Below, piece after piece: positions 1 to 64,000 of a DNA stretch of 64,000 nt (its first letter is position 1; each line of letters opens with the position of its first letter). Made by a program: the position numbers and the translations under genes. A model generated the notes under the pieces. That model did not search any database. It worked only from the letters and a program-made list of their open reading frames with translations, and had not been told where the DNA came from. The stretch comes from Thermoplasmata archaeon (GTDB lineage Archaea; Thermoplasmatota; Thermoplasmata; Lutacidiplasmatales; UBA184): assembly GCA_028864975.1 (NCBI GenBank), contig JAGWLG010000001.1, positions 128,001 through 192,000 of the forward strand. The letters are read 5' to 3'.

Positions 1-636
1 GAGATGCTCCGAGCGGCGGCGGTCCGCCGCGAACGAGGGCTCGGGTCCCGAGGGAGGAGGGCCACCCTCGCGCTGGTCCTGGGCGACGCGACCGCCTGGC
101 CGGTGCGTCCTGGGACGATCGAACGGTTGACCGCCATCGGGAACGTCGTCGGCTTTTCGGGAGATCGGGCCGAAGGGATCCTCCGCGAGCTCTCGGCCAG
201 TCTCGCCCCGGGGGGAGAGATCGTGGTCGAGAGCGTATGCCCGACCACGACCCTTCCGAAGTTCGCCGCACGGTGGCGGCGGGACACCCGAGCGCCGGTG
301 CTGGCAGGGGACCCCGAGCTCCGTCTGCGCCCGCTCCTCGGTCAGGGGTGGGAGCGGCACCACGTTCCTGGGGGCCCCCACCCCTCCTCCGCCGAGTTCC
401 ACTTCTTCCACCCCCGAGAGATTCGGGAGGCCCTTGCGCGCCTCGGTATCGAGGTCCGGGAGCAGGAGGTCCTCGCCCCTCTGAGCGGCGACAACCCTGA
501 GCTTGTGGGAAGGATCGCGCGAGGAGGCCCTCGTGGGCTCGACGAGCTGGTCCGTTGGGAGGAGGCGGCGGGGCACCGGCCGGAGTTCCTGGAGGCAGGG
601 GGCCACGCGCTCACGCTCGCTGTCCGCCCTCGGTAG
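1..636 (+). CDS. Class I SAM-dependent methyltransferase-like protein, 5'-truncated by window edge
   Basis: Open frame from base 1 (gag atg ctc). EMLRAAA..., LVLGDATAWP (GDA...LP-like motif) and ILRELSASLAPGGEIVVE (L.PGG motif) are typical of class I methyltransferases. Confidence 0.55.
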   Translation, partial: EMLRAAAVRRERGLGSRGRRATLALVLGDATAWPVRPGTIERLTAIGNVVGFSGDRAEGILRELSASLAPGGEIVVESVCPTTTLPKFAARWRRDTRAPVLAGDPELRLRPLLGQGWERHHVPGGPHPSSAEFHFFHPREIREALARLGIEVREQEVLAPLSGDNPELVGRIARGGPRGLDELVRWEEAAGHRPEFLEAGGHALTLAVRPR

Positions 637-854
637 CGACCGACACCTCGATGTCACCCCCGGGGAAGGTCGTTCTGTGAAGGTGGCGAGGGGCCTTCCC
701 CCTCCGACGGAATCCGGGTCACGATGTCGGAAAGCCCCGAGAAGGACTATTATGCGGAGCCAGCTCACGAGCGCGTGCGTGGTCCCGGGAGCCCTCTGGC
801 CAAGGCGATCCTTGGGTCGGGGTCGCTAAGAACCCCCGCTCTGGGGGGTGAGCG

Positions 855-2521
<1,667 letters not shown>

Positions 2522-2525
<4 letters not shown>

Positions 2526-3865
2526 ACCACGAGGCGATGAAGGACGCGAACCAACTGGCGGCGAGCTGGCGAAAGGAAGAGAAGTGGCGCGGGATCGTCC
2601 GGCCGTACAAGGCCGAGGACGTCGTGCGCCTGAGGGGGACGCTTCCGATCCGCTACACCCTGGCGGAGATGGGCGCGGAGAAGCTCTGGCATCAGCTGGC
2701 GACCCAGCCCTTCGTGCCCGCGCTCGGCGCCCAGACGGGGAACCAGGCGGTCCAGATGGTCCAGGCGGGGCTCCCCGCAATCTACGTCAGCGGCTGGCAG
2801 GTCGCCGCCGACAACAACGAGGCCGACGAGACGTACCCGGACCAAAGCCTCTACCCCTCGGACAGTGTTCCTCACTTGGTCCGTCGGATCAACAACGCCT
2901 TCAAGCGGCAGGATGAGCGCAAGCACGCGCTCAACGGCGAGCCGATCGACTGGTTCGCCCCGATCGTCGCCGACGCGGAGGCGGGCTTCGGAGGGCCTCT
3001 CAACGCCTTCGAGGTGATGAAGGACATGATCGAGGCGGGCGCCGCGGGCGTTCACCTCGAGGACCAGCTGTCCAACGCGAAGAAGTGTGGCCACCTGGGC
3101 GGGAAGGTGCTCGTCCCTTCGCGGGAGTTCTTGTGGAAGCTCCACGCGGCCCGGCTCGCGGCCGACGTCATGGACGTGCCGACCCTGCTCATCGCACGGA
3201 CCGACGCGCTCAACGCCCGCATCGTGACGAACGACGTCGACCCGGTCGACACGCCCTTCCTGAACGGCAAGCGGACGTTCGAGGGGTACTACGAGTACAA
3301 GGGGGGCATCGAGTGCGCCATTGCGCGCGGGCTCGCCTACGCTCCCGTCGCCGACATGGTCTGGTTCGAGACCTCCTCACCCGACCCCGACGAGGCCCGG
3401 TCGTTCGCCCAGGCGCTGCACGCGAGGTTCCCGGGGAAGCCGCTCGCGTACAACTGTTCCCCCTCCTTCCACTGGAAGAAGAAGCTCTCGGACGACCAGA
3501 TCGCCCGTTTCATGAGCGACCTGGGCGAGCTGGGTTACAAGTTCCAGTTCATCACGCTCGCCGGGTTCCACTCGCTCAACTACCACCTGTTCGAGCTCGC
3601 GCGGGCCTACCGCTCCCAGGGCATGACGGCCTACGCCAAGTTCCAGGAACAGGAGTTCGCCGCCGTCCCCAACGGGTACAAGGCGGTCGCGCACCAGGCG
3701 TTCGTCGGGACCGACTACTTCGACGAGGTGGCCCAGGTCATCTCGGGAGGCGAGGCGTCCACGCTCGCCATGGACGGCTCGACGGAGCGCGAGCAGTTCC
3801 ACACGGGCACGGAAGGCAAGGCCTCCGCCTCGTCGAAGCAAAAGACGCCGGTCGCGGCCCGCTGA
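2522..3865 (+). CDS. aceA: Isocitrate lyase
   Basis: 447 aa with catalytic [38 protein letters not shown] and [12 protein letters not shown] overlap with the aceB stop. Confidence 0.97.
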
Positions 3866-4088
3866 TCGCGCGTGTAGGAGCGCCCACACCGTAAGGGGCG
3901 TGGCACGGGCGGGACCGCCCCTCCGCGGGCGCCCTTCTCCACGCTCCCCCGCGGAGAACTGCCGTCCGCCGACCGGTGTCCGTCGCCTGCACGCGCCGCC
4001 ACCAGGGATCGGGGGGCCCGCTAGCTCCGTTGGGACCGCTCCTCCTTCCGAGGGCGGGCAGTCGGAACCATCAAGGGACATACGGCAC

Positions 4089-4340
4089 ATGCCCATCATG
4101 ATGGTCGCGCCACGGAAGCCCAGCGAGCGAGAACGGTTCGCCGCGAACCACGTGTGGTTCGAGGCCCACCTGCCTGAGCTCTTGGAACGCTACGGGGGAC
4201 TCTACGTGGCGGTGGACCAGGGCTCGGTGCTAGCCGCGGTCCGGCGCGTCCGGGACCTCTCTGAGCGATTCGGCAAGGACCCGGCCATCTTGATCGAGAA
4301 AGTCGCCCGACCTGAGGACGAGATCTTCTACTGCAACTAG
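4089..4340 (+). CDS. Small DUF5678-like protein
   Basis: ATG 4089 within ORF 3900-4340. NHVWFEAHLPELLERYGGLYVAVDQGSVLA resembles the archaeal DUF5678 pattern (W...L...Y.G.YVA...G.V.A). Confidence 0.6.
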   Translation: MPIMMVAPRKPSERERFAANHVWFEAHLPELLERYGGLYVAVDQGSVLAAVRRVRDLSERFGKDPAILIEKVARPEDEIFYCN

Positions 4341-4454
4341 GCCGCAGAGTCCCCCGTCGACGTTGGGTCTCCAGGTGTCGGTGACTTCTCGAGGTTACGT
4401 GCCACGTTGACGGTCGACTACGATAGCGAGGTCGTGACCCTGTCGTGGCCCTGA
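4341..4454 (+). pseudogene. Possible remnant of the C-terminus of a retropepsin-like (clan AA) aspartyl protease
   Basis: No start codon. Reads AAESPVDVGSPGVGDFSRLRATLTVDYDSEVVTLSWP*, resembling the G.DFL..L...VDY....VTL tail of archaeal retropepsin-like proteases. Confidence 0.3.
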
Positions 4455-4503
4455 ACGCAGCGCCGGGGGCATCTCGCGGGGCGGTTTTCGCCGCCCCCCC
4501 TGG

Positions 4504-5808
4504 TCAGTCGAGCAACGAAAGCAGCCGGCGGCGTCGTGCGCGAGCGCGCCCCAGGAGCGCGGGTGGGACGTACAGTCCGACCGCCCACGGTGTGATCGGG
4601 CGGTCGACGAGCGCAGCCCACGTGCTCCCCTCGCGCAGGAGGTCGACCACCTTCCCGCCATCCCAGATCCAGAGCGGGTCCCGTGGGGCCGAGGGGGTGG
4701 AGAGCGGGCCCCTCGCGCCCCGATGGGTGTTGGCCAGGTCGAGGAGCGCGGAGCCCGGGGGCCCGTCTAGGATCTCTGCGAGATCATCCTCCACAGCTCG
4801 GCGTGCGGCGGGGTCTCGACCTAGTCGCCGCAAGGTGCGGCCTCGAGAGGTCCCTTCCTCCCACGAAAGGGTCCAGGCCCGCTTGTAGAGCTGACGGAGC
4901 TCGAAGCGTCGCGCGATCTCGGCGGCGCGCCCGCCCGCGTTCTCGAGGGCCCCCATCAGGCCGCCGTCGGTGAGGGCCAGGAGGGGGGCGACGTTCGGGA
5001 ACTCGGGGAGCCGCTCCACCGCGGACTGGAGCATCACCTCCGCGATCCGTACGGTCTTGTTGTAGTAGACCGAGGAGTACATGAGCGACCGCGCGAAGAG
5101 GAAGCCCTCGACCGCGGGGCGCCCCTTCTCGGCGAAGACCAGGTGGCCCCGGTCGCGCCGCAGGGTCTCGAGGAGCCGGTTCGCGTCGATGAAGCCATGG
5201 GCGACCCCCGTGTAGTGGGCGTCGCGCTGAAGGTAGTCGAGTCGGTCCGCGTCGACCGACCCGTGCAGCATCTCGCTGCGGAAGGGGCGGGAGGAGGGCC
5301 GCCGGGCGCGGAGGAGGTCGACGGTCTCCCGTACCGATAGGCCGTGCCGCTCCAGGACCTCGGGGACCGAGCGGGGGCGCGGAGCGCTGGTAATCCCCCG
5401 CTGGAAGCGTTCGAAAGGAAGAGGGAGCTCGCCCCGGAGGAGGTCCGAGGTGACCTGCTCATGCGACTTGCCTTCGACCTCTTCGAGGACCGGCTCCAGG
5501 GTGTGGGAGAAGGGGGTGTGCCCGAGGTCGTGAAGGAGACCCGCCACCTCCAGGGGGACCGCCTCCTGGGGGGAGAGCCCCAGTCCGGTGGCCATCGCGC
5601 GCGCGACCCAGAGCACGCCGAGCGAGTGTTCCAGCCGGGTGTGGTTCGCGCCGGGAAAGACCAGGTGGGCGAGACCGGTCTGGCGGATCCCCCAGAGCCG
5701 CTGAAGAAGGGGATGGGAGAGGAGCTCGAGCGTGGGACCCGTGAGCGAGATCGACCCGTGCACGGGGTCGTAGATGTACTTCCGAGGACCGGGACGAATG
5801 GGCACCAC
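4504..5808 (-). CDS. HD-domain phosphohydrolase (SAMHD1/dNTP triphosphohydrolase-like)
   Basis: IYDPVHG, LQRLWGIRQTG...VFPGANHTRLEHSLG, GLLHDLGHTPFSH, VDADRLDYLQRDAHYTG and SLMYSSVYY motifs. Confidence 0.9.
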   Translation of the reverse strand: MVPIRPGPRKYIYDPVHGSISLTGPTLELLSHPLLQRLWGIRQTGLAHLVFPGANHTRLEHSLGVLWVARAMATGLGLSPQEAVPLEVAGLLHDLGHTPFSHTLEPVLEEVEGKSHEQVTSDLLRGELPLPFERFQRGITSAPRPRSVPEVLERHGLSVRETVDLLRARRPSSRPFRSEMLHGSVDADRLDYLQRDAHYTGVAHGFIDANRLLETLRRDRGHLVFAEKGRPAVEGFLFARSLMYSSVYYNKTVRIAEVMLQSAVERLPEFPNVAPLLALTDGGLMGALENAGGRAAEIARRFELRQLYKRAWTLSWEEGTSRGRTLRRLGRDPAARRAVEDDLAEILDGPPGSALLDLANTHRGARGPLSTPSAPRDPLWIWDGGKVVDLLREGSTWAALVDRPITPWAVGLYVPPALLGRARARRRRLLSLLD

Positions 5809-6017
5809 GATCGGTCCTTCGACCCCCGGGGCGCGGAGCAGGAGGGGTCGACATCAAGGTTCCTCCGACGAGCTCCGGCCGCGGAGATGCAGGGCCCCCT
5901 GCCCGGGAGCCCGACGAGGGGGGCCACCGAGGGGGTCCGATGGCGCCTGGGGCAGGGCCCCGCCCCGCGGGCGAGGAGGCGAGGTCCGCGGAACCTCTGA
6001 CGGCGGATGTCGAACCC

Positions 6018-6023
6018 TTTATG
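6018..6023 (+). promoter_or_regulatory. TATA-like box for the TPR gene
   Basis: TTTATG 26 nt upstream of ATG 6050, archaeal leaderless geometry. Confidence 0.45.
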
Positions 6024-6049
6024 TCGTACCGGTGAACTCCCAGGTCGAA

Positions 6050-9000
6050 ATGGTGCAGCCCGGGGGCACGCAGGCCACTCCCGCCCTCGCCAAGGCCCGG
6101 CAGTGGTTCGAATCGGCCGAGGCCGCCCAGCAGGTCCAGGACTTCAACCGCCAGGTCGAGGCCCTGAGGGAGGTTCTGAACCTCGCTCGGGACCGGTTCA
6201 ACGATCTTTCCTACCAGCGGCAGGAGGCGGGGGACCTCATGGACAAGACGGCCCTCGGGTTCTATCGGCTCTCGATCGGGGACGCGGCCCTGCAGTCCGT
6301 CGAGTTCGCGCTCTCCTTTACGCCGAACTCCGCCGCCGCCCTCCAGCACAAGGCGATGATCCTGCTGTCGATGAACCAGAACCTGGACCAGGTGCTGAAC
6401 CTCCTGGACCGGGCGCTCTCGGTCAACCCCCACGACAAGGGGATCTGGGCGAGCAAAGGGGACGCGCTCAAGATCCTGGGCCGGCCGCAGGAAGCGGTCG
6501 AGTGCTACCTCCAGGCGCAGCAGCTCGACGCGACCTCCACGCAGTACGTTGACCGGGCCTTGAAGCTCGTCCCGGGGCATCCGAAGGCCCTGCGGGTGAA
6601 GCTCGCGCTCGCCATGACCCTCGGAGGGGTCAAGCAGGCGACCGAGACCTGCGACCAGCTCCTCCAGTCGAATCCCTCGGACCCCGAGCTCCACTTCACC
6701 AAGGCGAACCTGCTCGCCTCCTCGGGGGACCTGAACCCCGCCCTCGACTCGCTGGAGAAGGCAATCCAGCTCAAGCCCGAGGACCCCCGTTACCTCTTCC
6801 TGAAGGCCCGGGTCCTGCTCGCGCTCCAGAAGAACGACGAGGCCTTCGCCCTCTACCGTTCCCTGCTCGAGAAGAAGGCCGAGGTCGACCCCTCGCTCTT
6901 GCTGGAGCTTTCCTCCACCTTGGAGTCGTTGAACCTCCAACCGGACCTCCAGGTCGAGGTCCGTCGCAGGGTCAAAGAGCTCGACCCGAGGAACCTCGCG
7001 AACCTCCAGGCGCTTCGGACGCTCTCGTTGAAGCAGGAGCGCAAGGACGTGGCCACCGAGGCGTGCGAGGCCATCCTCGTGCTGTCGCCCCACAACCTCG
7101 AGGCCGAGCGTACGCTCGGGGAGCTGCTCTCCGCCTCCGGTCAGGTCGAGGGGGCGTTGCGGGTCTACCAGGAGATTGTCCAGGCCCATCCCACCGAGGT
7201 CGAGGAGTTCCGCAAGGGGCTCAAGCTCGCGAAGCAGAACCGCAAGGCGCCCTACGTCGTGTTCTTCTCCAGGGCGATCCTGGCCCAGAACGCTTCGGAT
7301 GTTCCCGCGGCCGAAGAGCTGGCCCAGGCCCTTTCCTCCCTGGGGCAGCGGGACGAGGCCCTCCAGGTCTACGACCACATCCTGCGGATCAGCCCCGACA
7401 ACATCCCCATCCTCCTCCAGAAGAAGGACCTCCTGCAGGCGATGGGTCGCCAGGACGAGATCCCCGCGCTGCTCGACCGCATCTTCGAAAAGGACCCCTC
7501 CCGCTACGACGTGGCGCTCCACCGCGGGAACCTCTACCTCTCCCGCGCCTACCGGACCGCGGAGAAGGCGCCCGAGCGCAAGGGGCTGGCAACGGAGGCG
7601 CTGCGCAGCTACGAGCGCGCGAGCCTCTCGAGCGAGTTCCGCAACGTGAGCCTGCTCGGGGCGGCCCGGGCCGCGAAGCTCCTCGCGAACGTCGACCGTG
7701 CCATCGAGGGGTACAAGGAGTTCCTGAACGACCCCGCGAACGCGGCCCGGGGGGACATCTTCAAGGAGCTCGGCCACACGCTCCGGGAGACCGGGAGGAA
7801 CGCGGAAGCCGAGCTCGCCTACCAGAAGGCCATCGACCTCGGACGTGAGGACACTGACCTCATCTGGGGGATGGAGGAGGTCCTGGGGGCGCTCAACCAG
7901 GACGCGAAGGCGCTCCACTACGTCGAGATCCTGCTCCAGCGGGAGCCGCAGAACCCGCTCTTCCTTCGGCGGCGGGGGCGGCTCCTCCTCCGGCTAGGGC
8001 GGAAGGCCGAGGGGGTCCAGGTCCTGAAGAACGCGCTCTCCCCGCAGGAGCGCGACCCGATCGCGTACCTCGAGGTGGCGGACGCCCTCAAGGAGCAGGG
8101 GGCCTACGCCGATGCCCTCCCCTACTACCAGAAGGGGATCCAGCTCGACCCCGGGAACAAGCTGGGGACCCTCTCGCTCGCCGAGACCCTGATGCTCGCG
8201 GGTCGGTTCACGGAGGCCGCGACGGCGGTCGACGGGATCCTTCGGACCGATGCCTACGACCTGAGGCCCTGGAAGCTGCGCGCGGACATCTACCGGTCGC
8301 TGCAACGCGACACCGAGGTGCTCTACTCCCTGAAGGCGATCCTCCTGCTGGAGCCGGACAACGCCGCGGTCTGGGAGGAGAAGTACCGCGTCCACCTGGC
8401 GCGGGGAGAGAAGATCGACGCCTTCGAGTGCCTGACCAACCTGCTCGCCCACCCTCCGGAGAAGGGGAACCCGGCCTCGCTCTGGTTGAGCCACGGCGAC
8501 CTGGCGCTGGAGCTGGGGAAGACCGACGAGGCGATCAAGAGCTACGACAAGGCCGTGGCCGCCTCTCCCGATGTGAAGCTCGAGGTCGCCTACCGCAAGT
8601 CGGGCGTGGAGGAGCGTGAGAGCCGCTACGCGGACGCCCTCTCGACGCTCGAGGTCTTCGGCAATCCGCCATTCCCTTCCGAGGTCGCGCCCGAGCTGGG
8701 CGACCGGGTCCTGCTCACCCGGGGGCGCATCGCCTTCCACCTGGAGCGCTTCCAGGACGCGCTCGACATCTTCCAAGACCTCTCCCAGCGGAAGAGCGGC
8801 GACACCGAGGTCGCGCTCTGGTTCGTCCGGGCGCTCCTCGAGATGGGGGAGCACGCGAAGGCCCGGGACTTCCTCGAGCAGAACCTGACCGCGCTCTCGA
8901 GCCAGCCCGAGACCTATCTCCACCTTGCGGAAGCGGAGGCGGGGCTCGGGTCCCTCCCCCGCGCCGTCGATGCATGCATGAAGGGGCTCGAGCGGCACGC

Positions 9001-10531
9001 GAACAACGTCCCGCTGTTGGTCCGGCTGGGGGAACTGCAGAGCAAGCAGGAGAAGTGGAGCGAGGCGGCGGACGCCTACGGCCGCGCCCTCTCCGTCGAC
9101 GGGAACAACGCGGACCTCTTCATGAAGGACGGGAGCGTCCACGAGAAGCTCCAGCATCCGCACGAGGCGCTCACGGCCTACGAGCAGGCCCTGCGCATCG
9201 CCCCCGAGAACAAGTACGCGCTCGCGAGCCGAGGGCGCGTGCTGCTCGAGCTCGCGCGCCCCGAGGAGGGGCTCCAGAGCTTCGAGGCGGCGTTGAAGGT
9301 CGACGACGGGTTCGAGGCGGCCAAGGAAGGGCGCAAGCTCGCCCAGCAGAAGATCCGCGACCGGCAGATCGAGGGGTACGGCCGGGAGGCCCTTCTGCTG
9401 GAGGCGAAGCTCAACCGCCCGATCACCAAGAACGACCTCTTCCTGACGCTCCACATCCCCTTCGACCTCCTGGACCCCGTCACGCGGGCCATCTCCCGCA
9501 GCGTCGACGTGGACGTTCGGGACCTTCCCGAGCAGGAGCTCAAGGACCTGGAGAGCGCGAGCTACCACCTCATCAACGCGGCGCTGGAGCAGCGCGCGGA
9601 GATCGTCGAGAAGCGAGGGCTCACGCTCGCCGATGTCGCCATCCTCTCCCCGCCCAACTACACGCTCGCCCAGCTCCAGCGGCTCTTCGGCTACATGCGG
9701 GCGGTGCTGGAGATGGACATCCGTCCCGAGAACCTCTCCCTCACCCCCGATGTCGAGGAGCTCGCGCGGCGGGCGCTGGGTCTTCCCCCGGAGGAGCGGA
9801 CCCCCTTCCGCCTGGTGCGCAACCTGCGCGTCGGGCTCTACAAGGCCCGGCTGATCAAGGCGGTGGAAAGCATCGGTTCGGCGGTCCACGCCCCTCTCCC
9901 CTCGCTGCGGATCACGGAGTACGGCTCGCACCCTGCGGCGCCTCCCCCCTCGCCGCCGTCCCAACCTCCCTCCTCGCCCCCCTCGTCGTCCGTCGGGGCC
10001 CCCGCGGCGCCCCCCTCGTACGGCTCCCCGTACTCGAGCCCCCCCTCCCCGCCGAGCTACGGGGCTCCGTCGACCCCTTCGAGTTACCCTTCGTCCAACC
10101 CGCCGCAACCCGGACCCGCGCTTCCCAGCACCGCGCCCCCGTCCGCGTCCTCCCCGTCAGGAGGGGCCCGCGCGTCCCCTGCTGGACCTCCGCCCGATCT
10201 CACTCCTGCGCCCGCGGGGGCTCGCTGCTCGGGATGCGGCGGGCTTGCCCAGTACCGCCACACCTGCGGGGCCTCGGTCTGCCAGCACTGCGTCGTGCAG
10301 TTCGGCAGCTGTCCTCGGTGCTCGCTCACGCTGACGCTCCCCTCCACGCAGACGACCACTCCGGTCCCCTCCATCCCCGGGGGACAGGACCGGATCGAGA
10401 TGCCCCTCGCGCTGCTCGCGGTCTCTTCGCGGGACGACGACTCGGGCACGGTCTCCCGGGGGAAGCACGGCGGCTCCCGCTCCTCCCGCGACTCGCGGCG
10501 GGAGTCGCGGGACGAGGACGCGCGCCTCTGA
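6050..10531 (+). CDS. Large TPR-repeat protein with C-terminal helical domain, Pro/Ser-rich linker and 8-ligand RING/FYVE-like zinc finger
   Basis: Many TPR-pattern repeats (e.g. WASKGDALKILGRPQEAVECYLQA, ALASRGRVLLELARPEEGLQSFEAALKVD), a PS-rich stretch, then CSGC-x7-HTC-x4-CQHC-x6-CPRC. Start placed at ATG 6050 from TATA spacing; the ORF track opens at 5774. Confidence 0.85.
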   Translation: MVQPGGTQATPALAKARQWFESAEAAQQVQDFNRQVEALREVLNLARDRFNDLSYQRQEAGDLMDKTALGFYRLSIGDAALQSVEFALSFTPNSAAALQHKAMILLSMNQNLDQVLNLLDRALSVNPHDKGIWASKGDALKILGRPQEAVECYLQAQQLDATSTQYVDRALKLVPGHPKALRVKLALAMTLGGVKQATETCDQLLQSNPSDPELHFTKANLLASSGDLNPALDSLEKAIQLKPEDPRYLFLKARVLLALQKNDEAFALYRSLLEKKAEVDPSLLLELSSTLESLNLQPDLQVEVRRRVKELDPRNLANLQALRTLSLKQERKDVATEACEAILVLSPHNLEAERTLGELLSASGQVEGALRVYQEIVQAHPTEVEEFRKGLKLAKQNRKAPYVVFFSRAILAQNASDVPAAEELAQALSSLGQRDEALQVYDHILRISPDNIPILLQKKDLLQAMGRQDEIPALLDRIFEKDPSRYDVALHRGNLYLSRAYRTAEKAPERKGLATEALRSYERASLSSEFRNVSLLGAARAAKLLANVDRAIEGYKEFLNDPANAARGDIFKELGHTLRETGRNAEAELAYQKAIDLGREDTDLIWGMEEVLGALNQDAKALHYVEILLQREPQNPLFLRRRGRLLLRLGRKAEGVQVLKNALSPQERDPIAYLEVADALKEQGAYADALPYYQKGIQLDPGNKLGTLSLAETLMLAGRFTEAATAVDGILRTDAYDLRPWKLRADIYRSLQRDTEVLYSLKAILLLEPDNAAVWEEKYRVHLARGEKIDAFECLTNLLAHPPEKGNPASLWLSHGDLALELGKTDEAIKSYDKAVAASPDVKLEVAYRKSGVEERESRYADALSTLEVFGNPPFPSEVAPELGDRVLLTRGRIAFHLERFQDALDIFQDLSQRKSGDTEVALWFVRALLEMGEHAKARDFLEQNLTALSSQPETYLHLAEAEAGLGSLPRAVDACMKGLERHANNVPLLVRLGELQSKQEKWSEAADAYGRALSVDGNNADLFMKDGSVHEKLQHPHEALTAYEQALRIAPENKYALASRGRVLLELARPEEGLQSFEAALKVDDGFEAAKEGRKLAQQKIRDRQIEGYGREALLLEAKLNRPITKNDLFLTLHIPFDLLDPVTRAISRSVDVDVRDLPEQELKDLESASYHLINAALEQRAEIVEKRGLTLADVAILSPPNYTLAQLQRLFGYMRAVLEMDIRPENLSLTPDVEELARRALGLPPEERTPFRLVRNLRVGLYKARLIKAVESIGSAVHAPLPSLRITEYGSHPAAPPPSPPSQPPSSPPSSSVGAPAAPPSYGSPYSSPPSPPSYGAPSTPSSYPSSNPPQPGPALPSTAPPSASSPSGGARASPAGPPPDLTPAPAGARCSGCGGLAQYRHTCGASVCQHCVVQFGSCPRCSLTLTLPSTQTTTPVPSIPGGQDRIEMPLALLAVSSRDDDSGTVSRGKHGGSRSSRDSRRESRDEDARL

Positions 10532-10653
10532 GGGGGGCCAAGGGGTCGTGTGGGACCGATCTTTCCCCGAGGGTCTTCACCCATCTTGAGGGGGGTCTTC
10601 AGCATCATTATGAAGGGCGGCGACCCTAAGTTCTGGGTCAGGGCTGGGGGGAG

Positions 10654-11226
10654 ATGAGCAGCAGCAAGGCCGAGATGCAGGCGGCGGAGACCGGCGCCCG
10701 ACTGAGCGGGATCGCGATCGTCGCCATCCTGCTGGGCATCCTCGTGCTGATCGGGGTCGCGATCTACGTCTCCTTCCCCGCGACCAACAACCACTTCTCT
10801 GCCCTCATCGCGATCGGGATCCTCGGGCTGGTCGTCTCCGTCCTGGCCGTGCTCCTCCAGGCCGCGAGCCGTGACCCGTCCATGGCCCGCGCGGCCTCGG
10901 CGGGGTCATTCTGGTTCGGGGTCGCGGTCCTGCTCGGTGCGGGGCTCGTCGCCCCCGACGGGGCCTTCTCCGGCTCGGCCTGCCCGGCGAGCGGGAGCGC
11001 AGGGGCCGCCTGCCAGATCACCTTCGGGTCGATCCGGATCGTCTACCTCATCGTCGTCCTTCTCATCGTCGTCGCGGGGCTTCTCTACATGCGCTGGCAG
11101 CTCCAGGGACGCGCGCGCGATGCGGCCCAAGAGTCCCACCGGGCGGCCTGGAGGGCCAAGTCCGGTGTCCAGGTCGGCACCCCCGGAGCGGGCTCGCCGA
11201 ACGACCCCCGTACCAATCCCCCCTAG
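10654..11226 (+). CDS. Membrane protein, about 4 TM helices
   Basis: Four hydrophobic stretches; GGGGAG before the ATG; first gene of a tightly spaced run. Confidence 0.75.
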   Translation: MSSSKAEMQAAETGARLSGIAIVAILLGILVLIGVAIYVSFPATNNHFSALIAIGILGLVVSVLAVLLQAASRDPSMARAASAGSFWFGVAVLLGAGLVAPDGAFSGSACPASGSAGAACQITFGSIRIVYLIVVLLIVVAGLLYMRWQLQGRARDAAQESHRAAWRAKSGVQVGTPGAGSPNDPRTNPP

Positions 11227-11233
11227 GTGAACC

Positions 11234-12064
11234 ATGGCGATGAGCAATCCCGCAATGTCTGCCTCGGCCGGACCGAAATTCTGCTCTCAGTGCGGGGGCC
11301 CCTTGGGCTCCGGGGCCAAGTTCTGCCCAGGGTGCGGAGCTTCCGTCGCGCCCTCCGCGGCGGTCCCTTCCGCGGCGCCCGTCGGGGTGGCCCCGGTCGA
11401 CCCCTCCAGCGCTCCTCCTCCCATGGCGGCCGACCCGCCTCCTCCTCCGCCTCCTCCCCCGCCGCCTCCCGCGGCGGGACCCTCCGGGCCGAACCCGTAC
11501 GGCGCTCCTCCCGTCCCCGCCTCGTCCCCCGCCGGGAACGACATCCGGGGACGCGTCGACCAGGACCGGGGGTTCCTCAAGAAGCTCCAGTTGTTGATCC
11601 CTGGGTTCCGCGGCTATCGTCAGGCCGAGGACGTCCGTGCGGCCGACTCGATCCTGAGGATCCAGGTCGCGGACCGGCTCGTCACAGCGATGACGCAGAT
11701 CGACACCGTCCGCAGCCAGATGGGGCGCGACGGCATCATGGCGGGCCTCGTCGCGGTCGGCGGTCTCAGGACCGAGATGCAGCGCCTGGAGGGACAGATC
11801 CGCCACGCTGAGGGCGGCTACAGCGGCCTGTCGGCGACCATCAAGGTCACCCCTCAGACGCTCGACTCCCTCTACGAAAGGGACTACACCTTCGTCGCCT
11901 CGGCCGACCAGGTGCTCCAGAGCATGGGAGGGCTGCAGACGGCGGTCTCCTCCCGCGACACGAACCAGATCAACACGATGTGCGACACCCTTCGGGCCAA
12001 CCTGAAGGCGCTCGAGACGTCGTTCAGCCAGAGGATGCTCTCCGTGGAGGGGGTCCTCCAGTGA
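11234..12064 (+). CDS. Zinc-ribbon + polyproline + helical-bundle protein
   Basis: N-terminal CSQC...CPGC ribbon, PPPPPPPPPP linker, C-terminal all-helical domain (LIPGFRGYRQAEDVRAADSILR...GYSGL...LDSLYERD). Confidence 0.8.
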   Translation: MAMSNPAMSASAGPKFCSQCGGPLGSGAKFCPGCGASVAPSAAVPSAAPVGVAPVDPSSAPPPMAADPPPPPPPPPPPPAAGPSGPNPYGAPPVPASSPAGNDIRGRVDQDRGFLKKLQLLIPGFRGYRQAEDVRAADSILRIQVADRLVTAMTQIDTVRSQMGRDGIMAGLVAVGGLRTEMQRLEGQIRHAEGGYSGLSATIKVTPQTLDSLYERDYTFVASADQVLQSMGGLQTAVSSRDTNQINTMCDTLRANLKALETSFSQRMLSVEGVLQ

Positions 12065-12123
12065 GCCTGGCCCATCCGAAGGTCCACCCAGGAAGTTCAG
12101 CAAACTAAGGAGCGGAACGAACG

Positions 12124-13407
12124 ATGTTCACACGCAACACCCCACCCCCGGCGACCGGCGGCTCTCTCTTCGGCTCGACGACGATCATCTGGGAGGACGC
12201 CTTCAAGGGACCCAACGTGATGTGGCGGGTCCCCCGCAACATCCGCCTCAACGACAACGTGGTCGTTCGGGAGGACGAGTACGCGGTCTTCTTCCGCGAC
12301 GGGAAGGTCCTCTCCTACATCGACCGCCCCGACCGTTACGCGCTGACGTCGATCAACGCCCCCATCGTCGGGACGCTGGTCCAGAAGCTCTCGGGCGTCC
12401 AGCAGCAGGCGGAGGTCTACTACCTCCAGCGCCGCTTCTTCGACGGCAAGTTCGGTTCGAAGGAGCCCTACATCTTCAAGGACCCCGATTTTGGGCTCGT
12501 CCAGCTGAGGGTCTTCGGGGACTACCGCTGGCGCGTCTCCCACTGCGACAACTTCATCACGCAGTTCGTGGGGACCTTCGGCGCGGAGGCCTCGGCGGAC
12601 ATCGAGGACCGGACCCGGGACCAGATGGTCCTCCTGGTCTACGCGGCCCTCGGACAGGCGAAGCAGCAGGGGATGGCGGTGACCGACCTTGCCGCCCAGC
12701 TCCAGACCATCGAGCAGATGGTGCTCGCGAAGGCGCCGGACTACTTCGACGCCTACGGGATCGAGATCAACCGTCTCCAGGGGCTGTCGATCAGCGTCCC
12801 GGACGAGGTCCAGAAGGCCATCGACACGCGCAGCACGATGGGTGTCCTGGGCGTCAACTACATGCAGTACCAGGCCGGCCAGGCCATGACCACGGCCGCC
12901 GCCAACCCTGGCGGGGCTGGGACGTTCATGGGGGCCGGGCTCGGCCTCGGGGCCGGGATGGGCATGGGCTACGGCATGGCGGGACAGATGCAGGGGGCTT
13001 ACCAGCAGGGCCCCGGGGGGGCGGGCGGACCCTCGAGCCCGTGTCCCAAGTGCGGTGCCCTCATCCCAGGGGGGACGCGCTTCTGTCCCTCGTGCGGGTT
13101 CAACTTCGCGGCCCCGGCCCCGCCGGGCGGCGGAGGCGGAGCGGGAGCGGTCTGCCCCAAGTGCGGCCAGCCGTTCGGAACGGGGAAGTTCTGCATGAAC
13201 TGCGGGGCCCCCGCGGCGGCGCCCGCCGCGTCTTCGGCCGTGTGCCCGAAGTGTGGCCAGCCGTTCGGGAACGGGAAGTTCTGCATGAACTGCGGGGCTC
13301 CCGCCGCGGCGCCTGCGGCGGCCGCGGCCCCCGCGAACTGCGCGAAGTGCGGTCAGCCGTTCGGGACCGGGAAGTTCTGCATGAACTGCGGGGCCCCTCG
13401 GGCCTGA
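12124..13407 (+). CDS. SPFH/Band-7 domain protein with four C-terminal zinc ribbons (YdjI-like)
   Basis: VVREDEYAVFFRDG, YIFKDPDFGLVQLRVFGDYRWRV and GLSISVPDEVQKAID, Gly-rich GAGLGLGAGMG region, four CxxC...CxxC ribbons. Confidence 0.85.
   Translation: MFTRNTPPPATGGSLFGSTTIIWEDAFKGPNVMWRVPRNIRLNDNVVVREDEYAVFFRDGKVLSYIDRPDRYALTSINAPIVGTLVQKLSGVQQQAEVYYLQRRFFDGKFGSKEPYIFKDPDFGLVQLRVFGDYRWRVSHCDNFITQFVGTFGAEASADIEDRTRDQMVLLVYAALGQAKQQGMAVTDLAAQLQTIEQMVLAKAPDYFDAYGIEINRLQGLSISVPDEVQKAIDTRSTMGVLGVNYMQYQAGQAMTTAAANPGGAGTFMGAGLGLGAGMGMGYGMAGQMQGAYQQGPGGAGGPSSPCPKCGALIPGGTRFCPSCGFNFAAPAPPGGGGGAGAVCPKCGQPFGTGKFCMNCGAPAAAPAASSAVCPKCGQPFGNGKFCMNCGAPAAAPAAAAAPANCAKCGQPFGTGKFCMNCGAPRA
13153..13400 (+). 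repeat. Three near-identical tandem zinc-ribbon coding repeats (period 90-96 bp)
   Basis: Units start at 13153, 13243 and 13339, each tgc-ccc/ccg/gcg-aag-tgy-ggy-cag-ccg-ttc-ggr-...-aag-ttc-tgc-atg-aac-tgc-ggg-gcy-cc (CxKCGQPFGxGKFCMNCGAP). Confidence 0.95.
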
Positions 13408-13420
13408 GCTCGGAGGACCC

Positions 13421-14431
13421 ATGTTCTGCAACGCCTGCGGCCAACAGAACCCCGACGGGGCGGCCTTCTGCGCGCGATGCGGGAGGCCGCTCGCGGCCAC
13501 CGCCTCGGGAGGTGCCCCCGCAGGGTACGGGGCTCCGCCTCCTCCCCCACCCCCCCAGCAAGCGGCGGCCCCGATCGACCTCAAGAGCCTCAAGTGCAAG
13601 CAGTGCGGAGCGCCGCTCAATCCTTCCGGGAACGACGCTATCATCACCTGCGAGTACTGCGGGACCTCTGTCACCATCTCGGGAGCGGGGCTCAAGGCCA
13701 TCCAGAACCACTCGATGCTGGTCCCCCAGGTCCTGGACCAGCAGCAGGCGATGGCCGCGGTCGGGAAGTGGATGAACTCCCAGGGCCTCTTCCACCGCCA
13801 CGACTACGAGACCTCGAAGCTCCTCGAGGCCAAGGTCCAGATGGTCCCCTTCTGGATCATCCCTTCGAGCGCGGTGACCCACTACGTCTACCAGGACGCG
13901 GGGGTCGAGGCCGCCGAGATCGGCGGGGGGCTGGCGGCGGCTGCGCTCCTGGGAGGCCGCGGCGGGGGCGCGGGGAACCTCCTCGGGGGGATGATGCTCG
14001 GGTCGGCGATGGGCGGCGGCGGGGCGAACATGGCCAAGCGGGCGGCGGAGCTCGCGGGCCAATACCAGTTCCCGATCATCGGGGTGAAGGGACTCGGCGC
14101 TTACCAACCCAAGGAGTACCAGTTCGATCTGACCTCGCGCGTTCCCTACGACAAACGCAAGGCCCCGAACGGGATCCCCGTCCTCAACGGGGACGTGAGC
14201 GAGGACGACGCGAAGTTCCAGGCCAAGAACATGGTGGTCCAACTCCAGGCCGCGAAGGCCCGCCACCAGCACCGGATGATCGAGCAGCTCAACACCGAGG
14301 TCAACGTCTCGGACGGCGAGCTCCTCCACGCGCCCGTATGGTACATGAACTTCCAGAAGAAGAACGGTCAGAACGAGATGATCGTCATCGACGCCGCGCG
14401 AAACGCGGTGATGAACGCGCAGAAGCAATAG
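13421..14431 (+). CDS. Zinc-ribbon protein (YdjG-like)
   Basis: CNAC...CARC and CKQCGAPL...CEYCG ribbons, QMVPFWIIP motif, FDLTSRVPYD, VLNGDVSEDDA and LLHAPVWY. Confidence 0.8.
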   Translation: MFCNACGQQNPDGAAFCARCGRPLAATASGGAPAGYGAPPPPPPPQQAAAPIDLKSLKCKQCGAPLNPSGNDAIITCEYCGTSVTISGAGLKAIQNHSMLVPQVLDQQQAMAAVGKWMNSQGLFHRHDYETSKLLEAKVQMVPFWIIPSSAVTHYVYQDAGVEAAEIGGGLAAAALLGGRGGGAGNLLGGMMLGSAMGGGGANMAKRAAELAGQYQFPIIGVKGLGAYQPKEYQFDLTSRVPYDKRKAPNGIPVLNGDVSEDDAKFQAKNMVVQLQAAKARHQHRMIEQLNTEVNVSDGELLHAPVWYMNFQKKNGQNEMIVIDAARNAVMNAQKQ

Positions 14432-14451
14432 CCCCCGGCCCGCGCTCGTGC

Positions 14452-15033
14452 CTACGTCGCGGATGCCGGGGCCGCCTCGTCGTGGAAGGTGGAACGGAAG
14501 GTGTACTGCGCGGGCATCCTCCGTTGGCGGGGGGTCCAGAAGGGGCAGGCCGTACATCGGTATCCCACGATGACCGAGGAATCCCCCCAGAGGGTCTCGT
14601 TGTAACGGGGTCGAATGGGATGAAAGCAGACCGGACAAGTCATGAGAGGATGCTTGCCGCCCCGGTTCGCATATCGGACCGATAGCCGGACGAGCGAGGA
14701 GGTCGCCAGCAGGGCCCGCATCCGGATGGGACCCACGTAGCGCGGAGGGTCCTCCTTCCGCAGTCGGCGGGAGACCTCCTGCCAAAGGGCGTGCTGGGAG
14801 AAGACCGTCCCTCCCTTCTTCCGGAGGACCTGGAACGCGACGCGCTCGACGTCCTTGAGGTCCGCGCGCTTGTACCCCGAAGCGGGAGCCTGGGGAGGGG
14901 GGCGGGGGCCCGGGCCGCTACGACGCCGAGAAGGTGCGCCCTTCTCGGGCCGAGATCTCCTGCTGGTAAAAGAGTCGAGCGAGAGCTTCCTCGTCCGCGC
15001 CGACGGGGAGGGTCGTCTCCTTGCCCTTCTCAT
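14452..15033 (-). CDS. Hypothetical protein with helical/wHTH-like region and C-terminal zinc ribbon
   Basis: CPVC...GYRCTAC ribbon and basic composition. The start is uncertain: the only upstream ATG lies 116 nt inside the AAA+ gene. Confidence 0.7.
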   Translation of the reverse strand: MRRARRRPSPSARTRKLSLDSFTSRRSRPEKGAPSRRRSGPGPRPPPQAPASGYKRADLKDVERVAFQVLRKKGGTVFSQHALWQEVSRRLRKEDPPRYVGPIRMRALLATSSLVRLSVRYANRGGKHPLMTCPVCFHPIRPRYNETLWGDSSVIVGYRCTACPFWTPRQRRMPAQYTFRSTFHDEAAPASAT

Positions 15034-16372
15034 GCTTGAAGTATCCCACCAGCGCCCCGGCGGCCGCGAGCTTCACGGCCCGGCTCTTGAGCCGTGGGGA
15101 GAACTTCGGGTTCGCGGTCCTCGCGAGCGCCTTCTCGGACACCTCGCGGAGCGAACGGTACAGCGCGGGTTGCAGCGCGACGCCCTTGGAGGCCCAGCGC
15201 CGGACGAGCGGGTGCTGCGTCTCGATGGCGTAGACCAGGGAGAGCTGGTCCTGCACCTTCCGCGCGAGATGGAAGTCGATCTCCCCGAGCTCCAGCCGCT
15301 CCGCGCTCCGCTCGACGGCGCGGAAGCGCTCCCGCGTCATGAGGTGGAAACGCAGCAGCATGCGGTCCTCGAGGGCCGCGAAGTTGGGGTCGCCGATCGT
15401 GGACTCCCAGGCGTTCCCCAGGACCCGCACGTTGTAGTTCACCGTGAAGTAGGAACGGAAGGTGTAGGGCCCGACGGTCCCGTAGGTCGTCTCCCACTTG
15501 ACCTCCCGCTGTTCCATCACCAGCTTCAGGGGCTCGACCATGCCTTTGTACTTGAACCAGTCGTTGAACTCGGGGACGATGAAATTGAACGTCCTGCCTC
15601 TGTAGAAGGATCCCACGCGCAGGAACTGGGCCGGGGTGATCCCCCCGCAGTAGCGGTTCCGACCCGGGAGACCGTGGGGGGGGACCCCGCTCCTCGCGTT
15701 CCCCCGTACCAGGTCGTCGATCGCGAAGGTCTTCCCCGTCCCGGGGGGGCCGAAGAGGGCGAGGTGGAACCCCGTCGTCCCGCTCGCCCGGCCACTGGGG
15801 GTGATCAGCGGGACGTCCGCGAGCGCGTACTGCTGGAGGAGCGCGAGGGCGGGGTCGAGCCCCAGCTCCTCGCCGAAGAGCTCCCGGGTGTAGCGCAGGA
15901 GCGACCCCAGGTCGAACCCCCGAGCGAACTCCAGTGTCTCCTCGAGCCGTTCCTGGAGGATCTCCCGAAGGTGGCGGAAGAAGACCGCGTCCATCTCGCG
16001 GATCTCGAGCGCCTCGTCGGGAGGGGGCTGGAGCGCGCTGGGGGGCGGGGCTTGCAGGCGCTCGACCGCCTCTCGAAGGAGGCCCATCACGTCCGCGAGG
16101 TGGGGGGCGACGAACACTTTGTCGCCCTTCGGGGCGAAGCTCTCGTCCAGCAGCCCTCTGCGGCGCAGCCGCCCCAGGAGCCGGGAAGGGTCCTCGAAGA
16201 CCCGAGCGCGCAGGAGCTCCGCCCGCAGCTCCGAGAGCCGGAAGCTCGCCGGGACCCCGGGGAGGCTCCGAGCCTCCTGACGGCGACGCGCCTCTTCCAG
16301 GACCACAAGGGTGGCTCGGGCCACCCGCAGGTCCTCCCCATCCAGTTCGAGCGATCCGGAGGGGGTCGCCAT
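14918..16372 (-). CDS. Divergent MCM-like AAA+ ATPase
   Basis: Walker A GPPGTGKT, Walker B-like FIVPEF, LKLVMEQREV (cf. MCM IHEAMEQQTI), sensor-1-like VNYN, Arg-finger-like ALEDRMLL. Start ATG 16372 (track start 16396). Confidence 0.75.
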   Translation of the reverse strand: MATPSGSLELDGEDLRVARATLVVLEEARRRQEARSLPGVPASFRLSELRAELLRARVFEDPSRLLGRLRRRGLLDESFAPKGDKVFVAPHLADVMGLLREAVERLQAPPPSALQPPPDEALEIREMDAVFFRHLREILQERLEETLEFARGFDLGSLLRYTRELFGEELGLDPALALLQQYALADVPLITPSGRASGTTGFHLALFGPPGTGKTFAIDDLVRGNARSGVPPHGLPGRNRYCGGITPAQFLRVGSFYRGRTFNFIVPEFNDWFKYKGMVEPLKLVMEQREVKWETTYGTVGPYTFRSYFTVNYNVRVLGNAWESTIGDPNFAALEDRMLLRFHLMTRERFRAVERSAERLELGEIDFHLARKVQDQLSLVYAIETQHPLVRRWASKGVALQPALYRSLREVSEKALARTANPKFSPRLKSRAVKLAAAGALVGYFKHEKGKETTLPVGADEEALARLFYQQEISAREGRTFSAS

Positions 16373-16408
16373 CAGGGCACCGTCGGGAGGGCACATTGCA
16401 GAGCAGCG

Positions 16409-16416
16409 TATAATTA
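16409..16416 (+). promoter_or_regulatory. TATA box between divergent ATPase and hjc genes
   Basis: TATAATTA about 23 nt upstream of the hjc GTG at 16440. Confidence 0.6.
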
Positions 16417-16439
16417 CCTCGAGGAACGTCGCATCCCAT

Positions 16440-16988
16440 GTGGCAGGCTCCTTCTCGGGGTACGAACGCGAGTTGAAGGGCGTCCTGCAAGGGGAGGGCG
16501 ACGCGCTCGCCCGCTATCGGAAGTATGCCCAGACCCCCGAGGAGCTCGAGCTGCTTCGCTCCCTGGAGGAGCGCCCCTTCCTCGTGGTCCGCGCCGCGGG
16601 GTCCCAAGGTTTCGATCTGGTCGCGCTCCGCGACCGGGTCGTGCTCCCGATCGAGGTCAAGTCCTCGAGCCAGCCCCGCATCCCGTTCGCCTCGGCGAGC
16701 GGGCGGAGTCAGGACCAATACCACACGCTCAAGGACCAGACGCGGCGCTCGGGGCTCATGCTCCTCTACGCCTACCGCCTCCTCGGGGGCGGGGAGCGCG
16801 ACCCCTGGAGGCTCTTCCTCGCCGAGGCCCCCGTCGAGGACCACAACCGCTACGCGAAGATGATCGCGGCGCAGCTCCCGCCCGTGGGGGTCACGGGGCA
16901 GGGGAACCAAGTGCTCCGCTGGGAAGAAGGGAAGCCGCTCCTCCATTTCTTGAACTGGGTGCACTCGGTCCTCCTGGGGACCGCATGA
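16440..16988 (+). CDS. hjc: Archaeal Holliday junction resolvase
   Basis: GYERELK...FLVVRAAGSQGFDLVA...IEVKSS, a PD-(D/E)xK Hjc signature. GTG start at 16440 fits the TATA box. Confidence 0.85.
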   Translation: MAGSFSGYERELKGVLQGEGDALARYRKYAQTPEELELLRSLEERPFLVVRAAGSQGFDLVALRDRVVLPIEVKSSSQPRIPFASASGRSQDQYHTLKDQTRRSGLMLLYAYRLLGGGERDPWRLFLAEAPVEDHNRYAKMIAAQLPPVGVTGQGNQVLRWEEGKPLLHFLNWVHSVLLGTA

Positions 16989-18133
16989 GCGTCGCGATCG
17001 CATCGACCGGCCTCACCAAGTTCGGGAGGAGGAACGAGGGACTCATCGAGCTCCTGGTCGAGGCCGGAAGGGAAGCGCTCGAAGGCGCTCCCGCCTCTGC
17101 ACGCAGACCGGACTGCGTGGTCGTGGGGTCCATGGCCGCCGGGGCGTTGGCAGGCCTCGAGAGCCTCGTCCCTCGGGTGGCGAACGGCCTTGGGCTCGCG
17201 GGGCTCCCAGGATGGCGGGTCGAGAGCGCTTCGGCGACCGGGGCGGGCGCCTTCCAGCTCGGGGCCCATCTGGTCGCCTCGTCAGCCTTCGAACGGGTCC
17301 TCGTCCTCGCCGGGGAGAAGATGACCGCACAGGCAACGGGGTCGACCACGACCGCGCTCGCTCGCTCGTTGTCGGCGAACGAGGTGCGGCACGGTGCGAC
17401 GATGCCCTCGATGGCCTCCCTGCTCTCGCAGCTCTACCTTGCACGCTACCATCTGAGCATCGAAGACGTCGCCGAGGTGACCGTGCGCAATCGGGCGTGC
17501 GCCCAGGGGAACCCGAAGGCACAGTTCCCCTCAGCGGTGACAGCGGCTCAGGTCAACGAGAGCCGCATGGTCTCGAGCCCCCTGCGGCTGCTCCACGTCT
17601 CTGCGATCAGCGATGGCGCGGGGGCGGTCCTCTTGACCCGCCCCTCCTCCCGAGAGAGCGTCGTCGTTCGGGGAATGGGACAAGCCACCGACGTCCTTGA
17701 GGTGGCCTCACGACCCATGGAGCCCTTGGGTTTTAGGGCGACGCGCCAGGCCGCTCGCGCGGCCTACGACCAGGCCGGGGTCGGACGGAAGGAGGTCCAG
17801 ACGTCCGAGGTGCACGACGCCTTCGCGCCCTTCCAGCTCATCGACCTGGAGGACCTGGGATTCTGCGGTCCGGGGGAGGGACTCGCCTGGACCAGGGCGG
17901 GGCGTGGCGACCCGAACGGGGTCCTACCGGTCAACCCTTCGGGAGGGCTCCTGGGACGAGGACACCCCGTGGGCGTCTCGGGGCTGGCCCAGATCATCGA
18001 GGTCGACCGTCAGCTTCGCGGCGAAGCAGGTCGGATGCAGGCGGGCTCTCCCCGCGTTGGGCTCGCGCAGTCCGTGGGGGGGCTGGGCTCCCACAACTTC
18101 GTGACGATCCTCGGGAGGGAGCAGAGCGCATGA
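16985..18133 (+). CDS. Thiolase-family protein (archaeal acetyl-CoA acetyltransferase/SCP-x-like)
   Basis: GLTKFG, VESASATG, ISDGAGAV, EVHDAF, VNPSGGLLGRGHPVGVSG and GLAQSVGG motifs. ATGA overlap with hjc. Confidence 0.9.
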   Translation: MSVAIASTGLTKFGRRNEGLIELLVEAGREALEGAPASARRPDCVVVGSMAAGALAGLESLVPRVANGLGLAGLPGWRVESASATGAGAFQLGAHLVASSAFERVLVLAGEKMTAQATGSTTTALARSLSANEVRHGATMPSMASLLSQLYLARYHLSIEDVAEVTVRNRACAQGNPKAQFPSAVTAAQVNESRMVSSPLRLLHVSAISDGAGAVLLTRPSSRESVVVRGMGQATDVLEVASRPMEPLGFRATRQAARAAYDQAGVGRKEVQTSEVHDAFAPFQLIDLEDLGFCGPGEGLAWTRAGRGDPNGVLPVNPSGGLLGRGHPVGVSGLAQIIEVDRQLRGEAGRMQAGSPRVGLAQSVGGLGSHNFVTILGREQSA

Positions 18134-18435
18134 TCACGGTCTTCGTGTGCTCGGGTTGCGGCCTTCACTTCCCGAGCGACGAAATCCGTCGGTGTCCCGA
18201 GTGCGGGGGCACCTTGTCGGCGAAGGAACTGGAAGGACGGGGACGGGTCGCTGCAGCCACCGAGCTCAGCGTTCCCCCTGAAGGCTGGGCCGCTCCGCAC
18301 CGGCTGGTGCTCGCTCAGGTGGATGGTGGGGGGCTGCTCCTGGCCCTCGCTACGTCGGGTACGCCCGAGGTCGGCTCTACGGGTCGGTTGGTTCGGAGAC
18401 CCGAAGGGCAGCTCTCCTGGCAGGGCGACGGGTAG
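18130..18435 (+). CDS. DUF35-type Zn-ribbon/OB-fold protein
   Basis: CSGC...RRCPECG followed by GRGRVAAAT...LVLAQVDGG. Coupled to the thiolase as in known archaeal thiolase-DUF35 pairs. Confidence 0.85.
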   Translation: MITVFVCSGCGLHFPSDEIRRCPECGGTLSAKELEGRGRVAAATELSVPPEGWAAPHRLVLAQVDGGGLLLALATSGTPEVGSTGRLVRRPEGQLSWQGDG

Positions 18436-18479
18436 GTTCGATCTCACCCCCGTGGGACACGGTCCTGGATGGACAGGAG

Positions 18480-18596
18480 CGCGGGGAGGGGGATGTTCCG
18501 CCGCTCGGGCGAGGCCCGACGCGGCTTTTGAACCCCCGAGGTGCAAGCACCACAGGATTAGCAATCCTGCGCCGTACCGGGCTGGGCCATCCCCGC
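18480..18596 (-). tRNA. tRNA-Ser(GCT) with a 33-nt intron in the T-loop (position 59/60; intron 18494-18526); CCA not encoded
   Basis: Minus strand: acceptor GCGGGGA/TCCCCGC + G73, anticodon arm CAGGA-TTGCTAA-TCCTG, long variable arm GGTGC-TT-GCACC, T-stem GGGGG/CCCCC. The T-loop TTCAAA|T is interrupted by an intron forming a relaxed BHB (bulges AAA and CAT). TTAAAT box at 18622-18627, about 25 nt upstream. Confidence 0.92.
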
Positions 18597-18623
18597 GCGA
18601 GGCGGCCGACCGTCGCCCCGCAT

Positions 18624-19205
18624 TTAAGCGTGTGCTGTGGGCGGCGAGGTCGACGACGCGAACCCCGCGAGCGCCAGGACGTCCAGGTGGTGTCGCCCCA
18701 CCTCTTGGGGGTCCAGGATGAGGGGATTCTTGAACGCGAGCTCGCGCCACGGCGCGGAATGGAGCTGACGGCCCGGTGGCCACTCCCCCCGGTAGATGAA
18801 CGAGAGGTCCCAGTGCGGTCCCTTGCCGACCGGTTCCGGTCGCTCCCACACGTCGGAGATGACCTCGGGTCCTTTGAGGTAGAGCGACTCCAGTCCCAGT
18901 TGTTCCTCCAGGATGAGCTTCGCCGCTTCGCTCGGGGCCTCGTAGAGGAAGAGCTGGCGGGAGGGGAGCATCCACCGGTCCGCGAGGTCCGCGACCCGTT
19001 TCGGGTGCATCCCTCCGATGCGCCTCCAGTCGAAGGAGGCATCGATCCGTCCCATGAGCACCCGGTCCGGGCGGCGCGGTTCGGTCAGGAGGGGGAAGAC
19101 GTTCAGGCAGAGCCCGTCATCCGGGACAGGGATGTAGACGGGGTCGTCGGGCGGAGGAGAGGGTCGGAAACGGCACACCTTGCGCGGCGCGTCCGGGCCC
19201 GGCAT
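18624..19205 (-). CDS. NUDIX-fold-like protein (degenerate Nudix box)
   Basis: VLMGR...WMLPSRQLFLYEAPSEAAKLILEEQLGL resembles the Nudix box. Start ATG 19205 (alternative 19229). Confidence 0.6.
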   Translation of the reverse strand: MPGPDAPRKVCRFRPSPPPDDPVYIPVPDDGLCLNVFPLLTEPRRPDRVLMGRIDASFDWRRIGGMHPKRVADLADRWMLPSRQLFLYEAPSEAAKLILEEQLGLESLYLKGPEVISDVWERPEPVGKGPHWDLSFIYRGEWPPGRQLHSAPWRELAFKNPLILDPQEVGRHHLDVLALAGFASSTSPPTAHA

Positions 19206-19267
19206 GCCCCGGGCGAGCGCCCTCAGCATTATCTATCTGCCTCCATCGCGCCACGAGGGCTAGGAAC

Positions 19268-20233
19268 ATGCTCTACGTGCGGAAGGCAGGAGTGGTCGGC
19301 GCGGGAACGATGGGGGCCGCCATCGCGGAGGTCCTGGCGTTCAACGAGATCCCGGTCGTCCTGAAGGAGGTCAACGAGGAGCTCGTCCAGAAGGGTCTCG
19401 CGCGGGTCAAGGGGATCGTCGACGAGCTCGTCGCGTTCCACGAAGGACGCGCGGAGAAGGAGATCGAGCGGATCGAGGAGATGGGGCTGAAGCTCAACGA
19501 CGAGCAGAAGGCCGCCATCCGGGCGAAGCTGAAGCCCAAGGTGGACCGCAAACGCGGGGACGAGGTCCTCGCTCGGGTGAAGGGGACCACAAGCTGGGAC
19601 GAGTTCAAGGACGTCGACCTGGTCGTCGAGGCCGCCTTCGAGAAGGAGTCGGTCAAGAAGGAGGTCTTCGCCGCGCTCGACAAGGCGCTTCCCGACCACG
19701 CGATCATCGCGAGCAACACCTCTTCGCTCTCGATCACCCAGCTGGCGAAGGGGTTGAAGCACTGCGGAAGCACCCTCATCGCCCACTTCTTCAACCCCCC
19801 CTACACGCTTCCGCTCGTCGAGATCGTGGCGGGCGTGGACACGCGTGAGGACGTGGTCAGCGACACCGTGGACTTCTTTCAGGGACTGCGCAACCACCGC
19901 TACCCGATGGTCCCGATCCGCGTCAAGGAGGTCCCGGGGTTCCTCGTGAACCGGCTGCTCATCCCGATGCTGAACGAGGCGTGCTTTGCCCTCGAGGAGG
20001 GGGTCGCTTCCGCCCGCGACATGGACATCGCCCTCAAGGCGGGAGCCGGGAACCCGATGGGACCGCTGGAGCTCGCCGACATGATCGGGCTCGACGTCTG
20101 CCTGGACGTAGCCGAGATCCTCCACCGCGAGTACGGCGACCCCAAGTACCGCCCCGCGATCGCGCTCAAGCGACTGGTCGCAGCGGGCCACCTAGGTCGC
20201 AAGACCGGTCGCGGTTTCTACGAGTACACCTGA
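19268..20233 (+). CDS. 3-hydroxyacyl-CoA dehydrogenase (NAD-binding)
   Basis: GVVGAGTMG, DLVVEAAFE, IASNTSSLSIT, HFFNP, PGFLVNRLL and PMGPLELADMIGLDV. Confidence 0.93.
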   Translation: MLYVRKAGVVGAGTMGAAIAEVLAFNEIPVVLKEVNEELVQKGLARVKGIVDELVAFHEGRAEKEIERIEEMGLKLNDEQKAAIRAKLKPKVDRKRGDEVLARVKGTTSWDEFKDVDLVVEAAFEKESVKKEVFAALDKALPDHAIIASNTSSLSITQLAKGLKHCGSTLIAHFFNPPYTLPLVEIVAGVDTREDVVSDTVDFFQGLRNHRYPMVPIRVKEVPGFLVNRLLIPMLNEACFALEEGVASARDMDIALKAGAGNPMGPLELADMIGLDVCLDVAEILHREYGDPKYRPAIALKRLVAAGHLGRKTGRGFYEYT

Positions 20234-20248
20234 GCGGGTTCGGGACGC

Positions 20249-23200
20249 TCAGCGCGTCCCCTGGGCTTCCTCGGGGCCACCCGACGGAGGCGGGGGAGCT
20301 ACTCCTCCCGATCCCTCACCCGCCCACGGAACGACCGGGGGCGCGCTCGAGGTCCCAGGACCCATAGGGGGCAGCGCCCTCGAGGGGACCGCTCCTCTCG
20401 CACCGAGATGGGGGCGCCTCGCCCGCGAATATCGGAACCGGTGGTGGAGCCAGAGGAGGAATCCGACCAAGAGGAGGGAGCTCGCGAGAGCGTAGAGGAG
20501 CGAGACCGTCGATGCGGACGACGCATGCGCGGGGACCGAAAGGTAGGCCCCCTGGGAATAGCCTCCGACAGCGCCCGTGAGCGCTCCCAAGCTGAAGAGG
20601 GCCGTAGCCAGGAGGGGCTCGGCGCGCATCCTTCTCACCGAGAGTCGCTGCTCCGGTGTGAAGGGACGCCGGTACTTCCATCCGGTGCGAAGGAGTTCGA
20701 TGCCCGCGACCCCGACCGCGAGGAGAAGCCCCACGAGGAAGCTCAGGAACTCGGGGCCGAGCGTGAGCGCAAAGAGCCCTCCGAAGACGGATGCGATGAT
20801 GGGTCCTCGAAGCGATGGGGAGCCCGAGGAGACCACCGTGCCGTTCACGATGCTCTCTCCGTAGAAGGCGACCGCCCCGCCCTGGCTGGTCAGGAGGCCG
20901 GTCTGGAAGACCGCACCCGAGATGTTCGCCCCCTGCGGGAAGGTCGCCGTGTCGTTCGGAAGCACGATCGTCCCGGTGAGGGTTAGCCCCCCCGCGGACA
21001 TCGAGCCGTTGTTGACTTCCATGAATCCCCCGAGCGTGGCCCCGTCGCCCAGGTCGATGTAGCCCACCGTGAGGCTCGAACCCCAGACCGCCGCGCTACC
21101 GGTCGCGACCGTGTGCCCGACGATGCGGCTCTCGCCGTGCACGAAGTATCCCTGGGCGTTCGCCGTGATCGTCCCCAAGGAGACGGTGAACCCCGTGAGG
21201 TCGATCGCGCCGTTGAGGCGGAACTCGCCCCAGCGCAGCGTATAGTTCCCTGCTACGTCGAGCCCGGGGAGCTGCGTGCGGCCCAACGTCAGGACCGGGC
21301 CCTGGAAGTCGGCGGTGCCGGTGAGCTCGATCCACCCACGGGAGTAGACGGACCCCTGAGCGGAGAGCGACCCTGAGATGACGACCTGGGCCGCGGAGAG
21401 GCTCGCCGAGCCGGCGATGGTCACGTTCCCGGTCGTGTTGACGTTCCCTACGATGTGGGCCGCGCCGGCGAGGTTGATGTTCCCCACTAGGGAGAGCGAG
21501 GTCCCGGCCTCGGTCGCCAGCGTGGAGTCGCCGGTCACCAGGACCGTCCCGGTCATGCCGAGGGTGCCGAGGATGACCGACGTCCCGTTCTCCGCGAAGA
21601 CGCCGTGGTCCACCGTGAGCCTTCCCGAAAGCGAGACGTTCCCCGCGACGCTCGAGGTGCCGGTGCCGTTCACGACGCCCCCGGCCGAGGAGAGGGAGAA
21701 GGTCCCGGTGAGGCTCATGCCGGGAAAGTGGGCCGTGCCGCTCGAGGAGACCGCTCCGGAGAACGCCGTCACCCCGTCGACGGAGACGTTCCCTTGGGCC
21801 TGGACCGAGCCCAAGACCACGAGCCCGGAGGGGAAGGAGACCGTCGTCCCGTTGAACGAGGAGGTCCCGTTGGCGAAGGAGGTTCCCCGTACCATGACGC
21901 TGCCCAGGACCCTCGAGGTCCATGGGGACCCGGCCCCTCCTCCCGAGCCCATGAGGACCGTCGCGTTCAGGTGGAGCGCGCCGCCGGGCGCGGTCTGAAG
22001 TTCCGCGTTCCCGCGGACCACGATCGAGCGGTTCACGTCGACCGTCCCGTTGAGCCACGCCGAACCGACCACGGAGTAGGTCGTGGAGTTGACCCAGGTC
22101 CATCCACGGCCCACGCTCGTTCCTTGAAGCAGCGTGCTCCCCACGCCGACGAAGCTCCCGTCGGTCAGGAGGAAGGTTCCGTCCATGAACGAATGAGGGA
22201 GCGATATCGCCCCCGAGCTCGAGATGAGGCCGGCAAAGGCGGTGGTGCCGGAGGTCCCGACCGAGCCCGAGGCCACCATCGTTCCGTTCAGCGACAGGTT
22301 CCCCCCGATGTGGATCAGGGTCGAGTTCTGCACGAACTCTCCTGCGATGGTGAGGTTCCCGGAGGCGTTCGTGGACCCGAGGATCGTCACATCGGAGTCG
22401 ATGGTGGTCGGCCCCAGCGTCTCGACGGCGCCGCCCGGGGCGGTCTGGATCTCGATCTGGGGACCCAGCTCGAGGTGGTGCTTGAAGAGCTGCTCCCCGG
22501 CGCTGTCGAGGTGCCCCTGGACGACCAGGCCCCCCGCATTGTAGAAGGTGCCTCCGTTGTCCGCCGTGGCCTGGGCCGAGAAGGTGCCGTTGACCACGAC
22601 CGACGCGTTCAGGCTCTCGCCGCGAGAGACGGTGACCCGACCGTACGTCGAAAGGAGCGCGGGATAGGTCGCCCCCGCGTTCACGGTGAGACGCGGGCTT
22701 CCCTGGTCGGCGACCATCGAGATGTTCGGGCCCACCCCCGGCGGGACGGAGATGGAGAGCCGGGAGTCCGGCATCGACGCGGTCATTCCCGATCCCCCAG
22801 AGAGCGTCTGCCCCAGGATCGAGAAATGCGTCCCGGCCCCCCAGGTGATCGAGACGACCGGGATCTTGACCACGCATCCAAGGAGGAGCACGCAGAGCGA
22901 TGCGACGTAGTGCTGCCCCACCGCCACCGGCACCGTGACCGCGGGCAACCCCGGGATCTGGGCGACAATGTTGACCGGCCCCGAGGAGTTCGCGTAGTTG
23001 ATCACTTGCGACGCGTTGAGGACCTGGATGTTCGTCCCCCCGCCGAAGCTGTAGAAGCCTCCGGCCTGGTTCGCGTCGATCGTGAGGTTGACCCCGATCG
23101 CCGTCATGAGGTAGGTGTCGCCATTTGTGGCGTCGCCGAAGGCCAGGTTCCCCTCCATGACGTTGAAGGCGGTCTGGTTCTGGGGCGAAGCGTCCACCCA

Positions 23201-23770
23201 GAAGCTGCCCCCGCCGTTGGAGGAGAAGACCGGTGCGGGGGTTCCCGGCAGTGCCGCGATCTGCATCGAGCCGGTCACGGTCGTCGGACCGTACTCGGCC
23301 CAGCCCTGGGTCTCCGTGAGTCCCGAGGTAACCGCGCTCCCGACGATGTGCACATCTCCCGCGAGGTAGGTCGATGAGGCTGCGAAGCTGCCGTTCACGT
23401 GCACGCTCCCATTGATCGCCGTGGAGGGAGGGGAGCTCCTGGGAAGCGTGGGAACAGGCGCCGCGGATGGGCCCGAGAGCGGGTCGGACGTACCCGGGGG
23501 CGAAGCCGGGACTGTTGTGGGCCCTCGTGGCTCCGGTAGCACCGGCGAAGGTCCCGACGATTCGGGGCCACTCCCGAGAGAGCGTGGGACGGGTCCGCCG
23601 ACCTTCCCGAACGTCCCGGGGGCGGTGAGGAGCGAGACCGAGCTCAGGACGAGGAGCCCTACGATCAGGGCGATGGGGAGAGAGCAGTACGCTTCCAAGG
23701 CTCCACCGGACGCGGGACGGGCGCAGCCAGACTTCCCCCGCGTAATGAGCGTTGGCTCCGTTGGGACCAC
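20249..23770 (-). CDS. Large membrane-anchored Gly/Ser/Thr-rich beta-solenoid-like surface protein
   Basis: GTG 23770 preceded by GAGGAGG. N-terminal hydrophobic segment, about 900 aa of alternating hydrophobic/small-residue strands with many N-x-S/T sequons, several C-terminal TM helices and a Pro-rich tail. Confidence 0.8.
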   Translation of the reverse strand: MVPTEPTLITRGKSGCARPASGGALEAYCSLPIALIVGLLVLSSVSLLTAPGTFGKVGGPVPRSLGSGPESSGPSPVLPEPRGPTTVPASPPGTSDPLSGPSAAPVPTLPRSSPPSTAINGSVHVNGSFAASSTYLAGDVHIVGSAVTSGLTETQGWAEYGPTTVTGSMQIAALPGTPAPVFSSNGGGSFWVDASPQNQTAFNVMEGNLAFGDATNGDTYLMTAIGVNLTIDANQAGGFYSFGGGTNIQVLNASQVINYANSSGPVNIVAQIPGLPAVTVPVAVGQHYVASLCVLLLGCVVKIPVVSITWGAGTHFSILGQTLSGGSGMTASMPDSRLSISVPPGVGPNISMVADQGSPRLTVNAGATYPALLSTYGRVTVSRGESLNASVVVNGTFSAQATADNGGTFYNAGGLVVQGHLDSAGEQLFKHHLELGPQIEIQTAPGGAVETLGPTTIDSDVTILGSTNASGNLTIAGEFVQNSTLIHIGGNLSLNGTMVASGSVGTSGTTAFAGLISSSGAISLPHSFMDGTFLLTDGSFVGVGSTLLQGTSVGRGWTWVNSTTYSVVGSAWLNGTVDVNRSIVVRGNAELQTAPGGALHLNATVLMGSGGGAGSPWTSRVLGSVMVRGTSFANGTSSFNGTTVSFPSGLVVLGSVQAQGNVSVDGVTAFSGAVSSSGTAHFPGMSLTGTFSLSSAGGVVNGTGTSSVAGNVSLSGRLTVDHGVFAENGTSVILGTLGMTGTVLVTGDSTLATEAGTSLSLVGNINLAGAAHIVGNVNTTGNVTIAGSASLSAAQVVISGSLSAQGSVYSRGWIELTGTADFQGPVLTLGRTQLPGLDVAGNYTLRWGEFRLNGAIDLTGFTVSLGTITANAQGYFVHGESRIVGHTVATGSAAVWGSSLTVGYIDLGDGATLGGFMEVNNGSMSAGGLTLTGTIVLPNDTATFPQGANISGAVFQTGLLTSQGGAVAFYGESIVNGTVVSSGSPSLRGPIIASVFGGLFALTLGPEFLSFLVGLLLAVGVAGIELLRTGWKYRRPFTPEQRLSVRRMRAEPLLATALFSLGALTGAVGGYSQGAYLSVPAHASSASTVSLLYALASSLLLVGFLLWLHHRFRYSRARRPHLGARGAVPSRALPPMGPGTSSAPPVVPWAGEGSGGVAPPPPSGGPEEAQGTR

Positions 23771-23838
23771 GGGGCCTCCTCGAGGGGAGGGGCGACAGGG
23801 TGGCGAAATTCGTAAGTGGCTGCCGTTCGACCGACAGA

Positions 23839-23866
23839 TATATACTGTTTGTCTGACAAGTGTCAG
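23839..23866. promoter_or_regulatory. Bidirectional TATA box (TATATA 23839-23844) plus palindromic operator CTGACA-AG-TGTCAG (23853-23866)
   Basis: Directly visible; lies between the divergent surface-protein gene and ATG 23872. Confidence 0.6.
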
Positions 23867-23871
23867 CACGG

Positions 23872-24033
23872 ATGACGCCCGTCAAGATCGAGCTGGCACC
23901 GTTGTCCCATGAGCCCACCGTACGCCGACAGTACCGACCCGCAGACCGTGCCTACGCCGAAGCAGGGCGCACCCTCTTCGGACTGGCCGGGCTCTCGGTC
24001 GTGATCTTCCCCTCCAGCGAGCCCGAGGAGTGA
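23872..24033 (+). CDS. Small hypothetical protein (53 aa), below the ORF-track cutoff
   Basis: MTPVKIELAPLSHEPTVRRQYRPADRAYAEAGRTLFGLAGLSVVIFPSSEPEE*. ATG is 27 nt after the TATA box; the stop overlaps the next GTG (GTGA). Confidence 0.55.
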   Translation: MTPVKIELAPLSHEPTVRRQYRPADRAYAEAGRTLFGLAGLSVVIFPSSEPEE

Positions 24034-24458
24034 GCGGTGCCTTCCCTCGCACGCTCCCGCCTCCTCGGCGGGGCCTTCGGGCCTCTCCGCTGCCCGTCGT
24101 TCGGGACCCTGGGGCCCGGGGAGCCTCGGTTCCGTTGTCGGCAGCGGGCGGAGCCAGCGCCGGGCGTGGCTGCCCGTCGCCGGTGCCGTGTTCCAAGGTT
24201 GCGGTCGAGCCCGCGAGGGAGGGCGCCGCCGATGCGGAGCTGTCAATGCCTTCGATGAGCACCCTTCCCGGCACCTGGTGGTCCACCCTCTGGCTCTGGC
24301 CCACCTCGGCGGGCCCTCTCGGGCAACGCCGCTGCCGTTGGTGTGTGCACGGACAGGTCTCCTGTCCCAGCTGCAGCGGGGGCTCACCGGACTGCTACCG
24401 TTGCAGCGGCAAAGGCCAGCTCGTCTGCATGGTGTGTGGGGGCGAGAGCGCGGTATGA
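24030..24458 (+). CDS. Hypothetical protein with DnaJ-type Cys-rich zinc finger
   Basis: C-terminal CRWCVHGQVSCPSCSGGSPDCYRCSGKGQLVCMVCGG (CxxCxGxG-like repeats). The start may be later (ATG 24246). Confidence 0.55.
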   Translation: MSGAFPRTLPPPRRGLRASPLPVVRDPGARGASVPLSAAGGASAGRGCPSPVPCSKVAVEPAREGAADAELSMPSMSTLPGTWWSTLWLWPTSAGPLGQRRCRWCVHGQVSCPSCSGGSPDCYRCSGKGQLVCMVCGGESAV

Positions 24459-24489
24459 TCCGAACGGTTCGGGAGTGTCGGAGCGCCGA

Positions 24490-25872
24490 CTACCGACCGT
24501 CGTGGGTCTGAAGCGTTGCCTGCAGCTGCCGGCGCCGCTTCTGCGCTTCTTCCGCGTTGGGGTCGGTCGTCGGCCCGTCCTCGGAGGAGCGTCCCCCCTC
24601 CGCGGGAGGGTCGACGAGGACGGCCGTCGGGGGCTCCAGCTCGGGATTGCTGGTGAGGCTCTCCCGCTCGAGGATGGCGCTCGTCGAGGACTCGACCTGG
24701 CTCACCGCCTCTTCCCGCTCCCGGTGGATGTCCTCGCGCTGTTTCCACATCTTGAGGTGGCTCCGCCGTTCGCTCTCGAGAAGCTCGTGCTCCTTGAGGT
24801 CCAGCTGGAGCAATCGCTTCAGGTTCCGGTCGAACTCGTCCCCCCGGATGTAGTCGAAGAGCTGGGACTCCTTGCGGTCGCGATGGGCGCCGCTCGCCCG
24901 GGCGAGGTCGATCTTCACGATCTGGCGCCGGAGCACCTCGACCAAGGCCGTGAGCGCGCTACGCTTCACGATCAGGATTCCGTCCTCCTCCGCCACGAGG
25001 CGGTCGGCCGCATCGGTGGGCATCTCGTCCGTGACCACGAGGACGTAGTCGGTGCTGTGGATCTCCCGGTACGTCCGGGCGCTGGAGAGGTCCTTCGCGT
25101 TGACCTTCTTCCCCACCTTGTTGTCGTAGACGATGGCCGTGGGGGTGTAGACCCCGGGGGCCCGTGAGATCCGCTGGACGATGTCCGCGGACCTCTGGCC
25201 GGGGCGGGAGACCTTCTGGACGTCGTCGTCCGGGAAGGCGGCCTTGAGGGTCTCCTTGAGCAGGAACTCCCCCGCGTCCCCCGTCACGTCCGACGGGGAA
25301 CGGCGCATCGATTCCCGCATCTCCTCCAGCTGCTTCTCGAGCCGGGTCTCGTGGGTCTTGAGCTCCTGCACCTGCTGCTGCCATCGGGAGATCTCGGTGG
25401 AGGCGTCCGAGCGCGCGCGCTCCGCGATCGCCCTCTCCTTCTGAGAGAACTCCTCCCGGAGCTTCTGTCGCTCCTCTTCCCACGACTTCTGCCGTTGGGC
25501 GGCCTCGGCGACCTCCTTCTGCAGGATCTCCACATCCCGTCGGTGCCGGTCCTCGATAGCCGCGACCTGGGCCTTTTGGAACTCTCCCATCTGCGCCTTG
25601 AGCTGCTCGAGCCCTTCCTGGTTCTGCGTTCGGAGCTGCTTCATTGCTTCGTGTTGCTCCCGCTCCAGCCGCTCCATCTCTCTCTTGCGTCGGGCTTCGG
25701 CCTCCTCGAGCCGTGCCTCCGCCTCACGGCTACGGGTCTCGAGCTCGCGTTGATGCTGGAGCCGCAGCCGCTCGAGGGCCTCGGCGCTGCCTTGGTGGAG
25801 CGCGTGAAGCTCCTCGGGCTTGAGCTCGATAAAGCAGACCGGACATCGGAGGGGTGCGGCAGGGTCCGGCAT
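24490..25872 (-). CDS. DUF2130-like coiled-coil protein with restriction-endonuclease-like domain
   Basis: Long E/K/R/Q coiled coil, then GDAGEFLL...AFPDDDV...ADIVQ...IVYDNK. Start ATG 25872 (alternative 25917). Confidence 0.7.
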   Translation of the reverse strand: MPDPAAPLRCPVCFIELKPEELHALHQGSAEALERLRLQHQRELETRSREAEARLEEAEARRKREMERLEREQHEAMKQLRTQNQEGLEQLKAQMGEFQKAQVAAIEDRHRRDVEILQKEVAEAAQRQKSWEEERQKLREEFSQKERAIAERARSDASTEISRWQQQVQELKTHETRLEKQLEEMRESMRRSPSDVTGDAGEFLLKETLKAAFPDDDVQKVSRPGQRSADIVQRISRAPGVYTPTAIVYDNKVGKKVNAKDLSSARTYREIHSTDYVLVVTDEMPTDAADRLVAEEDGILIVKRSALTALVEVLRRQIVKIDLARASGAHRDRKESQLFDYIRGDEFDRNLKRLLQLDLKEHELLESERRSHLKMWKQREDIHREREEAVSQVESSTSAILERESLTSNPELEPPTAVLVDPPAEGGRSSEDGPTTDPNAEEAQKRRRQLQATLQTHDGR

Positions 25873-26020
25873 GGTCGAACGGTCTCGGATGTCGACGGGA
25901 GCGAATGAAGGTTCCATCCGGAGGTTCGTCGTGTCGAGTGGTGGTGAGGAGGCCGTTCCCGACACTCTGTCGCCCGAGCTAACATATAAAGGCAGGTTCC
26001 CCTGGGGAAGCCCCGCGAGG

Positions 26021-26434
26021 ATGCCCATGGTGAAGTTCCCGAGCCAGGAGTGGATCGACCAGTTCAAGGAGAAGATCAACACGAACGCCGCGTACGAGGA
26101 CGCAGCGAAGACCTGGGAGGGGGACTTCATCTTCCTGGTCGAGGCGGACGGACCGCTCACCTCCCCGGTCGCGCTCTACATGGACCTCTTCCACGGCAAG
26201 TGCCGCGACGCCAAGATGCTCTCCAGCCCCTCGGAGAAGACCGCGGCGTACACCTACCAGGGGCCCTACGGCAACTGGCGGAAGCTGATCAACAAGGAGA
26301 TCGACCCGATCCAGGGGATGATGACGGGGAAGTTCAAGCTCAAGGGCAACATGATGAAGATCATGCGATACACCCGGGCCGCGAAGGAGCTCATCAACAC
26401 CGCTTCGGCGATCCCGACGGAGTTCCCCGGTTAA
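26021..26434 (+). CDS. SCP2 sterol/lipid-binding domain protein
   Basis: FPSQEW...INTNAAYEDAAKTWEG...GPYGNWRKLINKEIDPIQGMMTGKFKLKGNMMKIMR. TATAAA at 25985-25990. Start 26021 or 26027. Confidence 0.88.
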   Translation: MPMVKFPSQEWIDQFKEKINTNAAYEDAAKTWEGDFIFLVEADGPLTSPVALYMDLFHGKCRDAKMLSSPSEKTAAYTYQGPYGNWRKLINKEIDPIQGMMTGKFKLKGNMMKIMRYTRAAKELINTASAIPTEFPG

Positions 26435-26513
26435 CGTCCCTCGACCGAACCGCTCCCGGGGGTCGATCTCGCACCATCGAGGGCACCTACGGGAGAGGAG
26501 GTCGTTCCGTTCC

Positions 26514-27674
26514 ATGTGGTTCTTCACGGCGCCGAAGATCGTCTTTGGTGCGGGAGCCATCGAGTTCTTGGCCTCGCTCCCGACCAAGAAGGCGATGATC
26601 GTGTGCGACCGTTTCCTCGCCGAGCAGGGGACCTACAAGCCGGTGCAAGAGCAGCTGGAGAAGGCCGGAGCGAGCGTGAAGGTCTTCGGGGAGGTCGAGC
26701 CGGAGCCCCACATCACCACGGTGTCCTCCGGGCTCAAGATCGCCAGGGCGTTCGAGCCCGATACGATCGTCGGGCTGGGCGGTGGGAGCGCCATGGACAT
26801 GGCCAAGGCCATTTACGCGCTCTACGAGCGACCCGACCTCACCATCTACGATCTGACCCCGATCGTTGACCTCAACCTCGGGAAGAAGGCCCGTCTCATC
26901 CAGGTCCCGACCACGAGCGGGACGGGGGCCGAGACGACCTGGGCGACCATCATCACGGAGGGAGAGGGGGGACGGAAGCTGGAGCTCGCGCACCGCGACC
27001 TCATCGCCCAGTGGGCCGTCCTGGACCCGATGTTCCCCTCCTCGATGCCCCCGAAGCTGACGGCGGACACCGGGGCGGACGCCCTCGCCCACTCCATCGA
27101 ATCGATCTCCTCCCAGTGGTCGAACCCGTTCTCGGACGCCATGGGGATGAAGGCCGTGGACACGATCTTCCGCTACCTTCCGAAGGCGGTGAAGGGCCAG
27201 CCGGTCCCATCGGAGGTGCGCGAGGAGCTCCACCTCGCGGCGGCGATGGCCGGGCTCTCCTTCGGGAACGCCCAGATCGGCATCGGCCACGCGCTTGGCC
27301 ACGCCTTCGGATCGGTCTTCAAGGTCCCGCACGGTCGGACCGTCGGGCTCTTCCTCCCCTACCACATCGAGTTCAACTTCGCGGCCGCCCGAGACAAGTT
27401 CGCGCGCCTATCGCCGGTCCTCGGCGACTCGACCGTGAGGAACGCCCGGGACCTTTCGGCGAAGGTTCGTTCGCTCTGGGACCAGATCGGGATGTCGAAG
27501 ACGATCCCGGAGGCCACCAAGGTGACGGAGAAGGAGTTCGAGGAGAAGCTCCCCGAGCTCGTCGAGCGCGCCGATTCTTCGACCGGTCTCGTCGCGAACG
27601 CGCGCGTGCCCACCTCCCAGGAGCTCGAGCGCATCCTCCGCGCGGCGTGGTCGGGCGCGCCGGTCGACTTCTAG
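26514..27674 (+). CDS. Iron-containing alcohol dehydrogenase
   Basis: GEVEPEP, GLGGGSAMDMAK, VPTTSGTGAE, DALAHSIES and GHALGHAFG...PHG metal-binding His residues. Confidence 0.93.
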   Translation: MWFFTAPKIVFGAGAIEFLASLPTKKAMIVCDRFLAEQGTYKPVQEQLEKAGASVKVFGEVEPEPHITTVSSGLKIARAFEPDTIVGLGGGSAMDMAKAIYALYERPDLTIYDLTPIVDLNLGKKARLIQVPTTSGTGAETTWATIITEGEGGRKLELAHRDLIAQWAVLDPMFPSSMPPKLTADTGADALAHSIESISSQWSNPFSDAMGMKAVDTIFRYLPKAVKGQPVPSEVREELHLAAAMAGLSFGNAQIGIGHALGHAFGSVFKVPHGRTVGLFLPYHIEFNFAAARDKFARLSPVLGDSTVRNARDLSAKVRSLWDQIGMSKTIPEATKVTEKEFEEKLPELVERADSSTGLVANARVPTSQELERILRAAWSGAPVDF

Positions 27675-27716
27675 AGCTCCACCACTCGAACCAGGAAAGG
27701 AGAACGCGAGGCGAAC

Positions 27717-29300
27717 ATGGCGACCCCGATGATGGCCAAACCCGAGCAAGGCAGCGCGAGCGGACCGACGGTGTGGAAGGCGTTCCTCGGCGGAGAGTGG
27801 CGAGACTCCTCGAACGGAGCGACGGCCACGCTCATCGACCCCTCGACGGGGGAGGTCATCGGAACCGTCCCCAAGTGCACGAGGGCGGATGCCAAAGCGG
27901 CGGTCGACGCCGCGCGCGAGGCGTTCGATAAGGGCCCCTGGCCGCGGATGAAGCCGAAGGAGCGAGCCGCGGTCCTGCAGAAGGTGGCCGAGCTCCTGGT
28001 CGCGAACCAGGAGGCCCTCTCGCTGCTCGAGACCCGGAACGCCGGGAAGCCGATCCGGCAGTCCTCCCTCTTCGACATGGGGCTCGCGGCCGAGCACATG
28101 GGCTACTTCGCCGAGCTCGCGACCTCCGTGCGGTGGCACCAGAAGATCTCCCAACCCGACTACGAGGGGACCATCGGTACGGTCGTCAAGGAGCCGATGG
28201 GGGTCTGCGCGGGGATCACCCCCTGGAACCTGCCGATCCTGATGGCGGTCTGGAAGGCCGGTCCCGCGCTCGCCGCGGGTAACACCTGCGTGCTCAAGCC
28301 GGCCTCGCTAACGCCGCTCACCACCCTGGAGCTTGCAAAGCTCTTCGAACAGGCAGGCCTCCCGAAGGGCGCCCTCTCCGTCGTCACGGGCTCGGGGGAG
28401 GAAGTGGGCGACACCCTCCTCACCCATCCCGGCGTCGACAAGGTGAGCTTCACCGGCTCCACCGAGGTGGGTCGGACCGTGCTGGCCAAGAGCTCGCTGA
28501 CGGTGAAGCGGACGACGATGGAGCTCGGAGGAAAGAGCGCCAACATCATCCTGCCGGACGCCGACCTCGAGAAGGCCACCGACGGGGCGCTTTTCGGGAT
28601 CTTCCTTCACTGCGGGCAGCTCTGCGAGTCGGGGAGCCGTCTCCTCGTCCCCGCGAAAGAGCAGGAGAAGATCGTGGCCCGGCTGGTCGAAAAGGCCCGC
28701 CGGATCCGGATCGGCCTCACGCAGGACTACGAGACGGACCTGGGACCGCTCGTGAGCGATGGGCAGCGGACCCGGGTCGAGGGCTACATCCAGTACGGAC
28801 TGGACCAAGGCGCGAAGCTCTCCTTCGGGGGGAACCGCCCGGACCGACCGGAGCTCCGCAAGGGGTTCTACCTGCGGCCGACGATCTTCTCGGGCGTGAC
28901 CCCGGACATGAGGATCGCCCAGGACGAGATCTTTGGACCGGTCCTTTCGGTCGTCCCCTACGAGAATGTTGACCAGGCCGTGGAGATCGCGAACTCCACC
29001 ATCTTCGGGCTCGCGGCTGCGGTCTGGAGCGAGAAGGAGGCGAAGGCGACGAGGGTCGCCGAGCGGTTGCGGGCCGGAACGGTGTGGATCAACGACTACC
29101 ACATGCTCTCTTGCCACGCCCCCCGTGGGGGGTACAAGCAGTCGGGGATCGGTCGCGAACTCGGTGAGAACGCCCTCGAGGACTACCTCGAGACCAAGCA
29201 CTTCTTCTACGGCCGCGAGTCGCCGCTCATCCCCATCGCCCGCGCCCTGGTCGTGCCTCCTGCGGCGAAGGGCGGGAACGAGCAACCCCCCGCGGCCTAG
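27717..29300 (+). CDS. NAD(P)-dependent aldehyde dehydrogenase
   Basis: ITPWNLP, VLKPASLTP, FTGSTEVG, MELGGKS, catalytic GQLCESGSR and DEIFGPV. Confidence 0.95.
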   Translation: MATPMMAKPEQGSASGPTVWKAFLGGEWRDSSNGATATLIDPSTGEVIGTVPKCTRADAKAAVDAAREAFDKGPWPRMKPKERAAVLQKVAELLVANQEALSLLETRNAGKPIRQSSLFDMGLAAEHMGYFAELATSVRWHQKISQPDYEGTIGTVVKEPMGVCAGITPWNLPILMAVWKAGPALAAGNTCVLKPASLTPLTTLELAKLFEQAGLPKGALSVVTGSGEEVGDTLLTHPGVDKVSFTGSTEVGRTVLAKSSLTVKRTTMELGGKSANIILPDADLEKATDGALFGIFLHCGQLCESGSRLLVPAKEQEKIVARLVEKARRIRIGLTQDYETDLGPLVSDGQRTRVEGYIQYGLDQGAKLSFGGNRPDRPELRKGFYLRPTIFSGVTPDMRIAQDEIFGPVLSVVPYENVDQAVEIANSTIFGLAAAVWSEKEAKATRVAERLRAGTVWINDYHMLSCHAPRGGYKQSGIGRELGENALEDYLETKHFFYGRESPLIPIARALVVPPAAKGGNEQPPAA

Positions 29301-29306
29301 ACCGCG

Positions 29307-29768
29307 ATGGCGAGGATCGAGAGCCAGGTGGTCATCCGCGCCCCTCTCGACAAGGTCTTCTGGTTCCTCGCGGACGGGGACCACGCGCCCGCCTGGCACC
29401 TCTCGGTACGGGAAGCGCACCACGAGACCGCCCCGCCGATCCGGGTCGGGAGCCGGCTCGTCGTGAAGGCCCACGCGGGCCGCCGGGAGTACGCTTGGAC
29501 CCAGGAAGTGACCGGATGGGAGCCGCCGCACTCCTTCGCGGACCGCATGGTCCCCGGCACCGGACCCTTTCGCCGGTTCGAGGATTGGGGTCGCTTCGAG
29601 CAGGTCCCGGAGGGGGTACGGTTCACCTTCGGGACGGACTATGCCCTGCCCTACGGTCCCCTGGGATGGCTGGTCGACCGCCTCGTCATCGCCCCCCGGG
29701 TCCGTAGGGACCACGGCCGCTCGATGGAAAAGGCGAGGTCGACCCTGGAGGGGGAGGCACGGAAGTGA
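29307..29768 (+). CDS. SRPBCC (START-like/polyketide cyclase) family protein
   Basis: IESQVVIRAPLDKVFWFLAD...PAW, VTGWEPPHSFAD and DYALPYGPLGWLVDRL pattern. Confidence 0.85.
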   Translation: MARIESQVVIRAPLDKVFWFLADGDHAPAWHLSVREAHHETAPPIRVGSRLVVKAHAGRREYAWTQEVTGWEPPHSFADRMVPGTGPFRRFEDWGRFEQVPEGVRFTFGTDYALPYGPLGWLVDRLVIAPRVRRDHGRSMEKARSTLEGEARK

Positions 29769-31753
29769 CCCCAGCCGCCGTCCCGCCCCCACGATCCTCC
29801 TCGACTTCTCCTGTCTCCCCCCGGGTGCGCGCGACGCTCGAGGCCGTGGCACGGGGCCTGGTGCCGTCCGGCGGGAGCTTCCGACCGGGCGCGCTCGAGC
29901 TCGGAGTGCCGGACCTCATCGTCGACATGGATTCCGAGATGGACCGCGTGAGCCGGCTCGTCGTCCGCTCGCTCCTGAACTTGCTCGAGATCGCCCCCGT
30001 CTTCCGAGGACCCGGCCGTCCACTATCCCGACTGCGACAGGAGGAGGCGGAGGAGTTCCTGAGGGTGGCGAACTCGCAGGGGACCAACCGCCCGATGGCC
30101 ACCTGGCTGCTCCGCTTGCTCGTCGAGGCCAACTACGTCTCCACCCCCCAGGTCCGAGAGCATCTCGGGGTCCGAGAGGAGCCCATGTACTCCGTCCCTC
30201 CGGTTCCTCCCCCGCGCCCGCCGTTGCCGACGACCACCTTCCCCCAGCTCGCCATCGGGAGCGAGCTCGACTCCGACGTCTGCGTCGTAGGGAGCGGTGC
30301 CGGGGGAGCTCCCGCGGCGGCCTTGCTCGCCGAGGCCGGTTGGAAGGTCGCGGTCCTGGAAGAGGGGCCCGCGGTCTCCCGCGCCGACTTCCAGGGCTCC
30401 GCCATCGGGAGGATAGGACGATACTACCGGAGCAACGGGATCTTCTTCACGCTCGGCAAACCGCTCGTCCAGATCTCCTACGCGAGCTCGGTCGGTGGCA
30501 CGACCGTGTTCAACTCGGGGACCTGCTTCCAGCCCCCCGACTCCACGCTGGACCGTTGGGCGAAGGACTCCGCGATCCCGGGCCTCACTCCCGGTGAGCT
30601 CGCGCCCTACTTCGCCCGGGTGAAGAAGTTCCTCCAGGTCGGGCCCTCGAGGGCCGACATCCTCGGCCACAATGGCGAGATGCTGCAGAAGGGAGCCCAG
30701 GCGATGGGTGGGCTCAAGCACGGGATCATTCCCCGACCCGCCCCCGGGTGCCGAGGAAGCGACGAGTGCGTCATCGGGTGCCCGACCGATGCGAAGCGAT
30801 CGATGGCCCTTTCCTACCTTCCTCGGGCCGTCGCCGCGGGAGCGAAGGTCTACTCTCGGGTGCGCGTGGAGCGGGTGCGCCCCGGACCGGGAGGTCCACA
30901 TCGCTGGAGGGTCGAGGGGCACGTGCTGGACCCCGCGACGCAGCGACCGGTCGGCCGGGTCGCGGTCCGCTGTCGGCACGCCGTGCTGGCGGGCGGGGCC
31001 CTGAGCAGTCCGTACCTCCTCCCCGAAGTGGGCCCACGACCCGCGAGGTCGCACCGCGGCCGCCACCTCCGCGTCCACCCCTCGCTCGACATCGGCGGGG
31101 ACTTCCCTGGGCGGGTCGAGGGATGGCGCGGGGTACTGCAGTCCTATTACGTCGACGACTACGAGCACGGGGTGCTTCTCGAGGCCACCTTCCATCCTCG
31201 CGGGCTCCTCTCCACCTCCGGACTGACCCCCTTCACCGGTGCGCGGTACAAGGAGTTCCTGGAGCGTCTTCCCCATCTCGCCTTGATCGGGGCGCTGATC
31301 ATGGACGAGAGCGAGGGTCACCTCGGTCCCTTCCTCGCAGGCCGTCCCTGGATCCGCTACGACATGGTCCCGGCGGACCTCGCCAAGGTAGGAAGGGCGA
31401 TCGCCCTTTCCGGGCGCCTCCTCTTTGCAGCAGGCGCCGAACGCGTCTTCGTGCCGGTGCATGGGGGACAGGAGGTACGCCGGCCCGAGGACCTCGACCG
31501 GTTCGAGACCTCCCCGCCAGGGCCCGAGGCGCTCCACCTTCTTGCCTTCCATCCGCTCGGCACCGCCCGCATGGGAGGAGCGCCCGAGCTGGGAGCCGTC
31601 GATCCCACGGGGACGGTCTGGGGAGCCCCCGGGCTGCACATCTCGGATGCGAGCATCCTACCGGGATCGCCCAGCGTGAACCCTCAGATCTCGATCATGA
31701 CGCTGGCCGAGCGGAACGCGGAGTCCTGGATCAAGCAAGGTGTGGGAGCATGA
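29765..31753 (+). CDS. GMC-family FAD oxidoreductase with N-terminal helical extension (fatty-alcohol-oxidase-like)
   Basis: DVCVVGSGAGG, VGGTTVFNSG, CVIGCPTDAKRS, HPLGTARMG and PSVNPQISI. GTG overlaps the previous stop. Confidence 0.9.
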   Translation: MTPAAVPPPRSSSTSPVSPRVRATLEAVARGLVPSGGSFRPGALELGVPDLIVDMDSEMDRVSRLVVRSLLNLLEIAPVFRGPGRPLSRLRQEEAEEFLRVANSQGTNRPMATWLLRLLVEANYVSTPQVREHLGVREEPMYSVPPVPPPRPPLPTTTFPQLAIGSELDSDVCVVGSGAGGAPAAALLAEAGWKVAVLEEGPAVSRADFQGSAIGRIGRYYRSNGIFFTLGKPLVQISYASSVGGTTVFNSGTCFQPPDSTLDRWAKDSAIPGLTPGELAPYFARVKKFLQVGPSRADILGHNGEMLQKGAQAMGGLKHGIIPRPAPGCRGSDECVIGCPTDAKRSMALSYLPRAVAAGAKVYSRVRVERVRPGPGGPHRWRVEGHVLDPATQRPVGRVAVRCRHAVLAGGALSSPYLLPEVGPRPARSHRGRHLRVHPSLDIGGDFPGRVEGWRGVLQSYYVDDYEHGVLLEATFHPRGLLSTSGLTPFTGARYKEFLERLPHLALIGALIMDESEGHLGPFLAGRPWIRYDMVPADLAKVGRAIALSGRLLFAAGAERVFVPVHGGQEVRRPEDLDRFETSPPGPEALHLLAFHPLGTARMGGAPELGAVDPTGTVWGAPGLHISDASILPGSPSVNPQISIMTLAERNAESWIKQGVGA

Positions 31754-32304
31754 GCGCGAAGGAAGAGGAGACCGAGCAGCCCCAGGGCGAGCCGAAAGCC
31801 GTAGCCGCAGCGCGCTCCTCCTCCCATGCCACCGGGCCTCGCTGTCCCCAGGCCTCCTTAGCGCTGCTGCTCCTCGCGGTCGTTCTCTACGTCTTCGGGG
31901 TCTTCTACGTGCTCGACCCCTCGGCGTCGGTCGCCTCCATCCAGGGGGTCGCCACGGGAATCGGGCTCAAGCTCCCCGCTCCGCCTTCCGAGCCGAGCGG
32001 CTACTTCTACGGATGGATCGGGTTCACCTTCGCCTACATGATGGCGGCCGCGACGAGCTCCTTCTTTGCCGCCAGGAGCTCGACCGAGTCGCGCACGGCC
32101 TACCTCAACGTCCTGCTCGTTCTCAAGGGGACGTCGAGCTTTACGGGGATCGTCCTCTTCGTGAGCCAGCCCCACTACGCGTTCTACCTTGCCACCTTTC
32201 TGACGGACGGTCTCATCTTCCTGGGGGTCTGGGCCATCCGCGCTCACCTCCTCCACCGGCATCCCACGTCGTCGGCCGAGGCCGTCTCTCGCCGCAGCGA
32301 GTGA
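31750..32304 (+). CDS. Membrane protein, about 4 TM helices
   Basis: ATG 31750 overlaps the GMC stop (ATGA); four hydrophobic segments. Confidence 0.7.
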   Translation: MSAKEEETEQPQGEPKAVAAARSSSHATGPRCPQASLALLLLAVVLYVFGVFYVLDPSASVASIQGVATGIGLKLPAPPSEPSGYFYGWIGFTFAYMMAAATSSFFAARSSTESRTAYLNVLLVLKGTSSFTGIVLFVSQPHYAFYLATFLTDGLIFLGVWAIRAHLLHRHPTSSAEAVSRRSE

Positions 32305-32316
32305 GCGCAGAGAACG

Positions 32317-32712
32317 ATGAGCTCCCGCAGATCACTGCCCGAGGTCGAACGGATCGGCAAGGCGGAGCTCGTCGAGGCCTCCCGGGCGGCCGGAGCGGGG
32401 CGGTGGGTCGCGCTCGAGCGGCCAGGCGCGTGGGTCGGACTAGGCACCGTCGAACCGGGGGCCCCACGACGGTGGCACCGCCACCCGGGACAGGAGATGC
32501 TTCTCTACATCGTGGAGGGCACCTTGCGGCTGGAATTCGGCCCCCTGGGTCATGGGACCCTCCAAGGGAGGCCTGGGGACTTCGTCCGCATCGCACCGGG
32601 GGCGCTTCATCGAGAAACGGCCCTGGGGAAAGGGGTGGCCAAGTTCGTGCTCCTCCGACTGGGGAAGGGCCCACCCGCCATCGAGTACGTCGTTCCTCCA
32701 CCCCGTGGCTAG
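32317..32712 (+). CDS. Cupin-domain protein
   Basis: WHRHPGQEMLLYIVEG and PGDFVRIAPGALHRE cupin motifs. Confidence 0.85.
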   Translation: MSSRRSLPEVERIGKAELVEASRAAGAGRWVALERPGAWVGLGTVEPGAPRRWHRHPGQEMLLYIVEGTLRLEFGPLGHGTLQGRPGDFVRIAPGALHRETALGKGVAKFVLLRLGKGPPAIEYVVPPPRG

Positions 32713-32739
32713 AGGACGACAGTCCGTGTCGGGAGCTAC

Positions 32740-33069
32740 TCAGCTCCACTTCTCGATCTTGTGCACGGTGGCTTCGCCAAGTCCCCGGTTCGGGATGCCG
32801 CTGTGCCGCCACGAGATCGCCCCATCCTGGAAAGCGATCACCGTGGGGATCACCTCGATGTCGAAGGTGAGCGGGACCGGTTCGTAGAAGTCGTCCATGA
32901 CGTACTCGGCCAACCGGACCCCGTTCGGTGGTGCGACCCGGGTGTACGCTTGGCGGAAGCTCGCGCAGAAGGGGCACCAGGGACCTTGGAAGAGCACGAC
33001 CCAACGACCAGGAAGGCGGAGCCGGGGTCCCTCGAACTCCTGGTCCGTGACCCGAGTGACCTCGACCAT
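32740..33069 (-). CDS. Thioredoxin-like protein
   Basis: WCPFC active site and IPT cis-Pro loop. Start ATG 33069. Confidence 0.85.
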   Translation of the reverse strand: MVEVTRVTDQEFEGPRLRLPGRWVVLFQGPWCPFCASFRQAYTRVAPPNGVRLAEYVMDDFYEPVPLTFDIEVIPTVIAFQDGAISWRHSGIPNRGLGEATVHKIEKWS

Positions 33070-33223
33070 GGCCGCGACGCCCGAAAGGGGCTCGTGTCGA
33101 CACACCCCTTGCGGGTATTTGAGGGCCGTTCGGTCTCTCGAAGGGGCACCATTCGCCGACGTTCCCCCGCCGCGCTCACCGTGCTTTTATGGCCGGAGGC
33201 ATTGGGTACATAGGTTACCTGTC

Positions 33224-33664
33224 ATGCAGGAGACCCCCCAGGAGCTCGCCGCGCGCGCGATCCTTCCCGCCCTCCGAGGGCTCGTCGCACGAGAGCTCGT
33301 GCGCGAGCACAAGTTCACTCACCAGAAGGCGGCCGACCTGCTGGGGCTGAGCCGGCCCGCGGTCACGCTCTACGCCCGGGGGCTTCGCGGGCGCGCCATC
33401 GAGCTGCGGCGGAGGCCGGACGTCCTGATCATGGTCCGCGACATGGCGGATGGCCTCGCGAGCGGCGAGATCGACGTGCGAGGCCTCATGACCAAGCTGG
33501 ACTCGGCCGCGACGTACGTCCTCCGCAAGGGCTACGCCTGCGACCTCCACGCCCAGGTCGACCCGGAGCTCAAGGGGTCGGGATGCAACCTCTGCATGAC
33601 CGCTCCTTTCCCCTGCAGCTACTTCCACGGGTGGAAGGTCGAACCCGGGAGCCCGACGCGATGA
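33224..33664 (+). CDS. Predicted archaeal HTH transcriptional regulator with C-terminal Cys/His cluster
   Basis: PQELAARAILPALRGLVARELV...THQKAADLLGLSRPAVTLYARGLRG HTH, then CDLH...CNLC. Start ATG 33224. Confidence 0.8.
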   Translation: MQETPQELAARAILPALRGLVARELVREHKFTHQKAADLLGLSRPAVTLYARGLRGRAIELRRRPDVLIMVRDMADGLASGEIDVRGLMTKLDSAATYVLRKGYACDLHAQVDPELKGSGCNLCMTAPFPCSYFHGWKVEPGSPTR

Positions 33665-33900
33665 ACGAGACCCCGACGGTCCGTTTGGACTGCCGAGAGG
33701 ACGTCTGTCCCGTTCCGGTCCTCCGCACCAAGGAAGCGATCGCCAAGCTCACACCAGGAGCGACCCTGGAGGTCCTGACCAAGGATCCCATGGCCACGGT
33801 GGACATCCCAGCGGTGGTCCACAAGGCCGGGGCGGTCCTCCTCTCGATGAAGGCGGACGAGGAGAACGAGACCGCAACCTTCCTCATCCGGAGGCCGTGA
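33661..33900 (+). CDS. TusA/SirA-family sulfur carrier
   Basis: LDCREDVCPVPV (CPxP motif) and LEVLTKDP...DIPA. ATGA overlap with the regulator. Confidence 0.88.
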   Translation: MNETPTVRLDCREDVCPVPVLRTKEAIAKLTPGATLEVLTKDPMATVDIPAVVHKAGAVLLSMKADEENETATFLIRRP

Positions 33901-34996
33901 CCTTCAGCGGTGCGGGGGCGGTTGCGGGGGCTGGGGAGAGCGTCGGGCTGTACTTCCGCCAGAGGTGGAGGAAGAAGAGGACCGCTGCCGCGTCTCCGGC
34001 GAGGACGGCCAGGATCCCGACCCCCGAGTGAAGCTGGGAAATGAGACCCATCGGCATGAGGACGGCCACCAGTCCCGCCCCGAGGGCCACGAGTTGCCGC
34101 TGGTTGCAGGTCCGCCCCACGTTCTTCAGCACCCAGCAGAGCAGCACTCCCGCGAAGGCCACGACCGCGAGGATCGGGAACAGCGGCGCGAGCCTCCAGG
34201 ACTCGGACACCCCCTCGATGAGGTAGATCCCCGGCAGCAGCGAAAGGCCCACTCCGGCGAACTTCCAGGGAGCCGCACGGGGCAGGAGGCTGGACGCCTG
34301 CAGAAGGTCCTTCGGGGCGCGGTAAGCGGCCCAGGCGAGGCCCAAGATAGCGGTCAGGCTCCCGACCCAGAGCACCGGTCCCGCCCAGAAGTGATAGAGC
34401 GTGCTCGAGAAGGCCAGGAGGACCAGGACGTCGACGACCAGGATTCCCAAAACCGTGCGGACCCCCTTCGCCGAGAGCAGACTCTTCCCCTGGGTCTCCG
34501 GGAGGGCGAGTTCCAACAGCATGATCGGGAGCGAGATGCTCCATAGGGCATGCACGATGAGGAGGCCCGCGGTCCAGACCCAGTTGACCCCCAACCAGTG
34601 CCCGTAGATTCCCAGACTTCCGACCGGTTGAGCATAGGAGTAAAAGAGCGTGGACAGCGCGATCCCCTCCTCGAGGATCCCGTACGCGGCCCCCAGCAGG
34701 AGGACCGAGCCCCATCCCTTCTTCCACCGGACCTTGGCTTCGCGGATGAGGAGGACACCCGGTCCGTAGAGCCCCAGGTTCGCGGCCAGGAAGATGAGGA
34801 AGACGACGGGAGAGAGCATGAGCAGGCTGAGCTGGCTTGATCCCGAAAGATACTCCACGATGCCCGGAGTCAGAAGGAGCAGGCAGAGGATCGGACGGCG
34901 CTGGAGGTAACGCCGGAGCCGAGCGAGGCTCGACACCGAGCCGGAGGGAGCTGTCGTGGTCGGAGCGGCCGGCACGGTCGAGGAGATGGTTGCCAT
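33884..34996 (-). CDS. Multi-pass membrane protein of unknown function
   Basis: About 8-9 hydrophobic segments and LLGAAYGILEEGI motif. Start ATG 34996. Confidence 0.75.
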   Translation of the reverse strand: MATISSTVPAAPTTTAPSGSVSSLARLRRYLQRRPILCLLLLTPGIVEYLSGSSQLSLLMLSPVVFLIFLAANLGLYGPGVLLIREAKVRWKKGWGSVLLLGAAYGILEEGIALSTLFYSYAQPVGSLGIYGHWLGVNWVWTAGLLIVHALWSISLPIMLLELALPETQGKSLLSAKGVRTVLGILVVDVLVLLAFSSTLYHFWAGPVLWVGSLTAILGLAWAAYRAPKDLLQASSLLPRAAPWKFAGVGLSLLPGIYLIEGVSESWRLAPLFPILAVVAFAGVLLCWVLKNVGRTCNQRQLVALGAGLVAVLMPMGLISQLHSGVGILAVLAGDAAAVLFFLHLWRKYSPTLSPAPATAPAPLKVTASG

Positions 34997-35104
34997 CCAA
35001 GGCCTCCGACCCTCGATTCTCTTCCTCGAGGTACTTGAAGCCCCCAGAACCAAAGTGCCGGCCCTCCCCGAGAGCTGCCGAGCGGGGCAGGAGGCTTCGT
35101 GGAC

Positions 35105-35890
35105 CTACTTCGGGTCCGCGGTCGCCGGGTCCGGGGGCGGGGGCTTCCCCATCAGATGGATGCCGCATTCGCGCTTCTGGAACCCGGACCACCGCCCCGC
35201 GCGTTCCTGCTCTCCCGGCTGCAGCTTTCGCGTGCACGGAGCGCAGCCGATGCTGCCGTAGCCCTGGTCCCAGAGGGGATGGTGAGGGAGATGGTGGTCC
35301 TCGATGTAGCCCTCCACGCTCGCCTTCGTCCAACCTACGAGCGGATTGATCTTGAACACTCCGCGCCCGGACGGGTCGAGCTCCTGCCACTCGACGACGG
35401 GGGTGCCTTTCCTTCCATCGTGCTGGTCCCGGCGGATCCCGGTGAGCCAGGCCTCGTAACCCAGCAGGGCCCTGCGTAGCGGCGCGACCTTCCGGTTCAG
35501 GCAGCAGGTGTCGGGGTCGCGGGCGAAGAGGTCCTTGCCGTACTCCGCGTCCTGCTCCTCGACCGACTGTGCGGCCCGCAGGTCGGCGACGTTCAGTCCC
35601 CACTCCTTGATGAGACGGTCTCGGAACGCCAGCGTCTCGGGGAAGTGGTAGCCGGTCTCCAGGAACAGGACCGGCACATCGCGGCGTATGCGTCGCAGAT
35701 GGTCGAGCACCACGAGCCCTTCTTTCCCGAAGCTGCTCCCGATCGCCAGGCGGTCGCCGAAGCGTCCCACCGCCCACTCCAGGATCTCGGGCAAGGGCTT
35801 ACCTTCGAGCTCGGTCGAGAGGCGACGGGCCTCCTCGGCCGGAGGGCGGGACGCCCCCTGGCTCCTCATCCCCTCGACGCTGGAGGTCAC
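35105..35890 (-). CDS. cysH: APS/PAPS reductase (CysH family); Cys pattern indicates the [4Fe-4S] APS-reductase type
   Basis: SSFGKE, FLETGYHFPETL, CCLNRKVAPL, WLTGIRRDQ, GYGSIGCAPCT, GRW and terminal ECGIH. Start GTG 35890 or ATG 35869. Confidence 0.92.
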   Translation of the reverse strand: MTSSVEGMRSQGASRPPAEEARRLSTELEGKPLPEILEWAVGRFGDRLAIGSSFGKEGLVVLDHLRRIRRDVPVLFLETGYHFPETLAFRDRLIKEWGLNVADLRAAQSVEEQDAEYGKDLFARDPDTCCLNRKVAPLRRALLGYEAWLTGIRRDQHDGRKGTPVVEWQELDPSGRGVFKINPLVGWTKASVEGYIEDHHLPHHPLWDQGYGSIGCAPCTRKLQPGEQERAGRWSGFQKRECGIHLMGKPPPPDPATADPK

Positions 35891-35947
35891 GGTGCCCGAT
35901 AGCGGACCGTGGGTATATACCGAAGGCTCCGAACTCCCCGGCGGGGG

Positions 35948-37261
35948 TCACGCGGGAGGAGGGGAGCGCGACGGAAAGTAGAGACCGCCCTCGACCGTGT
36001 GGGCCGCTTCCTCCGCTTTCCGCCTCGCCTCGGCGACGGTGGGTGCCTGGGCGAGCGCGATCCCCATCCTCCGCTCAGGGTAAGCGGAAGGTTTACCGAA
36101 CAGGTGGACCCGGACCCCGGGGACCCGGTTGGCCTCCCACAGTCCTCCGAACCGCGGACCCCATCCCTCCTCAGGGGCCAGAATGACATGGGCAGCGCCG
36201 GGGCTCACGAGCTCGATGGAGGGGATGGGGAACCCCAGGATGGCCCGCGCATGGAGCGCGAACTCGCTCTGCCATTGTGTCGCGAGTGTGACCAGGCCGG
36301 TGTCGTGCGGACGCGGGGAGATCTCGGAGAAGAAGACGTCGTTCCCCCGGATGAACTGCTCGCAGCCGAAGATCCCGATCCCTCCAAGCTGGTCCGTCAC
36401 CGCTTTGGCGATGTCCTGCGCCCTGGAGATCACCCTGGGAGCGAGCTCGGCCGGTTGCCAGCTTTCGTGGTAGTGGGTGCCGGGGCGCACATGGGCGATC
36501 GGAGGGCAGAAGCTCGTGGTGACCCGGCCATCGTTGCCGTAATGTCGTAGGGTGAGCAGGGTGATCTCGAGATCGAACTTCAGGAACTCCTCGACCATGA
36601 CGCGGGGGTTCACGACCCGTCCCTCCTCCCGCCCTCGACGATAGGCCTCGCCGACCTCCTCGGACCTATGGACGACGGTACTGCCCAGCCCCGAGCTCGA
36701 CATCATCGCCTTGAACACGGCGGGCAGGCCCAGCTCTTTCACTGCGCGATGCGCCTCCTCCGCGGAGTCCACGAACGCGTAACGGCTCGTCGGCACGCTC
36801 GCCTTCTCCGCCGCCAGTCGTCGGATCCTCTCTCGGTCCATCGTCGCGAACGTCGCTTCCGCCCGTGGAACGACCGTCCATCCCTCCCGCTCGAGCTCGA
36901 GGAGCTCGGAGGTGTTGATCTGCTCGATCTCGGGAACGATGACATCGGGGGCTTCACGCTCGATGAGCGCTCTCAGAGCCTTCCCATCGGTCATCGAGAC
37001 GACATGGTGGCGGTGCGCGACCTGCATGGCGGGCGCGTTGGCGTAACGGTCCACCGCGACCACTTCGGCGCCCATCCGCATCGCCTCCAGGGCGACCTCG
37101 CGTCCGATCTCGCCACTCCCAAGGAGCAGGAGCCGGGTGGCCCCCGGGAAGAGCGGAGTGCCGAGCTCCTTTCGGGGCTGGATCCCGCGCCCACGAGCAG
37201 GGGTTGGCACGGCCCAACGGGTACGGTGGGAGTTGATGAGTGTTCGCACCGAGTGGCCCAA
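35948..37261 (-). CDS. purT: Formate-dependent phosphoribosylglycinamide formyltransferase
   Basis: LLLGSGEIGREV, VDRYANAPAMQVAH, PEIEQI, MSSSGLGS, SPRPHDTGLVT and LFGKP...RRMG. Exact start uncertain. Confidence 0.93.
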   Translation of the reverse strand: MGHSVRTLINSHRTRWAVPTPARGRGIQPRKELGTPLFPGATRLLLLGSGEIGREVALEAMRMGAEVVAVDRYANAPAMQVAHRHHVVSMTDGKALRALIEREAPDVIVPEIEQINTSELLELEREGWTVVPRAEATFATMDRERIRRLAAEKASVPTSRYAFVDSAEEAHRAVKELGLPAVFKAMMSSSGLGSTVVHRSEEVGEAYRRGREEGRVVNPRVMVEEFLKFDLEITLLTLRHYGNDGRVTTSFCPPIAHVRPGTHYHESWQPAELAPRVISRAQDIAKAVTDQLGGIGIFGCEQFIRGNDVFFSEISPRPHDTGLVTLATQWQSEFALHARAILGFPIPSIELVSPGAAHVILAPEEGWGPRFGGLWEANRVPGVRVHLFGKPSAYPERRMGIALAQAPTVAEARRKAEEAAHTVEGGLYFPSRSPPPA

Positions 37262-37282
37262 GTCCAGCAGACCGACCCGGCG

Positions 37283-38404
37283 CTACGCGCGACCCATCGC
37301 TTCCTTGTACGCGTCCAGGTAGCGGTCCACCACGACCTCCCAGTCCCAGCGCTTGGCGGTACGGCGGGCGGAATCGCTCATCTGTCCCCGAAGTCCCGGG
37401 CGGTCCAGGATCTCCCGGACCGAAGAGGTGAACTCCTCGACCGAACGCGCGACGCGGCCCCCTCCGTCCTCGGCGAGGTACCTCGCGGCACCTGCCTCGA
37501 AGGCGACGAAGGGCAATCCCGACGCGGTCGCCTCCAGAAGGGAGATCCCGAACCCTTCGTACTGCGAACCTTGCACGTAAAGGTCCACCTCCCGAAGGGC
37601 TGCCCGCACCTCGTTGTGCTCCAAGTACCCCAGGAATCGGACCTCAAGGCCGCGCTGCTTGGCGAGCGCCTCGACGTGGGTACGGTCGTACCGAGTCCCG
37701 GGGAGGTCCTTGCCCACGACGCCCAGCGCAACGTGGTCCCGCAGCGGAGCGAGCGCCTCCACGAGCCGGTCGACGCGCTTGTTCTCCCAGAGGCCACCAA
37801 CGTAGAGGGCGATCCGGGGGCGCGTGAAGCCGAACTTCTCCCGAAGTCCGAGCGGAGGGACGGGGGCGGTCAGGTCCTTGAGGTCGATGCCCTCTCCCAC
37901 CAGACGGACCCGAGACCCGGGATAGCCGAAGCCGATGACCTGCTCCCGTTCGTGCTCGGTCAGCGCAAGATAAAGGTCGAAGGCCCGCAGCGCTTGAGGA
38001 AGGTATCGGCCGAAGTACCACCGGTTCCGAGGCGACGGATCCATCTCCCATTGGTAGAAACCGTGGGGCGTGATCACCTGAGGGCCGTCAAAAACCTGGG
38101 CGACGGGGAAGTAGAAGTCCGCGCACCAGATCCGATTGCCGCTCATGTGCAAGAGGTCAAAGTCCATCGCACGCAGGGTGCGCCAGTACGCTCGGGGGAC
38201 CCGGAACTGGCCCCACTGTCGCATCGGAAGTCGGCGCACCGCGATTCCGTCGACCTCCTCTTCCGCCGGGGCCTGGGGCTCGTTCTGCGTGAGCACGGAG
38301 ACGCGGTGACCGCGTCCCTGGAGCGCCCGGGCCAGGGCCAAGGTCCAACGCTCGGTCCCACCATCCGCCGGCCAGAAGCGGTGGTTGACGAGCAGGACCT
38401 TCAC
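37283..38404 (-). CDS. GT4-family glycosyltransferase
   Basis: VKVLLVNHRF...GGTE, YVGGLWENKRVD and EGFGISLLEATASGLP. GTG start 38404. Confidence 0.9.
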   Translation of the reverse strand: MKVLLVNHRFWPADGGTERWTLALARALQGRGHRVSVLTQNEPQAPAEEEVDGIAVRRLPMRQWGQFRVPRAYWRTLRAMDFDLLHMSGNRIWCADFYFPVAQVFDGPQVITPHGFYQWEMDPSPRNRWYFGRYLPQALRAFDLYLALTEHEREQVIGFGYPGSRVRLVGEGIDLKDLTAPVPPLGLREKFGFTRPRIALYVGGLWENKRVDRLVEALAPLRDHVALGVVGKDLPGTRYDRTHVEALAKQRGLEVRFLGYLEHNEVRAALREVDLYVQGSQYEGFGISLLEATASGLPFVAFEAGAARYLAEDGGGRVARSVEEFTSSVREILDRPGLRGQMSDSARRTAKRWDWEVVVDRYLDAYKEAMGRA

Positions 38405-38462
38405 GCGGGGGTGAGGGAGGACGGTAGTACAAAACGCCACGTTCGCAGCGGCCCTAGCGCGG

Positions 38463-39137
38463 TTGAACGTGGTCTCGGCGGAACGCTCCGAAGGCGAAGG
38501 GGAATATGCCGAAGGGGCTCGGACCGTTGTGGTACCGATCGCCCCGCCCCTCGGCGGGACGGGCTCTCCCGTCTCGCTACTGACCGGGTCCCTCGTCCTG
38601 GTCTGGGTCCTTTCCGAGGTCGCGATCCGGGTCTACGCGGTCGCACGGGGGGCTCCCGCGCGCGTCCCTCGCGGCCCCGACCGTGGGTCTTGGGTCGTCC
38701 TCGTGATCGGGATCGCAGGGATCATCGTCCTCAGCACGGTCGACCGGGCGAACCCCCTGCTCGGCCTCCCGCCGTTGGGGGTGCTCTACCTCGGAGACGC
38801 GCTCATGGGTCTGGGCATCGCGGTCCGTGTCTGGGCCATCACGGTGCTCGGCCGGTTCTTCACGACCCGCGTCATGATCCAGAAGGGGCATCAGCTCATC
38901 ACGAAGGGTCCCTACCGCTGGGTTCGCCACCCTTCCTATACGGGGGCCTTGACCACCCTGATCGGGCTCTCTCTGGCATACGGCAGTCTCCTGGGCACCC
39001 TCCTCGCGCTCACGGTAGGGGCCACCTGCTTCGGCTACCGCATTCATGTCGAGGAGAAGGCTCTGGCCGAGGGGTTCGGGAAGGAGTACGAGGAGTACCG
39101 ACGGCACACTCGCCGCTTGATCCCCGGGGTCTATTGA
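38463..39137 (+). CDS. Isoprenylcysteine carboxyl methyltransferase (ICMT/Ste14)-family membrane protein
   Basis: LGRFFT...HQLITKGPYRWVRHPSYTG and RIHVEEKAL...FGKEYEEY...TRRLIP. Start uncertain. Confidence 0.88.
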   Translation: MNVVSAERSEGEGEYAEGARTVVVPIAPPLGGTGSPVSLLTGSLVLVWVLSEVAIRVYAVARGAPARVPRGPDRGSWVVLVIGIAGIIVLSTVDRANPLLGLPPLGVLYLGDALMGLGIAVRVWAITVLGRFFTTRVMIQKGHQLITKGPYRWVRHPSYTGALTTLIGLSLAYGSLLGTLLALTVGATCFGYRIHVEEKALAEGFGKEYEEYRRHTRRLIPGVY

Positions 39138-40198
39138 ACCGGGGCCTTCCAAGGGAACCTGAGCACCGCCCCCATGCCGCCAAGACCTGCAAGCCGCCGG
39201 CCGGCTTCGCCATCGGCCCGGACTAGGAGCAGTGCCGTCTTGGCCTCTCGGGCAGCGCTCAAGAGCCCCGTCGTCGCGGGGTCCCGGAGCTTCGAGTCCA
39301 GAACGAGCAACGTCTCCACAGCAGCCGCTTCGACCGCGCCCCGAAGCTCTTGCGGACCCAAGGCCGCACCGCCATCCTTCCCGAGTGCCCGGACGAGTCG
39401 TTCCACTTCGGCCGCCTCCTTCGCGGCCATGCTGGTGGAGAGCGCCTCCTCCGCCTTGCCGGAGCGCAGTAGCTCGTTGACGCCGGCGAGCCCGGATTCC
39501 GCGGTCGGGACGACGGACACCTTCGGATGTTTGGACACCGGCAGGGAGGCGATGCGGCGAGAGAGCTCTTCCTTGAGGAACCCGGGCCCCGCGACGACGA
39601 CGGCTTGGGAACGCTCCAGCTCGGGTTGGACCACGTGGAGGATCTCCTCCACGAAGGCTTCCCGGTCCTTCTCGCGCGAGGAGGAGCGAACGCGGTCGTA
39701 CTTGCCCGATCCCGAGCGGGTCCTCTCGTCCACCACTCCGAAGGACCGGCCACGAAGTCGGACCACAGCGCTCTCCCCCCAATCGGCGCAGACCAGCAGG
39801 ACCTGCGGCTCGTCGACGGCCCGTTTGCCCTCGTCGAGGAGCGCCCGGTCCGAGGAGGTGAGCTCCGACTTCGTGAGCGCGACCTCGCCCCCCTCCTCGA
39901 GGTCCAGGGTGTGGTAACGGCCCTGGTCGAAGGGCCCCTCCACAATGGGCCCCGTCACGCGCACGTGCCCGGTGAACTCGTGGAACTCGACGCTCTCCGC
40001 CCGAACCGTAAGGAAGACCGTCCGTCGGTCTCGCTGCCCTGCGGGCGTGTCGGAGGGCGCCTCAGGGTCGCGTCGGGAGGTGACCGACCCCACCTGGTCC
40101 CCGGGTAGGATGAGGCGCGAGATTCGCCAGAGGTCGCTCGGCGTCTCCAGGCGGAGCTTGATGAGCCCGGTCCTCGGGTCCTGGAAGTAGATCCTCAT
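39131..40198 (-). CDS. pelA: mRNA surveillance/ribosome rescue protein pelota
   Basis: MRI...IKLRLETPSDLWRISRLILPGDQV...T.R, VEFHEFTGHVRVTGPI...GRYHTL, VVAGPGFLKE, GLAGVNELL and GRRLAGLGGMGAVLRF. ATG 40198. Confidence 0.92.
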   Translation of the reverse strand: MRIYFQDPRTGLIKLRLETPSDLWRISRLILPGDQVGSVTSRRDPEAPSDTPAGQRDRRTVFLTVRAESVEFHEFTGHVRVTGPIVEGPFDQGRYHTLDLEEGGEVALTKSELTSSDRALLDEGKRAVDEPQVLLVCADWGESAVVRLRGRSFGVVDERTRSGSGKYDRVRSSSREKDREAFVEEILHVVQPELERSQAVVVAGPGFLKEELSRRIASLPVSKHPKVSVVPTAESGLAGVNELLRSGKAEEALSTSMAAKEAAEVERLVRALGKDGGAALGPQELRGAVEAAAVETLLVLDSKLRDPATTGLLSAAREAKTALLLVRADGEAGRRLAGLGGMGAVLRFPWKAPVQ

Positions 40199-40926
40199 CG
40201 CCCTCCCTTGGAGCGCGGAGGTGGGGTCCTTCGCGGCGACCGGTGGTCGAGCTCCTCGTCCGAGGCGGGGAGCCATCGCTCCACCTGCTCGGCCAGACTG
40301 AGCCCAGGCGTCCGCCCCTCCTCTCCCCTCGCCCCCGTTCGGTCCGGGAAGAGCCAGACCGGGGGGAGCCGGGTCAGGACCCAGTTGGCCAGCGGGTCGC
40401 GCCCTTCCGCCCGCTGAAGGTGACCCTGGAACCAGGAGGTGCAACGCGCGTAGACGTCCTTCCAGGCGAGACCTCCGGTCCCCGGGACCTTCTCCTCCTG
40501 CCGGTCCGGGGCGACGAGGAGCACGATCGGCACCGAGAAGAGCCGCTCGACCTCCCCGACCCCCCCACCGGTTCCCCTCCCTGCGCCCCCGCCTGGTTTC
40601 TCCTTTTCCGCCCCCCTCTCCCCCCAGACCTCGGCGACCAGCCCTGCTGCGAGGGGTGCGCACCGCGAGCCCATCCCCTTCCGCCCCGCCGAGAGCAGGG
40701 CCCAGAGCGCAAGGCCACGACAGGTGAACGCGACGGCCGAAGCGGGGATGGGGGCGGGCAGGGAGACCCCCGCGAGCGCAGCGCCGGACGCCCAGGATCC
40801 GGACCCGGGCCCCTTCAGAAGTCGAAGCAGCGAGCGTTCCTCGCCGGGTGAGAGCGGCGTACCATCGAGGTGCTGGACCGCGAGACCGACATCGCCCTCG
40901 GTGCGGACCGCCCGTCGCTTCGGCAT
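40195..40926 (-). CDS. Hypothetical protein, translationally coupled to pelota
   Basis: 243-aa ORF whose stop overlaps the pelota ATG; no family recognised. Confidence 0.5.
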   Translation of the reverse strand: MPKRRAVRTEGDVGLAVQHLDGTPLSPGEERSLLRLLKGPGSGSWASGAALAGVSLPAPIPASAVAFTCRGLALWALLSAGRKGMGSRCAPLAAGLVAEVWGERGAEKEKPGGGAGRGTGGGVGEVERLFSVPIVLLVAPDRQEEKVPGTGGLAWKDVYARCTSWFQGHLQRAEGRDPLANWVLTRLPPVWLFPDRTGARGEEGRTPGLSLAEQVERWLPASDEELDHRSPRRTPPPRSKGGR

Positions 40927-41024
40927 GGCCCCTACCGGGGGTAGGGTCAGGGGCTTTGGGTCTTTGCGGTGCGGCGGCCGGGTAGGTCGACGGAAGCGCT
41001 ATATCGATATCGACATATCCATCG

Positions 41025-41627
41025 ATGCAGGTGCCCATGCGCCCCCTCGAGAGCCCTAGTCGTCTCCCTGAGCGGATGCGACGCGGCCTCCTCGGGATGT
41101 ACGCCCTCGCGGTGATGGACCGTGAGGGACCTGTCCACGGCTACCTCATCTCGGAGCGCGTCGCAGAGAGGACCGACGGGTCTTGGCGACCGGGCCCCGG
41201 CGCGGTGTACCCCGCGCTGCGGAAGCTCGCCGAGCGCGGGTTCGCGCGTCCCGCCGCGCGCTCCCTCGGACGCCGGAGGGAGTTCGAGATCACCCCGCAG
41301 GGACGAGCGATGCTCGAACGACTCCGTGCCCAGTCCCCCTGGGTCCAGCGCAAGGGCTGGGACCTGGTCCCACTTTGGGCCGAGGTGTCGGGCATCCACC
41401 GTACCGAGGACTTCCTCCTGCTCCGCCTGCGCCGAGCGCTGGACGGGATCGACACCTTCCTCGCGCGGTCGCCGGACCGGACGGCCGCCCGGGCGGAGCT
41501 CATCTCGGAGGTCGAGCGGGAGCTCGGGGGGTACCTGCGGAGGATGCGCCACACGGGAGAACGTACCTCCTCCTCCCCGCGGTCACGGTCCAAGGCGCGG
41601 TTCGCTTACGCGGGAGGGGCGGCTTGA
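41025..41627 (+). CDS. PadR-family transcriptional regulator
   Basis: GLLGMYAL...GPVHGYLI...WRPGPGAVYPALRKL...RREFEITPQG. Confidence 0.9.
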   Translation: MQVPMRPLESPSRLPERMRRGLLGMYALAVMDREGPVHGYLISERVAERTDGSWRPGPGAVYPALRKLAERGFARPAARSLGRRREFEITPQGRAMLERLRAQSPWVQRKGWDLVPLWAEVSGIHRTEDFLLLRLRRALDGIDTFLARSPDRTAARAELISEVERELGGYLRRMRHTGERTSSSPRSRSKARFAYAGGAA

Positions 41628-42703
41628 CCGTTGACCCCGATGGCTCCGCCATCGTGACCGAGGGCCTGACGAAGGTCTACGGCGGCCATGCCCCACCCGC
41701 GGTTGGAAAGAGGGGCGGGAGCCCCGGCCCGATCCGACACGGCCTATTCTCCCGCGAGCGACGACCAGGGATGGCCGCTGTGGATCACGTGGACCTCTGC
41801 GTGCCCAAAGGAAGCGTCTTCGGGCTCATGGGCCCGAACGGCGCCGGGAAGACGACGATGATCAAGCTCCTGACGGGGCTCTCCGACATCACCGAGGGCC
41901 GCGCCTGGGTCGACGGGTTCGACGTGGAGCGGAACCCCATGCAGGTCAAGCAGCGCGTGGGATGGGTCGCCGCCGAGGTGATCCTGGACGACGACCTCTC
42001 CGCCTGGGAGAACCTCTGGCTCCAGGCGAAGCTCCAGGCGCTCTCCGACTGGCAGACGCGCGCGGAGGAGCTCCTCGCCTACTTCGACCTCGCCGACCGG
42101 CGCAAGGACCGAGTCAGCACCTACTCCACCGGCATGCGCAAGAAGATGGAGATCGCCCTCGCGCTGCTCCACCAGCCTTCGGTCATCTTCATGGACGAGC
42201 CCACTATCGGGCTCGACCCGAACGTCCGTTTGATGCTCTGGAAGCTCATCACGGGGGTCAACCGGGAGTTCGGCGTCACGGTCCTCCTGACCACCCACTA
42301 CATCGAGGAGGCGGACAGCCTCTGCGACCGGGTCGCGATCATCGACCGCGGCAAGTTCGTCGCGACGGGGACCCCCTCCGAGCTCAAGGCCCGGGTCAAG
42401 GCGGACTTCATCGAGCTCGAGACCCGCGGGCCTATCGATGAGCCCAAGCTCCGGGCGCTCCCGGGGGTCCTGGAGGTCCGCACCCAGGGAAAGACCTGGA
42501 TCCTGAAGGTCCCCTCCGCGGAGGAGGTGCTCCCCCACCTGTTCGCGGCTCTGAAGGACGACGGGATCTCCCGGATCAATGTGGAGAAGCCCAGCCTGGA
42601 GAGCGTCTTCATCGACATCACGGGAAAGAGGATGGACCAGACGGGGGGCGACGTCCAGGACTTCCGCAAGTTCTACATGCAGGTGCGGAGGGCACGCCAA
42701 TGA
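41624..42703 (+). CDS. ABC exporter ATP-binding subunit (DrrA-like)
   Basis: TTG 41624 overlapping the PadR stop; GPNGAGKTT, YSTGMRKK, IFMDEPT and LTTHY. Confidence 0.93.
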   Translation: MTVDPDGSAIVTEGLTKVYGGHAPPAVGKRGGSPGPIRHGLFSRERRPGMAAVDHVDLCVPKGSVFGLMGPNGAGKTTMIKLLTGLSDITEGRAWVDGFDVERNPMQVKQRVGWVAAEVILDDDLSAWENLWLQAKLQALSDWQTRAEELLAYFDLADRRKDRVSTYSTGMRKKMEIALALLHQPSVIFMDEPTIGLDPNVRLMLWKLITGVNREFGVTVLLTTHYIEEADSLCDRVAIIDRGKFVATGTPSELKARVKADFIELETRGPIDEPKLRALPGVLEVRTQGKTWILKVPSAEEVLPHLFAALKDDGISRINVEKPSLESVFIDITGKRMDQTGGDVQDFRKFYMQVRRARQ

Positions 42704-43551
42704 GCACGGTCGAGAAGGTCCTGACCCTCCCCGCGCGGCAGGAGGCGCACCGCGATGGGTACGTGGGGCAGCTCTCCCAGTTCTGGGGGCTCTACGCGCG
42801 AGAGCTCATCAAGACCTTCCGCAACCCCTTCGTGATCATCATCACCTTCGCCCAGCCGTTCATGTGGCTGGCCTTCTTCGGGAGCAGCTTCGCGAACGTT
42901 CCCGGGGGGGCCGCGACCCTCGACAAGCTCCTCCATGCGCCCCCGGGGACCGGCTACCTCCAGTTCCTCCTCCCGGGGGTCCTCGCGACCTCGATGCTCT
43001 CGATCGGGATGTTCGGGTCGATGAGCACCATCCAGGACAAGCGCTTTGGTTTCATGAAGCGGGTCCTGATCACACCGACCAGCAAAGCCACGGTCTACCT
43101 GACGAAGGCGCTCGGCTCGGCGACACGGGGGATGGTGCAGATCCCCGTGATGATCGTCGCTGCATGGGCCTTCGGGATCCCCTTCGTCGGCACCCCGCTC
43201 GCATGGGCCGGCTGGGTCCTGGGTCTCGTCTTCCTTGGAGTGGGCTTTTCCGCCTTCTTCCTCGCCGTGACGGCCTCCAGCACCGACTGGCAGACCCCAG
43301 GGGTCATCTCGAACTTCATCACGATGCCCCTTATGTTCGCGAGCGGCGCCCTCTTTCCGGCCCAGAACTATCCCAGTTGGATGCAGACCATCGCCAATTA
43401 CAACCCCGTGGGCTACGCAGCCCTACTCGGCCGTGAGGTCGTGGTCTACGGCTCCTTTGACTGGATCTACCTGGGCTACCTCGCCCTCTTCGCCGTGGTG
43501 ATGCTCGTCGTGGGGACGGCGGTGGCCTCGCGCTACCTCAAGGTGGAATGA
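42700..43551 (+). CDS. ABC-2 type permease
   Basis: About 6 TM helices; YLQFLLPGV, DKRFGFMKRVLITP, FASGALFP...PSWMQ...NPV. Confidence 0.92.
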   Translation: MSTVEKVLTLPARQEAHRDGYVGQLSQFWGLYARELIKTFRNPFVIIITFAQPFMWLAFFGSSFANVPGGAATLDKLLHAPPGTGYLQFLLPGVLATSMLSIGMFGSMSTIQDKRFGFMKRVLITPTSKATVYLTKALGSATRGMVQIPVMIVAAWAFGIPFVGTPLAWAGWVLGLVFLGVGFSAFFLAVTASSTDWQTPGVISNFITMPLMFASGALFPAQNYPSWMQTIANYNPVGYAALLGREVVVYGSFDWIYLGYLALFAVVMLVVGTAVASRYLKVE

Positions 43552-43624
43552 ACCCCGGGGCCCCTCCCCCAGAGTTTGGGACGGGGGGTCTTCCCCCCTT
43601 CGCCTGCTCCCGGTTTGCGGGTCG

Positions 43625-44065
43625 CTACTCGAGCCGAGCCATCACCGAGATCGCGACATTCCCGGCGAGGGCCTTCGAGATGGGGCAGCCGGACTCTCCG
43701 GTGGTGCGGGCGAGCTCCTCGAACTTCTTCGGGTCCGCCCCGGGCACTCTTGCGACCACGTCGAGCTCGATCCGCGTCACCTTGAACCCATCACCGACCT
43801 TCTCGAAGGTCGCCGAGGCCGAGGTGCGGACCTCCTTCGCGGGAGTGCCGCCCTTAGCGAGCCCGTGGGAGAGCGCCATCGCGAAACAGGCGGCATGGGC
43901 GGCCGCGAGCAGCTCCTCGGGGCTCGTCATCCCGCCGGGTTCCTCGGACCGGGCCTTCCAGGTGATCGGGGATTCGGCCAGAGCGGAGGACTCCGTCCGC
44001 ACGGTCCCCTTCCCACCGACCAAGTCGCCTCGCCATGTCGCCCGAGCTTTCCGCGTTACCGGCAT
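43625..44065 (-). CDS. osmC: OsmC-family peroxiredoxin
   Basis: RKARATWRGDL..GKG, SPEELLAAAHAACF and CPISKAL. Confidence 0.92.
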   Translation of the reverse strand: MPVTRKARATWRGDLVGGKGTVRTESSALAESPITWKARSEEPGGMTSPEELLAAAHAACFAMALSHGLAKGGTPAKEVRTSASATFEKVGDGFKVTRIELDVVARVPGADPKKFEELARTTGESGCPISKALAGNVAISVMARLE

Positions 44066-44120
44066 GTCGGTGCCCAGGCTGGGGCAGTAATCAACCTTCC
44101 GAAAAACCCCTACCGGTCAG

Positions 44121-44136
44121 GTGAACTCGGTTTCAC
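44121..44136. promoter_or_regulatory. Regulon operator site 1 (GTSRA-N6-TYSAC)
   Basis: GTGAA CTCGGT TTCAC; 8 nt upstream of TATATC and 46 nt before the cupredoxin ATG 44183. Confidence 0.8.
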
Positions 44137-44182
44137 TCTCGCCCTATATCCTGTTCCCAGAGTCGGTGGTCCGAGAGGGACA

Positions 44183-44827
44183 ATGAGGACGAACGAGAGC
44201 GGGACCCTACCCCGTAAGGCTACGTCTGGGAACGTCGGTTGGAGCGCGCTCGGTGCTATCGCGCTGGTGGGGGTGACCCTGTCGGTGGGCTGGTTCGCCT
44301 TTGCCGCGTTCTACGGTGTGGGCGTTGGGAATCCCGCCTCCCAGGGTGTGCCTTCCGGTGGGAACGCTCCGAGTGGACCGGTGCACATGTACCTCGCGGT
44401 CGTGACGACGCCTGGCGGGATGGACCAGTACCTCCCGGCCAACTTCTCGCTCCCCGTGAACACGGAGATTGACTTCACGATCCAGAACTACGACAACGGC
44501 ATCAACAACCTGAGCGCGTCGATCTCCACGGTCTCGGGAACCTCCGACGGCACGGAGCACGTCTCGGGTGGAGCTCTCGGCGCCCCTACGGGGGTCGTGA
44601 GCTCCCTGCCCGTGGGTGACACGTCGCACACCTTCAGCATCTTGGGCGGACCCCAGCACCTCAACGTGGTCATGCCCCCAGCCATGGGACCCAACCAGCC
44701 GACCGTGGTCACGTTCAGTGTGACCTTCACGAGCGCGGGGACCTACACTTGGGTCTGCCTCGCTCCTTGCGACCCCAACTCGATGCAAGCCCCCGGGTTC
44801 ATGAGCGGGACGATCACCGTCGGGTAG
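44183..44827 (+). CDS. Membrane-anchored cupredoxin-fold (sulfocyanin/rusticyanin-like) protein
   Basis: N-terminal TM anchor, PANFSLP...IDFTIQNYD, SHTF, GTYTWVCLAPCDPNSMQAPGFMSGTITV. Confidence 0.8.
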   Translation: MRTNESGTLPRKATSGNVGWSALGAIALVGVTLSVGWFAFAAFYGVGVGNPASQGVPSGGNAPSGPVHMYLAVVTTPGGMDQYLPANFSLPVNTEIDFTIQNYDNGINNLSASISTVSGTSDGTEHVSGGALGAPTGVVSSLPVGDTSHTFSILGGPQHLNVVMPPAMGPNQPTVVTFSVTFTSAGTYTWVCLAPCDPNSMQAPGFMSGTITVG

Positions 44828-44891
44828 GGTCCGAGCGCCTTAGCGACCCGAGGACCACGGCGTCCGGGCGACCGCGTGGCGGGCTCGAGCC

Positions 44892-46004
44892 ATGCTCGAT
44901 CTGAGGCGCCTTGTCGCCCGGACGAGGACCCTGTGGGTTCGAGACCCCAAAGGGATGTCCATCGACCTCCTGCGCGTGGGGATAGGCATCGTCTGGTCGC
45001 TGAACTTGATTTTCATCCTCGACCCGAGCAACCAGTACTTCGCGATGTTCCAGATGACGGCGGCGGGCTTCGGCCCGACCTCGGTGGGTGGGTCTGGTTT
45101 CGCAGACTTCGTGGCGAACTACCCCGTCTTCTTCGCGTGGGTGATCGCCCTGCTGACGGCCTACCTAGCGGTGGCCTTCCTGGCGGGATTCACTACCCGC
45201 CTGGCCTGCGTGATCGGGGCGCTCGCCTCCGTGGCCTTCCTGTTGACGCAGTTCTACGCGACCTTCACCCTGAGCGGCATGGGCACGGACGTCGGCCCGC
45301 ACCCGCTCTACGTCCTGATCTACCTCATCTTGTTCACTGGAGGGGCGGGGCAGTACTTCGCCATCGACCACTGGGTTTGGGCGAGCGGGAAGGCACGCTT
45401 CCCTCGCCTCTCCCGCTGGATCGCTTCGCCACGGGACCTCCCTTGCAATGCGACATGTCCCCATGCAGGACCACGACCATCTGGGGCGAGCCTGATCTCG
45501 GGGGAGCTTCCGCCCTTGGACGGCGCGAACTCCAGTCCATCCACCCCTCCCAAGGTCTCGGGCCGAGGTTGGGCCGCGTTGGGGGTCTTCCTCATCGCCG
45601 TCCTCTTGTTGGCCGCCGCGGTCGTGTCGCTCCACCCCGGGGGGAGCGCGACTCCCCCCCCCGCCACGCAGGTCTCCATCCAGGACGTCCAGTACACGCT
45701 CCTCTACCCGGGGAACGCCTCCCAGGGGGGTCTCGGCCCCGCGCACCAGGACGGATGTTTCGACTGCGCCATCGCGATCGCTCCAGGTTCCTCGGTCACG
45801 GAGCTGTTCATGGTCACCAACAACCATAGTGGCTCACCCACGACCGTCAGTGCGATCGTCGTGGGGGCCCCCTTCTCCCTCGCGGCCCCCACCGGTTGCC
45901 CGCGGACCCTTCCGGTGGGTTACATGTGGATGTTCAACATCGACTTGCGCGCTCCCGATGCACCGGGGACCTACACCGTCGCGCTCACGATCACGGTGAC
46001 CTGA
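44892..46004 (+). CDS. DoxX/DoxD-family membrane protein fused to an extra TM helix and an external CxxC domain
   Basis: LLRVGIGIVW...F...LAGFTTRLA...GTDVG...GAGQYFAIDHW (DoxX/DoxD pattern), then a TM helix and a beta-rich domain with DGCFDCA and GCP...GYMWM. Confidence 0.75.
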   Translation: MLDLRRLVARTRTLWVRDPKGMSIDLLRVGIGIVWSLNLIFILDPSNQYFAMFQMTAAGFGPTSVGGSGFADFVANYPVFFAWVIALLTAYLAVAFLAGFTTRLACVIGALASVAFLLTQFYATFTLSGMGTDVGPHPLYVLIYLILFTGGAGQYFAIDHWVWASGKARFPRLSRWIASPRDLPCNATCPHAGPRPSGASLISGELPPLDGANSSPSTPPKVSGRGWAALGVFLIAVLLLAAAVVSLHPGGSATPPPATQVSIQDVQYTLLYPGNASQGGLGPAHQDGCFDCAIAIAPGSSVTELFMVTNNHSGSPTTVSAIVVGAPFSLAAPTGCPRTLPVGYMWMFNIDLRAPDAPGTYTVALTITVT

Positions 46005-46084
46005 GGCCGCGCTGACCTCTGATAGCGCAGAGCGGGGAGATCCCTCCCGGCCTAGGGGCACGACCACCCTCGGAAGGACAGGAC

Positions 46085-46588
46085 TCACTCGCTGGTCGCG
46101 GCGCTGCTCCTTGGCACGTCGGACCGAGCTACGATCCCGACAAGGCGCCCGTCCTTGACCACAGGGAGGCGATGGAATCCGCGAGCGTCCATCCTGAGCG
46201 CGGCTTCGGTCACCTCCTCGTCGGGATCAATGCTGACCACTTCCGAGGTCATGACCTCCTCGACCCTGAGACGTCCGATCCTATCGCGAAGCACCTGGAG
46301 GGGCCCCATGGCGCTGACGGCAGTCCTCCCGAGGAGCATGTCGAGCCACTTGCGGGGGCTCTGCAGGACGAGGCCGGCGACGGCGCTCTCCACGATGTCG
46401 CGTTCGCTCAGGACACCCACCACGTTCCCTTCCGCGTCGACCACGGGTGCTCCAGAGATGTGGTGCCGACGGAGGGTTCCCGCGGCGGCGCGGAGCGTGG
46501 CCGTCGGCCGGAGGCAGATGACCTTGTCATGCATCACCGACCTCACGGGGGAGTGCCCGCGGGGCCGTGTTCGCTCCATGCTCTCCAC
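46085..46588 (-). CDS. CBS-pair protein 1
   Basis: HISGAPVVD...VVGVLSERDI and VEEVMT...FHRLPVV...LVGIVARSD. Confidence 0.9.
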   Translation of the reverse strand: MESMERTRPRGHSPVRSVMHDKVICLRPTATLRAAAGTLRRHHISGAPVVDAEGNVVGVLSERDIVESAVAGLVLQSPRKWLDMLLGRTAVSAMGPLQVLRDRIGRLRVEEVMTSEVVSIDPDEEVTEAALRMDARGFHRLPVVKDGRLVGIVARSDVPRSSAATSE

Positions 46589-46624
46589 GATCGGTGACCG
46601 CCCTGCCGGCTATTTCGACCCACA

Positions 46625-46640
46625 GTGGAGGCTCGTTCAC
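46625..46640. promoter_or_regulatory. Regulon operator site 2
   Basis: GTGGA GGCTCG TTCAC; exactly 36 nt before GTG 46588 (minus strand). Confidence 0.8.
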
Positions 46641-46686
46641 CGAGGTTGCCAGGGGGTCCGCGCGGGGTCCGTTGAAGTTCCGAGAG

Positions 46687-46702
46687 GTCAAGCCCATTCC
46701 AC
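46687..46702. promoter_or_regulatory. Regulon operator site 3
   Basis: GTCAA GCCCAT TCCAC; exactly 36 nt before ATG 46739. Confidence 0.8.
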
Positions 46703-46738
46703 CATTCTCCGAAATAGCCTCGGCCGGCTGGTGGGGCC

Positions 46739-47296
46739 ATGCATGAGAAGCTCGTCTCCGATGCCATGACCCGCCCGGTCCGATTCGTCCGGCCCGAAGA
46801 TACCCTGGCGACGGCCGCCGGAATCATGCGGGAGCACCATATCTCGGGGCTTCCCGTCCTGGACCCCGATGGCAAGCTCTGTGGCATTATCAGCGAACGC
46901 GACATTGTCAAGGAGCTGCACAAGGCAACGGGAGTGGGGTCTCCGCGAGGTCTCCTCGACATCATTCTGGAGGCTCCGAGCGTCGGAGGGGTTTCCTCCC
47001 TCGAGGCGACTCGTCGGAGGCTGCAGCATGCCCGGGTGGAGGAGGCGATGTCGGGGCGGCCAGTGACGGTCGACGCCGACGATACCTTGGAGGAGGCGAT
47101 CCGGATCTTCCGGCAGTACAGTGTGAACCGCCTGCCGGTCATGGACAAGGAGAGGATGGTGGGTATCCTCACGCGACAGGACGCCATCATCGCGCTCGCC
47201 GGTGAAGTGCGCCGAAGCGCGAACCTTCCCACACGCTTGATTCCTCAGGCACACCCAGGGCGGCCCAGGTTGGTCACTCCCTCTTCCCGAGGTTGA
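46739..47296 (+). CDS. CBS-pair protein 2
   Basis: HHISGLPVLD...GIISERDI and VNRLPVM...VGILTRQD. Confidence 0.92.
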   Translation: MHEKLVSDAMTRPVRFVRPEDTLATAAGIMREHHISGLPVLDPDGKLCGIISERDIVKELHKATGVGSPRGLLDIILEAPSVGGVSSLEATRRRLQHARVEEAMSGRPVTVDADDTLEEAIRIFRQYSVNRLPVMDKERMVGILTRQDAIIALAGEVRRSANLPTRLIPQAHPGRPRLVTPSSRG

Positions 47297-47327
47297 AGCG
47301 CTTCTCGTAGAACACGGAGGTGAAAGC

Positions 47328-47849
47328 ATGGCCAAGAACTCCCCCAGTTCCATAGTCGTCTGCGTGGACGGGTCGGCACCGGCGGAAGAAGCGTTCGAAC
47401 AGGCACTCGACCTATGTTTGAAGCTCGGGCGCCCGATGCAGGTGGTGACCGTCGTGCCTTCCGCGAACATCTACTACCTCACGGGGCCTCCTCCCGCCGT
47501 CCCGGACGAAGAACAGGTCCGCTACCACTGGGAGCTCGCAGCTCGGTACGTCGAACGCGCAAAGGCGCGGGGTGTGAAAGAGGCGGGATTCGTCGTCCTG
47601 GATGGGAACCCCGTGGACGCCATCCTGGACCACCTGGAGCGGGAGCCTATCGAGCTCTTGGTCGTGGGCGCTCGGGGACTCTCGAGGACCCAGAGGCTGC
47701 TCCTGGGCAGCGTCTCCTCCGCGCTCGTCCAGCAGGCGAAGTGCTCCATCCTGGTCGCGAAGGTCAAGGTGCGAGGGGTCTCGGCCGCGACGGACCTCGA
47801 CCGGTCTCCCCAGAAGACGAGGCGGGTCGAAGCGGCTCCCTTCGCGTGA
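47328..47849 (+). CDS. Universal stress protein (UspA family)
   Basis: IVVCVDGS...A...A...GNPVDAI...LLVVGARG...LLLGSVSSALVQQAKCSILV. SD GGAGGTGA. Confidence 0.93.
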   Translation: MAKNSPSSIVVCVDGSAPAEEAFEQALDLCLKLGRPMQVVTVVPSANIYYLTGPPPAVPDEEQVRYHWELAARYVERAKARGVKEAGFVVLDGNPVDAILDHLEREPIELLVVGARGLSRTQRLLLGSVSSALVQQAKCSILVAKVKVRGVSAATDLDRSPQKTRRVEAAPFA

Positions 47850-47892
47850 GCTGAGGCATCTGGGCCGCTGAAGATCCAACGTTCTGGGTGGC

Positions 47893-48456
47893 CTACGGCT
47901 CCGCGATGGGCCAGTGGCCCAGTAGGTCCCGCCGTGTGACGATTCCCACCAGGCGTCCGCCCTCAACCACCGGGAGGCGGTTCACCCTTCGTGCCTTCAT
48001 GCGCCGGACGGCCTCTCCCAGGGGTGCCGATGCATCGATGGTCTCAGCTGGGGAGGTCATCGCATCCTCGGCCTTGAGCGAGCGCAACCCCTCTCGGAGG
48101 TCGCGCATCGCATCCGGGCGGCTCCATGGCGAGGTCGGGAGTAGCAGATCGAGAACCTCCAGGGGACGAGAGGTCAGCCAGCGAGACCCCACCGAGTGAG
48201 CGATATCCCTCTCGCTGAGCACGCCGAGCACCTGCCCATCCAGAGCCACGACAGGTGCTCCGGAGACCCCTCCGTTGCGGAGACGCGCAAGGGCCACCGC
48301 CAGATTGTCCTGGGGTGCGATCTGCACGACCGGGACGTTCATGGCCTCCCGCACCGTGACGTACGGAAGGAGAGGAGAAGCACCGATCAAGGTCGTGGCG
48401 GTGCGAGTCCCCGCGGCTCCACGAGAGGAGCTCCGTAGGTGCGAGGCCGTCCTCAT
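47893..48456 (-). CDS. CBS-pair protein 3
   Basis: VSGAPVV...GVLSERDI and VNRLPVVEGGRLVGIVTRRD. Confidence 0.9.
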   Translation of the reverse strand: MRTASHLRSSSRGAAGTRTATTLIGASPLLPYVTVREAMNVPVVQIAPQDNLAVALARLRNGGVSGAPVVALDGQVLGVLSERDIAHSVGSRWLTSRPLEVLDLLLPTSPWSRPDAMRDLREGLRSLKAEDAMTSPAETIDASAPLGEAVRRMKARRVNRLPVVEGGRLVGIVTRRDLLGHWPIAEP

Positions 48457-49010
48457 GCGGGTATCACCGCCTGCACCCTCCCCCGGGGTGCCGCGCGCGC
48501 AGCCTCCGTCTCCCTCGCCCCCGAGAGCGCCCGAATCAGGTCGGTCCTGGTGATGATCCCGACGAGCCTTCCGTTCGAGTCGACCACGGGCAGACGATTG
48601 ATCCGCCGTCCCACCATCAGCTCAGCGGCTTCCCGGATCGAACCGCCCGCGTTGATGGTTACCGCCGGTGAGGTCATGCAGGACCCGACCCGAAGATGCC
48701 GCAACCGATTGATCACGAGCTGGAAGGGGTCTCGGCTGTCGTCACGGGGAGCGCGCAGGAACATCTCCAAGAACCCTGGTAGGGAGTCAACGCCTTTCAC
48801 TGGAGACAGGCTACGAGCCACGTCGATCTCGCTCACGACCGCCACCAGCTTCCCGTCGGGATCCAGGACGGGAAACCCCGCGATCCGAAGCGCCTTCATC
48901 CGAGCGACGACGAGGTCGAGAGTGTCGGAAACTAGGACCGTCGTCACGTTCCCGCTCATGTACCGATCTACCCGTTCGACGAGGACGCTCGAGCCCGATT
49001 CGCTCTGCAT
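48453..49010 (-). CDS. CBS-pair protein 4
   Basis: ATG 49010 with SD GGTGAGGAG; IAGFPVLD...VVSEID and INRLPVVD...VGIITRTD. Confidence 0.9.
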   Translation of the reverse strand: MQSESGSSVLVERVDRYMSGNVTTVLVSDTLDLVVARMKALRIAGFPVLDPDGKLVAVVSEIDVARSLSPVKGVDSLPGFLEMFLRAPRDDSRDPFQLVINRLRHLRVGSCMTSPAVTINAGGSIREAAELMVGRRINRLPVVDSNGRLVGIITRTDLIRALSGARETEAARAAPRGRVQAVIPA

Positions 49011-49069
49011 GTTGCTCCTCACCTTCCTCCCACGTACCTGGAGACCGAGACCCCGTGCCCACCGATTCC

Positions 49070-49447
49070 TTACGCTCCTATGGGCTGATTGACGACTACG
49101 TTGGTCAGGTCGAAGATCTCCTCCAGGAACCTCGGCACGTTCAAGGGGAGATGGATCACCCGGAGCATCCCGTGAGAGCGAAGGTGGGCATCGCGCGAGC
49201 CGACCACCACCAGGGGAAGGTCCGACAAGCTCCCGTTGATCCACCCCTGGACCGCAGGGCTATAGTGACCGTTCGAAGCGACCACGAGCAACATGGTCTC
49301 TTGGCCGCGAGATCTCGAAACGAGCGGCCGTGCTTCGCTCAGGTCCCGGGCGCAGCAGACCCGATATCCCTCCGCTTCGAAGAGGTCGGTCAGCCCTGCC
49401 CCTAGCGAGGGGCTCTCGTTGATGATCACCAGCGTGGCTCTCGGCAT
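49070..49447 (-). CDS. Stand-alone pseudo-receiver (REC-like) protein lacking the phosphoacceptor Asp
   Basis: TLVIINES...LTDLFEAEGYRV..A.DLSEA...LLVVASN...LPLVVVG...IHLPLNV has REC topology with the catalytic D and K absent. Confidence 0.6.
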   Translation of the reverse strand: MPRATLVIINESPSLGAGLTDLFEAEGYRVCCARDLSEARPLVSRSRGQETMLLVVASNGHYSPAVQGWINGSLSDLPLVVVGSRDAHLRSHGMLRVIHLPLNVPRFLEEIFDLTNVVVNQPIGA

Positions 49448-49483
49448 CCAAACCACCACCCCGGAGGGTGAGAAGAACACCTC

Positions 49484-49499
49484 GTCAATCCGAATCCAC
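49484..49499. promoter_or_regulatory. Regulon operator site 4
   Basis: GTCAA TCCGAA TCCAC; exactly 36 nt before ATG 49447 (minus strand). Confidence 0.8.
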
Positions 49500-49566
49500 C
49501 TCAGCGGGGGCTGCCCACCCTCCCCGCCCCCCCTGCTACCCTGTCGGGAGGCTCTATGGGGGAACC

Positions 49567-51054
49567 ATGGTTACCTCCACAGCCGTGACGGGGTCGGAGC
49601 GTCTCCAACTGGTGGAGCGCCTGCTAGCTGAGGCTCCATGCGGCGTGGCGGTCGTCCAAGAACCCTGCGAGCTCGTCTGGGCCAACGAGAGGTTCATCTC
49701 GGTCACCGGCCGACCTCGGACCCACATGCCCGCCGACCTTCGGCAAGTCGAGCGTCTTCAGGGAGGCCCTGTCGTGAGAGCCCTTGAGCAGGCGCTCAAG
49801 GAGGGGCGGTCCGTGACCATTCCCGACGTTCTTCTCGTGTCCCGCCCGTCGGTGAGGTACGCGGACATCCACATCTGGCCCCTTCCAGGACCGACCAACG
49901 AACCTCGGATGGTCGTGGCGACGCTCTACGACCAGACCGAGCGCGTCGCGGACCGGGCCCGAGCGCGCCTCTTCTACGAGTCGTTCCTCACTTCGTCGAA
50001 CGCGATCGAGGTCACGGATCGCTCCGGGGTCCTCGTCGACGTGAACCCTGCGTTCGAACGCGTGTATGGGTACACTCGGGCGGAATGCATCGGGAAGAAG
50101 CCCAGCCTCGTTCGGAGCAGGAAGACCCCTCCCGAGCTCTACGAGAAGATGTGGAAAGACCTGACAGACCCGACGATCGGCCACTGGTCCGGAGAGATCG
50201 CCAACCGCGACCGGCGGGGGCATGACCGCCAGGTCTTCCTAACCATCACCGCCATCCGCGATGAGTTGGGGGAGATCACCCACTATCTCGGCGTAGCCGT
50301 GGACCTCACGCAGCAAAAGGCGTGGGAGCAAGGCGCAGCGCACGCCGAGCGTCTCGCATCCCTGGGAAGGGTCGCCGCGGGCGTTGCCCATGAGATCAAC
50401 ACTCCCCTCGCGAACATTCTTCTCGTGGCGGAGAGCATCCGTCGGAGGACCCAAGACCCCTGGATGATCTCCCGGGTCGCTGCGATGTCCTCCCAGGTCG
50501 AGGTCGCGGCCAAGATCGTCCGGAGCCTATTGGAGTTCTCACGAAGGAGCGAGCCACACTTCCAGGAGCTCGATCTCGTCAGGGTCGCCAAGGACGCGGT
50601 AGAGTTCCTGCAGGGGAAGCAGTCCGCCGACGTCGAGGTGTCGGAGCGCTATCCCTCCGGACCTGTCGCCATCCACGGTGACCGTGGCCAGCTCATTCAG
50701 GTTCTGACGAACATCCTCAATAACGCGTACGAAGCGATCGAGGGCGCAGGACGGATCACGCTCGAGGTCCGCGAGGACCATGGCTCCGCGGTCGTGATCA
50801 TTTCCGACTCCGGGAAGGGCATCGCCCCGGAGGCGCTCCCGCACATCTTCGAGCCGTTCTTCACGACCAAGGAGGAGGGAAAAGGCACAGGGCTTGGGCT
50901 GGCGATCTGTCACGGGATCGTTCAGTCGCACCAGGGGACCATTCTCGCGGAGAACATCCCCCAAGGAGGGGCGGCGTTCACCATACGGATCCCGTTGAGA
51001 ACGCCTCCCCCTCCGGGCTCGACGTTGGACGAACCCCCGGCGATCCATCGGTAG
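49567..51054 (+). CDS. Cytoplasmic PAS-PAS sensor histidine kinase
   Basis: Two PAS-like domains, H-box AGVAHEINTPL, N-box QVLTNILNNA, DSGKGI, IFEPFFTTK and GTGLGL; no TM segment. Start ATG 49567. Confidence 0.95.
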   Translation: MVTSTAVTGSERLQLVERLLAEAPCGVAVVQEPCELVWANERFISVTGRPRTHMPADLRQVERLQGGPVVRALEQALKEGRSVTIPDVLLVSRPSVRYADIHIWPLPGPTNEPRMVVATLYDQTERVADRARARLFYESFLTSSNAIEVTDRSGVLVDVNPAFERVYGYTRAECIGKKPSLVRSRKTPPELYEKMWKDLTDPTIGHWSGEIANRDRRGHDRQVFLTITAIRDELGEITHYLGVAVDLTQQKAWEQGAAHAERLASLGRVAAGVAHEINTPLANILLVAESIRRRTQDPWMISRVAAMSSQVEVAAKIVRSLLEFSRRSEPHFQELDLVRVAKDAVEFLQGKQSADVEVSERYPSGPVAIHGDRGQLIQVLTNILNNAYEAIEGAGRITLEVREDHGSAVVIISDSGKGIAPEALPHIFEPFFTTKEEGKGTGLGLAICHGIVQSHQGTILAENIPQGGAAFTIRIPLRTPPPPGSTLDEPPAIHR

Positions 51055-51059
51055 GGAGA

Positions 51060-51083
51060 GACGAGCGGGGACCTCCGCTCGTC
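51060..51083 (+). terminator. Perfect 9-bp hairpin after the kinase stop
   Basis: GACGAGCGG-GGACCT-CCGCTCGTC. No U-tract follows, so its function is uncertain. Confidence 0.35.
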
Positions 51084-51096
51084 AATTCGGATTGAC
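51081..51096. promoter_or_regulatory. Regulon operator site 5 (perfect palindrome; upstream of the response regulator)
   Basis: GTCAAT-TCGG-ATTGAC; 8 nt upstream of GAAATA and exactly 36 nt before ATG 51133. Confidence 0.85.
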
Positions 51097-51132
51097 CCCG
51101 CGAGGAAATACGCGTGAACTATCCTTCTCTTG

Positions 51133-52305
51133 ATGACCCGGCCAGGTTCCGTCCCGTTGGAGGGTCAACTCCTTGAACGACCCGCCTCTCCGGACGAGCA
51201 GCGCTCCGCTCCCAGGTTCGCGCCCGCGGTCGCACCAACCCTTAAGACCCCTTCCCCGGGTGCGGCCCCTGTGCAGGTCCTCGTCGTCGACGATGATGCC
51301 ATGTTCCGCGAGGAGCTCGCCGAGCTCCTGAAGGGGGAGGGCCACCGCGTCCACACCGCTCCCTCCGTTCAGAAGGCCGTCGAGGAGCTGGAGCAGCAGG
51401 ACTTTGATGTGGTCCTGACCGACCTGAAGATGCCCCGCCACAGCGGCCTCGAGCTCCTCACCCAGGTCCGGCAACGCTGGCCACGCACCCTTGTCGTCAT
51501 GATCACAGGGTTCGCCACGGTCGAGACGGCGGTGGCAGCCATGAAGGCCGGGGCGTTCGACTACGTCCGCAAACCGTTCCAGATCGAGCAGGTTCGGAAG
51601 GTCCTGGAACTTGCCGGTCAGGAGCTCCAGTTCCAGGCGGGTGGACAGGATGCGCCCGACATCGATTCCCTCGCCCGGACCTGGGTGAGGAAGAAGGGGC
51701 TCGACGTCCTCATGGTCACCCAGCGAACCCCCCATCCACACCCGGGGATCACGGTCTTCGCCGCGGACCTCGCGAATCCCTCGAGGATCCGGGAGGTCGT
51801 GGACTCCTTCGTTCTGCCTCGGGAGAAGGCGGCGGTCATCCTCGAGAGAGCGGACCAACTGATCCAAGGCCACCGCCGCCAGGACATCGTCGACTTCCTG
51901 AGCGACCTTCGAGGCAAGCTCGAGAAGAAGGGACCCTTCGTCGTGACCTTCGACCCCAAGCAGATCACGGTCGGGGACCTCAAGGAGGTCCGAGCCGCGG
52001 TCGTCGCACCCAACACGCATGCGACGCTCGAGGCGTTGGCGAACCCCCTACGACGCTCCGTGCTGCGGAGGGTGGCTCAGGGTCCTTGCTCCTTCACCCA
52101 GGCCATGCAAGCCGTGGGTCTCGACGATTCACCCAAGCTCTCCTTCCATCTCCGTCGGCTCGTCGAGGAGGGATTGCTGACCCACCAGGATGAGGAATAT
52201 CGGATCACCCCTAAGGGCTCGGAGACCGCGAAGCTCCTGGCAGAGATCGACGAGCTATCGACCGCCTTCACCGACGGCAACGCGGTCGTTCCCGCACGTC
52301 TCTGA
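51133..52305 (+). CDS. Response regulator: REC + DUF835/KaiC-like middle domain + C-terminal winged HTH
   Basis: VLVVDDD...DVVLTDLKMP...VMITG...YVRKPF is an intact REC. Middle VILERADQLI...IVDFLSDLRG...FDP resembles DUF835. C-terminal LEALANPLRRSVLRRV...SFTQAM...SPKLSFHLRRLVEEGLL...YRITPKG is an ArsR-like wHTH. Confidence 0.88.
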   Translation: MTRPGSVPLEGQLLERPASPDEQRSAPRFAPAVAPTLKTPSPGAAPVQVLVVDDDAMFREELAELLKGEGHRVHTAPSVQKAVEELEQQDFDVVLTDLKMPRHSGLELLTQVRQRWPRTLVVMITGFATVETAVAAMKAGAFDYVRKPFQIEQVRKVLELAGQELQFQAGGQDAPDIDSLARTWVRKKGLDVLMVTQRTPHPHPGITVFAADLANPSRIREVVDSFVLPREKAAVILERADQLIQGHRRQDIVDFLSDLRGKLEKKGPFVVTFDPKQITVGDLKEVRAAVVAPNTHATLEALANPLRRSVLRRVAQGPCSFTQAMQAVGLDDSPKLSFHLRRLVEEGLLTHQDEEYRITPKGSETAKLLAEIDELSTAFTDGNAVVPARL

Positions 52306-52336
52306 TCCTCCGAGCTCGCCCGGCCCTCCCTCGGGC

Positions 52337-52352
52337 GTGGCGCCGGGTCCAC
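52337..52352. promoter_or_regulatory. Regulon operator site 6 (1 mismatch)
   Basis: GTGGC GCCGGG TCCAC; 8 nt upstream of CAAATC and 45 nt before GTG 52398. Confidence 0.55.
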
Positions 52353-52397
52353 TCACGGCTCAAATCGTGCTCCCGGCGATGTCCTAGGCGGGGCTAT

Positions 52398-53111
52398 GTG
52401 ATGTCGACCCGCTCCCTCGCCCACACTCCCGCGTTCGCGGACCGCTACGAGGCCGGTCGGCTCCTCGCGTACCAGATGCGACACCTCTCCGACGAGGCCC
52501 CGATCGTGCTTGCCCTCCCCCGAGGCGGGGTTCCGTTGGGGTACGAGGTGGCACGCGGCCTCACCGCACCGCTCGACCTTCTCCTCGTCCGAAAGATCCC
52601 CGCTCCGGGCCGTCCTGAGCTGACCGTTGGGGTCGTAGGAGAGGGTGGGGCGGTGCGCATCGACGAGGCCGTGGTGCGAGAACACCACATCCGATGGGGT
52701 GACCTCGACGAGGTGATCCTTCACGAGCAGGAGGAGATCGAGCGTCAAGCGTGGAAGTACTATCGGGGCCGCCCTCGCATCGGCGTCAAGGACCGGGTCG
52801 TGGTGCTCGTTGATGATGGGGTCGGCACGGGGCGGACAGCGACCTTCGCGATCGAGGGGCTGCGACGGGATTCTCCCAAGAAGGTCGTCCTCGGTGTGGG
52901 CGTCGTCGCCCCCGAGGCCTACCCCGGCCTCCTCCGGATCACGGATGGGGTCTACAGCCCTCTTGTCCCCGGGCTCTTCCACTCCATCGGTGAGTGGTAT
53001 CGCGAGTTCGAACCGATAGGGGAACTTGAGATCGAGAGGCTCCTGCAGGAGATCCATCACTTGCACGACGCGGATGCCCTCCCCGTCCCCCAGCGGGCCC
53101 GGGTCGCGTAG
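52398..53111 (+). CDS. Phosphoribosyltransferase-like protein
   Basis: FADRYEAGRLLA...VLALPRGGVP...LVRKIPAPGRPE and VVVLVDDGVGTG PRPP-binding motif. Confidence 0.9.
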   Translation: MMSTRSLAHTPAFADRYEAGRLLAYQMRHLSDEAPIVLALPRGGVPLGYEVARGLTAPLDLLLVRKIPAPGRPELTVGVVGEGGAVRIDEAVVREHHIRWGDLDEVILHEQEEIERQAWKYYRGRPRIGVKDRVVVLVDDGVGTGRTATFAIEGLRRDSPKKVVLGVGVVAPEAYPGLLRITDGVYSPLVPGLFHSIGEWYREFEPIGELEIERLLQEIHHLHDADALPVPQRARVA

Positions 53112-53145
53112 CCGGCCGACCTCCCCGGGCCTCCGACGGCGGTCC

Positions 53146-54849
53146 TCAGCGAACCCCCGTGATATCTCCGAGGTCCGAAAGATCAACGTCCAGGGCCGCG
53201 GGGAGCCGTGGCAGTCCCGGCATGAGCGATATCTGCCCTGTCGTTGCGACGAGATAGCCCGCACCCGTACGAGGGAGCACGCGCCGGACCGCGATTCGAT
53301 AGCCGCGAGGACGTCCGCGGACATGAGGGTCGTCAGAAAGCGAGAGCTGGGTCTTGGCGACGCAGACCGGCAGCCCTCCGAGACCCATCGCGCGCACCTC
53401 GTCGAGGTCGCTCTTGGCCTCCGGAGAGAGGTCCACCCCGTCGGCCCCGTAGATCTCACGCGCGAGGACCGTGAGTTTCTCCTCGGCGTCGAGCGAGGGG
53501 GGAAGGAGCGGACGGCCGGTCCGGCCCTTCCGGGTCGCCTCCAAGACCCGCTCGGCCAATTCGAGCGCCCCTGAGCCCCCCTTCTCGTAAGCCACGGACT
53601 CGGCGAAGCTCGCCCCGCGATCATCGCAGAACCTGGCGACCTCTCGCACCTCTTCGGGACGGTCTCCCGGGAAACGGTTCAGGGCGACCACCGCAGAGAG
53701 CCCCAGCTTCTCCACGTTCTCGAGATGCTTCTCGAGGTTGGGCAATCCCGCGCGCACGGCTGTGAGGTTCGGCTCGAGGGGTCGATCGGGATCACCTCCC
53801 CCGTGCGAACGAAGCGCGGGAAGGGTGACCACGATGACGGCAGCCTCGACCGGGAGGTGGCCCAGCGGGCTCACCAGGTCCATGAACTTCTCCGCCCCCA
53901 GGTCGGATCCGAAGCCGGTCTCGACAAGACATACGTCCGAGAGCGCGCGGGCCATCCTGATCGAAAGGAGGCTCGCCGTGCCGTGGGCGATGTTCGCAAA
54001 GGGACCGGTGTGAACGAACGCGGGAGACCCTTCCGATGTCTGGACCAGGTTCGGTTGGAAGGCGTCCCGAAGCAGGGCCAGCATCGCCCCCTGCGCACGT
54101 AGGTCCCTCGCAAAGAAGGGGCCTCGTCCCTTGAGGCGTCCTACGAGGATCCTCCCGAGTCGCTCGCGAAGGTCCTGGTGGTCCCCAGCAAGCCCCAGGA
54201 CCGCCATCACCTCCGAAGCCGCCGTGATCACGAAGTTCTCTTCTCTCTCGGGACCGCTCCCCGGGCCGGCGCCCATCCCGATCCGAAGGTGGCGTAACGC
54301 ACGGTCGTCGAGGTCCATGGTCCGCGGCCAATCGATGCGCTTGGGATCCAGGGGAGGGTCGAGCTGGTGGTGGAGATGATTGTCGAGGAGGGCCGAGAGA
54401 AGGTTGTGGGCCGAGGCGACAGCAGAGGCATCCCCCGGGAATCCGAGGTTGATTTCCGCGGAGGGCTCAACGGTCGCTCGCCCGCCGCCTGCGCCACCCC
54501 CCTTGAGGCCGAGGGTGGGGCCCAGGGAAGGCTGCCGGAGACAAACGGTGGAACGGTAGCCCAAGGTGTGGAAGGCCATGGCCAGGCCGATGGAGGTGAC
54601 GGTCTTTCCTTCGCCGTGGCTCGTGGGCGTCATCGAGGTGACCAGGATGAGCTTCCCGCGGGATGTGGAGGAGCGTTCGAGCTCGGGAAGCAGTGTAGCG
54701 GGGACCTTCGCGCAGCCTCGGCCGTACGGGACGATCCTCTGCGGATCCAGGCCGAGATCGAGGGCGACCTGGGCCATCGGGCGCAGCCCTGGCCGTGCTC
54801 CGCCCTCTCGCGGCGGCGTGCCTCGGAGGCGCTCGGAGGTGGTCATCAA
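53146..54849 (-). CDS. fhs: Formate--tetrahydrofolate ligase
   Basis: TPTSHGEGKTVT, LRQPSLGP..GLKGGGAGGG, FVITAASEVMA, HTGPFANIAHG, ETGFGSDLGAEKF, VAKTQLSLSDDP and MPGLP. Confidence 0.95.
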   Translation of the reverse strand: MMTTSERLRGTPPREGGARPGLRPMAQVALDLGLDPQRIVPYGRGCAKVPATLLPELERSSTSRGKLILVTSMTPTSHGEGKTVTSIGLAMAFHTLGYRSTVCLRQPSLGPTLGLKGGGAGGGRATVEPSAEINLGFPGDASAVASAHNLLSALLDNHLHHQLDPPLDPKRIDWPRTMDLDDRALRHLRIGMGAGPGSGPEREENFVITAASEVMAVLGLAGDHQDLRERLGRILVGRLKGRGPFFARDLRAQGAMLALLRDAFQPNLVQTSEGSPAFVHTGPFANIAHGTASLLSIRMARALSDVCLVETGFGSDLGAEKFMDLVSPLGHLPVEAAVIVVTLPALRSHGGGDPDRPLEPNLTAVRAGLPNLEKHLENVEKLGLSAVVALNRFPGDRPEEVREVARFCDDRGASFAESVAYEKGGSGALELAERVLEATRKGRTGRPLLPPSLDAEEKLTVLAREIYGADGVDLSPEAKSDLDEVRAMGLGGLPVCVAKTQLSLSDDPHVRGRPRGYRIAVRRVLPRTGAGYLVATTGQISLMPGLPRLPAALDVDLSDLGDITGVR

Positions 54850-55685
54850 TGATCTCCGCTCGCGCGCCGTCCGTCCTTGGCGTCGATGGCTCCGACCAGC
54901 ATCCGAGCCGCGGGGGGCGCGACCAGTGGCTGGGTCCTCTCCAGGAATCCGGTCACCTTGCCCCGGAGCTGCTGAAACTCCTCCAGCGCCGAATCCATCG
55001 TTTCACGCCAGGCCTTCAGCGAATCTTCCGTGACATGGAGGGGAAGACACGTGCGCGCGTAATCCTCCTCATAACCTTCCCACGAAAGCTCGGCGACCGC
55101 TTCGTTCCTGAGGTCAACGCCGAGAAGGTTCCGGTACATGGCAGGGCGCTCCTCGTACCCGGAGAGGAGGACGCGCACGGATGCCAGTCGTCGCTCTGCC
55201 CGCTCCGGCTCACCCTCGATAAGGGCCATCGGAAGGAAGCAGGCTTGGGCATGCTCCTCGGACATGCCCGCCACCGCGAACTGCCGGATGTGCACGTCAT
55301 GGAGCTTCAAGACGTATTCCTGCAGAAGGCCTAGACCTTCCCTAAGGATGGCGACGGGGACGTCCGAACCGGAGAGCATGCGTTGTCCGATCTCTGCGAA
55401 CCGGTGTAGCAGGGGCTCAAGGATCCGCGAGCGCTCCTCGCGCAGTTCTTGCTGAAGCACTCCGAGGAGGTTCCCGACCGGCAACTTCGTCTCGCCCGCG
55501 CGCTTCGCCGTCGGAAGGCTCCGACGGCTCCTTCGTCGTGTCCGTAAGATACGTTGTTCGAGCCTGGGGAAAGGACGGAAGCGGTGTTCAGGGGACCGGA
55601 GCGCTGTTGCGTTGTCCACCAACTCGGAGGGATGCGGTTTCTTTCCTGACTGGACGTCCCCGGTCGGGAGCACATCGTCGTTCAT
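54846..55685 (-). CDS. Degenerate hemerythrin-like (HHE) protein
   Basis: Four-helix hemerythrin-like pattern (L..E...I...L...G..V....LREGL..L..Y...LH) with most His ligands substituted. ATG 55685; stop overlaps the fhs start. Confidence 0.5.
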   Translation of the reverse strand: MNDDVLPTGDVQSGKKPHPSELVDNATALRSPEHRFRPFPRLEQRILRTRRRSRRSLPTAKRAGETKLPVGNLLGVLQQELREERSRILEPLLHRFAEIGQRMLSGSDVPVAILREGLGLLQEYVLKLHDVHIRQFAVAGMSEEHAQACFLPMALIEGEPERAERRLASVRVLLSGYEERPAMYRNLLGVDLRNEAVAELSWEGYEEDYARTCLPLHVTEDSLKAWRETMDSALEEFQQLRGKVTGFLERTQPLVAPPAARMLVGAIDAKDGRRASGDH

Positions 55686-55710
55686 GGGGGCCGCTCCCTT
55701 AGGCCAGAAA

Positions 55711-56376
55711 CTAGTCCGCGGAGGGTCCGATCTCCGACGCCCACTCGAGGACCAGGATCTCGGCGGGGATGGAAGGAACAGCTTGAGAACGCATCTTCCG
55801 GAGCAGTCGCAGTTGTTCGTCCTTCGAAAGCCACTCGCTGAGGTGGACATGGAGCAGTTCTTCCTCGCGTCCTAGATGTCGCTCGATCCGATCCGCCTCG
55901 GCCCGGAAAAGGTGGGCGAGCTCGGAAGCACGAGCCGGGGAGACCAGCCGGTCCGGCTCGTCGTCGGGGATGGAGAGCTCAGAGACCCGCTTCTGGAACA
56001 GGCGGGCCCTCGGATGTTCCGCCTGGCACTCCAAGAGGCCATCGAAGATGCGGGGGTCGGTCTTCGGCTGGAGCACCGCGTTCACGAGCTCCTCCTGCGC
56101 GTAGTGGAAACCGAGCACGTAATCCCCGTGGATCTCCACAGCGCGCCGGATGGCTTGACGGCTCAATCCCAGCTCCGCGGGGATACGGTCCGCCGTTCGC
56201 CGGATGCAACTGGCGAGCAGGACCATGAGGGTGTTCTGTCGGTAGAGCTCGAACGCCAGGTCGCTCGAGGAGGAGAGCAGGGGTGGACGCACGGCACGTC
56301 GGTAGGGCGGAGGCAGGGACGCGACGCTGGATGGCTGCGCAAGGAGGGCGCCGGAGGGTGGACGCTCGGGGGTCAT
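55711..56376 (-). CDS. Hemerythrin-like (HHE cation-binding) protein
   Basis: FHYAQEE, AEHPR and RHLGREEE match HxxxE/EH/HxxxE di-iron motifs. ATG 56376. Confidence 0.65.
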   Translation of the reverse strand: MTPERPPSGALLAQPSSVASLPPPYRRAVRPPLLSSSSDLAFELYRQNTLMVLLASCIRRTADRIPAELGLSRQAIRRAVEIHGDYVLGFHYAQEELVNAVLQPKTDPRIFDGLLECQAEHPRARLFQKRVSELSIPDDEPDRLVSPARASELAHLFRAEADRIERHLGREEELLHVHLSEWLSKDEQLRLLRKMRSQAVPSIPAEILVLEWASEIGPSAD

Positions 56377-56412
56377 GGGTGTCGAGGGGCCGGAAGTGGA
56401 TGTCAAAGGTCC

Positions 56413-56428
56413 GTGGAATCGAATCCAC
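56413..56428. promoter_or_regulatory. Regulon operator site 7
   Basis: GTGGA ATCGAA TCCAC; exactly 36 nt before ATG 56376 (minus strand). Confidence 0.82.
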
Positions 56429-56488
56429 GTGGGAGACATCCTGCCGCCCCGGGAAGGGCCTCAAGGCTAGAAGGATCGCCCGCGGGCT

Positions 56489-58114
56489 TCAGATGGAGGG
56501 GCCACCACGCGCCGGGGCGCCGCCCCCCGAGCCGCCCTTCCCCGTCGACTTCGACGCAATGGTGTCGTTGACACGCAGCACCATGACGGCCGCCTCGGTC
56601 GCGCTCAGGATCGCTTGGCGTCCGACCCTCACGGGCTCGACCGCCACGCCGGACATGTCCGCGATGCGAGCGGCGAGAACGTCCACGCCGGCATCGTGCT
56701 CCCCGGCTCGGTGCCGACGCTTCAGTTCGATCAGCGCGCCGACCTTGTCCATCCCAGCGTTCTCTGCGAGGGTCATCGGGAGCACCTCGAGAGCGCCCGC
56801 GAAGGCATGGACGGCCATTTGTTCACGGCCTCCGAGGGTGTTCGCGTAGTCCCGAAGGTCGGAGGAGATCTCCACCGCGGAAGCGCCAGCCCCAGTCACC
56901 ACCGCGCCGTCTTCGAGCGCGAGTCCCACCGTGGAAATGGCGTCAACGAGCGAGCGCTCGGCTTCGTCCACCACGTGCTCGGTCCCCCCGCGGACCAGCA
57001 GGCTCACGGCCCTGGCGTTCCGGCATCCCAGAACGAAGGTCATGCGGTCCTCGCCCACCTTGCGCTCTTCCACGAGGGCCGCGTGCCCCAGGGCCCCGGG
57101 CTCGAGTTCCGCCCATCGGCTCACAAGGTCTCCCCCCGTGGCCTTCGAGAGCAGCTCCAGGTCCGACCGCTTGATCCTGCTCACCGCGAGCACCTTGTTA
57201 CGCGCGAGATAGAGCTGGGCCGCGTCGTCGATGCCCTTCTCGCAAAGCACGACATTCGCGCCAGATCGAAGGACCTGATCGACCATCTCCCGGACCATAC
57301 GGTCCTCCTCTGAGAGATAGGCCTCGATCTCGTTCGGGGCGGTGATGCGGACCTCGGTCGTCGTTTCCGCCTTACGCACCTCGAGCGCGGACTCCATGAG
57401 CGCGATGCGCGCATCTTGGATCCTACGTGGCATCCCAGGATGAGCTACGTCCTTGTCCAGGATGAGCCCCTCGACAAGCTCGGTGTCCGCAAGATCGCCC
57501 CCCTGCTTCTTCACGAGCTGGATGTTCTTGCGGTCGCACCGAAGCCTTCCGCCCTCCTTTTCGACCACAGCGCGGACCGCGCGAACGGTGAGCACGGAAA
57601 GGAAGGAACGGTCCGCGGAGACCCCCTTGGACATCATCGAGGTCATGGCCACCTTGCGCAGGGCCTCGGTGTCGGCCGCCTCGAGGGTCCTCTGGCCTTG
57701 GGAGAGGACGCGGGTGGCACGGTCCGCGGCCAGTCGGTATCCTTGGGTGATGATCGTTGGGTGGATCCCCTGGTCCAGGAGCTCTTCCGCTGCCCGCAGG
57801 AGCTCTCCCGCAAGGATGACCGAGGTCTTCGTGCCGTCGCCGCACTCCTCGTCCTGGGTCTTCGCCACCTCGACCAACATCTTCGCTGCGGGGTGTTCGA
57901 CCTCCATGAACTTCAGGATGGTCGCCCCATCGTTCGTGATGACGATGTCACCGGAAGGTTGGACGAGCATCTTGTCCATCCCTCTTGGACCGAGTGTCGT
58001 TCTCAAGGTCTCTGCGACAGAGCGGGCGGCCTCGATGTTCGCGTGCTGGGCGTCCTTTCCGGTCTCTCGGGTCGTCCCTTCTCGTAGTAGGATCACAGGG
58101 GTTCCGGCGAGCAT
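56489..58114 (-). CDS. ths: Thermosome subunit (group II chaperonin)
   Basis: TTLGPRGMDKML, ITNDGATIL, HPAAKML, GDGTKTS, helical protrusion EVRITAP, RGGTEHVVDEAERSL and GAGASAVE. Confidence 0.96.
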   Translation of the reverse strand: MLAGTPVILLREGTTRETGKDAQHANIEAARSVAETLRTTLGPRGMDKMLVQPSGDIVITNDGATILKFMEVEHPAAKMLVEVAKTQDEECGDGTKTSVILAGELLRAAEELLDQGIHPTIITQGYRLAADRATRVLSQGQRTLEAADTEALRKVAMTSMMSKGVSADRSFLSVLTVRAVRAVVEKEGGRLRCDRKNIQLVKKQGGDLADTELVEGLILDKDVAHPGMPRRIQDARIALMESALEVRKAETTTEVRITAPNEIEAYLSEEDRMVREMVDQVLRSGANVVLCEKGIDDAAQLYLARNKVLAVSRIKRSDLELLSKATGGDLVSRWAELEPGALGHAALVEERKVGEDRMTFVLGCRNARAVSLLVRGGTEHVVDEAERSLVDAISTVGLALEDGAVVTGAGASAVEISSDLRDYANTLGGREQMAVHAFAGALEVLPMTLAENAGMDKVGALIELKRRHRAGEHDAGVDVLAARIADMSGVAVEPVRVGRQAILSATEAAVMVLRVNDTIASKSTGKGGSGGGAPARGGPSI

Positions 58115-58161
58115 CTTCGCGCCTCATGGCGGGATGGCCTCGCGTCCCGGATAAGGAGCCC

Positions 58162-58177
58162 GTCGAACCCGGTTCAC
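58162..58177. promoter_or_regulatory. Regulon operator site 8
   Basis: GTCGA ACCCGG TTCAC; on the minus strand 8 nt upstream of TATCCG and 47 nt before ATG 58114. Confidence 0.75.
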
Positions 58178-58204
58178 GAAGCCGATGGGGCGGACCCGAG
58201 GTCC

Positions 58205-59137
58205 CTACGCGACGTAGGTGAGCCAGTCCTCATGGCGAGGGGAGCGGCCTCGAAGGCAGTCGTCGTAGGCGCCCTGCAGTCTCCGGGTGACGGGGTAGGA
58301 CCCCTCGCCGATCGGTCGCCCATCCACCTCGCGGATAGGAGTGATCCCGGCAGCGGTGCCGCTGAAGAAGAGCTCGTCGGCCGTGAAGAGCTCCTCGCGG
58401 GTGAAATCTACGCGGCGGAACTCGATCCCTTCCTCCTGAGCGAGCTGAATGACGGTGTCGCGCGTAACCCCACGAAGTATCCCTGAGCTGGCGGGGGGTG
58501 TGCTAAGCACCTTGTCCCGGACCCGGAAGACGTTCTCCCCTGGCCCCTCCGCGACCATGCCTGAGGAATTGAGCAGGATCGCCTCGTCATAGCCTGAGGC
58601 GCTCGCCTCCATCTTGGCGAGAGCGCCGTTCGCGTAGTTGGCCGCGCACTTGGCCTGGGGAGGGAGCGACCGCGCATCGTTACGCACCCAGCTCGACACG
58701 GTGGCCCGGACTCCCTTCTCCTGCCCCTCCTTCCCCAGGTAGGCACCCCACTCCCACATCGCTACCGCCACTTGGATCGGACAGTTCGTGGGGTCGAGCC
58801 CCATCTCGCCGTAGCCTGAGAATGCGATGGGTCGGAGGTACGCCTCAGGGACGCCGTTTGCGCGAACCAAGTCCTTGCAGGCAACGTGCAGCTCTTCTGA
58901 CGAGAAGGGGAGCTTCATACGATAGATCTTGGCGCTGTTGAGGAAGCGTTCGACATGCTCCCGCAGTCGGAAGATGGCAGGACCGTTCAGGGCACGGTGG
59001 CTTCGGATCCCCTCGAAAATGGCGTAGCCGTAGTGCAGACCGTGGGTGAGCACGTGCACCTTGGCGGCAGGCCACTCCACGAGCCTGCCGTCCAGCCAGA
59101 TCTTCTTGAGAGGATGGATCGCGACCACAGTTGGCAC
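58205..59137 (-). CDS. ilvE: Branched-chain amino acid aminotransferase
   Basis: IWLDG...VHVLTHGLHYG..IFEG, FRLREHVERF, AK.AANY, EGPGENVF and LRGVTRDT. GTG start 59137 or 59128; canonical TTTAAG box at 59153-59158. Confidence 0.95.
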   Translation of the reverse strand: MPTVVAIHPLKKIWLDGRLVEWPAAKVHVLTHGLHYGYAIFEGIRSHRALNGPAIFRLREHVERFLNSAKIYRMKLPFSSEELHVACKDLVRANGVPEAYLRPIAFSGYGEMGLDPTNCPIQVAVAMWEWGAYLGKEGQEKGVRATVSSWVRNDARSLPPQAKCAANYANGALAKMEASASGYDEAILLNSSGMVAEGPGENVFRVRDKVLSTPPASSGILRGVTRDTVIQLAQEEGIEFRRVDFTREELFTADELFFSGTAAGITPIREVDGRPIGEGSYPVTRRLQGAYDDCLRGRSPRHEDWLTYVA

Positions 59138-59164
59138 CTGGGACCCCCGCCCCTTAAACTCGCG

Positions 59165-59180
59165 GTCAAGCACCCCACAC
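59165..59180. promoter_or_regulatory. Regulon operator site 9 (one intact half-site)
   Basis: GTCAA GCACCC CACAC; exactly 36 nt before ATG 59217. Confidence 0.5.
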
Positions 59181-59216
59181 CATCGGCTCATCTTTCCTAG
59201 GCGCAGAGGGACTTCC

Positions 59217-60581
59217 ATGTGCGCCGAGCGAGTGGTGATCATGGGCGCGGCGGGCCGGGACTTCCACAATTTCAACACGCTCTTCCGGGGTCGCCGCCAG
59301 TACGAGGTTGTCGCCTTCACCGCCGCTCAGATCCCGAACATCACGGGACGGTGCTACCCGGCCAGCTTGGCAGGACCGGGGTATCCGGAAGGCATCCCCA
59401 TCGTCCCGGAGGAGGAGCTTCCCGGTTTGGTGCATCGAGAAGGTGTGGACCTCGTCGTCCTCTCTTACTCGGACCTGCGGCATGAGTCGGTCATGCACCA
59501 AGCCTCCATCGCACTCGCCGCCGGGGGGAGTTTCCTCCTGCCTGGTCCTCGCCAGACCATGCTCCGGTCGAGACTTCCAGTGATCAGTGTCGGGGCGGTG
59601 CGGACGGGTTGTGGGAAGAGTCCCGTGAGCCGGTTCATCTCGCGGTTGCTCGCCTGGCACGGGCTCCGGGTGGCCGTCGTCCGCCACCCCATGCCCTATG
59701 GCGACTTGGAGAAACAGGCCGTCCAACGATTCTCGAAGATCGGTGACCTTGCTCGCGCGCACTGCACGATCGAAGAGCGAGAAGAGTACGAGCCCCACAT
59801 CCGAGAGGGCTCGGTGGTCTGGGCCGGAGTGGATTACGAGGAGATCCTGCGCCGCGCCGAGCGGGAGTCCGACGTCATCCTTTGGGATGGAGGGAACAAC
59901 GACCTCCCCTTCTTCGCCCCCGACCTCAACATCGTCCTGGCGGACCCGCTGCGGGCAGGGCACGAGGTTGCCTACCATCCCGGAGAAGCGAACTTCCGGA
60001 TGGCCGACGTTCTTATCGTGAACAAGGTCGGATCCGCTGAACCTCGCGCGATCGCCCTGGTCGAGCGTCACGCCGCGGCGCTCAATCCCCGGGCGAGGTT
60101 GATCCGCGGGGACCTCAAGATCCGGGCTCGAGGAGCAGAGCGGCTTCGCGGAAAGAGGGTCATGGTCGTGGAGGACGGCCCGACCGTGACCCACGGAGGG
60201 ATGGATTACGGCGCGGGGTGGCTCTTGGCAAGGTCGGTCGGAGCGCGTCCCGTCGACCCGCGTCGCTCTGCGGCAGGGAGTCTCATCCCGGTTCTCCGTG
60301 CGCATCCCCGCCTCCGACGCGTGCTCCCGGCCATGGGATACTCTCTGGAGCAAGTGCACGACCTCGAGGAGACCATACGCCGCTCGAACGCCGAGGCCGT
60401 GGTGGACGGAAGCCCGGTTGATCTGGGCCGAATTCTTCGAGTTCCGCAGCCGATCGTCCCCGTGAAGTATGAGTACGAGGATATGGGAGGACAGCTCGCA
60501 GAAACGGTGCAAGGGTTCCTGCGGAGAAGCGGTCTTCTCAGCCGAGAGGTTCCCTCGGCCATCCCTCTCCCCGCCCGCTAA
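59217..60581 (+). CDS. Cyclic 2,3-diphosphoglycerate synthetase-like P-loop protein
   Basis: VVIMGAAGRDFHNFN, VAFTAAQIP.I.GR.YP, AVRTGCGKS, RHPMPYGDL, CTIEEREEYEPHI, WDGGNND and EDGPTVTHGGM. Confidence 0.88.
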   Translation: MCAERVVIMGAAGRDFHNFNTLFRGRRQYEVVAFTAAQIPNITGRCYPASLAGPGYPEGIPIVPEEELPGLVHREGVDLVVLSYSDLRHESVMHQASIALAAGGSFLLPGPRQTMLRSRLPVISVGAVRTGCGKSPVSRFISRLLAWHGLRVAVVRHPMPYGDLEKQAVQRFSKIGDLARAHCTIEEREEYEPHIREGSVVWAGVDYEEILRRAERESDVILWDGGNNDLPFFAPDLNIVLADPLRAGHEVAYHPGEANFRMADVLIVNKVGSAEPRAIALVERHAAALNPRARLIRGDLKIRARGAERLRGKRVMVVEDGPTVTHGGMDYGAGWLLARSVGARPVDPRRSAAGSLIPVLRAHPRLRRVLPAMGYSLEQVHDLEETIRRSNAEAVVDGSPVDLGRILRVPQPIVPVKYEYEDMGGQLAETVQGFLRRSGLLSREVPSAIPLPAR

Positions 60582-60647
60582 GGTCTAGCGCTCCGCCCCG
60601 CGCGATAGGAGCGTTGCTGTTCGCGGGCTTCCTCCGGAGGGTGCGGG

Positions 60648-60663
60648 GTGAAACGCGGTCCAC
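60648..60663. promoter_or_regulatory. Regulon operator site 10
   Basis: GTGAA ACGCGG TCCAC; 38 nt before ATG 60702. Confidence 0.75.
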
Positions 60664-60701
60664 GGAGAGGTTACTCCCCTGCGGGCGGCTGCCGCGGTCG
60701 T

Positions 60702-61181
60702 ATGCAGCAGCTCGCCCCCCCTCCGGGGGTCCTGGTCTCGCACGCCATGACCGAACAGGTCGTGACCGTGCGGCCGGACGCCACGCTCTGGGACGCCACG
60801 CGTCTGCTGCGGGAGGCCGATATCTCCGGGCTCCCGGTGGTGGACCGGTCCGGTCGGCTCGTTGGGATCCTCAGCGAGAAGGACATCGCGCGCGCGGTGG
60901 GCGAGGTCGCCGGTCAGAGGAATGTGAGCCGGTTGCTCGACCTCCTCGTCTCGGGGAGGGGTACCGGGGGGAACCTCGGCGACCTCGCATCCGAGCTCCT
61001 CCAGAACACCAAGGTGTCAGAAGTGATGAATCACGACCCGGTCGTGACCTCTCCTTCGACCCCGCTCGACACCGCGGCGAAGATCCTGTTGGAACGGCAT
61101 ATCAATCGGCTTCCGGTGGTGAAGGGCGGCCACCTCGTGGGGATCCTCACCCGGCATGACATCCTTGCCTCCTCGGTCTGA
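60702..61181 (+). CDS. CBS-pair protein 5
   Basis: ISGLPVVD...VGILSEKDI and INRLPVV...VGILTRHDI. Confidence 0.9.
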   Translation: MQQLAPPPGVLVSHAMTEQVVTVRPDATLWDATRLLREADISGLPVVDRSGRLVGILSEKDIARAVGEVAGQRNVSRLLDLLVSGRGTGGNLGDLASELLQNTKVSEVMNHDPVVTSPSTPLDTAAKILLERHINRLPVVKGGHLVGILTRHDILASSV

Positions 61182-61250
61182 GCCTTCTCGCTCCGGGGCG
61201 TGGAGATCGCACTGTCGTCACGGTGATCCCATGGGTCAGCCGATGACATG

Positions 61251-61266
61251 GTGGAATCAAATCGAC
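61251..61266. promoter_or_regulatory. Regulon operator site 11
   Basis: GTGGA ATCAAA TCGAC; 8 nt upstream of CTAATC and 43 nt before ATG 61310. Confidence 0.72.
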
Positions 61267-61309
61267 CGAGCCAACTAATCGAGCCCCGGCGTACACCCAG
61301 CGAGATCCC

Positions 61310-61759
61310 ATGCAAGCCCGGAGCCGTCTATCGGCGGTCCACACAGAGCTAGGCTACGCCCAACATGAGCTCCCAATGGGAGAGTTCGAGGACCTTTCGC
61401 GCCCACGGGCGACCATAAGACTGGAGGCGGACGGGGTCATCGAGCACTTCGAGAAGAGAAAGGCCCTTCGACCGTCCGACGAACCTGAGGATCCGCTCGG
61501 CCGCAAGGTTCTTTTCATCTGCAAGGAGCGTCCGAAGTACGCTGTCCACACCCTGCTGGCCCCCCAGGTCCCGCAGGAGCGCTGGAAGGCGTGGCTCGAC
61601 CGATACGAAGTGTGGGCCGAGCTGGTGGAGGTCCATCCTGAGTTCGGCCACCGAGACGCACGTGGTCGGCGGGTTCAGGTGAAGCACCACGAGCCTGTGT
61701 CGGTGGAGGTCAGGACGGGGACGCTAGAGGCCAAGGACGCCTCTACGGCGTTCGGTTAG
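61310..61759 (+). CDS. Hypothetical protein
   Basis: 149-aa ORF with protein-like composition, preceded by an operator site; no family recognised. Confidence 0.55.
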   Translation: MQARSRLSAVHTELGYAQHELPMGEFEDLSRPRATIRLEADGVIEHFEKRKALRPSDEPEDPLGRKVLFICKERPKYAVHTLLAPQVPQERWKAWLDRYEVWAELVEVHPEFGHRDARGRRVQVKHHEPVSVEVRTGTLEAKDASTAFG

Positions 61760-61834
61760 ACCCCGTGGCCGAATGCTCCCCCCTTGGCCGCTCCCTGTTC
61801 CTTGTGCGCCCGGACGCGCGCTCCACACTAGCGG

Positions 61835-62566
61835 TCAGACGCTCTGCGGGGTCACGCGCGACCCCCGGAGGTGAATGTCGAACCAGCCTCGTGTGCGTCG
61901 TTCGACCTCTTCCATGGCCCCCGGTTCCTCGAAGAGGTGGGTCGCGCGTGGGACGATCACGAGCTCGCTCGAGGACGGTAGGGTCCGGAGCGTTGCGCGG
62001 TTCACTTCGACAATGCTCTCGTCACGCTCTCCGACGATGAGGAGGGTGGGAGCCCGGACACGCTGAACAAGCTCCTCGGGGGCAAGATCGGTCCGTCCAC
62101 CGCGCAGGACCATGGCCGAGACCTCGAGCGGAAAGGCGGCCGCCCCGCGAAGAGCGGCCGCAGCTCCTGTGCTTGCACCGTACAACCCCAAGGGAAGCCG
62201 GGAGAGTCGGGGCTGTTCGGAGGACCAAGTTATCGCCCGGACCAGCCGCTCGGTGAGAAGCCGAAGGTCGAACCGGAAGTTCGCCAATCTCTCATCTTCC
62301 TTGGCCTCTTCCGGGGTTAGCAGGTCGAGGAGGAGAGTTGCGATGCGCACCCGGTTGAGCGCGAGCGCGACCCTCCGGTTCCGAGGGCTCTTCCGCCCGC
62401 TCCCGCTCCCATGAGCGAAGATCACGAGTCCCCTGGAACTTCGCGGCACGGCCAGGTCCGCGAGAATGTTGCGCCCCGGAAGGACGGTGATCCGCACGGG
62501 CTCAGGATCCGCCATCGGAGGGGGAACGAGCAAGGCTCCCAGGTTTGGACGAGCGGCATCAGCCAT
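61835..62566 (-). CDS. Dienelactone-hydrolase-family alpha/beta hydrolase
   Basis: VIFAHGSGSGRKSPRN, LLDLLT..E, GLYGASTGAAAAL nucleophile elbow, PTLLIVGERD and HLFEE. ATG 62566 overlaps the upstream PRTase stop. Confidence 0.88.
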   Translation of the reverse strand: MADAARPNLGALLVPPPMADPEPVRITVLPGRNILADLAVPRSSRGLVIFAHGSGSGRKSPRNRRVALALNRVRIATLLLDLLTPEEAKEDERLANFRFDLRLLTERLVRAITWSSEQPRLSRLPLGLYGASTGAAAALRGAAAFPLEVSAMVLRGGRTDLAPEELVQRVRAPTLLIVGERDESIVEVNRATLRTLPSSSELVIVPRATHLFEEPGAMEEVERRTRGWFDIHLRGSRVTPQSV

Positions 62567-63242
62567 CGCTCTCACCATCCGTCGAGGACCGCGCTTCGGA
62601 TCGTCGCAAGAGCGCGACCACCTCCTCATCTGACACGGGGTCGAAGTTCCGGAAGAACTGACCGACCGCCGCGAAGTCCGGTGGGGTCGAAAGGCACACG
62701 ACCTCGTCGGACCACCGCCGGAGCGCGCGAAGGGTCTCTGCTGGCGCAACCCCGATGGCGACCACGAGCTTCCGAGCTCCGCGTGAACGGAGCGCGGTCA
62801 CCGCCGCGCGGACCGTATTGCCCGTGGCGACCCCGTCATCCACGATGAGGACCGTCTGCCGGGCGACGTCGGGGAAACGTGCACCGCTGCGGTACACCTG
62901 GACCCTTCGGGAGACTTCGAGCTCCTCCGCTTCGAGCACCCCGTACAGGTCCTTCCTCACGATCCCGAGGTTCGAGATCATTTCCTCATCCCATTGGGGC
63001 GGCGCGCCCTCGACCAGGGCACCGATCCCGAACTCGGGGTTCTGAGGGTGGCCGAGCTTGCGAACGATCAGGACGTCGAGAGGGAGCTCCAAGGCCGTGG
63101 CGACCTCGAACCCTACGACAACTCCCCCTCTTGGGAGGGCGATGACCCTGGCTCCGGACCTGCGGTAGGGGTGGAGGCGCGCGGCGAGCCGACGTCCTAC
63201 CTCGGCACGGTCCTGGAAGAGCGGTTCTGGCTCCGCGAACAT
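62559..63242 (-). CDS. Phosphoribosyltransferase-like protein
   Basis: FQDRAEVGRRLA...ALPRGGV...IVRKLGHPQNPE and VLIVDDGVATG. ATG 63242 (track TTG 63275). Confidence 0.9.
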   Translation of the reverse strand: MFAEPEPLFQDRAEVGRRLAARLHPYRRSGARVIALPRGGVVVGFEVATALELPLDVLIVRKLGHPQNPEFGIGALVEGAPPQWDEEMISNLGIVRKDLYGVLEAEELEVSRRVQVYRSGARFPDVARQTVLIVDDGVATGNTVRAAVTALRSRGARKLVVAIGVAPAETLRALRRWSDEVVCLSTPPDFAAVGQFFRNFDPVSDEEVVALLRRSEARSSTDGESDG

Positions 63243-63282
63243 CGCAGTTCCAAGCAGGCGCCGCCGGGCATTCAAGTGGCCC

Positions 63283-63298
63283 GTGGATATGAGTCCAC
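63283..63298. promoter_or_regulatory. Regulon operator site 12
   Basis: GTGGA TATGAG TCCAC; 40 nt before ATG 63242 (minus strand). Confidence 0.78.
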
Positions 63299-63380
63299 TA
63301 CCGACGACACCGTTGCCTCCCTACGTGGGGATGCCCGCCACCCAGGGGCAGGGTCCCGTGGAGATGCCCCGAGGAGTCGG

Positions 63381-63396
63381 GTGAACCGAAGTTGAG
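63381..63396. promoter_or_regulatory. Regulon operator site 13 (1 mismatch)
   Basis: GTGAA CCGAAG TTGAG; 8 nt upstream of TATCCG and 45 nt before ATG 63442. Confidence 0.65.
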
Positions 63397-63441
63397 GCGA
63401 GACCTATCCGAAAGGGGGGCCTCCTGCGAACGAGAGGTCCC

Positions 63442-63981
63442 ATGTCGAACCTTCGTACGCGGGCAAGTGCCAATGTCCTTCATTCCCCCAAGAGGAGCTC
63501 CGAGAAGCCGGGCAGCAGCACCGGGCTCCGCCCCAAGGTGGACGACCTGATGAGCCGGGATGTCCAGGTCTGTCAAACGTCCGACTCGTGCGCCGAGGTG
63601 GCCCGCAGAATGCTCGAAGGAGGCATCGGTATGCTTCCCGTCCTCCAAGGGGGCGAGGTGGTCGGCATCGTCACGGACCGGGACCTCGCGGTGCGGGGGC
63701 TCACGTCATCGGAGGACCCCAGGGCCGCGCCCGTGGAGCGCTGGATGACCCCGAAGGTCGTTTCGGTCGAGCCCGAGACCGGGGTGGACGACGCGATTCG
63801 CCTCATGCGCGAGCACGACATTCGACGCCTCGTGGTGACCGAACGTGGCGTTCCGGTCGGCGTTCTGACGCTCGACGATATCTATCTGGAAACAGGCAGG
63901 GGGTCCGACACGGGGAAGGTGGTCCTTCTCGCCCTCAACCAGGAGCTGCTCGCGGCCCCGATCCCTCGACCTCCGCCGTAG
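63442..63981 (+). CDS. CBS-pair protein 6 (Hrp1/Rv2626c-like)
   Basis: VDDLMSRDV...IGMLPV...VVGIVTDRDL.VR and IRRLVV...VGVLTLDD. Confidence 0.92.
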   Translation: MSNLRTRASANVLHSPKRSSEKPGSSTGLRPKVDDLMSRDVQVCQTSDSCAEVARRMLEGGIGMLPVLQGGEVVGIVTDRDLAVRGLTSSEDPRAAPVERWMTPKVVSVEPETGVDDAIRLMREHDIRRLVVTERGVPVGVLTLDDIYLETGRGSDTGKVVLLALNQELLAAPIPRPPP

Positions 63982-64000
63982 AGGGCCCTTCGGACCTCTG

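Follow-up and report, generated by a model that had tools for sequence, protein, structure and literature searches.

The mycobacterial DosR/DevR system combines a NarL-type regulator, which recognizes a 20-bp box, with GAF-haem kinases, and the DosR regulon includes a PRTase-type member. Usp, CBS-pair, and alpha-crystallin/Hsp20 proteins belong to the DosR regulon or are related to its members (PMC2442614). According to a census of two-component systems in archaea, DNA-binding response regulators are rare there and signaling proceeds mostly via protein-protein contacts; a handful of these regulators have been investigated, none of which is given a defined regulon in the census (PMC5847659). 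FilR1 of Methanothrix and LtrR of Methanococcoides are archaeal DNA-binding response regulators, and the census also lists REC-DUF835 proteins in Thermoplasmata with no DNA-binding role given, DUF835 being an inactivated KaiC-like domain that follows REC in these regulators (PMC5847659). Archaeal activators typically bind upstream of BRE (PMC5512572; TrmBL1 in PMC4706686), and short, often palindromic sites directly upstream of BRE/TATA are described for EarA (fla promoter), TFB-RF1 (pf1089), Ptr2, and TrmBL1 (TGM) (PMC5512572, PMC4706686).

The window analyzed here, which is the whole stretch of 64 kb, contains most of a 21-kb island of stress genes from an uncultured Thermoplasmata archaeon. 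A 16-base palindrome, GTSRA-N6-TYSAC, stands at about 15 promoters of this island, which together drive some 25 genes. As for EarA, TFB-RF1, Ptr2, and TrmBL1, the site is short and directly upstream of BRE/TATA, and the expected mode of action is recruitment of TFB or TBP. However, its sequence differs, the presumed binder is a response regulator that can be phosphorylated, not a one-component factor, and about 15 promoters in one island share one rigid spacing. With FilR1 and LtrR, the locus shares a two-component system that would act directly on transcription, whereas the domain order (wHTH-DUF1724-REC in FilR1 and HTH-REC in LtrR, with an N-terminal (w)HTH and a C-terminal REC) is reversed here: REC comes first, a DUF835-like domain follows, and an ArsR-type wHTH comes last. 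Like DosR/DevR, the island has a two-component system, putative autoregulation, and a palindromic box in front of numerous small stress genes; the gene set, rich in Usp, CBS-pair (cf. Rv2626c), small-heat-shock (alpha-crystallin/Hsp20, in relatives), and other stress proteins, resembles the DosR regulon in content only. In contrast to DosR, the regulator has an ArsR-type wHTH for its output domain and not one of the NarL/LuxR type, the kinase has PAS domains without GAF, the box is different, and the promoters are archaeal TATA/BRE promoters. The likeness is one of functional analogy, not homology. No published description of the palindrome or the regulon was found in the literature, in line with the earlier note on this DNA, which had called the regulon undescribed.

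Palindrome Copies in the Island

Ten exact matches occur in the window, precisely those that the earlier note had listed and none besides; all lie at 44121-63298 and all are intergenic. No exact match was found left of 44121, where the promoters checked for the earlier note (TPR, hjc, SCP2, thioredoxin) had been said to lack the motif, and the other promoters of the window are without an exact copy. The three near matches proposed at the same time are also real, with one mismatch each at 52337 and 63381 and two mismatches, with one good half-site, at 59165. Dinucleotide shuffles of the window gave on average 1.09 exact matches and at most 5, and none of 100 shuffles reached 10. Across the entire genome of 3.61 Mb, 91 exact matches were counted, or about 1.6 per 64 kb, most of them GTCGA..TCGAC within genes, and from this rate about 0.5 would be expected in the 19.2-kb island stretch. 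The initial chance estimate of 0.6 per 64 kb was slightly low against the recomputed 1.1-1.6. The palindrome is confirmed as real and non-random. Its half-sites are one helical turn apart, and GTSRA-N6-TYSAC is the host-genome form of the family core GTCAA-N6-TTGAC. The sites and the genes that they head are as follows (offsets from the motif end).

44121..44136, + strand: site GTGAACTCGGTTTCAC, heading a cupredoxin-like gene and a DoxD-like membrane gene; TATA-like CTATAT at +8, ATG 44183 at +46; kept before orthologs in L031, L032, and L043
46625..46640, - strand: site heading CBS-pair gene 46085-46579; GAAATA at +9, ATG at +45; ortholog in L031/L032 preceded by a 1-mismatch site at +36
46687..46702, + strand: site heading CBS-pair gene 46739 and Usp gene 47328; GAAATA at +9, ATG at +36; L031-L033 orthologs preceded by exact sites at +36/+47
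49484..49499, - strand: site in the spacer from which the kinase gene and a small conserved ORF diverge, heading 49447-49070 plus two CBS genes; ATG at +36 on the minus side; equivalent spacer has a site at +36 to +39 in L031-33, L035, L038, L046, L048, and L049
51081..51096, + strand: site GTCAATTCGGATTGAC in the response-regulator promoter, the island's only perfect copy of the family consensus; GAAATA at +9, ATG 51133 at +36; regulator promoters of relatives have a site at +36 (L037), +39 (L043), and +40/41 (L031/32)
52337..52352, + strand: near site with 1 mismatch (12.2 bits), directly 3' of the regulator gene, heading PRTase-like gene 52398-53111; TCAAAT at +8; regulator gene also directly followed by a site in L031-33, L039, L045, L047, and L119
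56413..56428, - strand: site heading the operon 56376-55711, 55850-54846, and FTHFS; ATG at +36; protein of the first gene (56376-55711) unassigned in function, faintly hemerythrin-like; L031-33 orthologs preceded by exact sites at +36
58162..58177, - strand: site heading thermosome gene 58114-56489; CCTTAT at about +6, ATG at +47; G025 thermosome gene likewise preceded by a perfect site, at +44
59165..59180, no strand assigned: weak site with one good half-site (3.9 bits only) between divergent genes; start codon 36 nt off on each side; aminotransferase IV ortholog preceded by a perfect site in G006 (+38) and in G019 (+47)
60648..60663, + strand: site heading CBS-pair gene 60702-61181; ATG at +38
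61251..61266, + strand: site heading a 149-aa gene without family, 61310-61759; AACTAA at +7, ATG at +43
63283..63298, - strand: site heading PRTase-like gene 63242-62559 and alpha/beta hydrolase ORF 61835-62749; TTGAAT at +8, ATG at +40
63381..63396, + strand: near site with 1 mismatch (12.7 bits), heading CBS-pair gene 63442-63981; ACCTAT at +6, ATG at +45
Window-equivalent 64832 (832 nt beyond the window end): 14th site GTGAAATCGGATTCAC, with a layout matching the others and the top score, 22.6 bits
44183..49447: left target block, with cupredoxin-like, DoxD-like, four CBS-pair genes, Usp, and the small conserved ORF
52398..63981: right target block, with two PRTase-like genes, FTHFS, thermosome, aminotransferase IV, two CBS-pair genes, alpha/beta hydrolase, unknowns, and a 454-aa protein that faintly matches a P-loop family

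Promoter Layout

Every site faces a gene start on one side or both, in the order palindrome, 7-nt G/C-rich spacer at the expected BRE position, TATA-like TnAWAT, and start codon; the claimed location just upstream of BRE/TATA is borne out by this fixed geometry. The motif end lies 34-48 nt from the start codon overall, with 36 nt at 46687, 49484 (minus side), 51081, 56413 (minus side), and 59165 (both directions) and 38-48 nt at the remainder. The figure of six at exactly 36 nt holds for promoters and not for sites, since only five sites are involved. When the 15 oriented promoters were aligned with the motif as positions 1-16, T24 was present in 9, A26 in 12, A28 in 9, and T29 in 11, the start codon fell at position 53 in six, and the motif overlapped the TATA-like box in none. 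The arrangement is that expected of an upstream activating site, which lies upstream of the TATA box without overlap and adjoins BRE. On the kinase side of the shared spacer at 49484, no TATA-like box was found.

Genome-wide, A/T content peaks at -30 to -26 from the ATG, which places the TATA box there and indicates that many mRNAs are leaderless; the site would then span about -52 to -37, with start sites taken from the A/T peak. A layout test, in which an A/T-rich hexamer after the motif and a coding-ORF start at +30 to +50 were demanded, was passed by all 11 exact island sites, by 9 of the 80 exact matches outside the island, and by 6.4% of random genome positions.

Sensor Kinase and Response Regulator

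Two adjoining genes within the island encode the putative signaling pair.

49567..51054, + strand: cytoplasmic sensor kinase, PAS-PAS-HisKA-HATPase
51133..52305, + strand: response regulator with REC, DUF835-like alpha/beta domain, and ArsR-type winged helix; proposed binder

The kinase possesses HisKA (266-328) and HATPase (371-478) domains, and the phospho-acceptor motif AHEINTPL was read from the translation. No GAF domain accompanies its PAS domains, whose nearest solved domains are flavin-binding: MmoS (3ewk), NifL (2gj3), Aer (8dik), and LOV-FixL chimeras. Kinase orthologs recur within the 20-kb regulator neighborhood in relatives, often directly adjoining the regulator. In the receiver pocket of 23 regulator orthologs, D53, D55, and K147 are invariant, D54 is nearly so, and D97 and T125 are at least 90% conserved; the phospho-acceptor residues are intact. 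The pair has the parts of a two-component system, namely a HisKA and HATPase kinase, a complete receiver pocket, and a DNA-binding output domain.

Proteins of the ArsR/SmtB family act as dimers on inverted repeats. The C-terminal domain of the regulator has the dimeric wHTH fold of this family, with matches at Z 12.4-13.5 to SmtB (8qkf, Z 13.5), BigR (3pqj), NolR (4omy), and haloarchaeal RosR (6ez1); unlike in those regulators, the wHTH is fused here behind a receiver and a DUF835-like domain. Pfam HTH_20, HTH_5, and DUF7347 match above their cut-offs. The regulator model has an alpha/beta domain at 177-290; DUF835 gave no Pfam match in the host regulator even at E 5, matched below the cut-off in 8 of the 23 orthologs (best E 3e-4), and is precomputed (PF05763) for one database homolog. 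The regulator family has more than 100 members in Thermoplasmata MAGs, and those homologs that bear a name belong to MAGs of Thermoplasmata and Ca. Lutacidiplasmatales. A length of 342-360 aa is usual among the homologs, and the start may lie 46 codons after 51133, at about 51271, which would make the leaderless +36 of the regulator uncertain and leave the motif-TATA geometry unaffected.

Conservation in Related Genera

In relatives within the family, orthologous genes are preceded at an equal distance by GTCAA-N6-TTGAC across genera, with the arms kept and the inner 6 nt variable, and the offset of the TATA-like box behind it is similar. Orthologs with a site at +35 to +47, found in as many as 10 genomes from other genera, are those of the regulator, of the small ORF next to the kinase, and of the CBS, cupredoxin-like, PRTase-like, aminotransferase IV, FTHFS, and Usp genes; the thermosome gene is also among those with a conserved site, and Hsp20, OsmC, and POR are among the site-linked genes of relatives. 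A strict promoter test is passed by 25 of the 57 perfect sites known from relatives, compared with 6.4% of random positions, and 16 of 20 related regulator loci carry the site in the regulator's own promoter and at its neighbors.

It is hardly credible, given these results, that the palindrome is no regulatory site and merely a chance word, a remnant of a repeat element, or a basal promoter part, namely an extended BRE recognized by a TFB paralog. Its position right beside BRE speaks for this reading, whereas its symmetry and use in both orientations are unlike the directional BRE, its arms alone are held across genera, the ten copies against 1.1 expected are all intergenic, and other window promoters do without it. 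Shuffles, the genome-wide layout test, and cross-genus conservation all contradict this reading.

Candidate Binders of the Palindrome

Full-length orthologs of the regulator are confined to this family, where 26 of 36 genomes have one, and outside it the matches to the regulator are REC-only. Perfect copies number 78 in 25 genomes with an "SPK" recognition-helix regulator, 1 in 5 genomes with the "TSK" type, and 2 in 11 genomes without the regulator, with about 0.3 per genome for a reversed-pattern control; enrichment is found only in SPK-type genomes. Kin are not independent, so that the co-occurrence counts overstate the support. Seven genomes (G007, G010, G023, G027, G030, G034, and G063) have an SPK-type regulator yet 0-1 perfect sites. 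In five genomes, sites were counted before regulator status was looked at; the motif-rich G064 (11) and G062 (5) have an SPK regulator with adjoining sites, and the motif-free G061 has no regulator.

The earlier note had named the wHTH regulator as the most likely binder. Co-localization, helix-subtype tracking, and the dimeric wHTH fold agree with this, but a second candidate beyond the window had been overlooked.

Window-equivalent 64015-64785, - strand: HTH_10 (Bat/DmsR-type) protein, whose promoter has the island's highest-scoring site

That this protein binds the palindrome and regulates itself, with the response regulator merely one of its targets, seems quite unlikely. Its promoter has the best site in the genome (22.6 bits), the site is kept before its orthologs in three same-genus genomes, an HTH_10 gene in G019 is likewise preceded by a perfect site, and 72 perfect sites fall in 21 genomes with an HTH_10 homolog against 9 in 20 without. 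On the other hand, true orthologs (52-75% identity) occur in the same genus only, other genera have paralogs of 28-38% identity, and 0 of eight paralog loci examined there have an upstream site. Furthermore, G016, G021, and G034 lack an HTH_10 homolog at 1e-10 yet keep the site at +36 to +39 at the kinase/regulator locus, and G004, G009, G012, and G035, with an HTH_10 homolog and no SPK-type regulator, have 1 perfect site among the four. HTH_10 domains as such are present in every genome tested.

Another factor, either an unannotated small island protein or one encoded elsewhere in the genome, is a very unlikely binder. The co-occurrence evidence for the regulator is correlative, five island proteins (44892, 54846, 55711, 59217, and 61310) have no family assignment, and HTH_11 faintly matches the 55711-56376 protein (E 0.07). 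However, in 20 regulator neighborhoods no island unknown recurs beside the regulator across genera except the small ORF, which has no DNA-binding match, and the regulator is the sole DNA-binding protein found next to the sites in most genera.

Possible Mode of Action

The palindrome is probably the operator of a lineage-specific transcription factor, the response regulator of the island, which would activate a low-oxygen/stress regulon. In the proposed mechanism, the adjoining cytoplasmic PAS kinase may phosphorylate the regulator at Asp97, and the second PAS domain, of the flavin (NifL/MmoS/Aer) type, may take redox state or oxygen supply as its input. A dimer of the regulator (REC, DUF835-like, ArsR-type winged helix) could bind the palindrome and help to recruit TFB/TBP to the island promoters. 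Its own gene and a stress set of CBS-pair, Usp, thermosome, PRTase-like, FTHFS, and cupredoxin-like genes, together with the HTH_10 protein as secondary regulator, would then be switched on, joined in relatives by Hsp20, OsmC, and POR; the content of this set is like that of low-oxygen/dormancy regulons in bacteria. The redox/oxygen signal is inferred from PAS similarity and gene content, and heat or general stress would also fit the chaperone targets. Lutacidiplasmatales are described as facultative anaerobes in waterlogged acid soils (PMC9287336).

We tentatively extend this scheme to a family-wide archaeal two-component pathway of soil Thermoplasmata, in which a flavin-PAS kinase would phosphorylate a REC-DUF835-like-wHTH regulator, which would dock at about -44.5 beside BRE and activate a dormancy-like low-oxygen regulon. 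If so, the archaeal pathway would correspond in function to DosRS while being made of unrelated components, and its regulators would be the first such family in archaea for which an operator is defined and a regulon is shared between genera. The regulator family comes with a precise putative operator, rigid promoter geometry, and a target set conserved across genera, so that direct two-component control of transcription is testable with two recombinant proteins and few oligonucleotides. Through the regulon, the possible response of uncultured Thermoplasmata in soil and peat to oxygen loss becomes open to study, and its roughly 15 promoters are a natural set for studies of activator-TFB/TBP geometry.

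The activator-site reading of the earlier note agrees with geometry and cross-genus conservation, with activation and binding themselves still inferred, and a BRE-abutting site could equally hinder TFB. The same regulator might act mainly through a repressor or dual-function operator, its dimer blocking TFB until phosphorylation or a signal relieves the block; we consider this unlikely. The motif ends just 7 nt from the TATA box, so that a footprint would overlap BRE, and ArsR/SmtB proteins, which the C-terminal fold matches, are classically repressors. The regulator promoter of G001/G002 has a second site between TATA box and start codon, which looks repressive. In contrast, sites upstream of BRE/TATA activate in the characterized archaeal cases, whereas the sites of repressors overlap the promoter or lie downstream of it (PMC5512572, PMC4706686), and here the motif leaves the TATA-like box free in all 15 promoters. 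The bidirectional site at 59165, which has a start codon at +36 in each direction, suits recruitment at either of its faces.

Occurrence and Layout of the Palindrome

The palindrome GTSRA-N6-TYSAC is almost certainly a real, conserved cis-regulatory site. A pattern search of the 64 kb showed that the ten exact matches listed in the earlier note are the complete set in the window, all within 44121-63298, and dinucleotide-shuffled versions of the window held 1.09 exact matches on average and 5 at most. The assembly holding the window (C32:128001-192000; 3.61 Mb, 67% G+C) contains 91 exact matches, or about 1.6 per 64 kb, the majority of which are GTCGA..TCGAC words within genes. The top of a genome-wide ranking with a weight matrix trained on the island sites consists of six island sites, one of which, GTGAAATCGGATTCAC, lies at window-equivalent coordinate 64832, 832 nt beyond the window end. 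The three near matches of the earlier note also proved genuine, with uneven scores of 12.2 bits (52337), 12.7 bits (63381), and 3.9 bits (59165, which has one good half-site).

A mechanical promoter-layout test was passed by all 11 exact island sites, compared with 6.4% of random positions and 9 of the 80 exact matches outside the island. One-mismatch matches were promoter-like in 8.1% of cases genome-wide versus 6.4% of random positions, and these loose matches were kept out of the regulon because they barely exceed background. Plausible sites outside the island amount to a handful, and the genes they precede encode a thioredoxin, a further CBS protein, and some products of unknown function. 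An Rfam scan of the window gave no match, which ruled out the palindrome sites as part of a known RNA.

When 15 promoters were aligned with each site oriented toward the gene it faces, all 15 shared one layout, in which 7 G/C-rich nucleotides separate the motif (positions 1-16) from a TATA-like box, and the start codon lies beyond the box. The box resembles TnAWAT at positions 24-29 (T24 in 9/15, A26 in 12/15, A28 in 9/15, and T29 in 11/15), and the motif-to-start-codon distance is 34-48 nt, with six promoters at exactly 36 nt. Across the genome, A/T content before well-called genes peaks at -30 to -26 relative to the ATG, and many mRNAs are therefore taken to be leaderless; the TATA-like box of the island promoters is at the same place as the TATA boxes of the genome. 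With the transcription start placed from this genome-wide peak, the motif would span about -52 to -37, right beside the place of the BRE. Promoters with the motif 43 to 48 nt from the start codon would have short leaders, and purine-rich, Shine-Dalgarno-like stretches were recognized there by eye. An additional word, CTGACCGGT or its complement, abuts the palindrome at 44111-44120 in the cupredoxin-like promoter and on both flanks of site 64832 in the HTH_10 promoter, and close words occur at orthologous promoters of the same genus (ACCGGTGAG in loci L031/L032 and ACCTGTCAG in L065/L066). This word may serve as an additional half-site or be recognized by a second factor.

Genes of the Island and Their Conservation

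Gene calling in this high-GC DNA relied on codon statistics and homology, and the island comprises the following members.

Island genes (window numbering, continued past the window end)
Cupredoxin-like gene and DoxD-like membrane protein
46085 (-), 46739 (+), 47893 (-), 48453 (-), 60702 (+), 63442 (+): six CBS-pair proteins
49070-49447 (-): small conserved ORF, 125 aa, divergent from the kinase
49567-51054 (+): PAS-PAS-HisKA-HATPase kinase
51133-52305 (+): REC...wHTH response regulator
52398-53111 (+) and 62559-63242 (-): two PRTase-like paralogs, in the regulon
Usp
Operon with formate-tetrahydrofolate ligase (FTHFS) as last gene
Thermosome subunit
Class IV aminotransferase
454-aa protein with a faint P-loop-family match
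Alpha/beta (dienelactone-type) hydrolase
64015-64785 (-), equal to L051:2015-2785: HTH_10 protein, 256 aa, directly beyond the window end

In relatives, the 49070-49447 ORF always has the kinase as its divergent neighbor and the palindrome upstream. Its similarity to a receiver domain was set aside as too weak (NCBIfam E 0.003, hhalign probability 7%), and the acceptor-Asp stretch is apparently missing. One PRTase-like paralog always directly follows the regulator gene in relatives; these paralogs faintly match PyrR and GfcR, which are regulators of the PRTase type, and the wHTH of the response regulator faintly matches the Pfam family "wHTH-PRTase associated". The FTHFS operon begins with 55711-56376 (-), whose product faintly matches hemerythrin (E 0.09) and HTH_11 (E 0.07) and is possibly an O2- or iron-sensing protein. 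Judged by this motif, the U32, chorismate mutase, and benzoyl-CoA clusters are not regulon members: no palindrome match of at least 7 bits was found in the spacer 65269-65331, and the sole match upstream of the reductase cluster (8.6 bits at 70582) is wrongly positioned. Site 64832, near those clusters, heads the HTH_10 gene.

Full-length regulator orthologs were found in 26 of 36 same-family genomes, and outside the family receiver-domain matches only were obtained. In 20-kb regulator neighborhoods from 20 relatives, the kinase and regulator are again paired and several other island genes reappear, with the palindrome core GTCAA-N6-TTGAC located 35 to 47 nt before orthologs of island genes. 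Eight relatives from several genera have the site before the small kinase-adjacent ORF, and in relatives it is also found before the regulator gene itself, the CBS and cupredoxin-like genes, the PRTase-like gene downstream of the regulator, and the aminotransferase IV, FTHFS, and Usp genes. The palindrome arms and the TATA-like box are conserved across relatives, with variable inner six bases and flanks. A strict promoter test was passed by 25 of the 57 perfect copies examined in relatives, and the promoter-type copies add genes for Hsp20 (twice), a further thermosome, OsmC, a P-type ATPase, B12-binding proteins, and a POR subunit, as well as an HTH_10 gene.

Candidate Binding Proteins

The palindrome is likely bound by the response regulator of the island, judging from its domains and from comparative counts. 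Every phospho-acceptor residue is present in its receiver, and AlphaFold models are confident across the folded domains. The C-terminal domain adopts an ArsR/SmtB-type winged-helix fold (Z 13.5 to SmtB, 13.3 to BigR, and 12.9 to haloarchaeal RosR), and members of this family bind, as dimers, to inverted repeats. DUF835 matches to the middle alpha/beta domain, all below cut-off, were obtained in 8 of 23 orthologs, and fold-search matches were dominated by REC or wHTH domains. The first 46 codons (51133-51270) are Pro/Ala-rich and modeled as disordered (pLDDT < 50). Because the protein database calls a regulator of 344 aa and most homologs have 342-360 aa, the true start may be about 51271, which may leave a leader of about 140 nt.

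The orthologs carry two types of recognition helix, D-S/T-P-K ("SPK") and D-T-S-K with a one-residue wing insertion ("TSK"), and perfect copies were counted by regulator type.

Perfect copies of the palindrome by regulator type
SPK-type regulator: 25 genomes, 78 copies
TSK-type regulator: 5 genomes, 1 copy
Without regulator: 11 genomes, 2 copies
Reversed-pattern control: 41 genomes, 12 copies (about 0.3 per genome)

The SPK contrast repeats inside genus g7 and is less clean in g5 and g6, in each of which there are cases of an SPK-type genome with no perfect site. In five genomes, sites were counted before the regulator status was examined: motif-rich G064 and G062 have an SPK regulator with sites on its flanks, motif-free G061 has no regulator, and G063 and G007 have a regulator yet few perfect sites (1 and 0). 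The TSK subtype occurs in L016, L018, L025, L027, and L013 (genomes G013, G012, G032, G009, and G035), from which the GTCAA palindrome is absent, and a search for an alternative palindrome in TSK-type genomes found none that recurs.

The HTH_10 protein, with an unassigned Cys-rich N-terminal part and a C-terminal HTH_10 domain (PF04967, 4.8e-17), is a second candidate binder, and the highest-scoring palindrome copy is in its own promoter. However, its true orthologs are confined to the same genus, three genomes without an HTH_10 homolog at 1e-10 retain the site in the kinase/regulator locus, and four genomes with a homolog and no SPK regulator have one site in total. HTH_10 domains were found in all five genomes tested, so an argument from absence against HTH_10 failed. 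The comparative counts favor the response regulator as binder with good but not decisive support, since related genomes are non-independent; the HTH_10 protein probably serves the island as a second-tier regulator.

DNA-binding regulators are rare in a census of archaeal two-component systems, which contains REC-DUF835 proteins in Thermoplasmata without a DNA-binding role (PMC5847659). Literature searches on the motif and on two-component regulons of Thermoplasmata turned up no account of either; the earlier note had called the regulon undescribed. Transcription-factor regulons that include an autoregulated two-component system are familiar, and this one is a variant that is new in its regulator architecture, its rigid position next to the BRE, and its archaeal setting.

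Signal and Direction of Control

The kinase is cytoplasmic. The nearest matches to its second PAS domain are LOV domains and the flavin-binding PAS domains of MmoS, NifL, and Aer. With their Usp, CBS-pair, chaperone, and PRTase-like members, the targets are reminiscent of low-oxygen gene sets in bacteria such as that of DosR, for which Rv2626c, Usp, and acr are documented (PMC2442614). Named regulator homologs belong to MAGs labeled "Thermoplasmata" and "Candidatus Lutacidiplasmatales", and Lutacidiplasmatales have been described as facultative anaerobes of waterlogged acid soils in a paper with no mention of two-component systems (PMC9287336). On the basis of the PAS likeness, the target content, and this habitat, a redox or oxygen input is a reasoned guess, and the chances are about even that the regulon responds to redox or oxygen limitation.

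Characterized archaeal sites upstream of the BRE act in activation via TFB or TBP recruitment, and sites over or after the promoter act in repression (PMC5512572, PMC4706686). The geometry deduced for the palindrome fits activation, and it would probably work as an activator site; repression through BRE occlusion is possible. The regulator promoters of two relatives, G001 and G002 (L031 10633-10688 and L032 9270-9325), contain two palindromes in tandem, the first in the standard upstream place and the second between the TATA-like box and the regulator start codon, which suggests positive and negative autoregulation. A weak echo is present in the window at 51114-51129.
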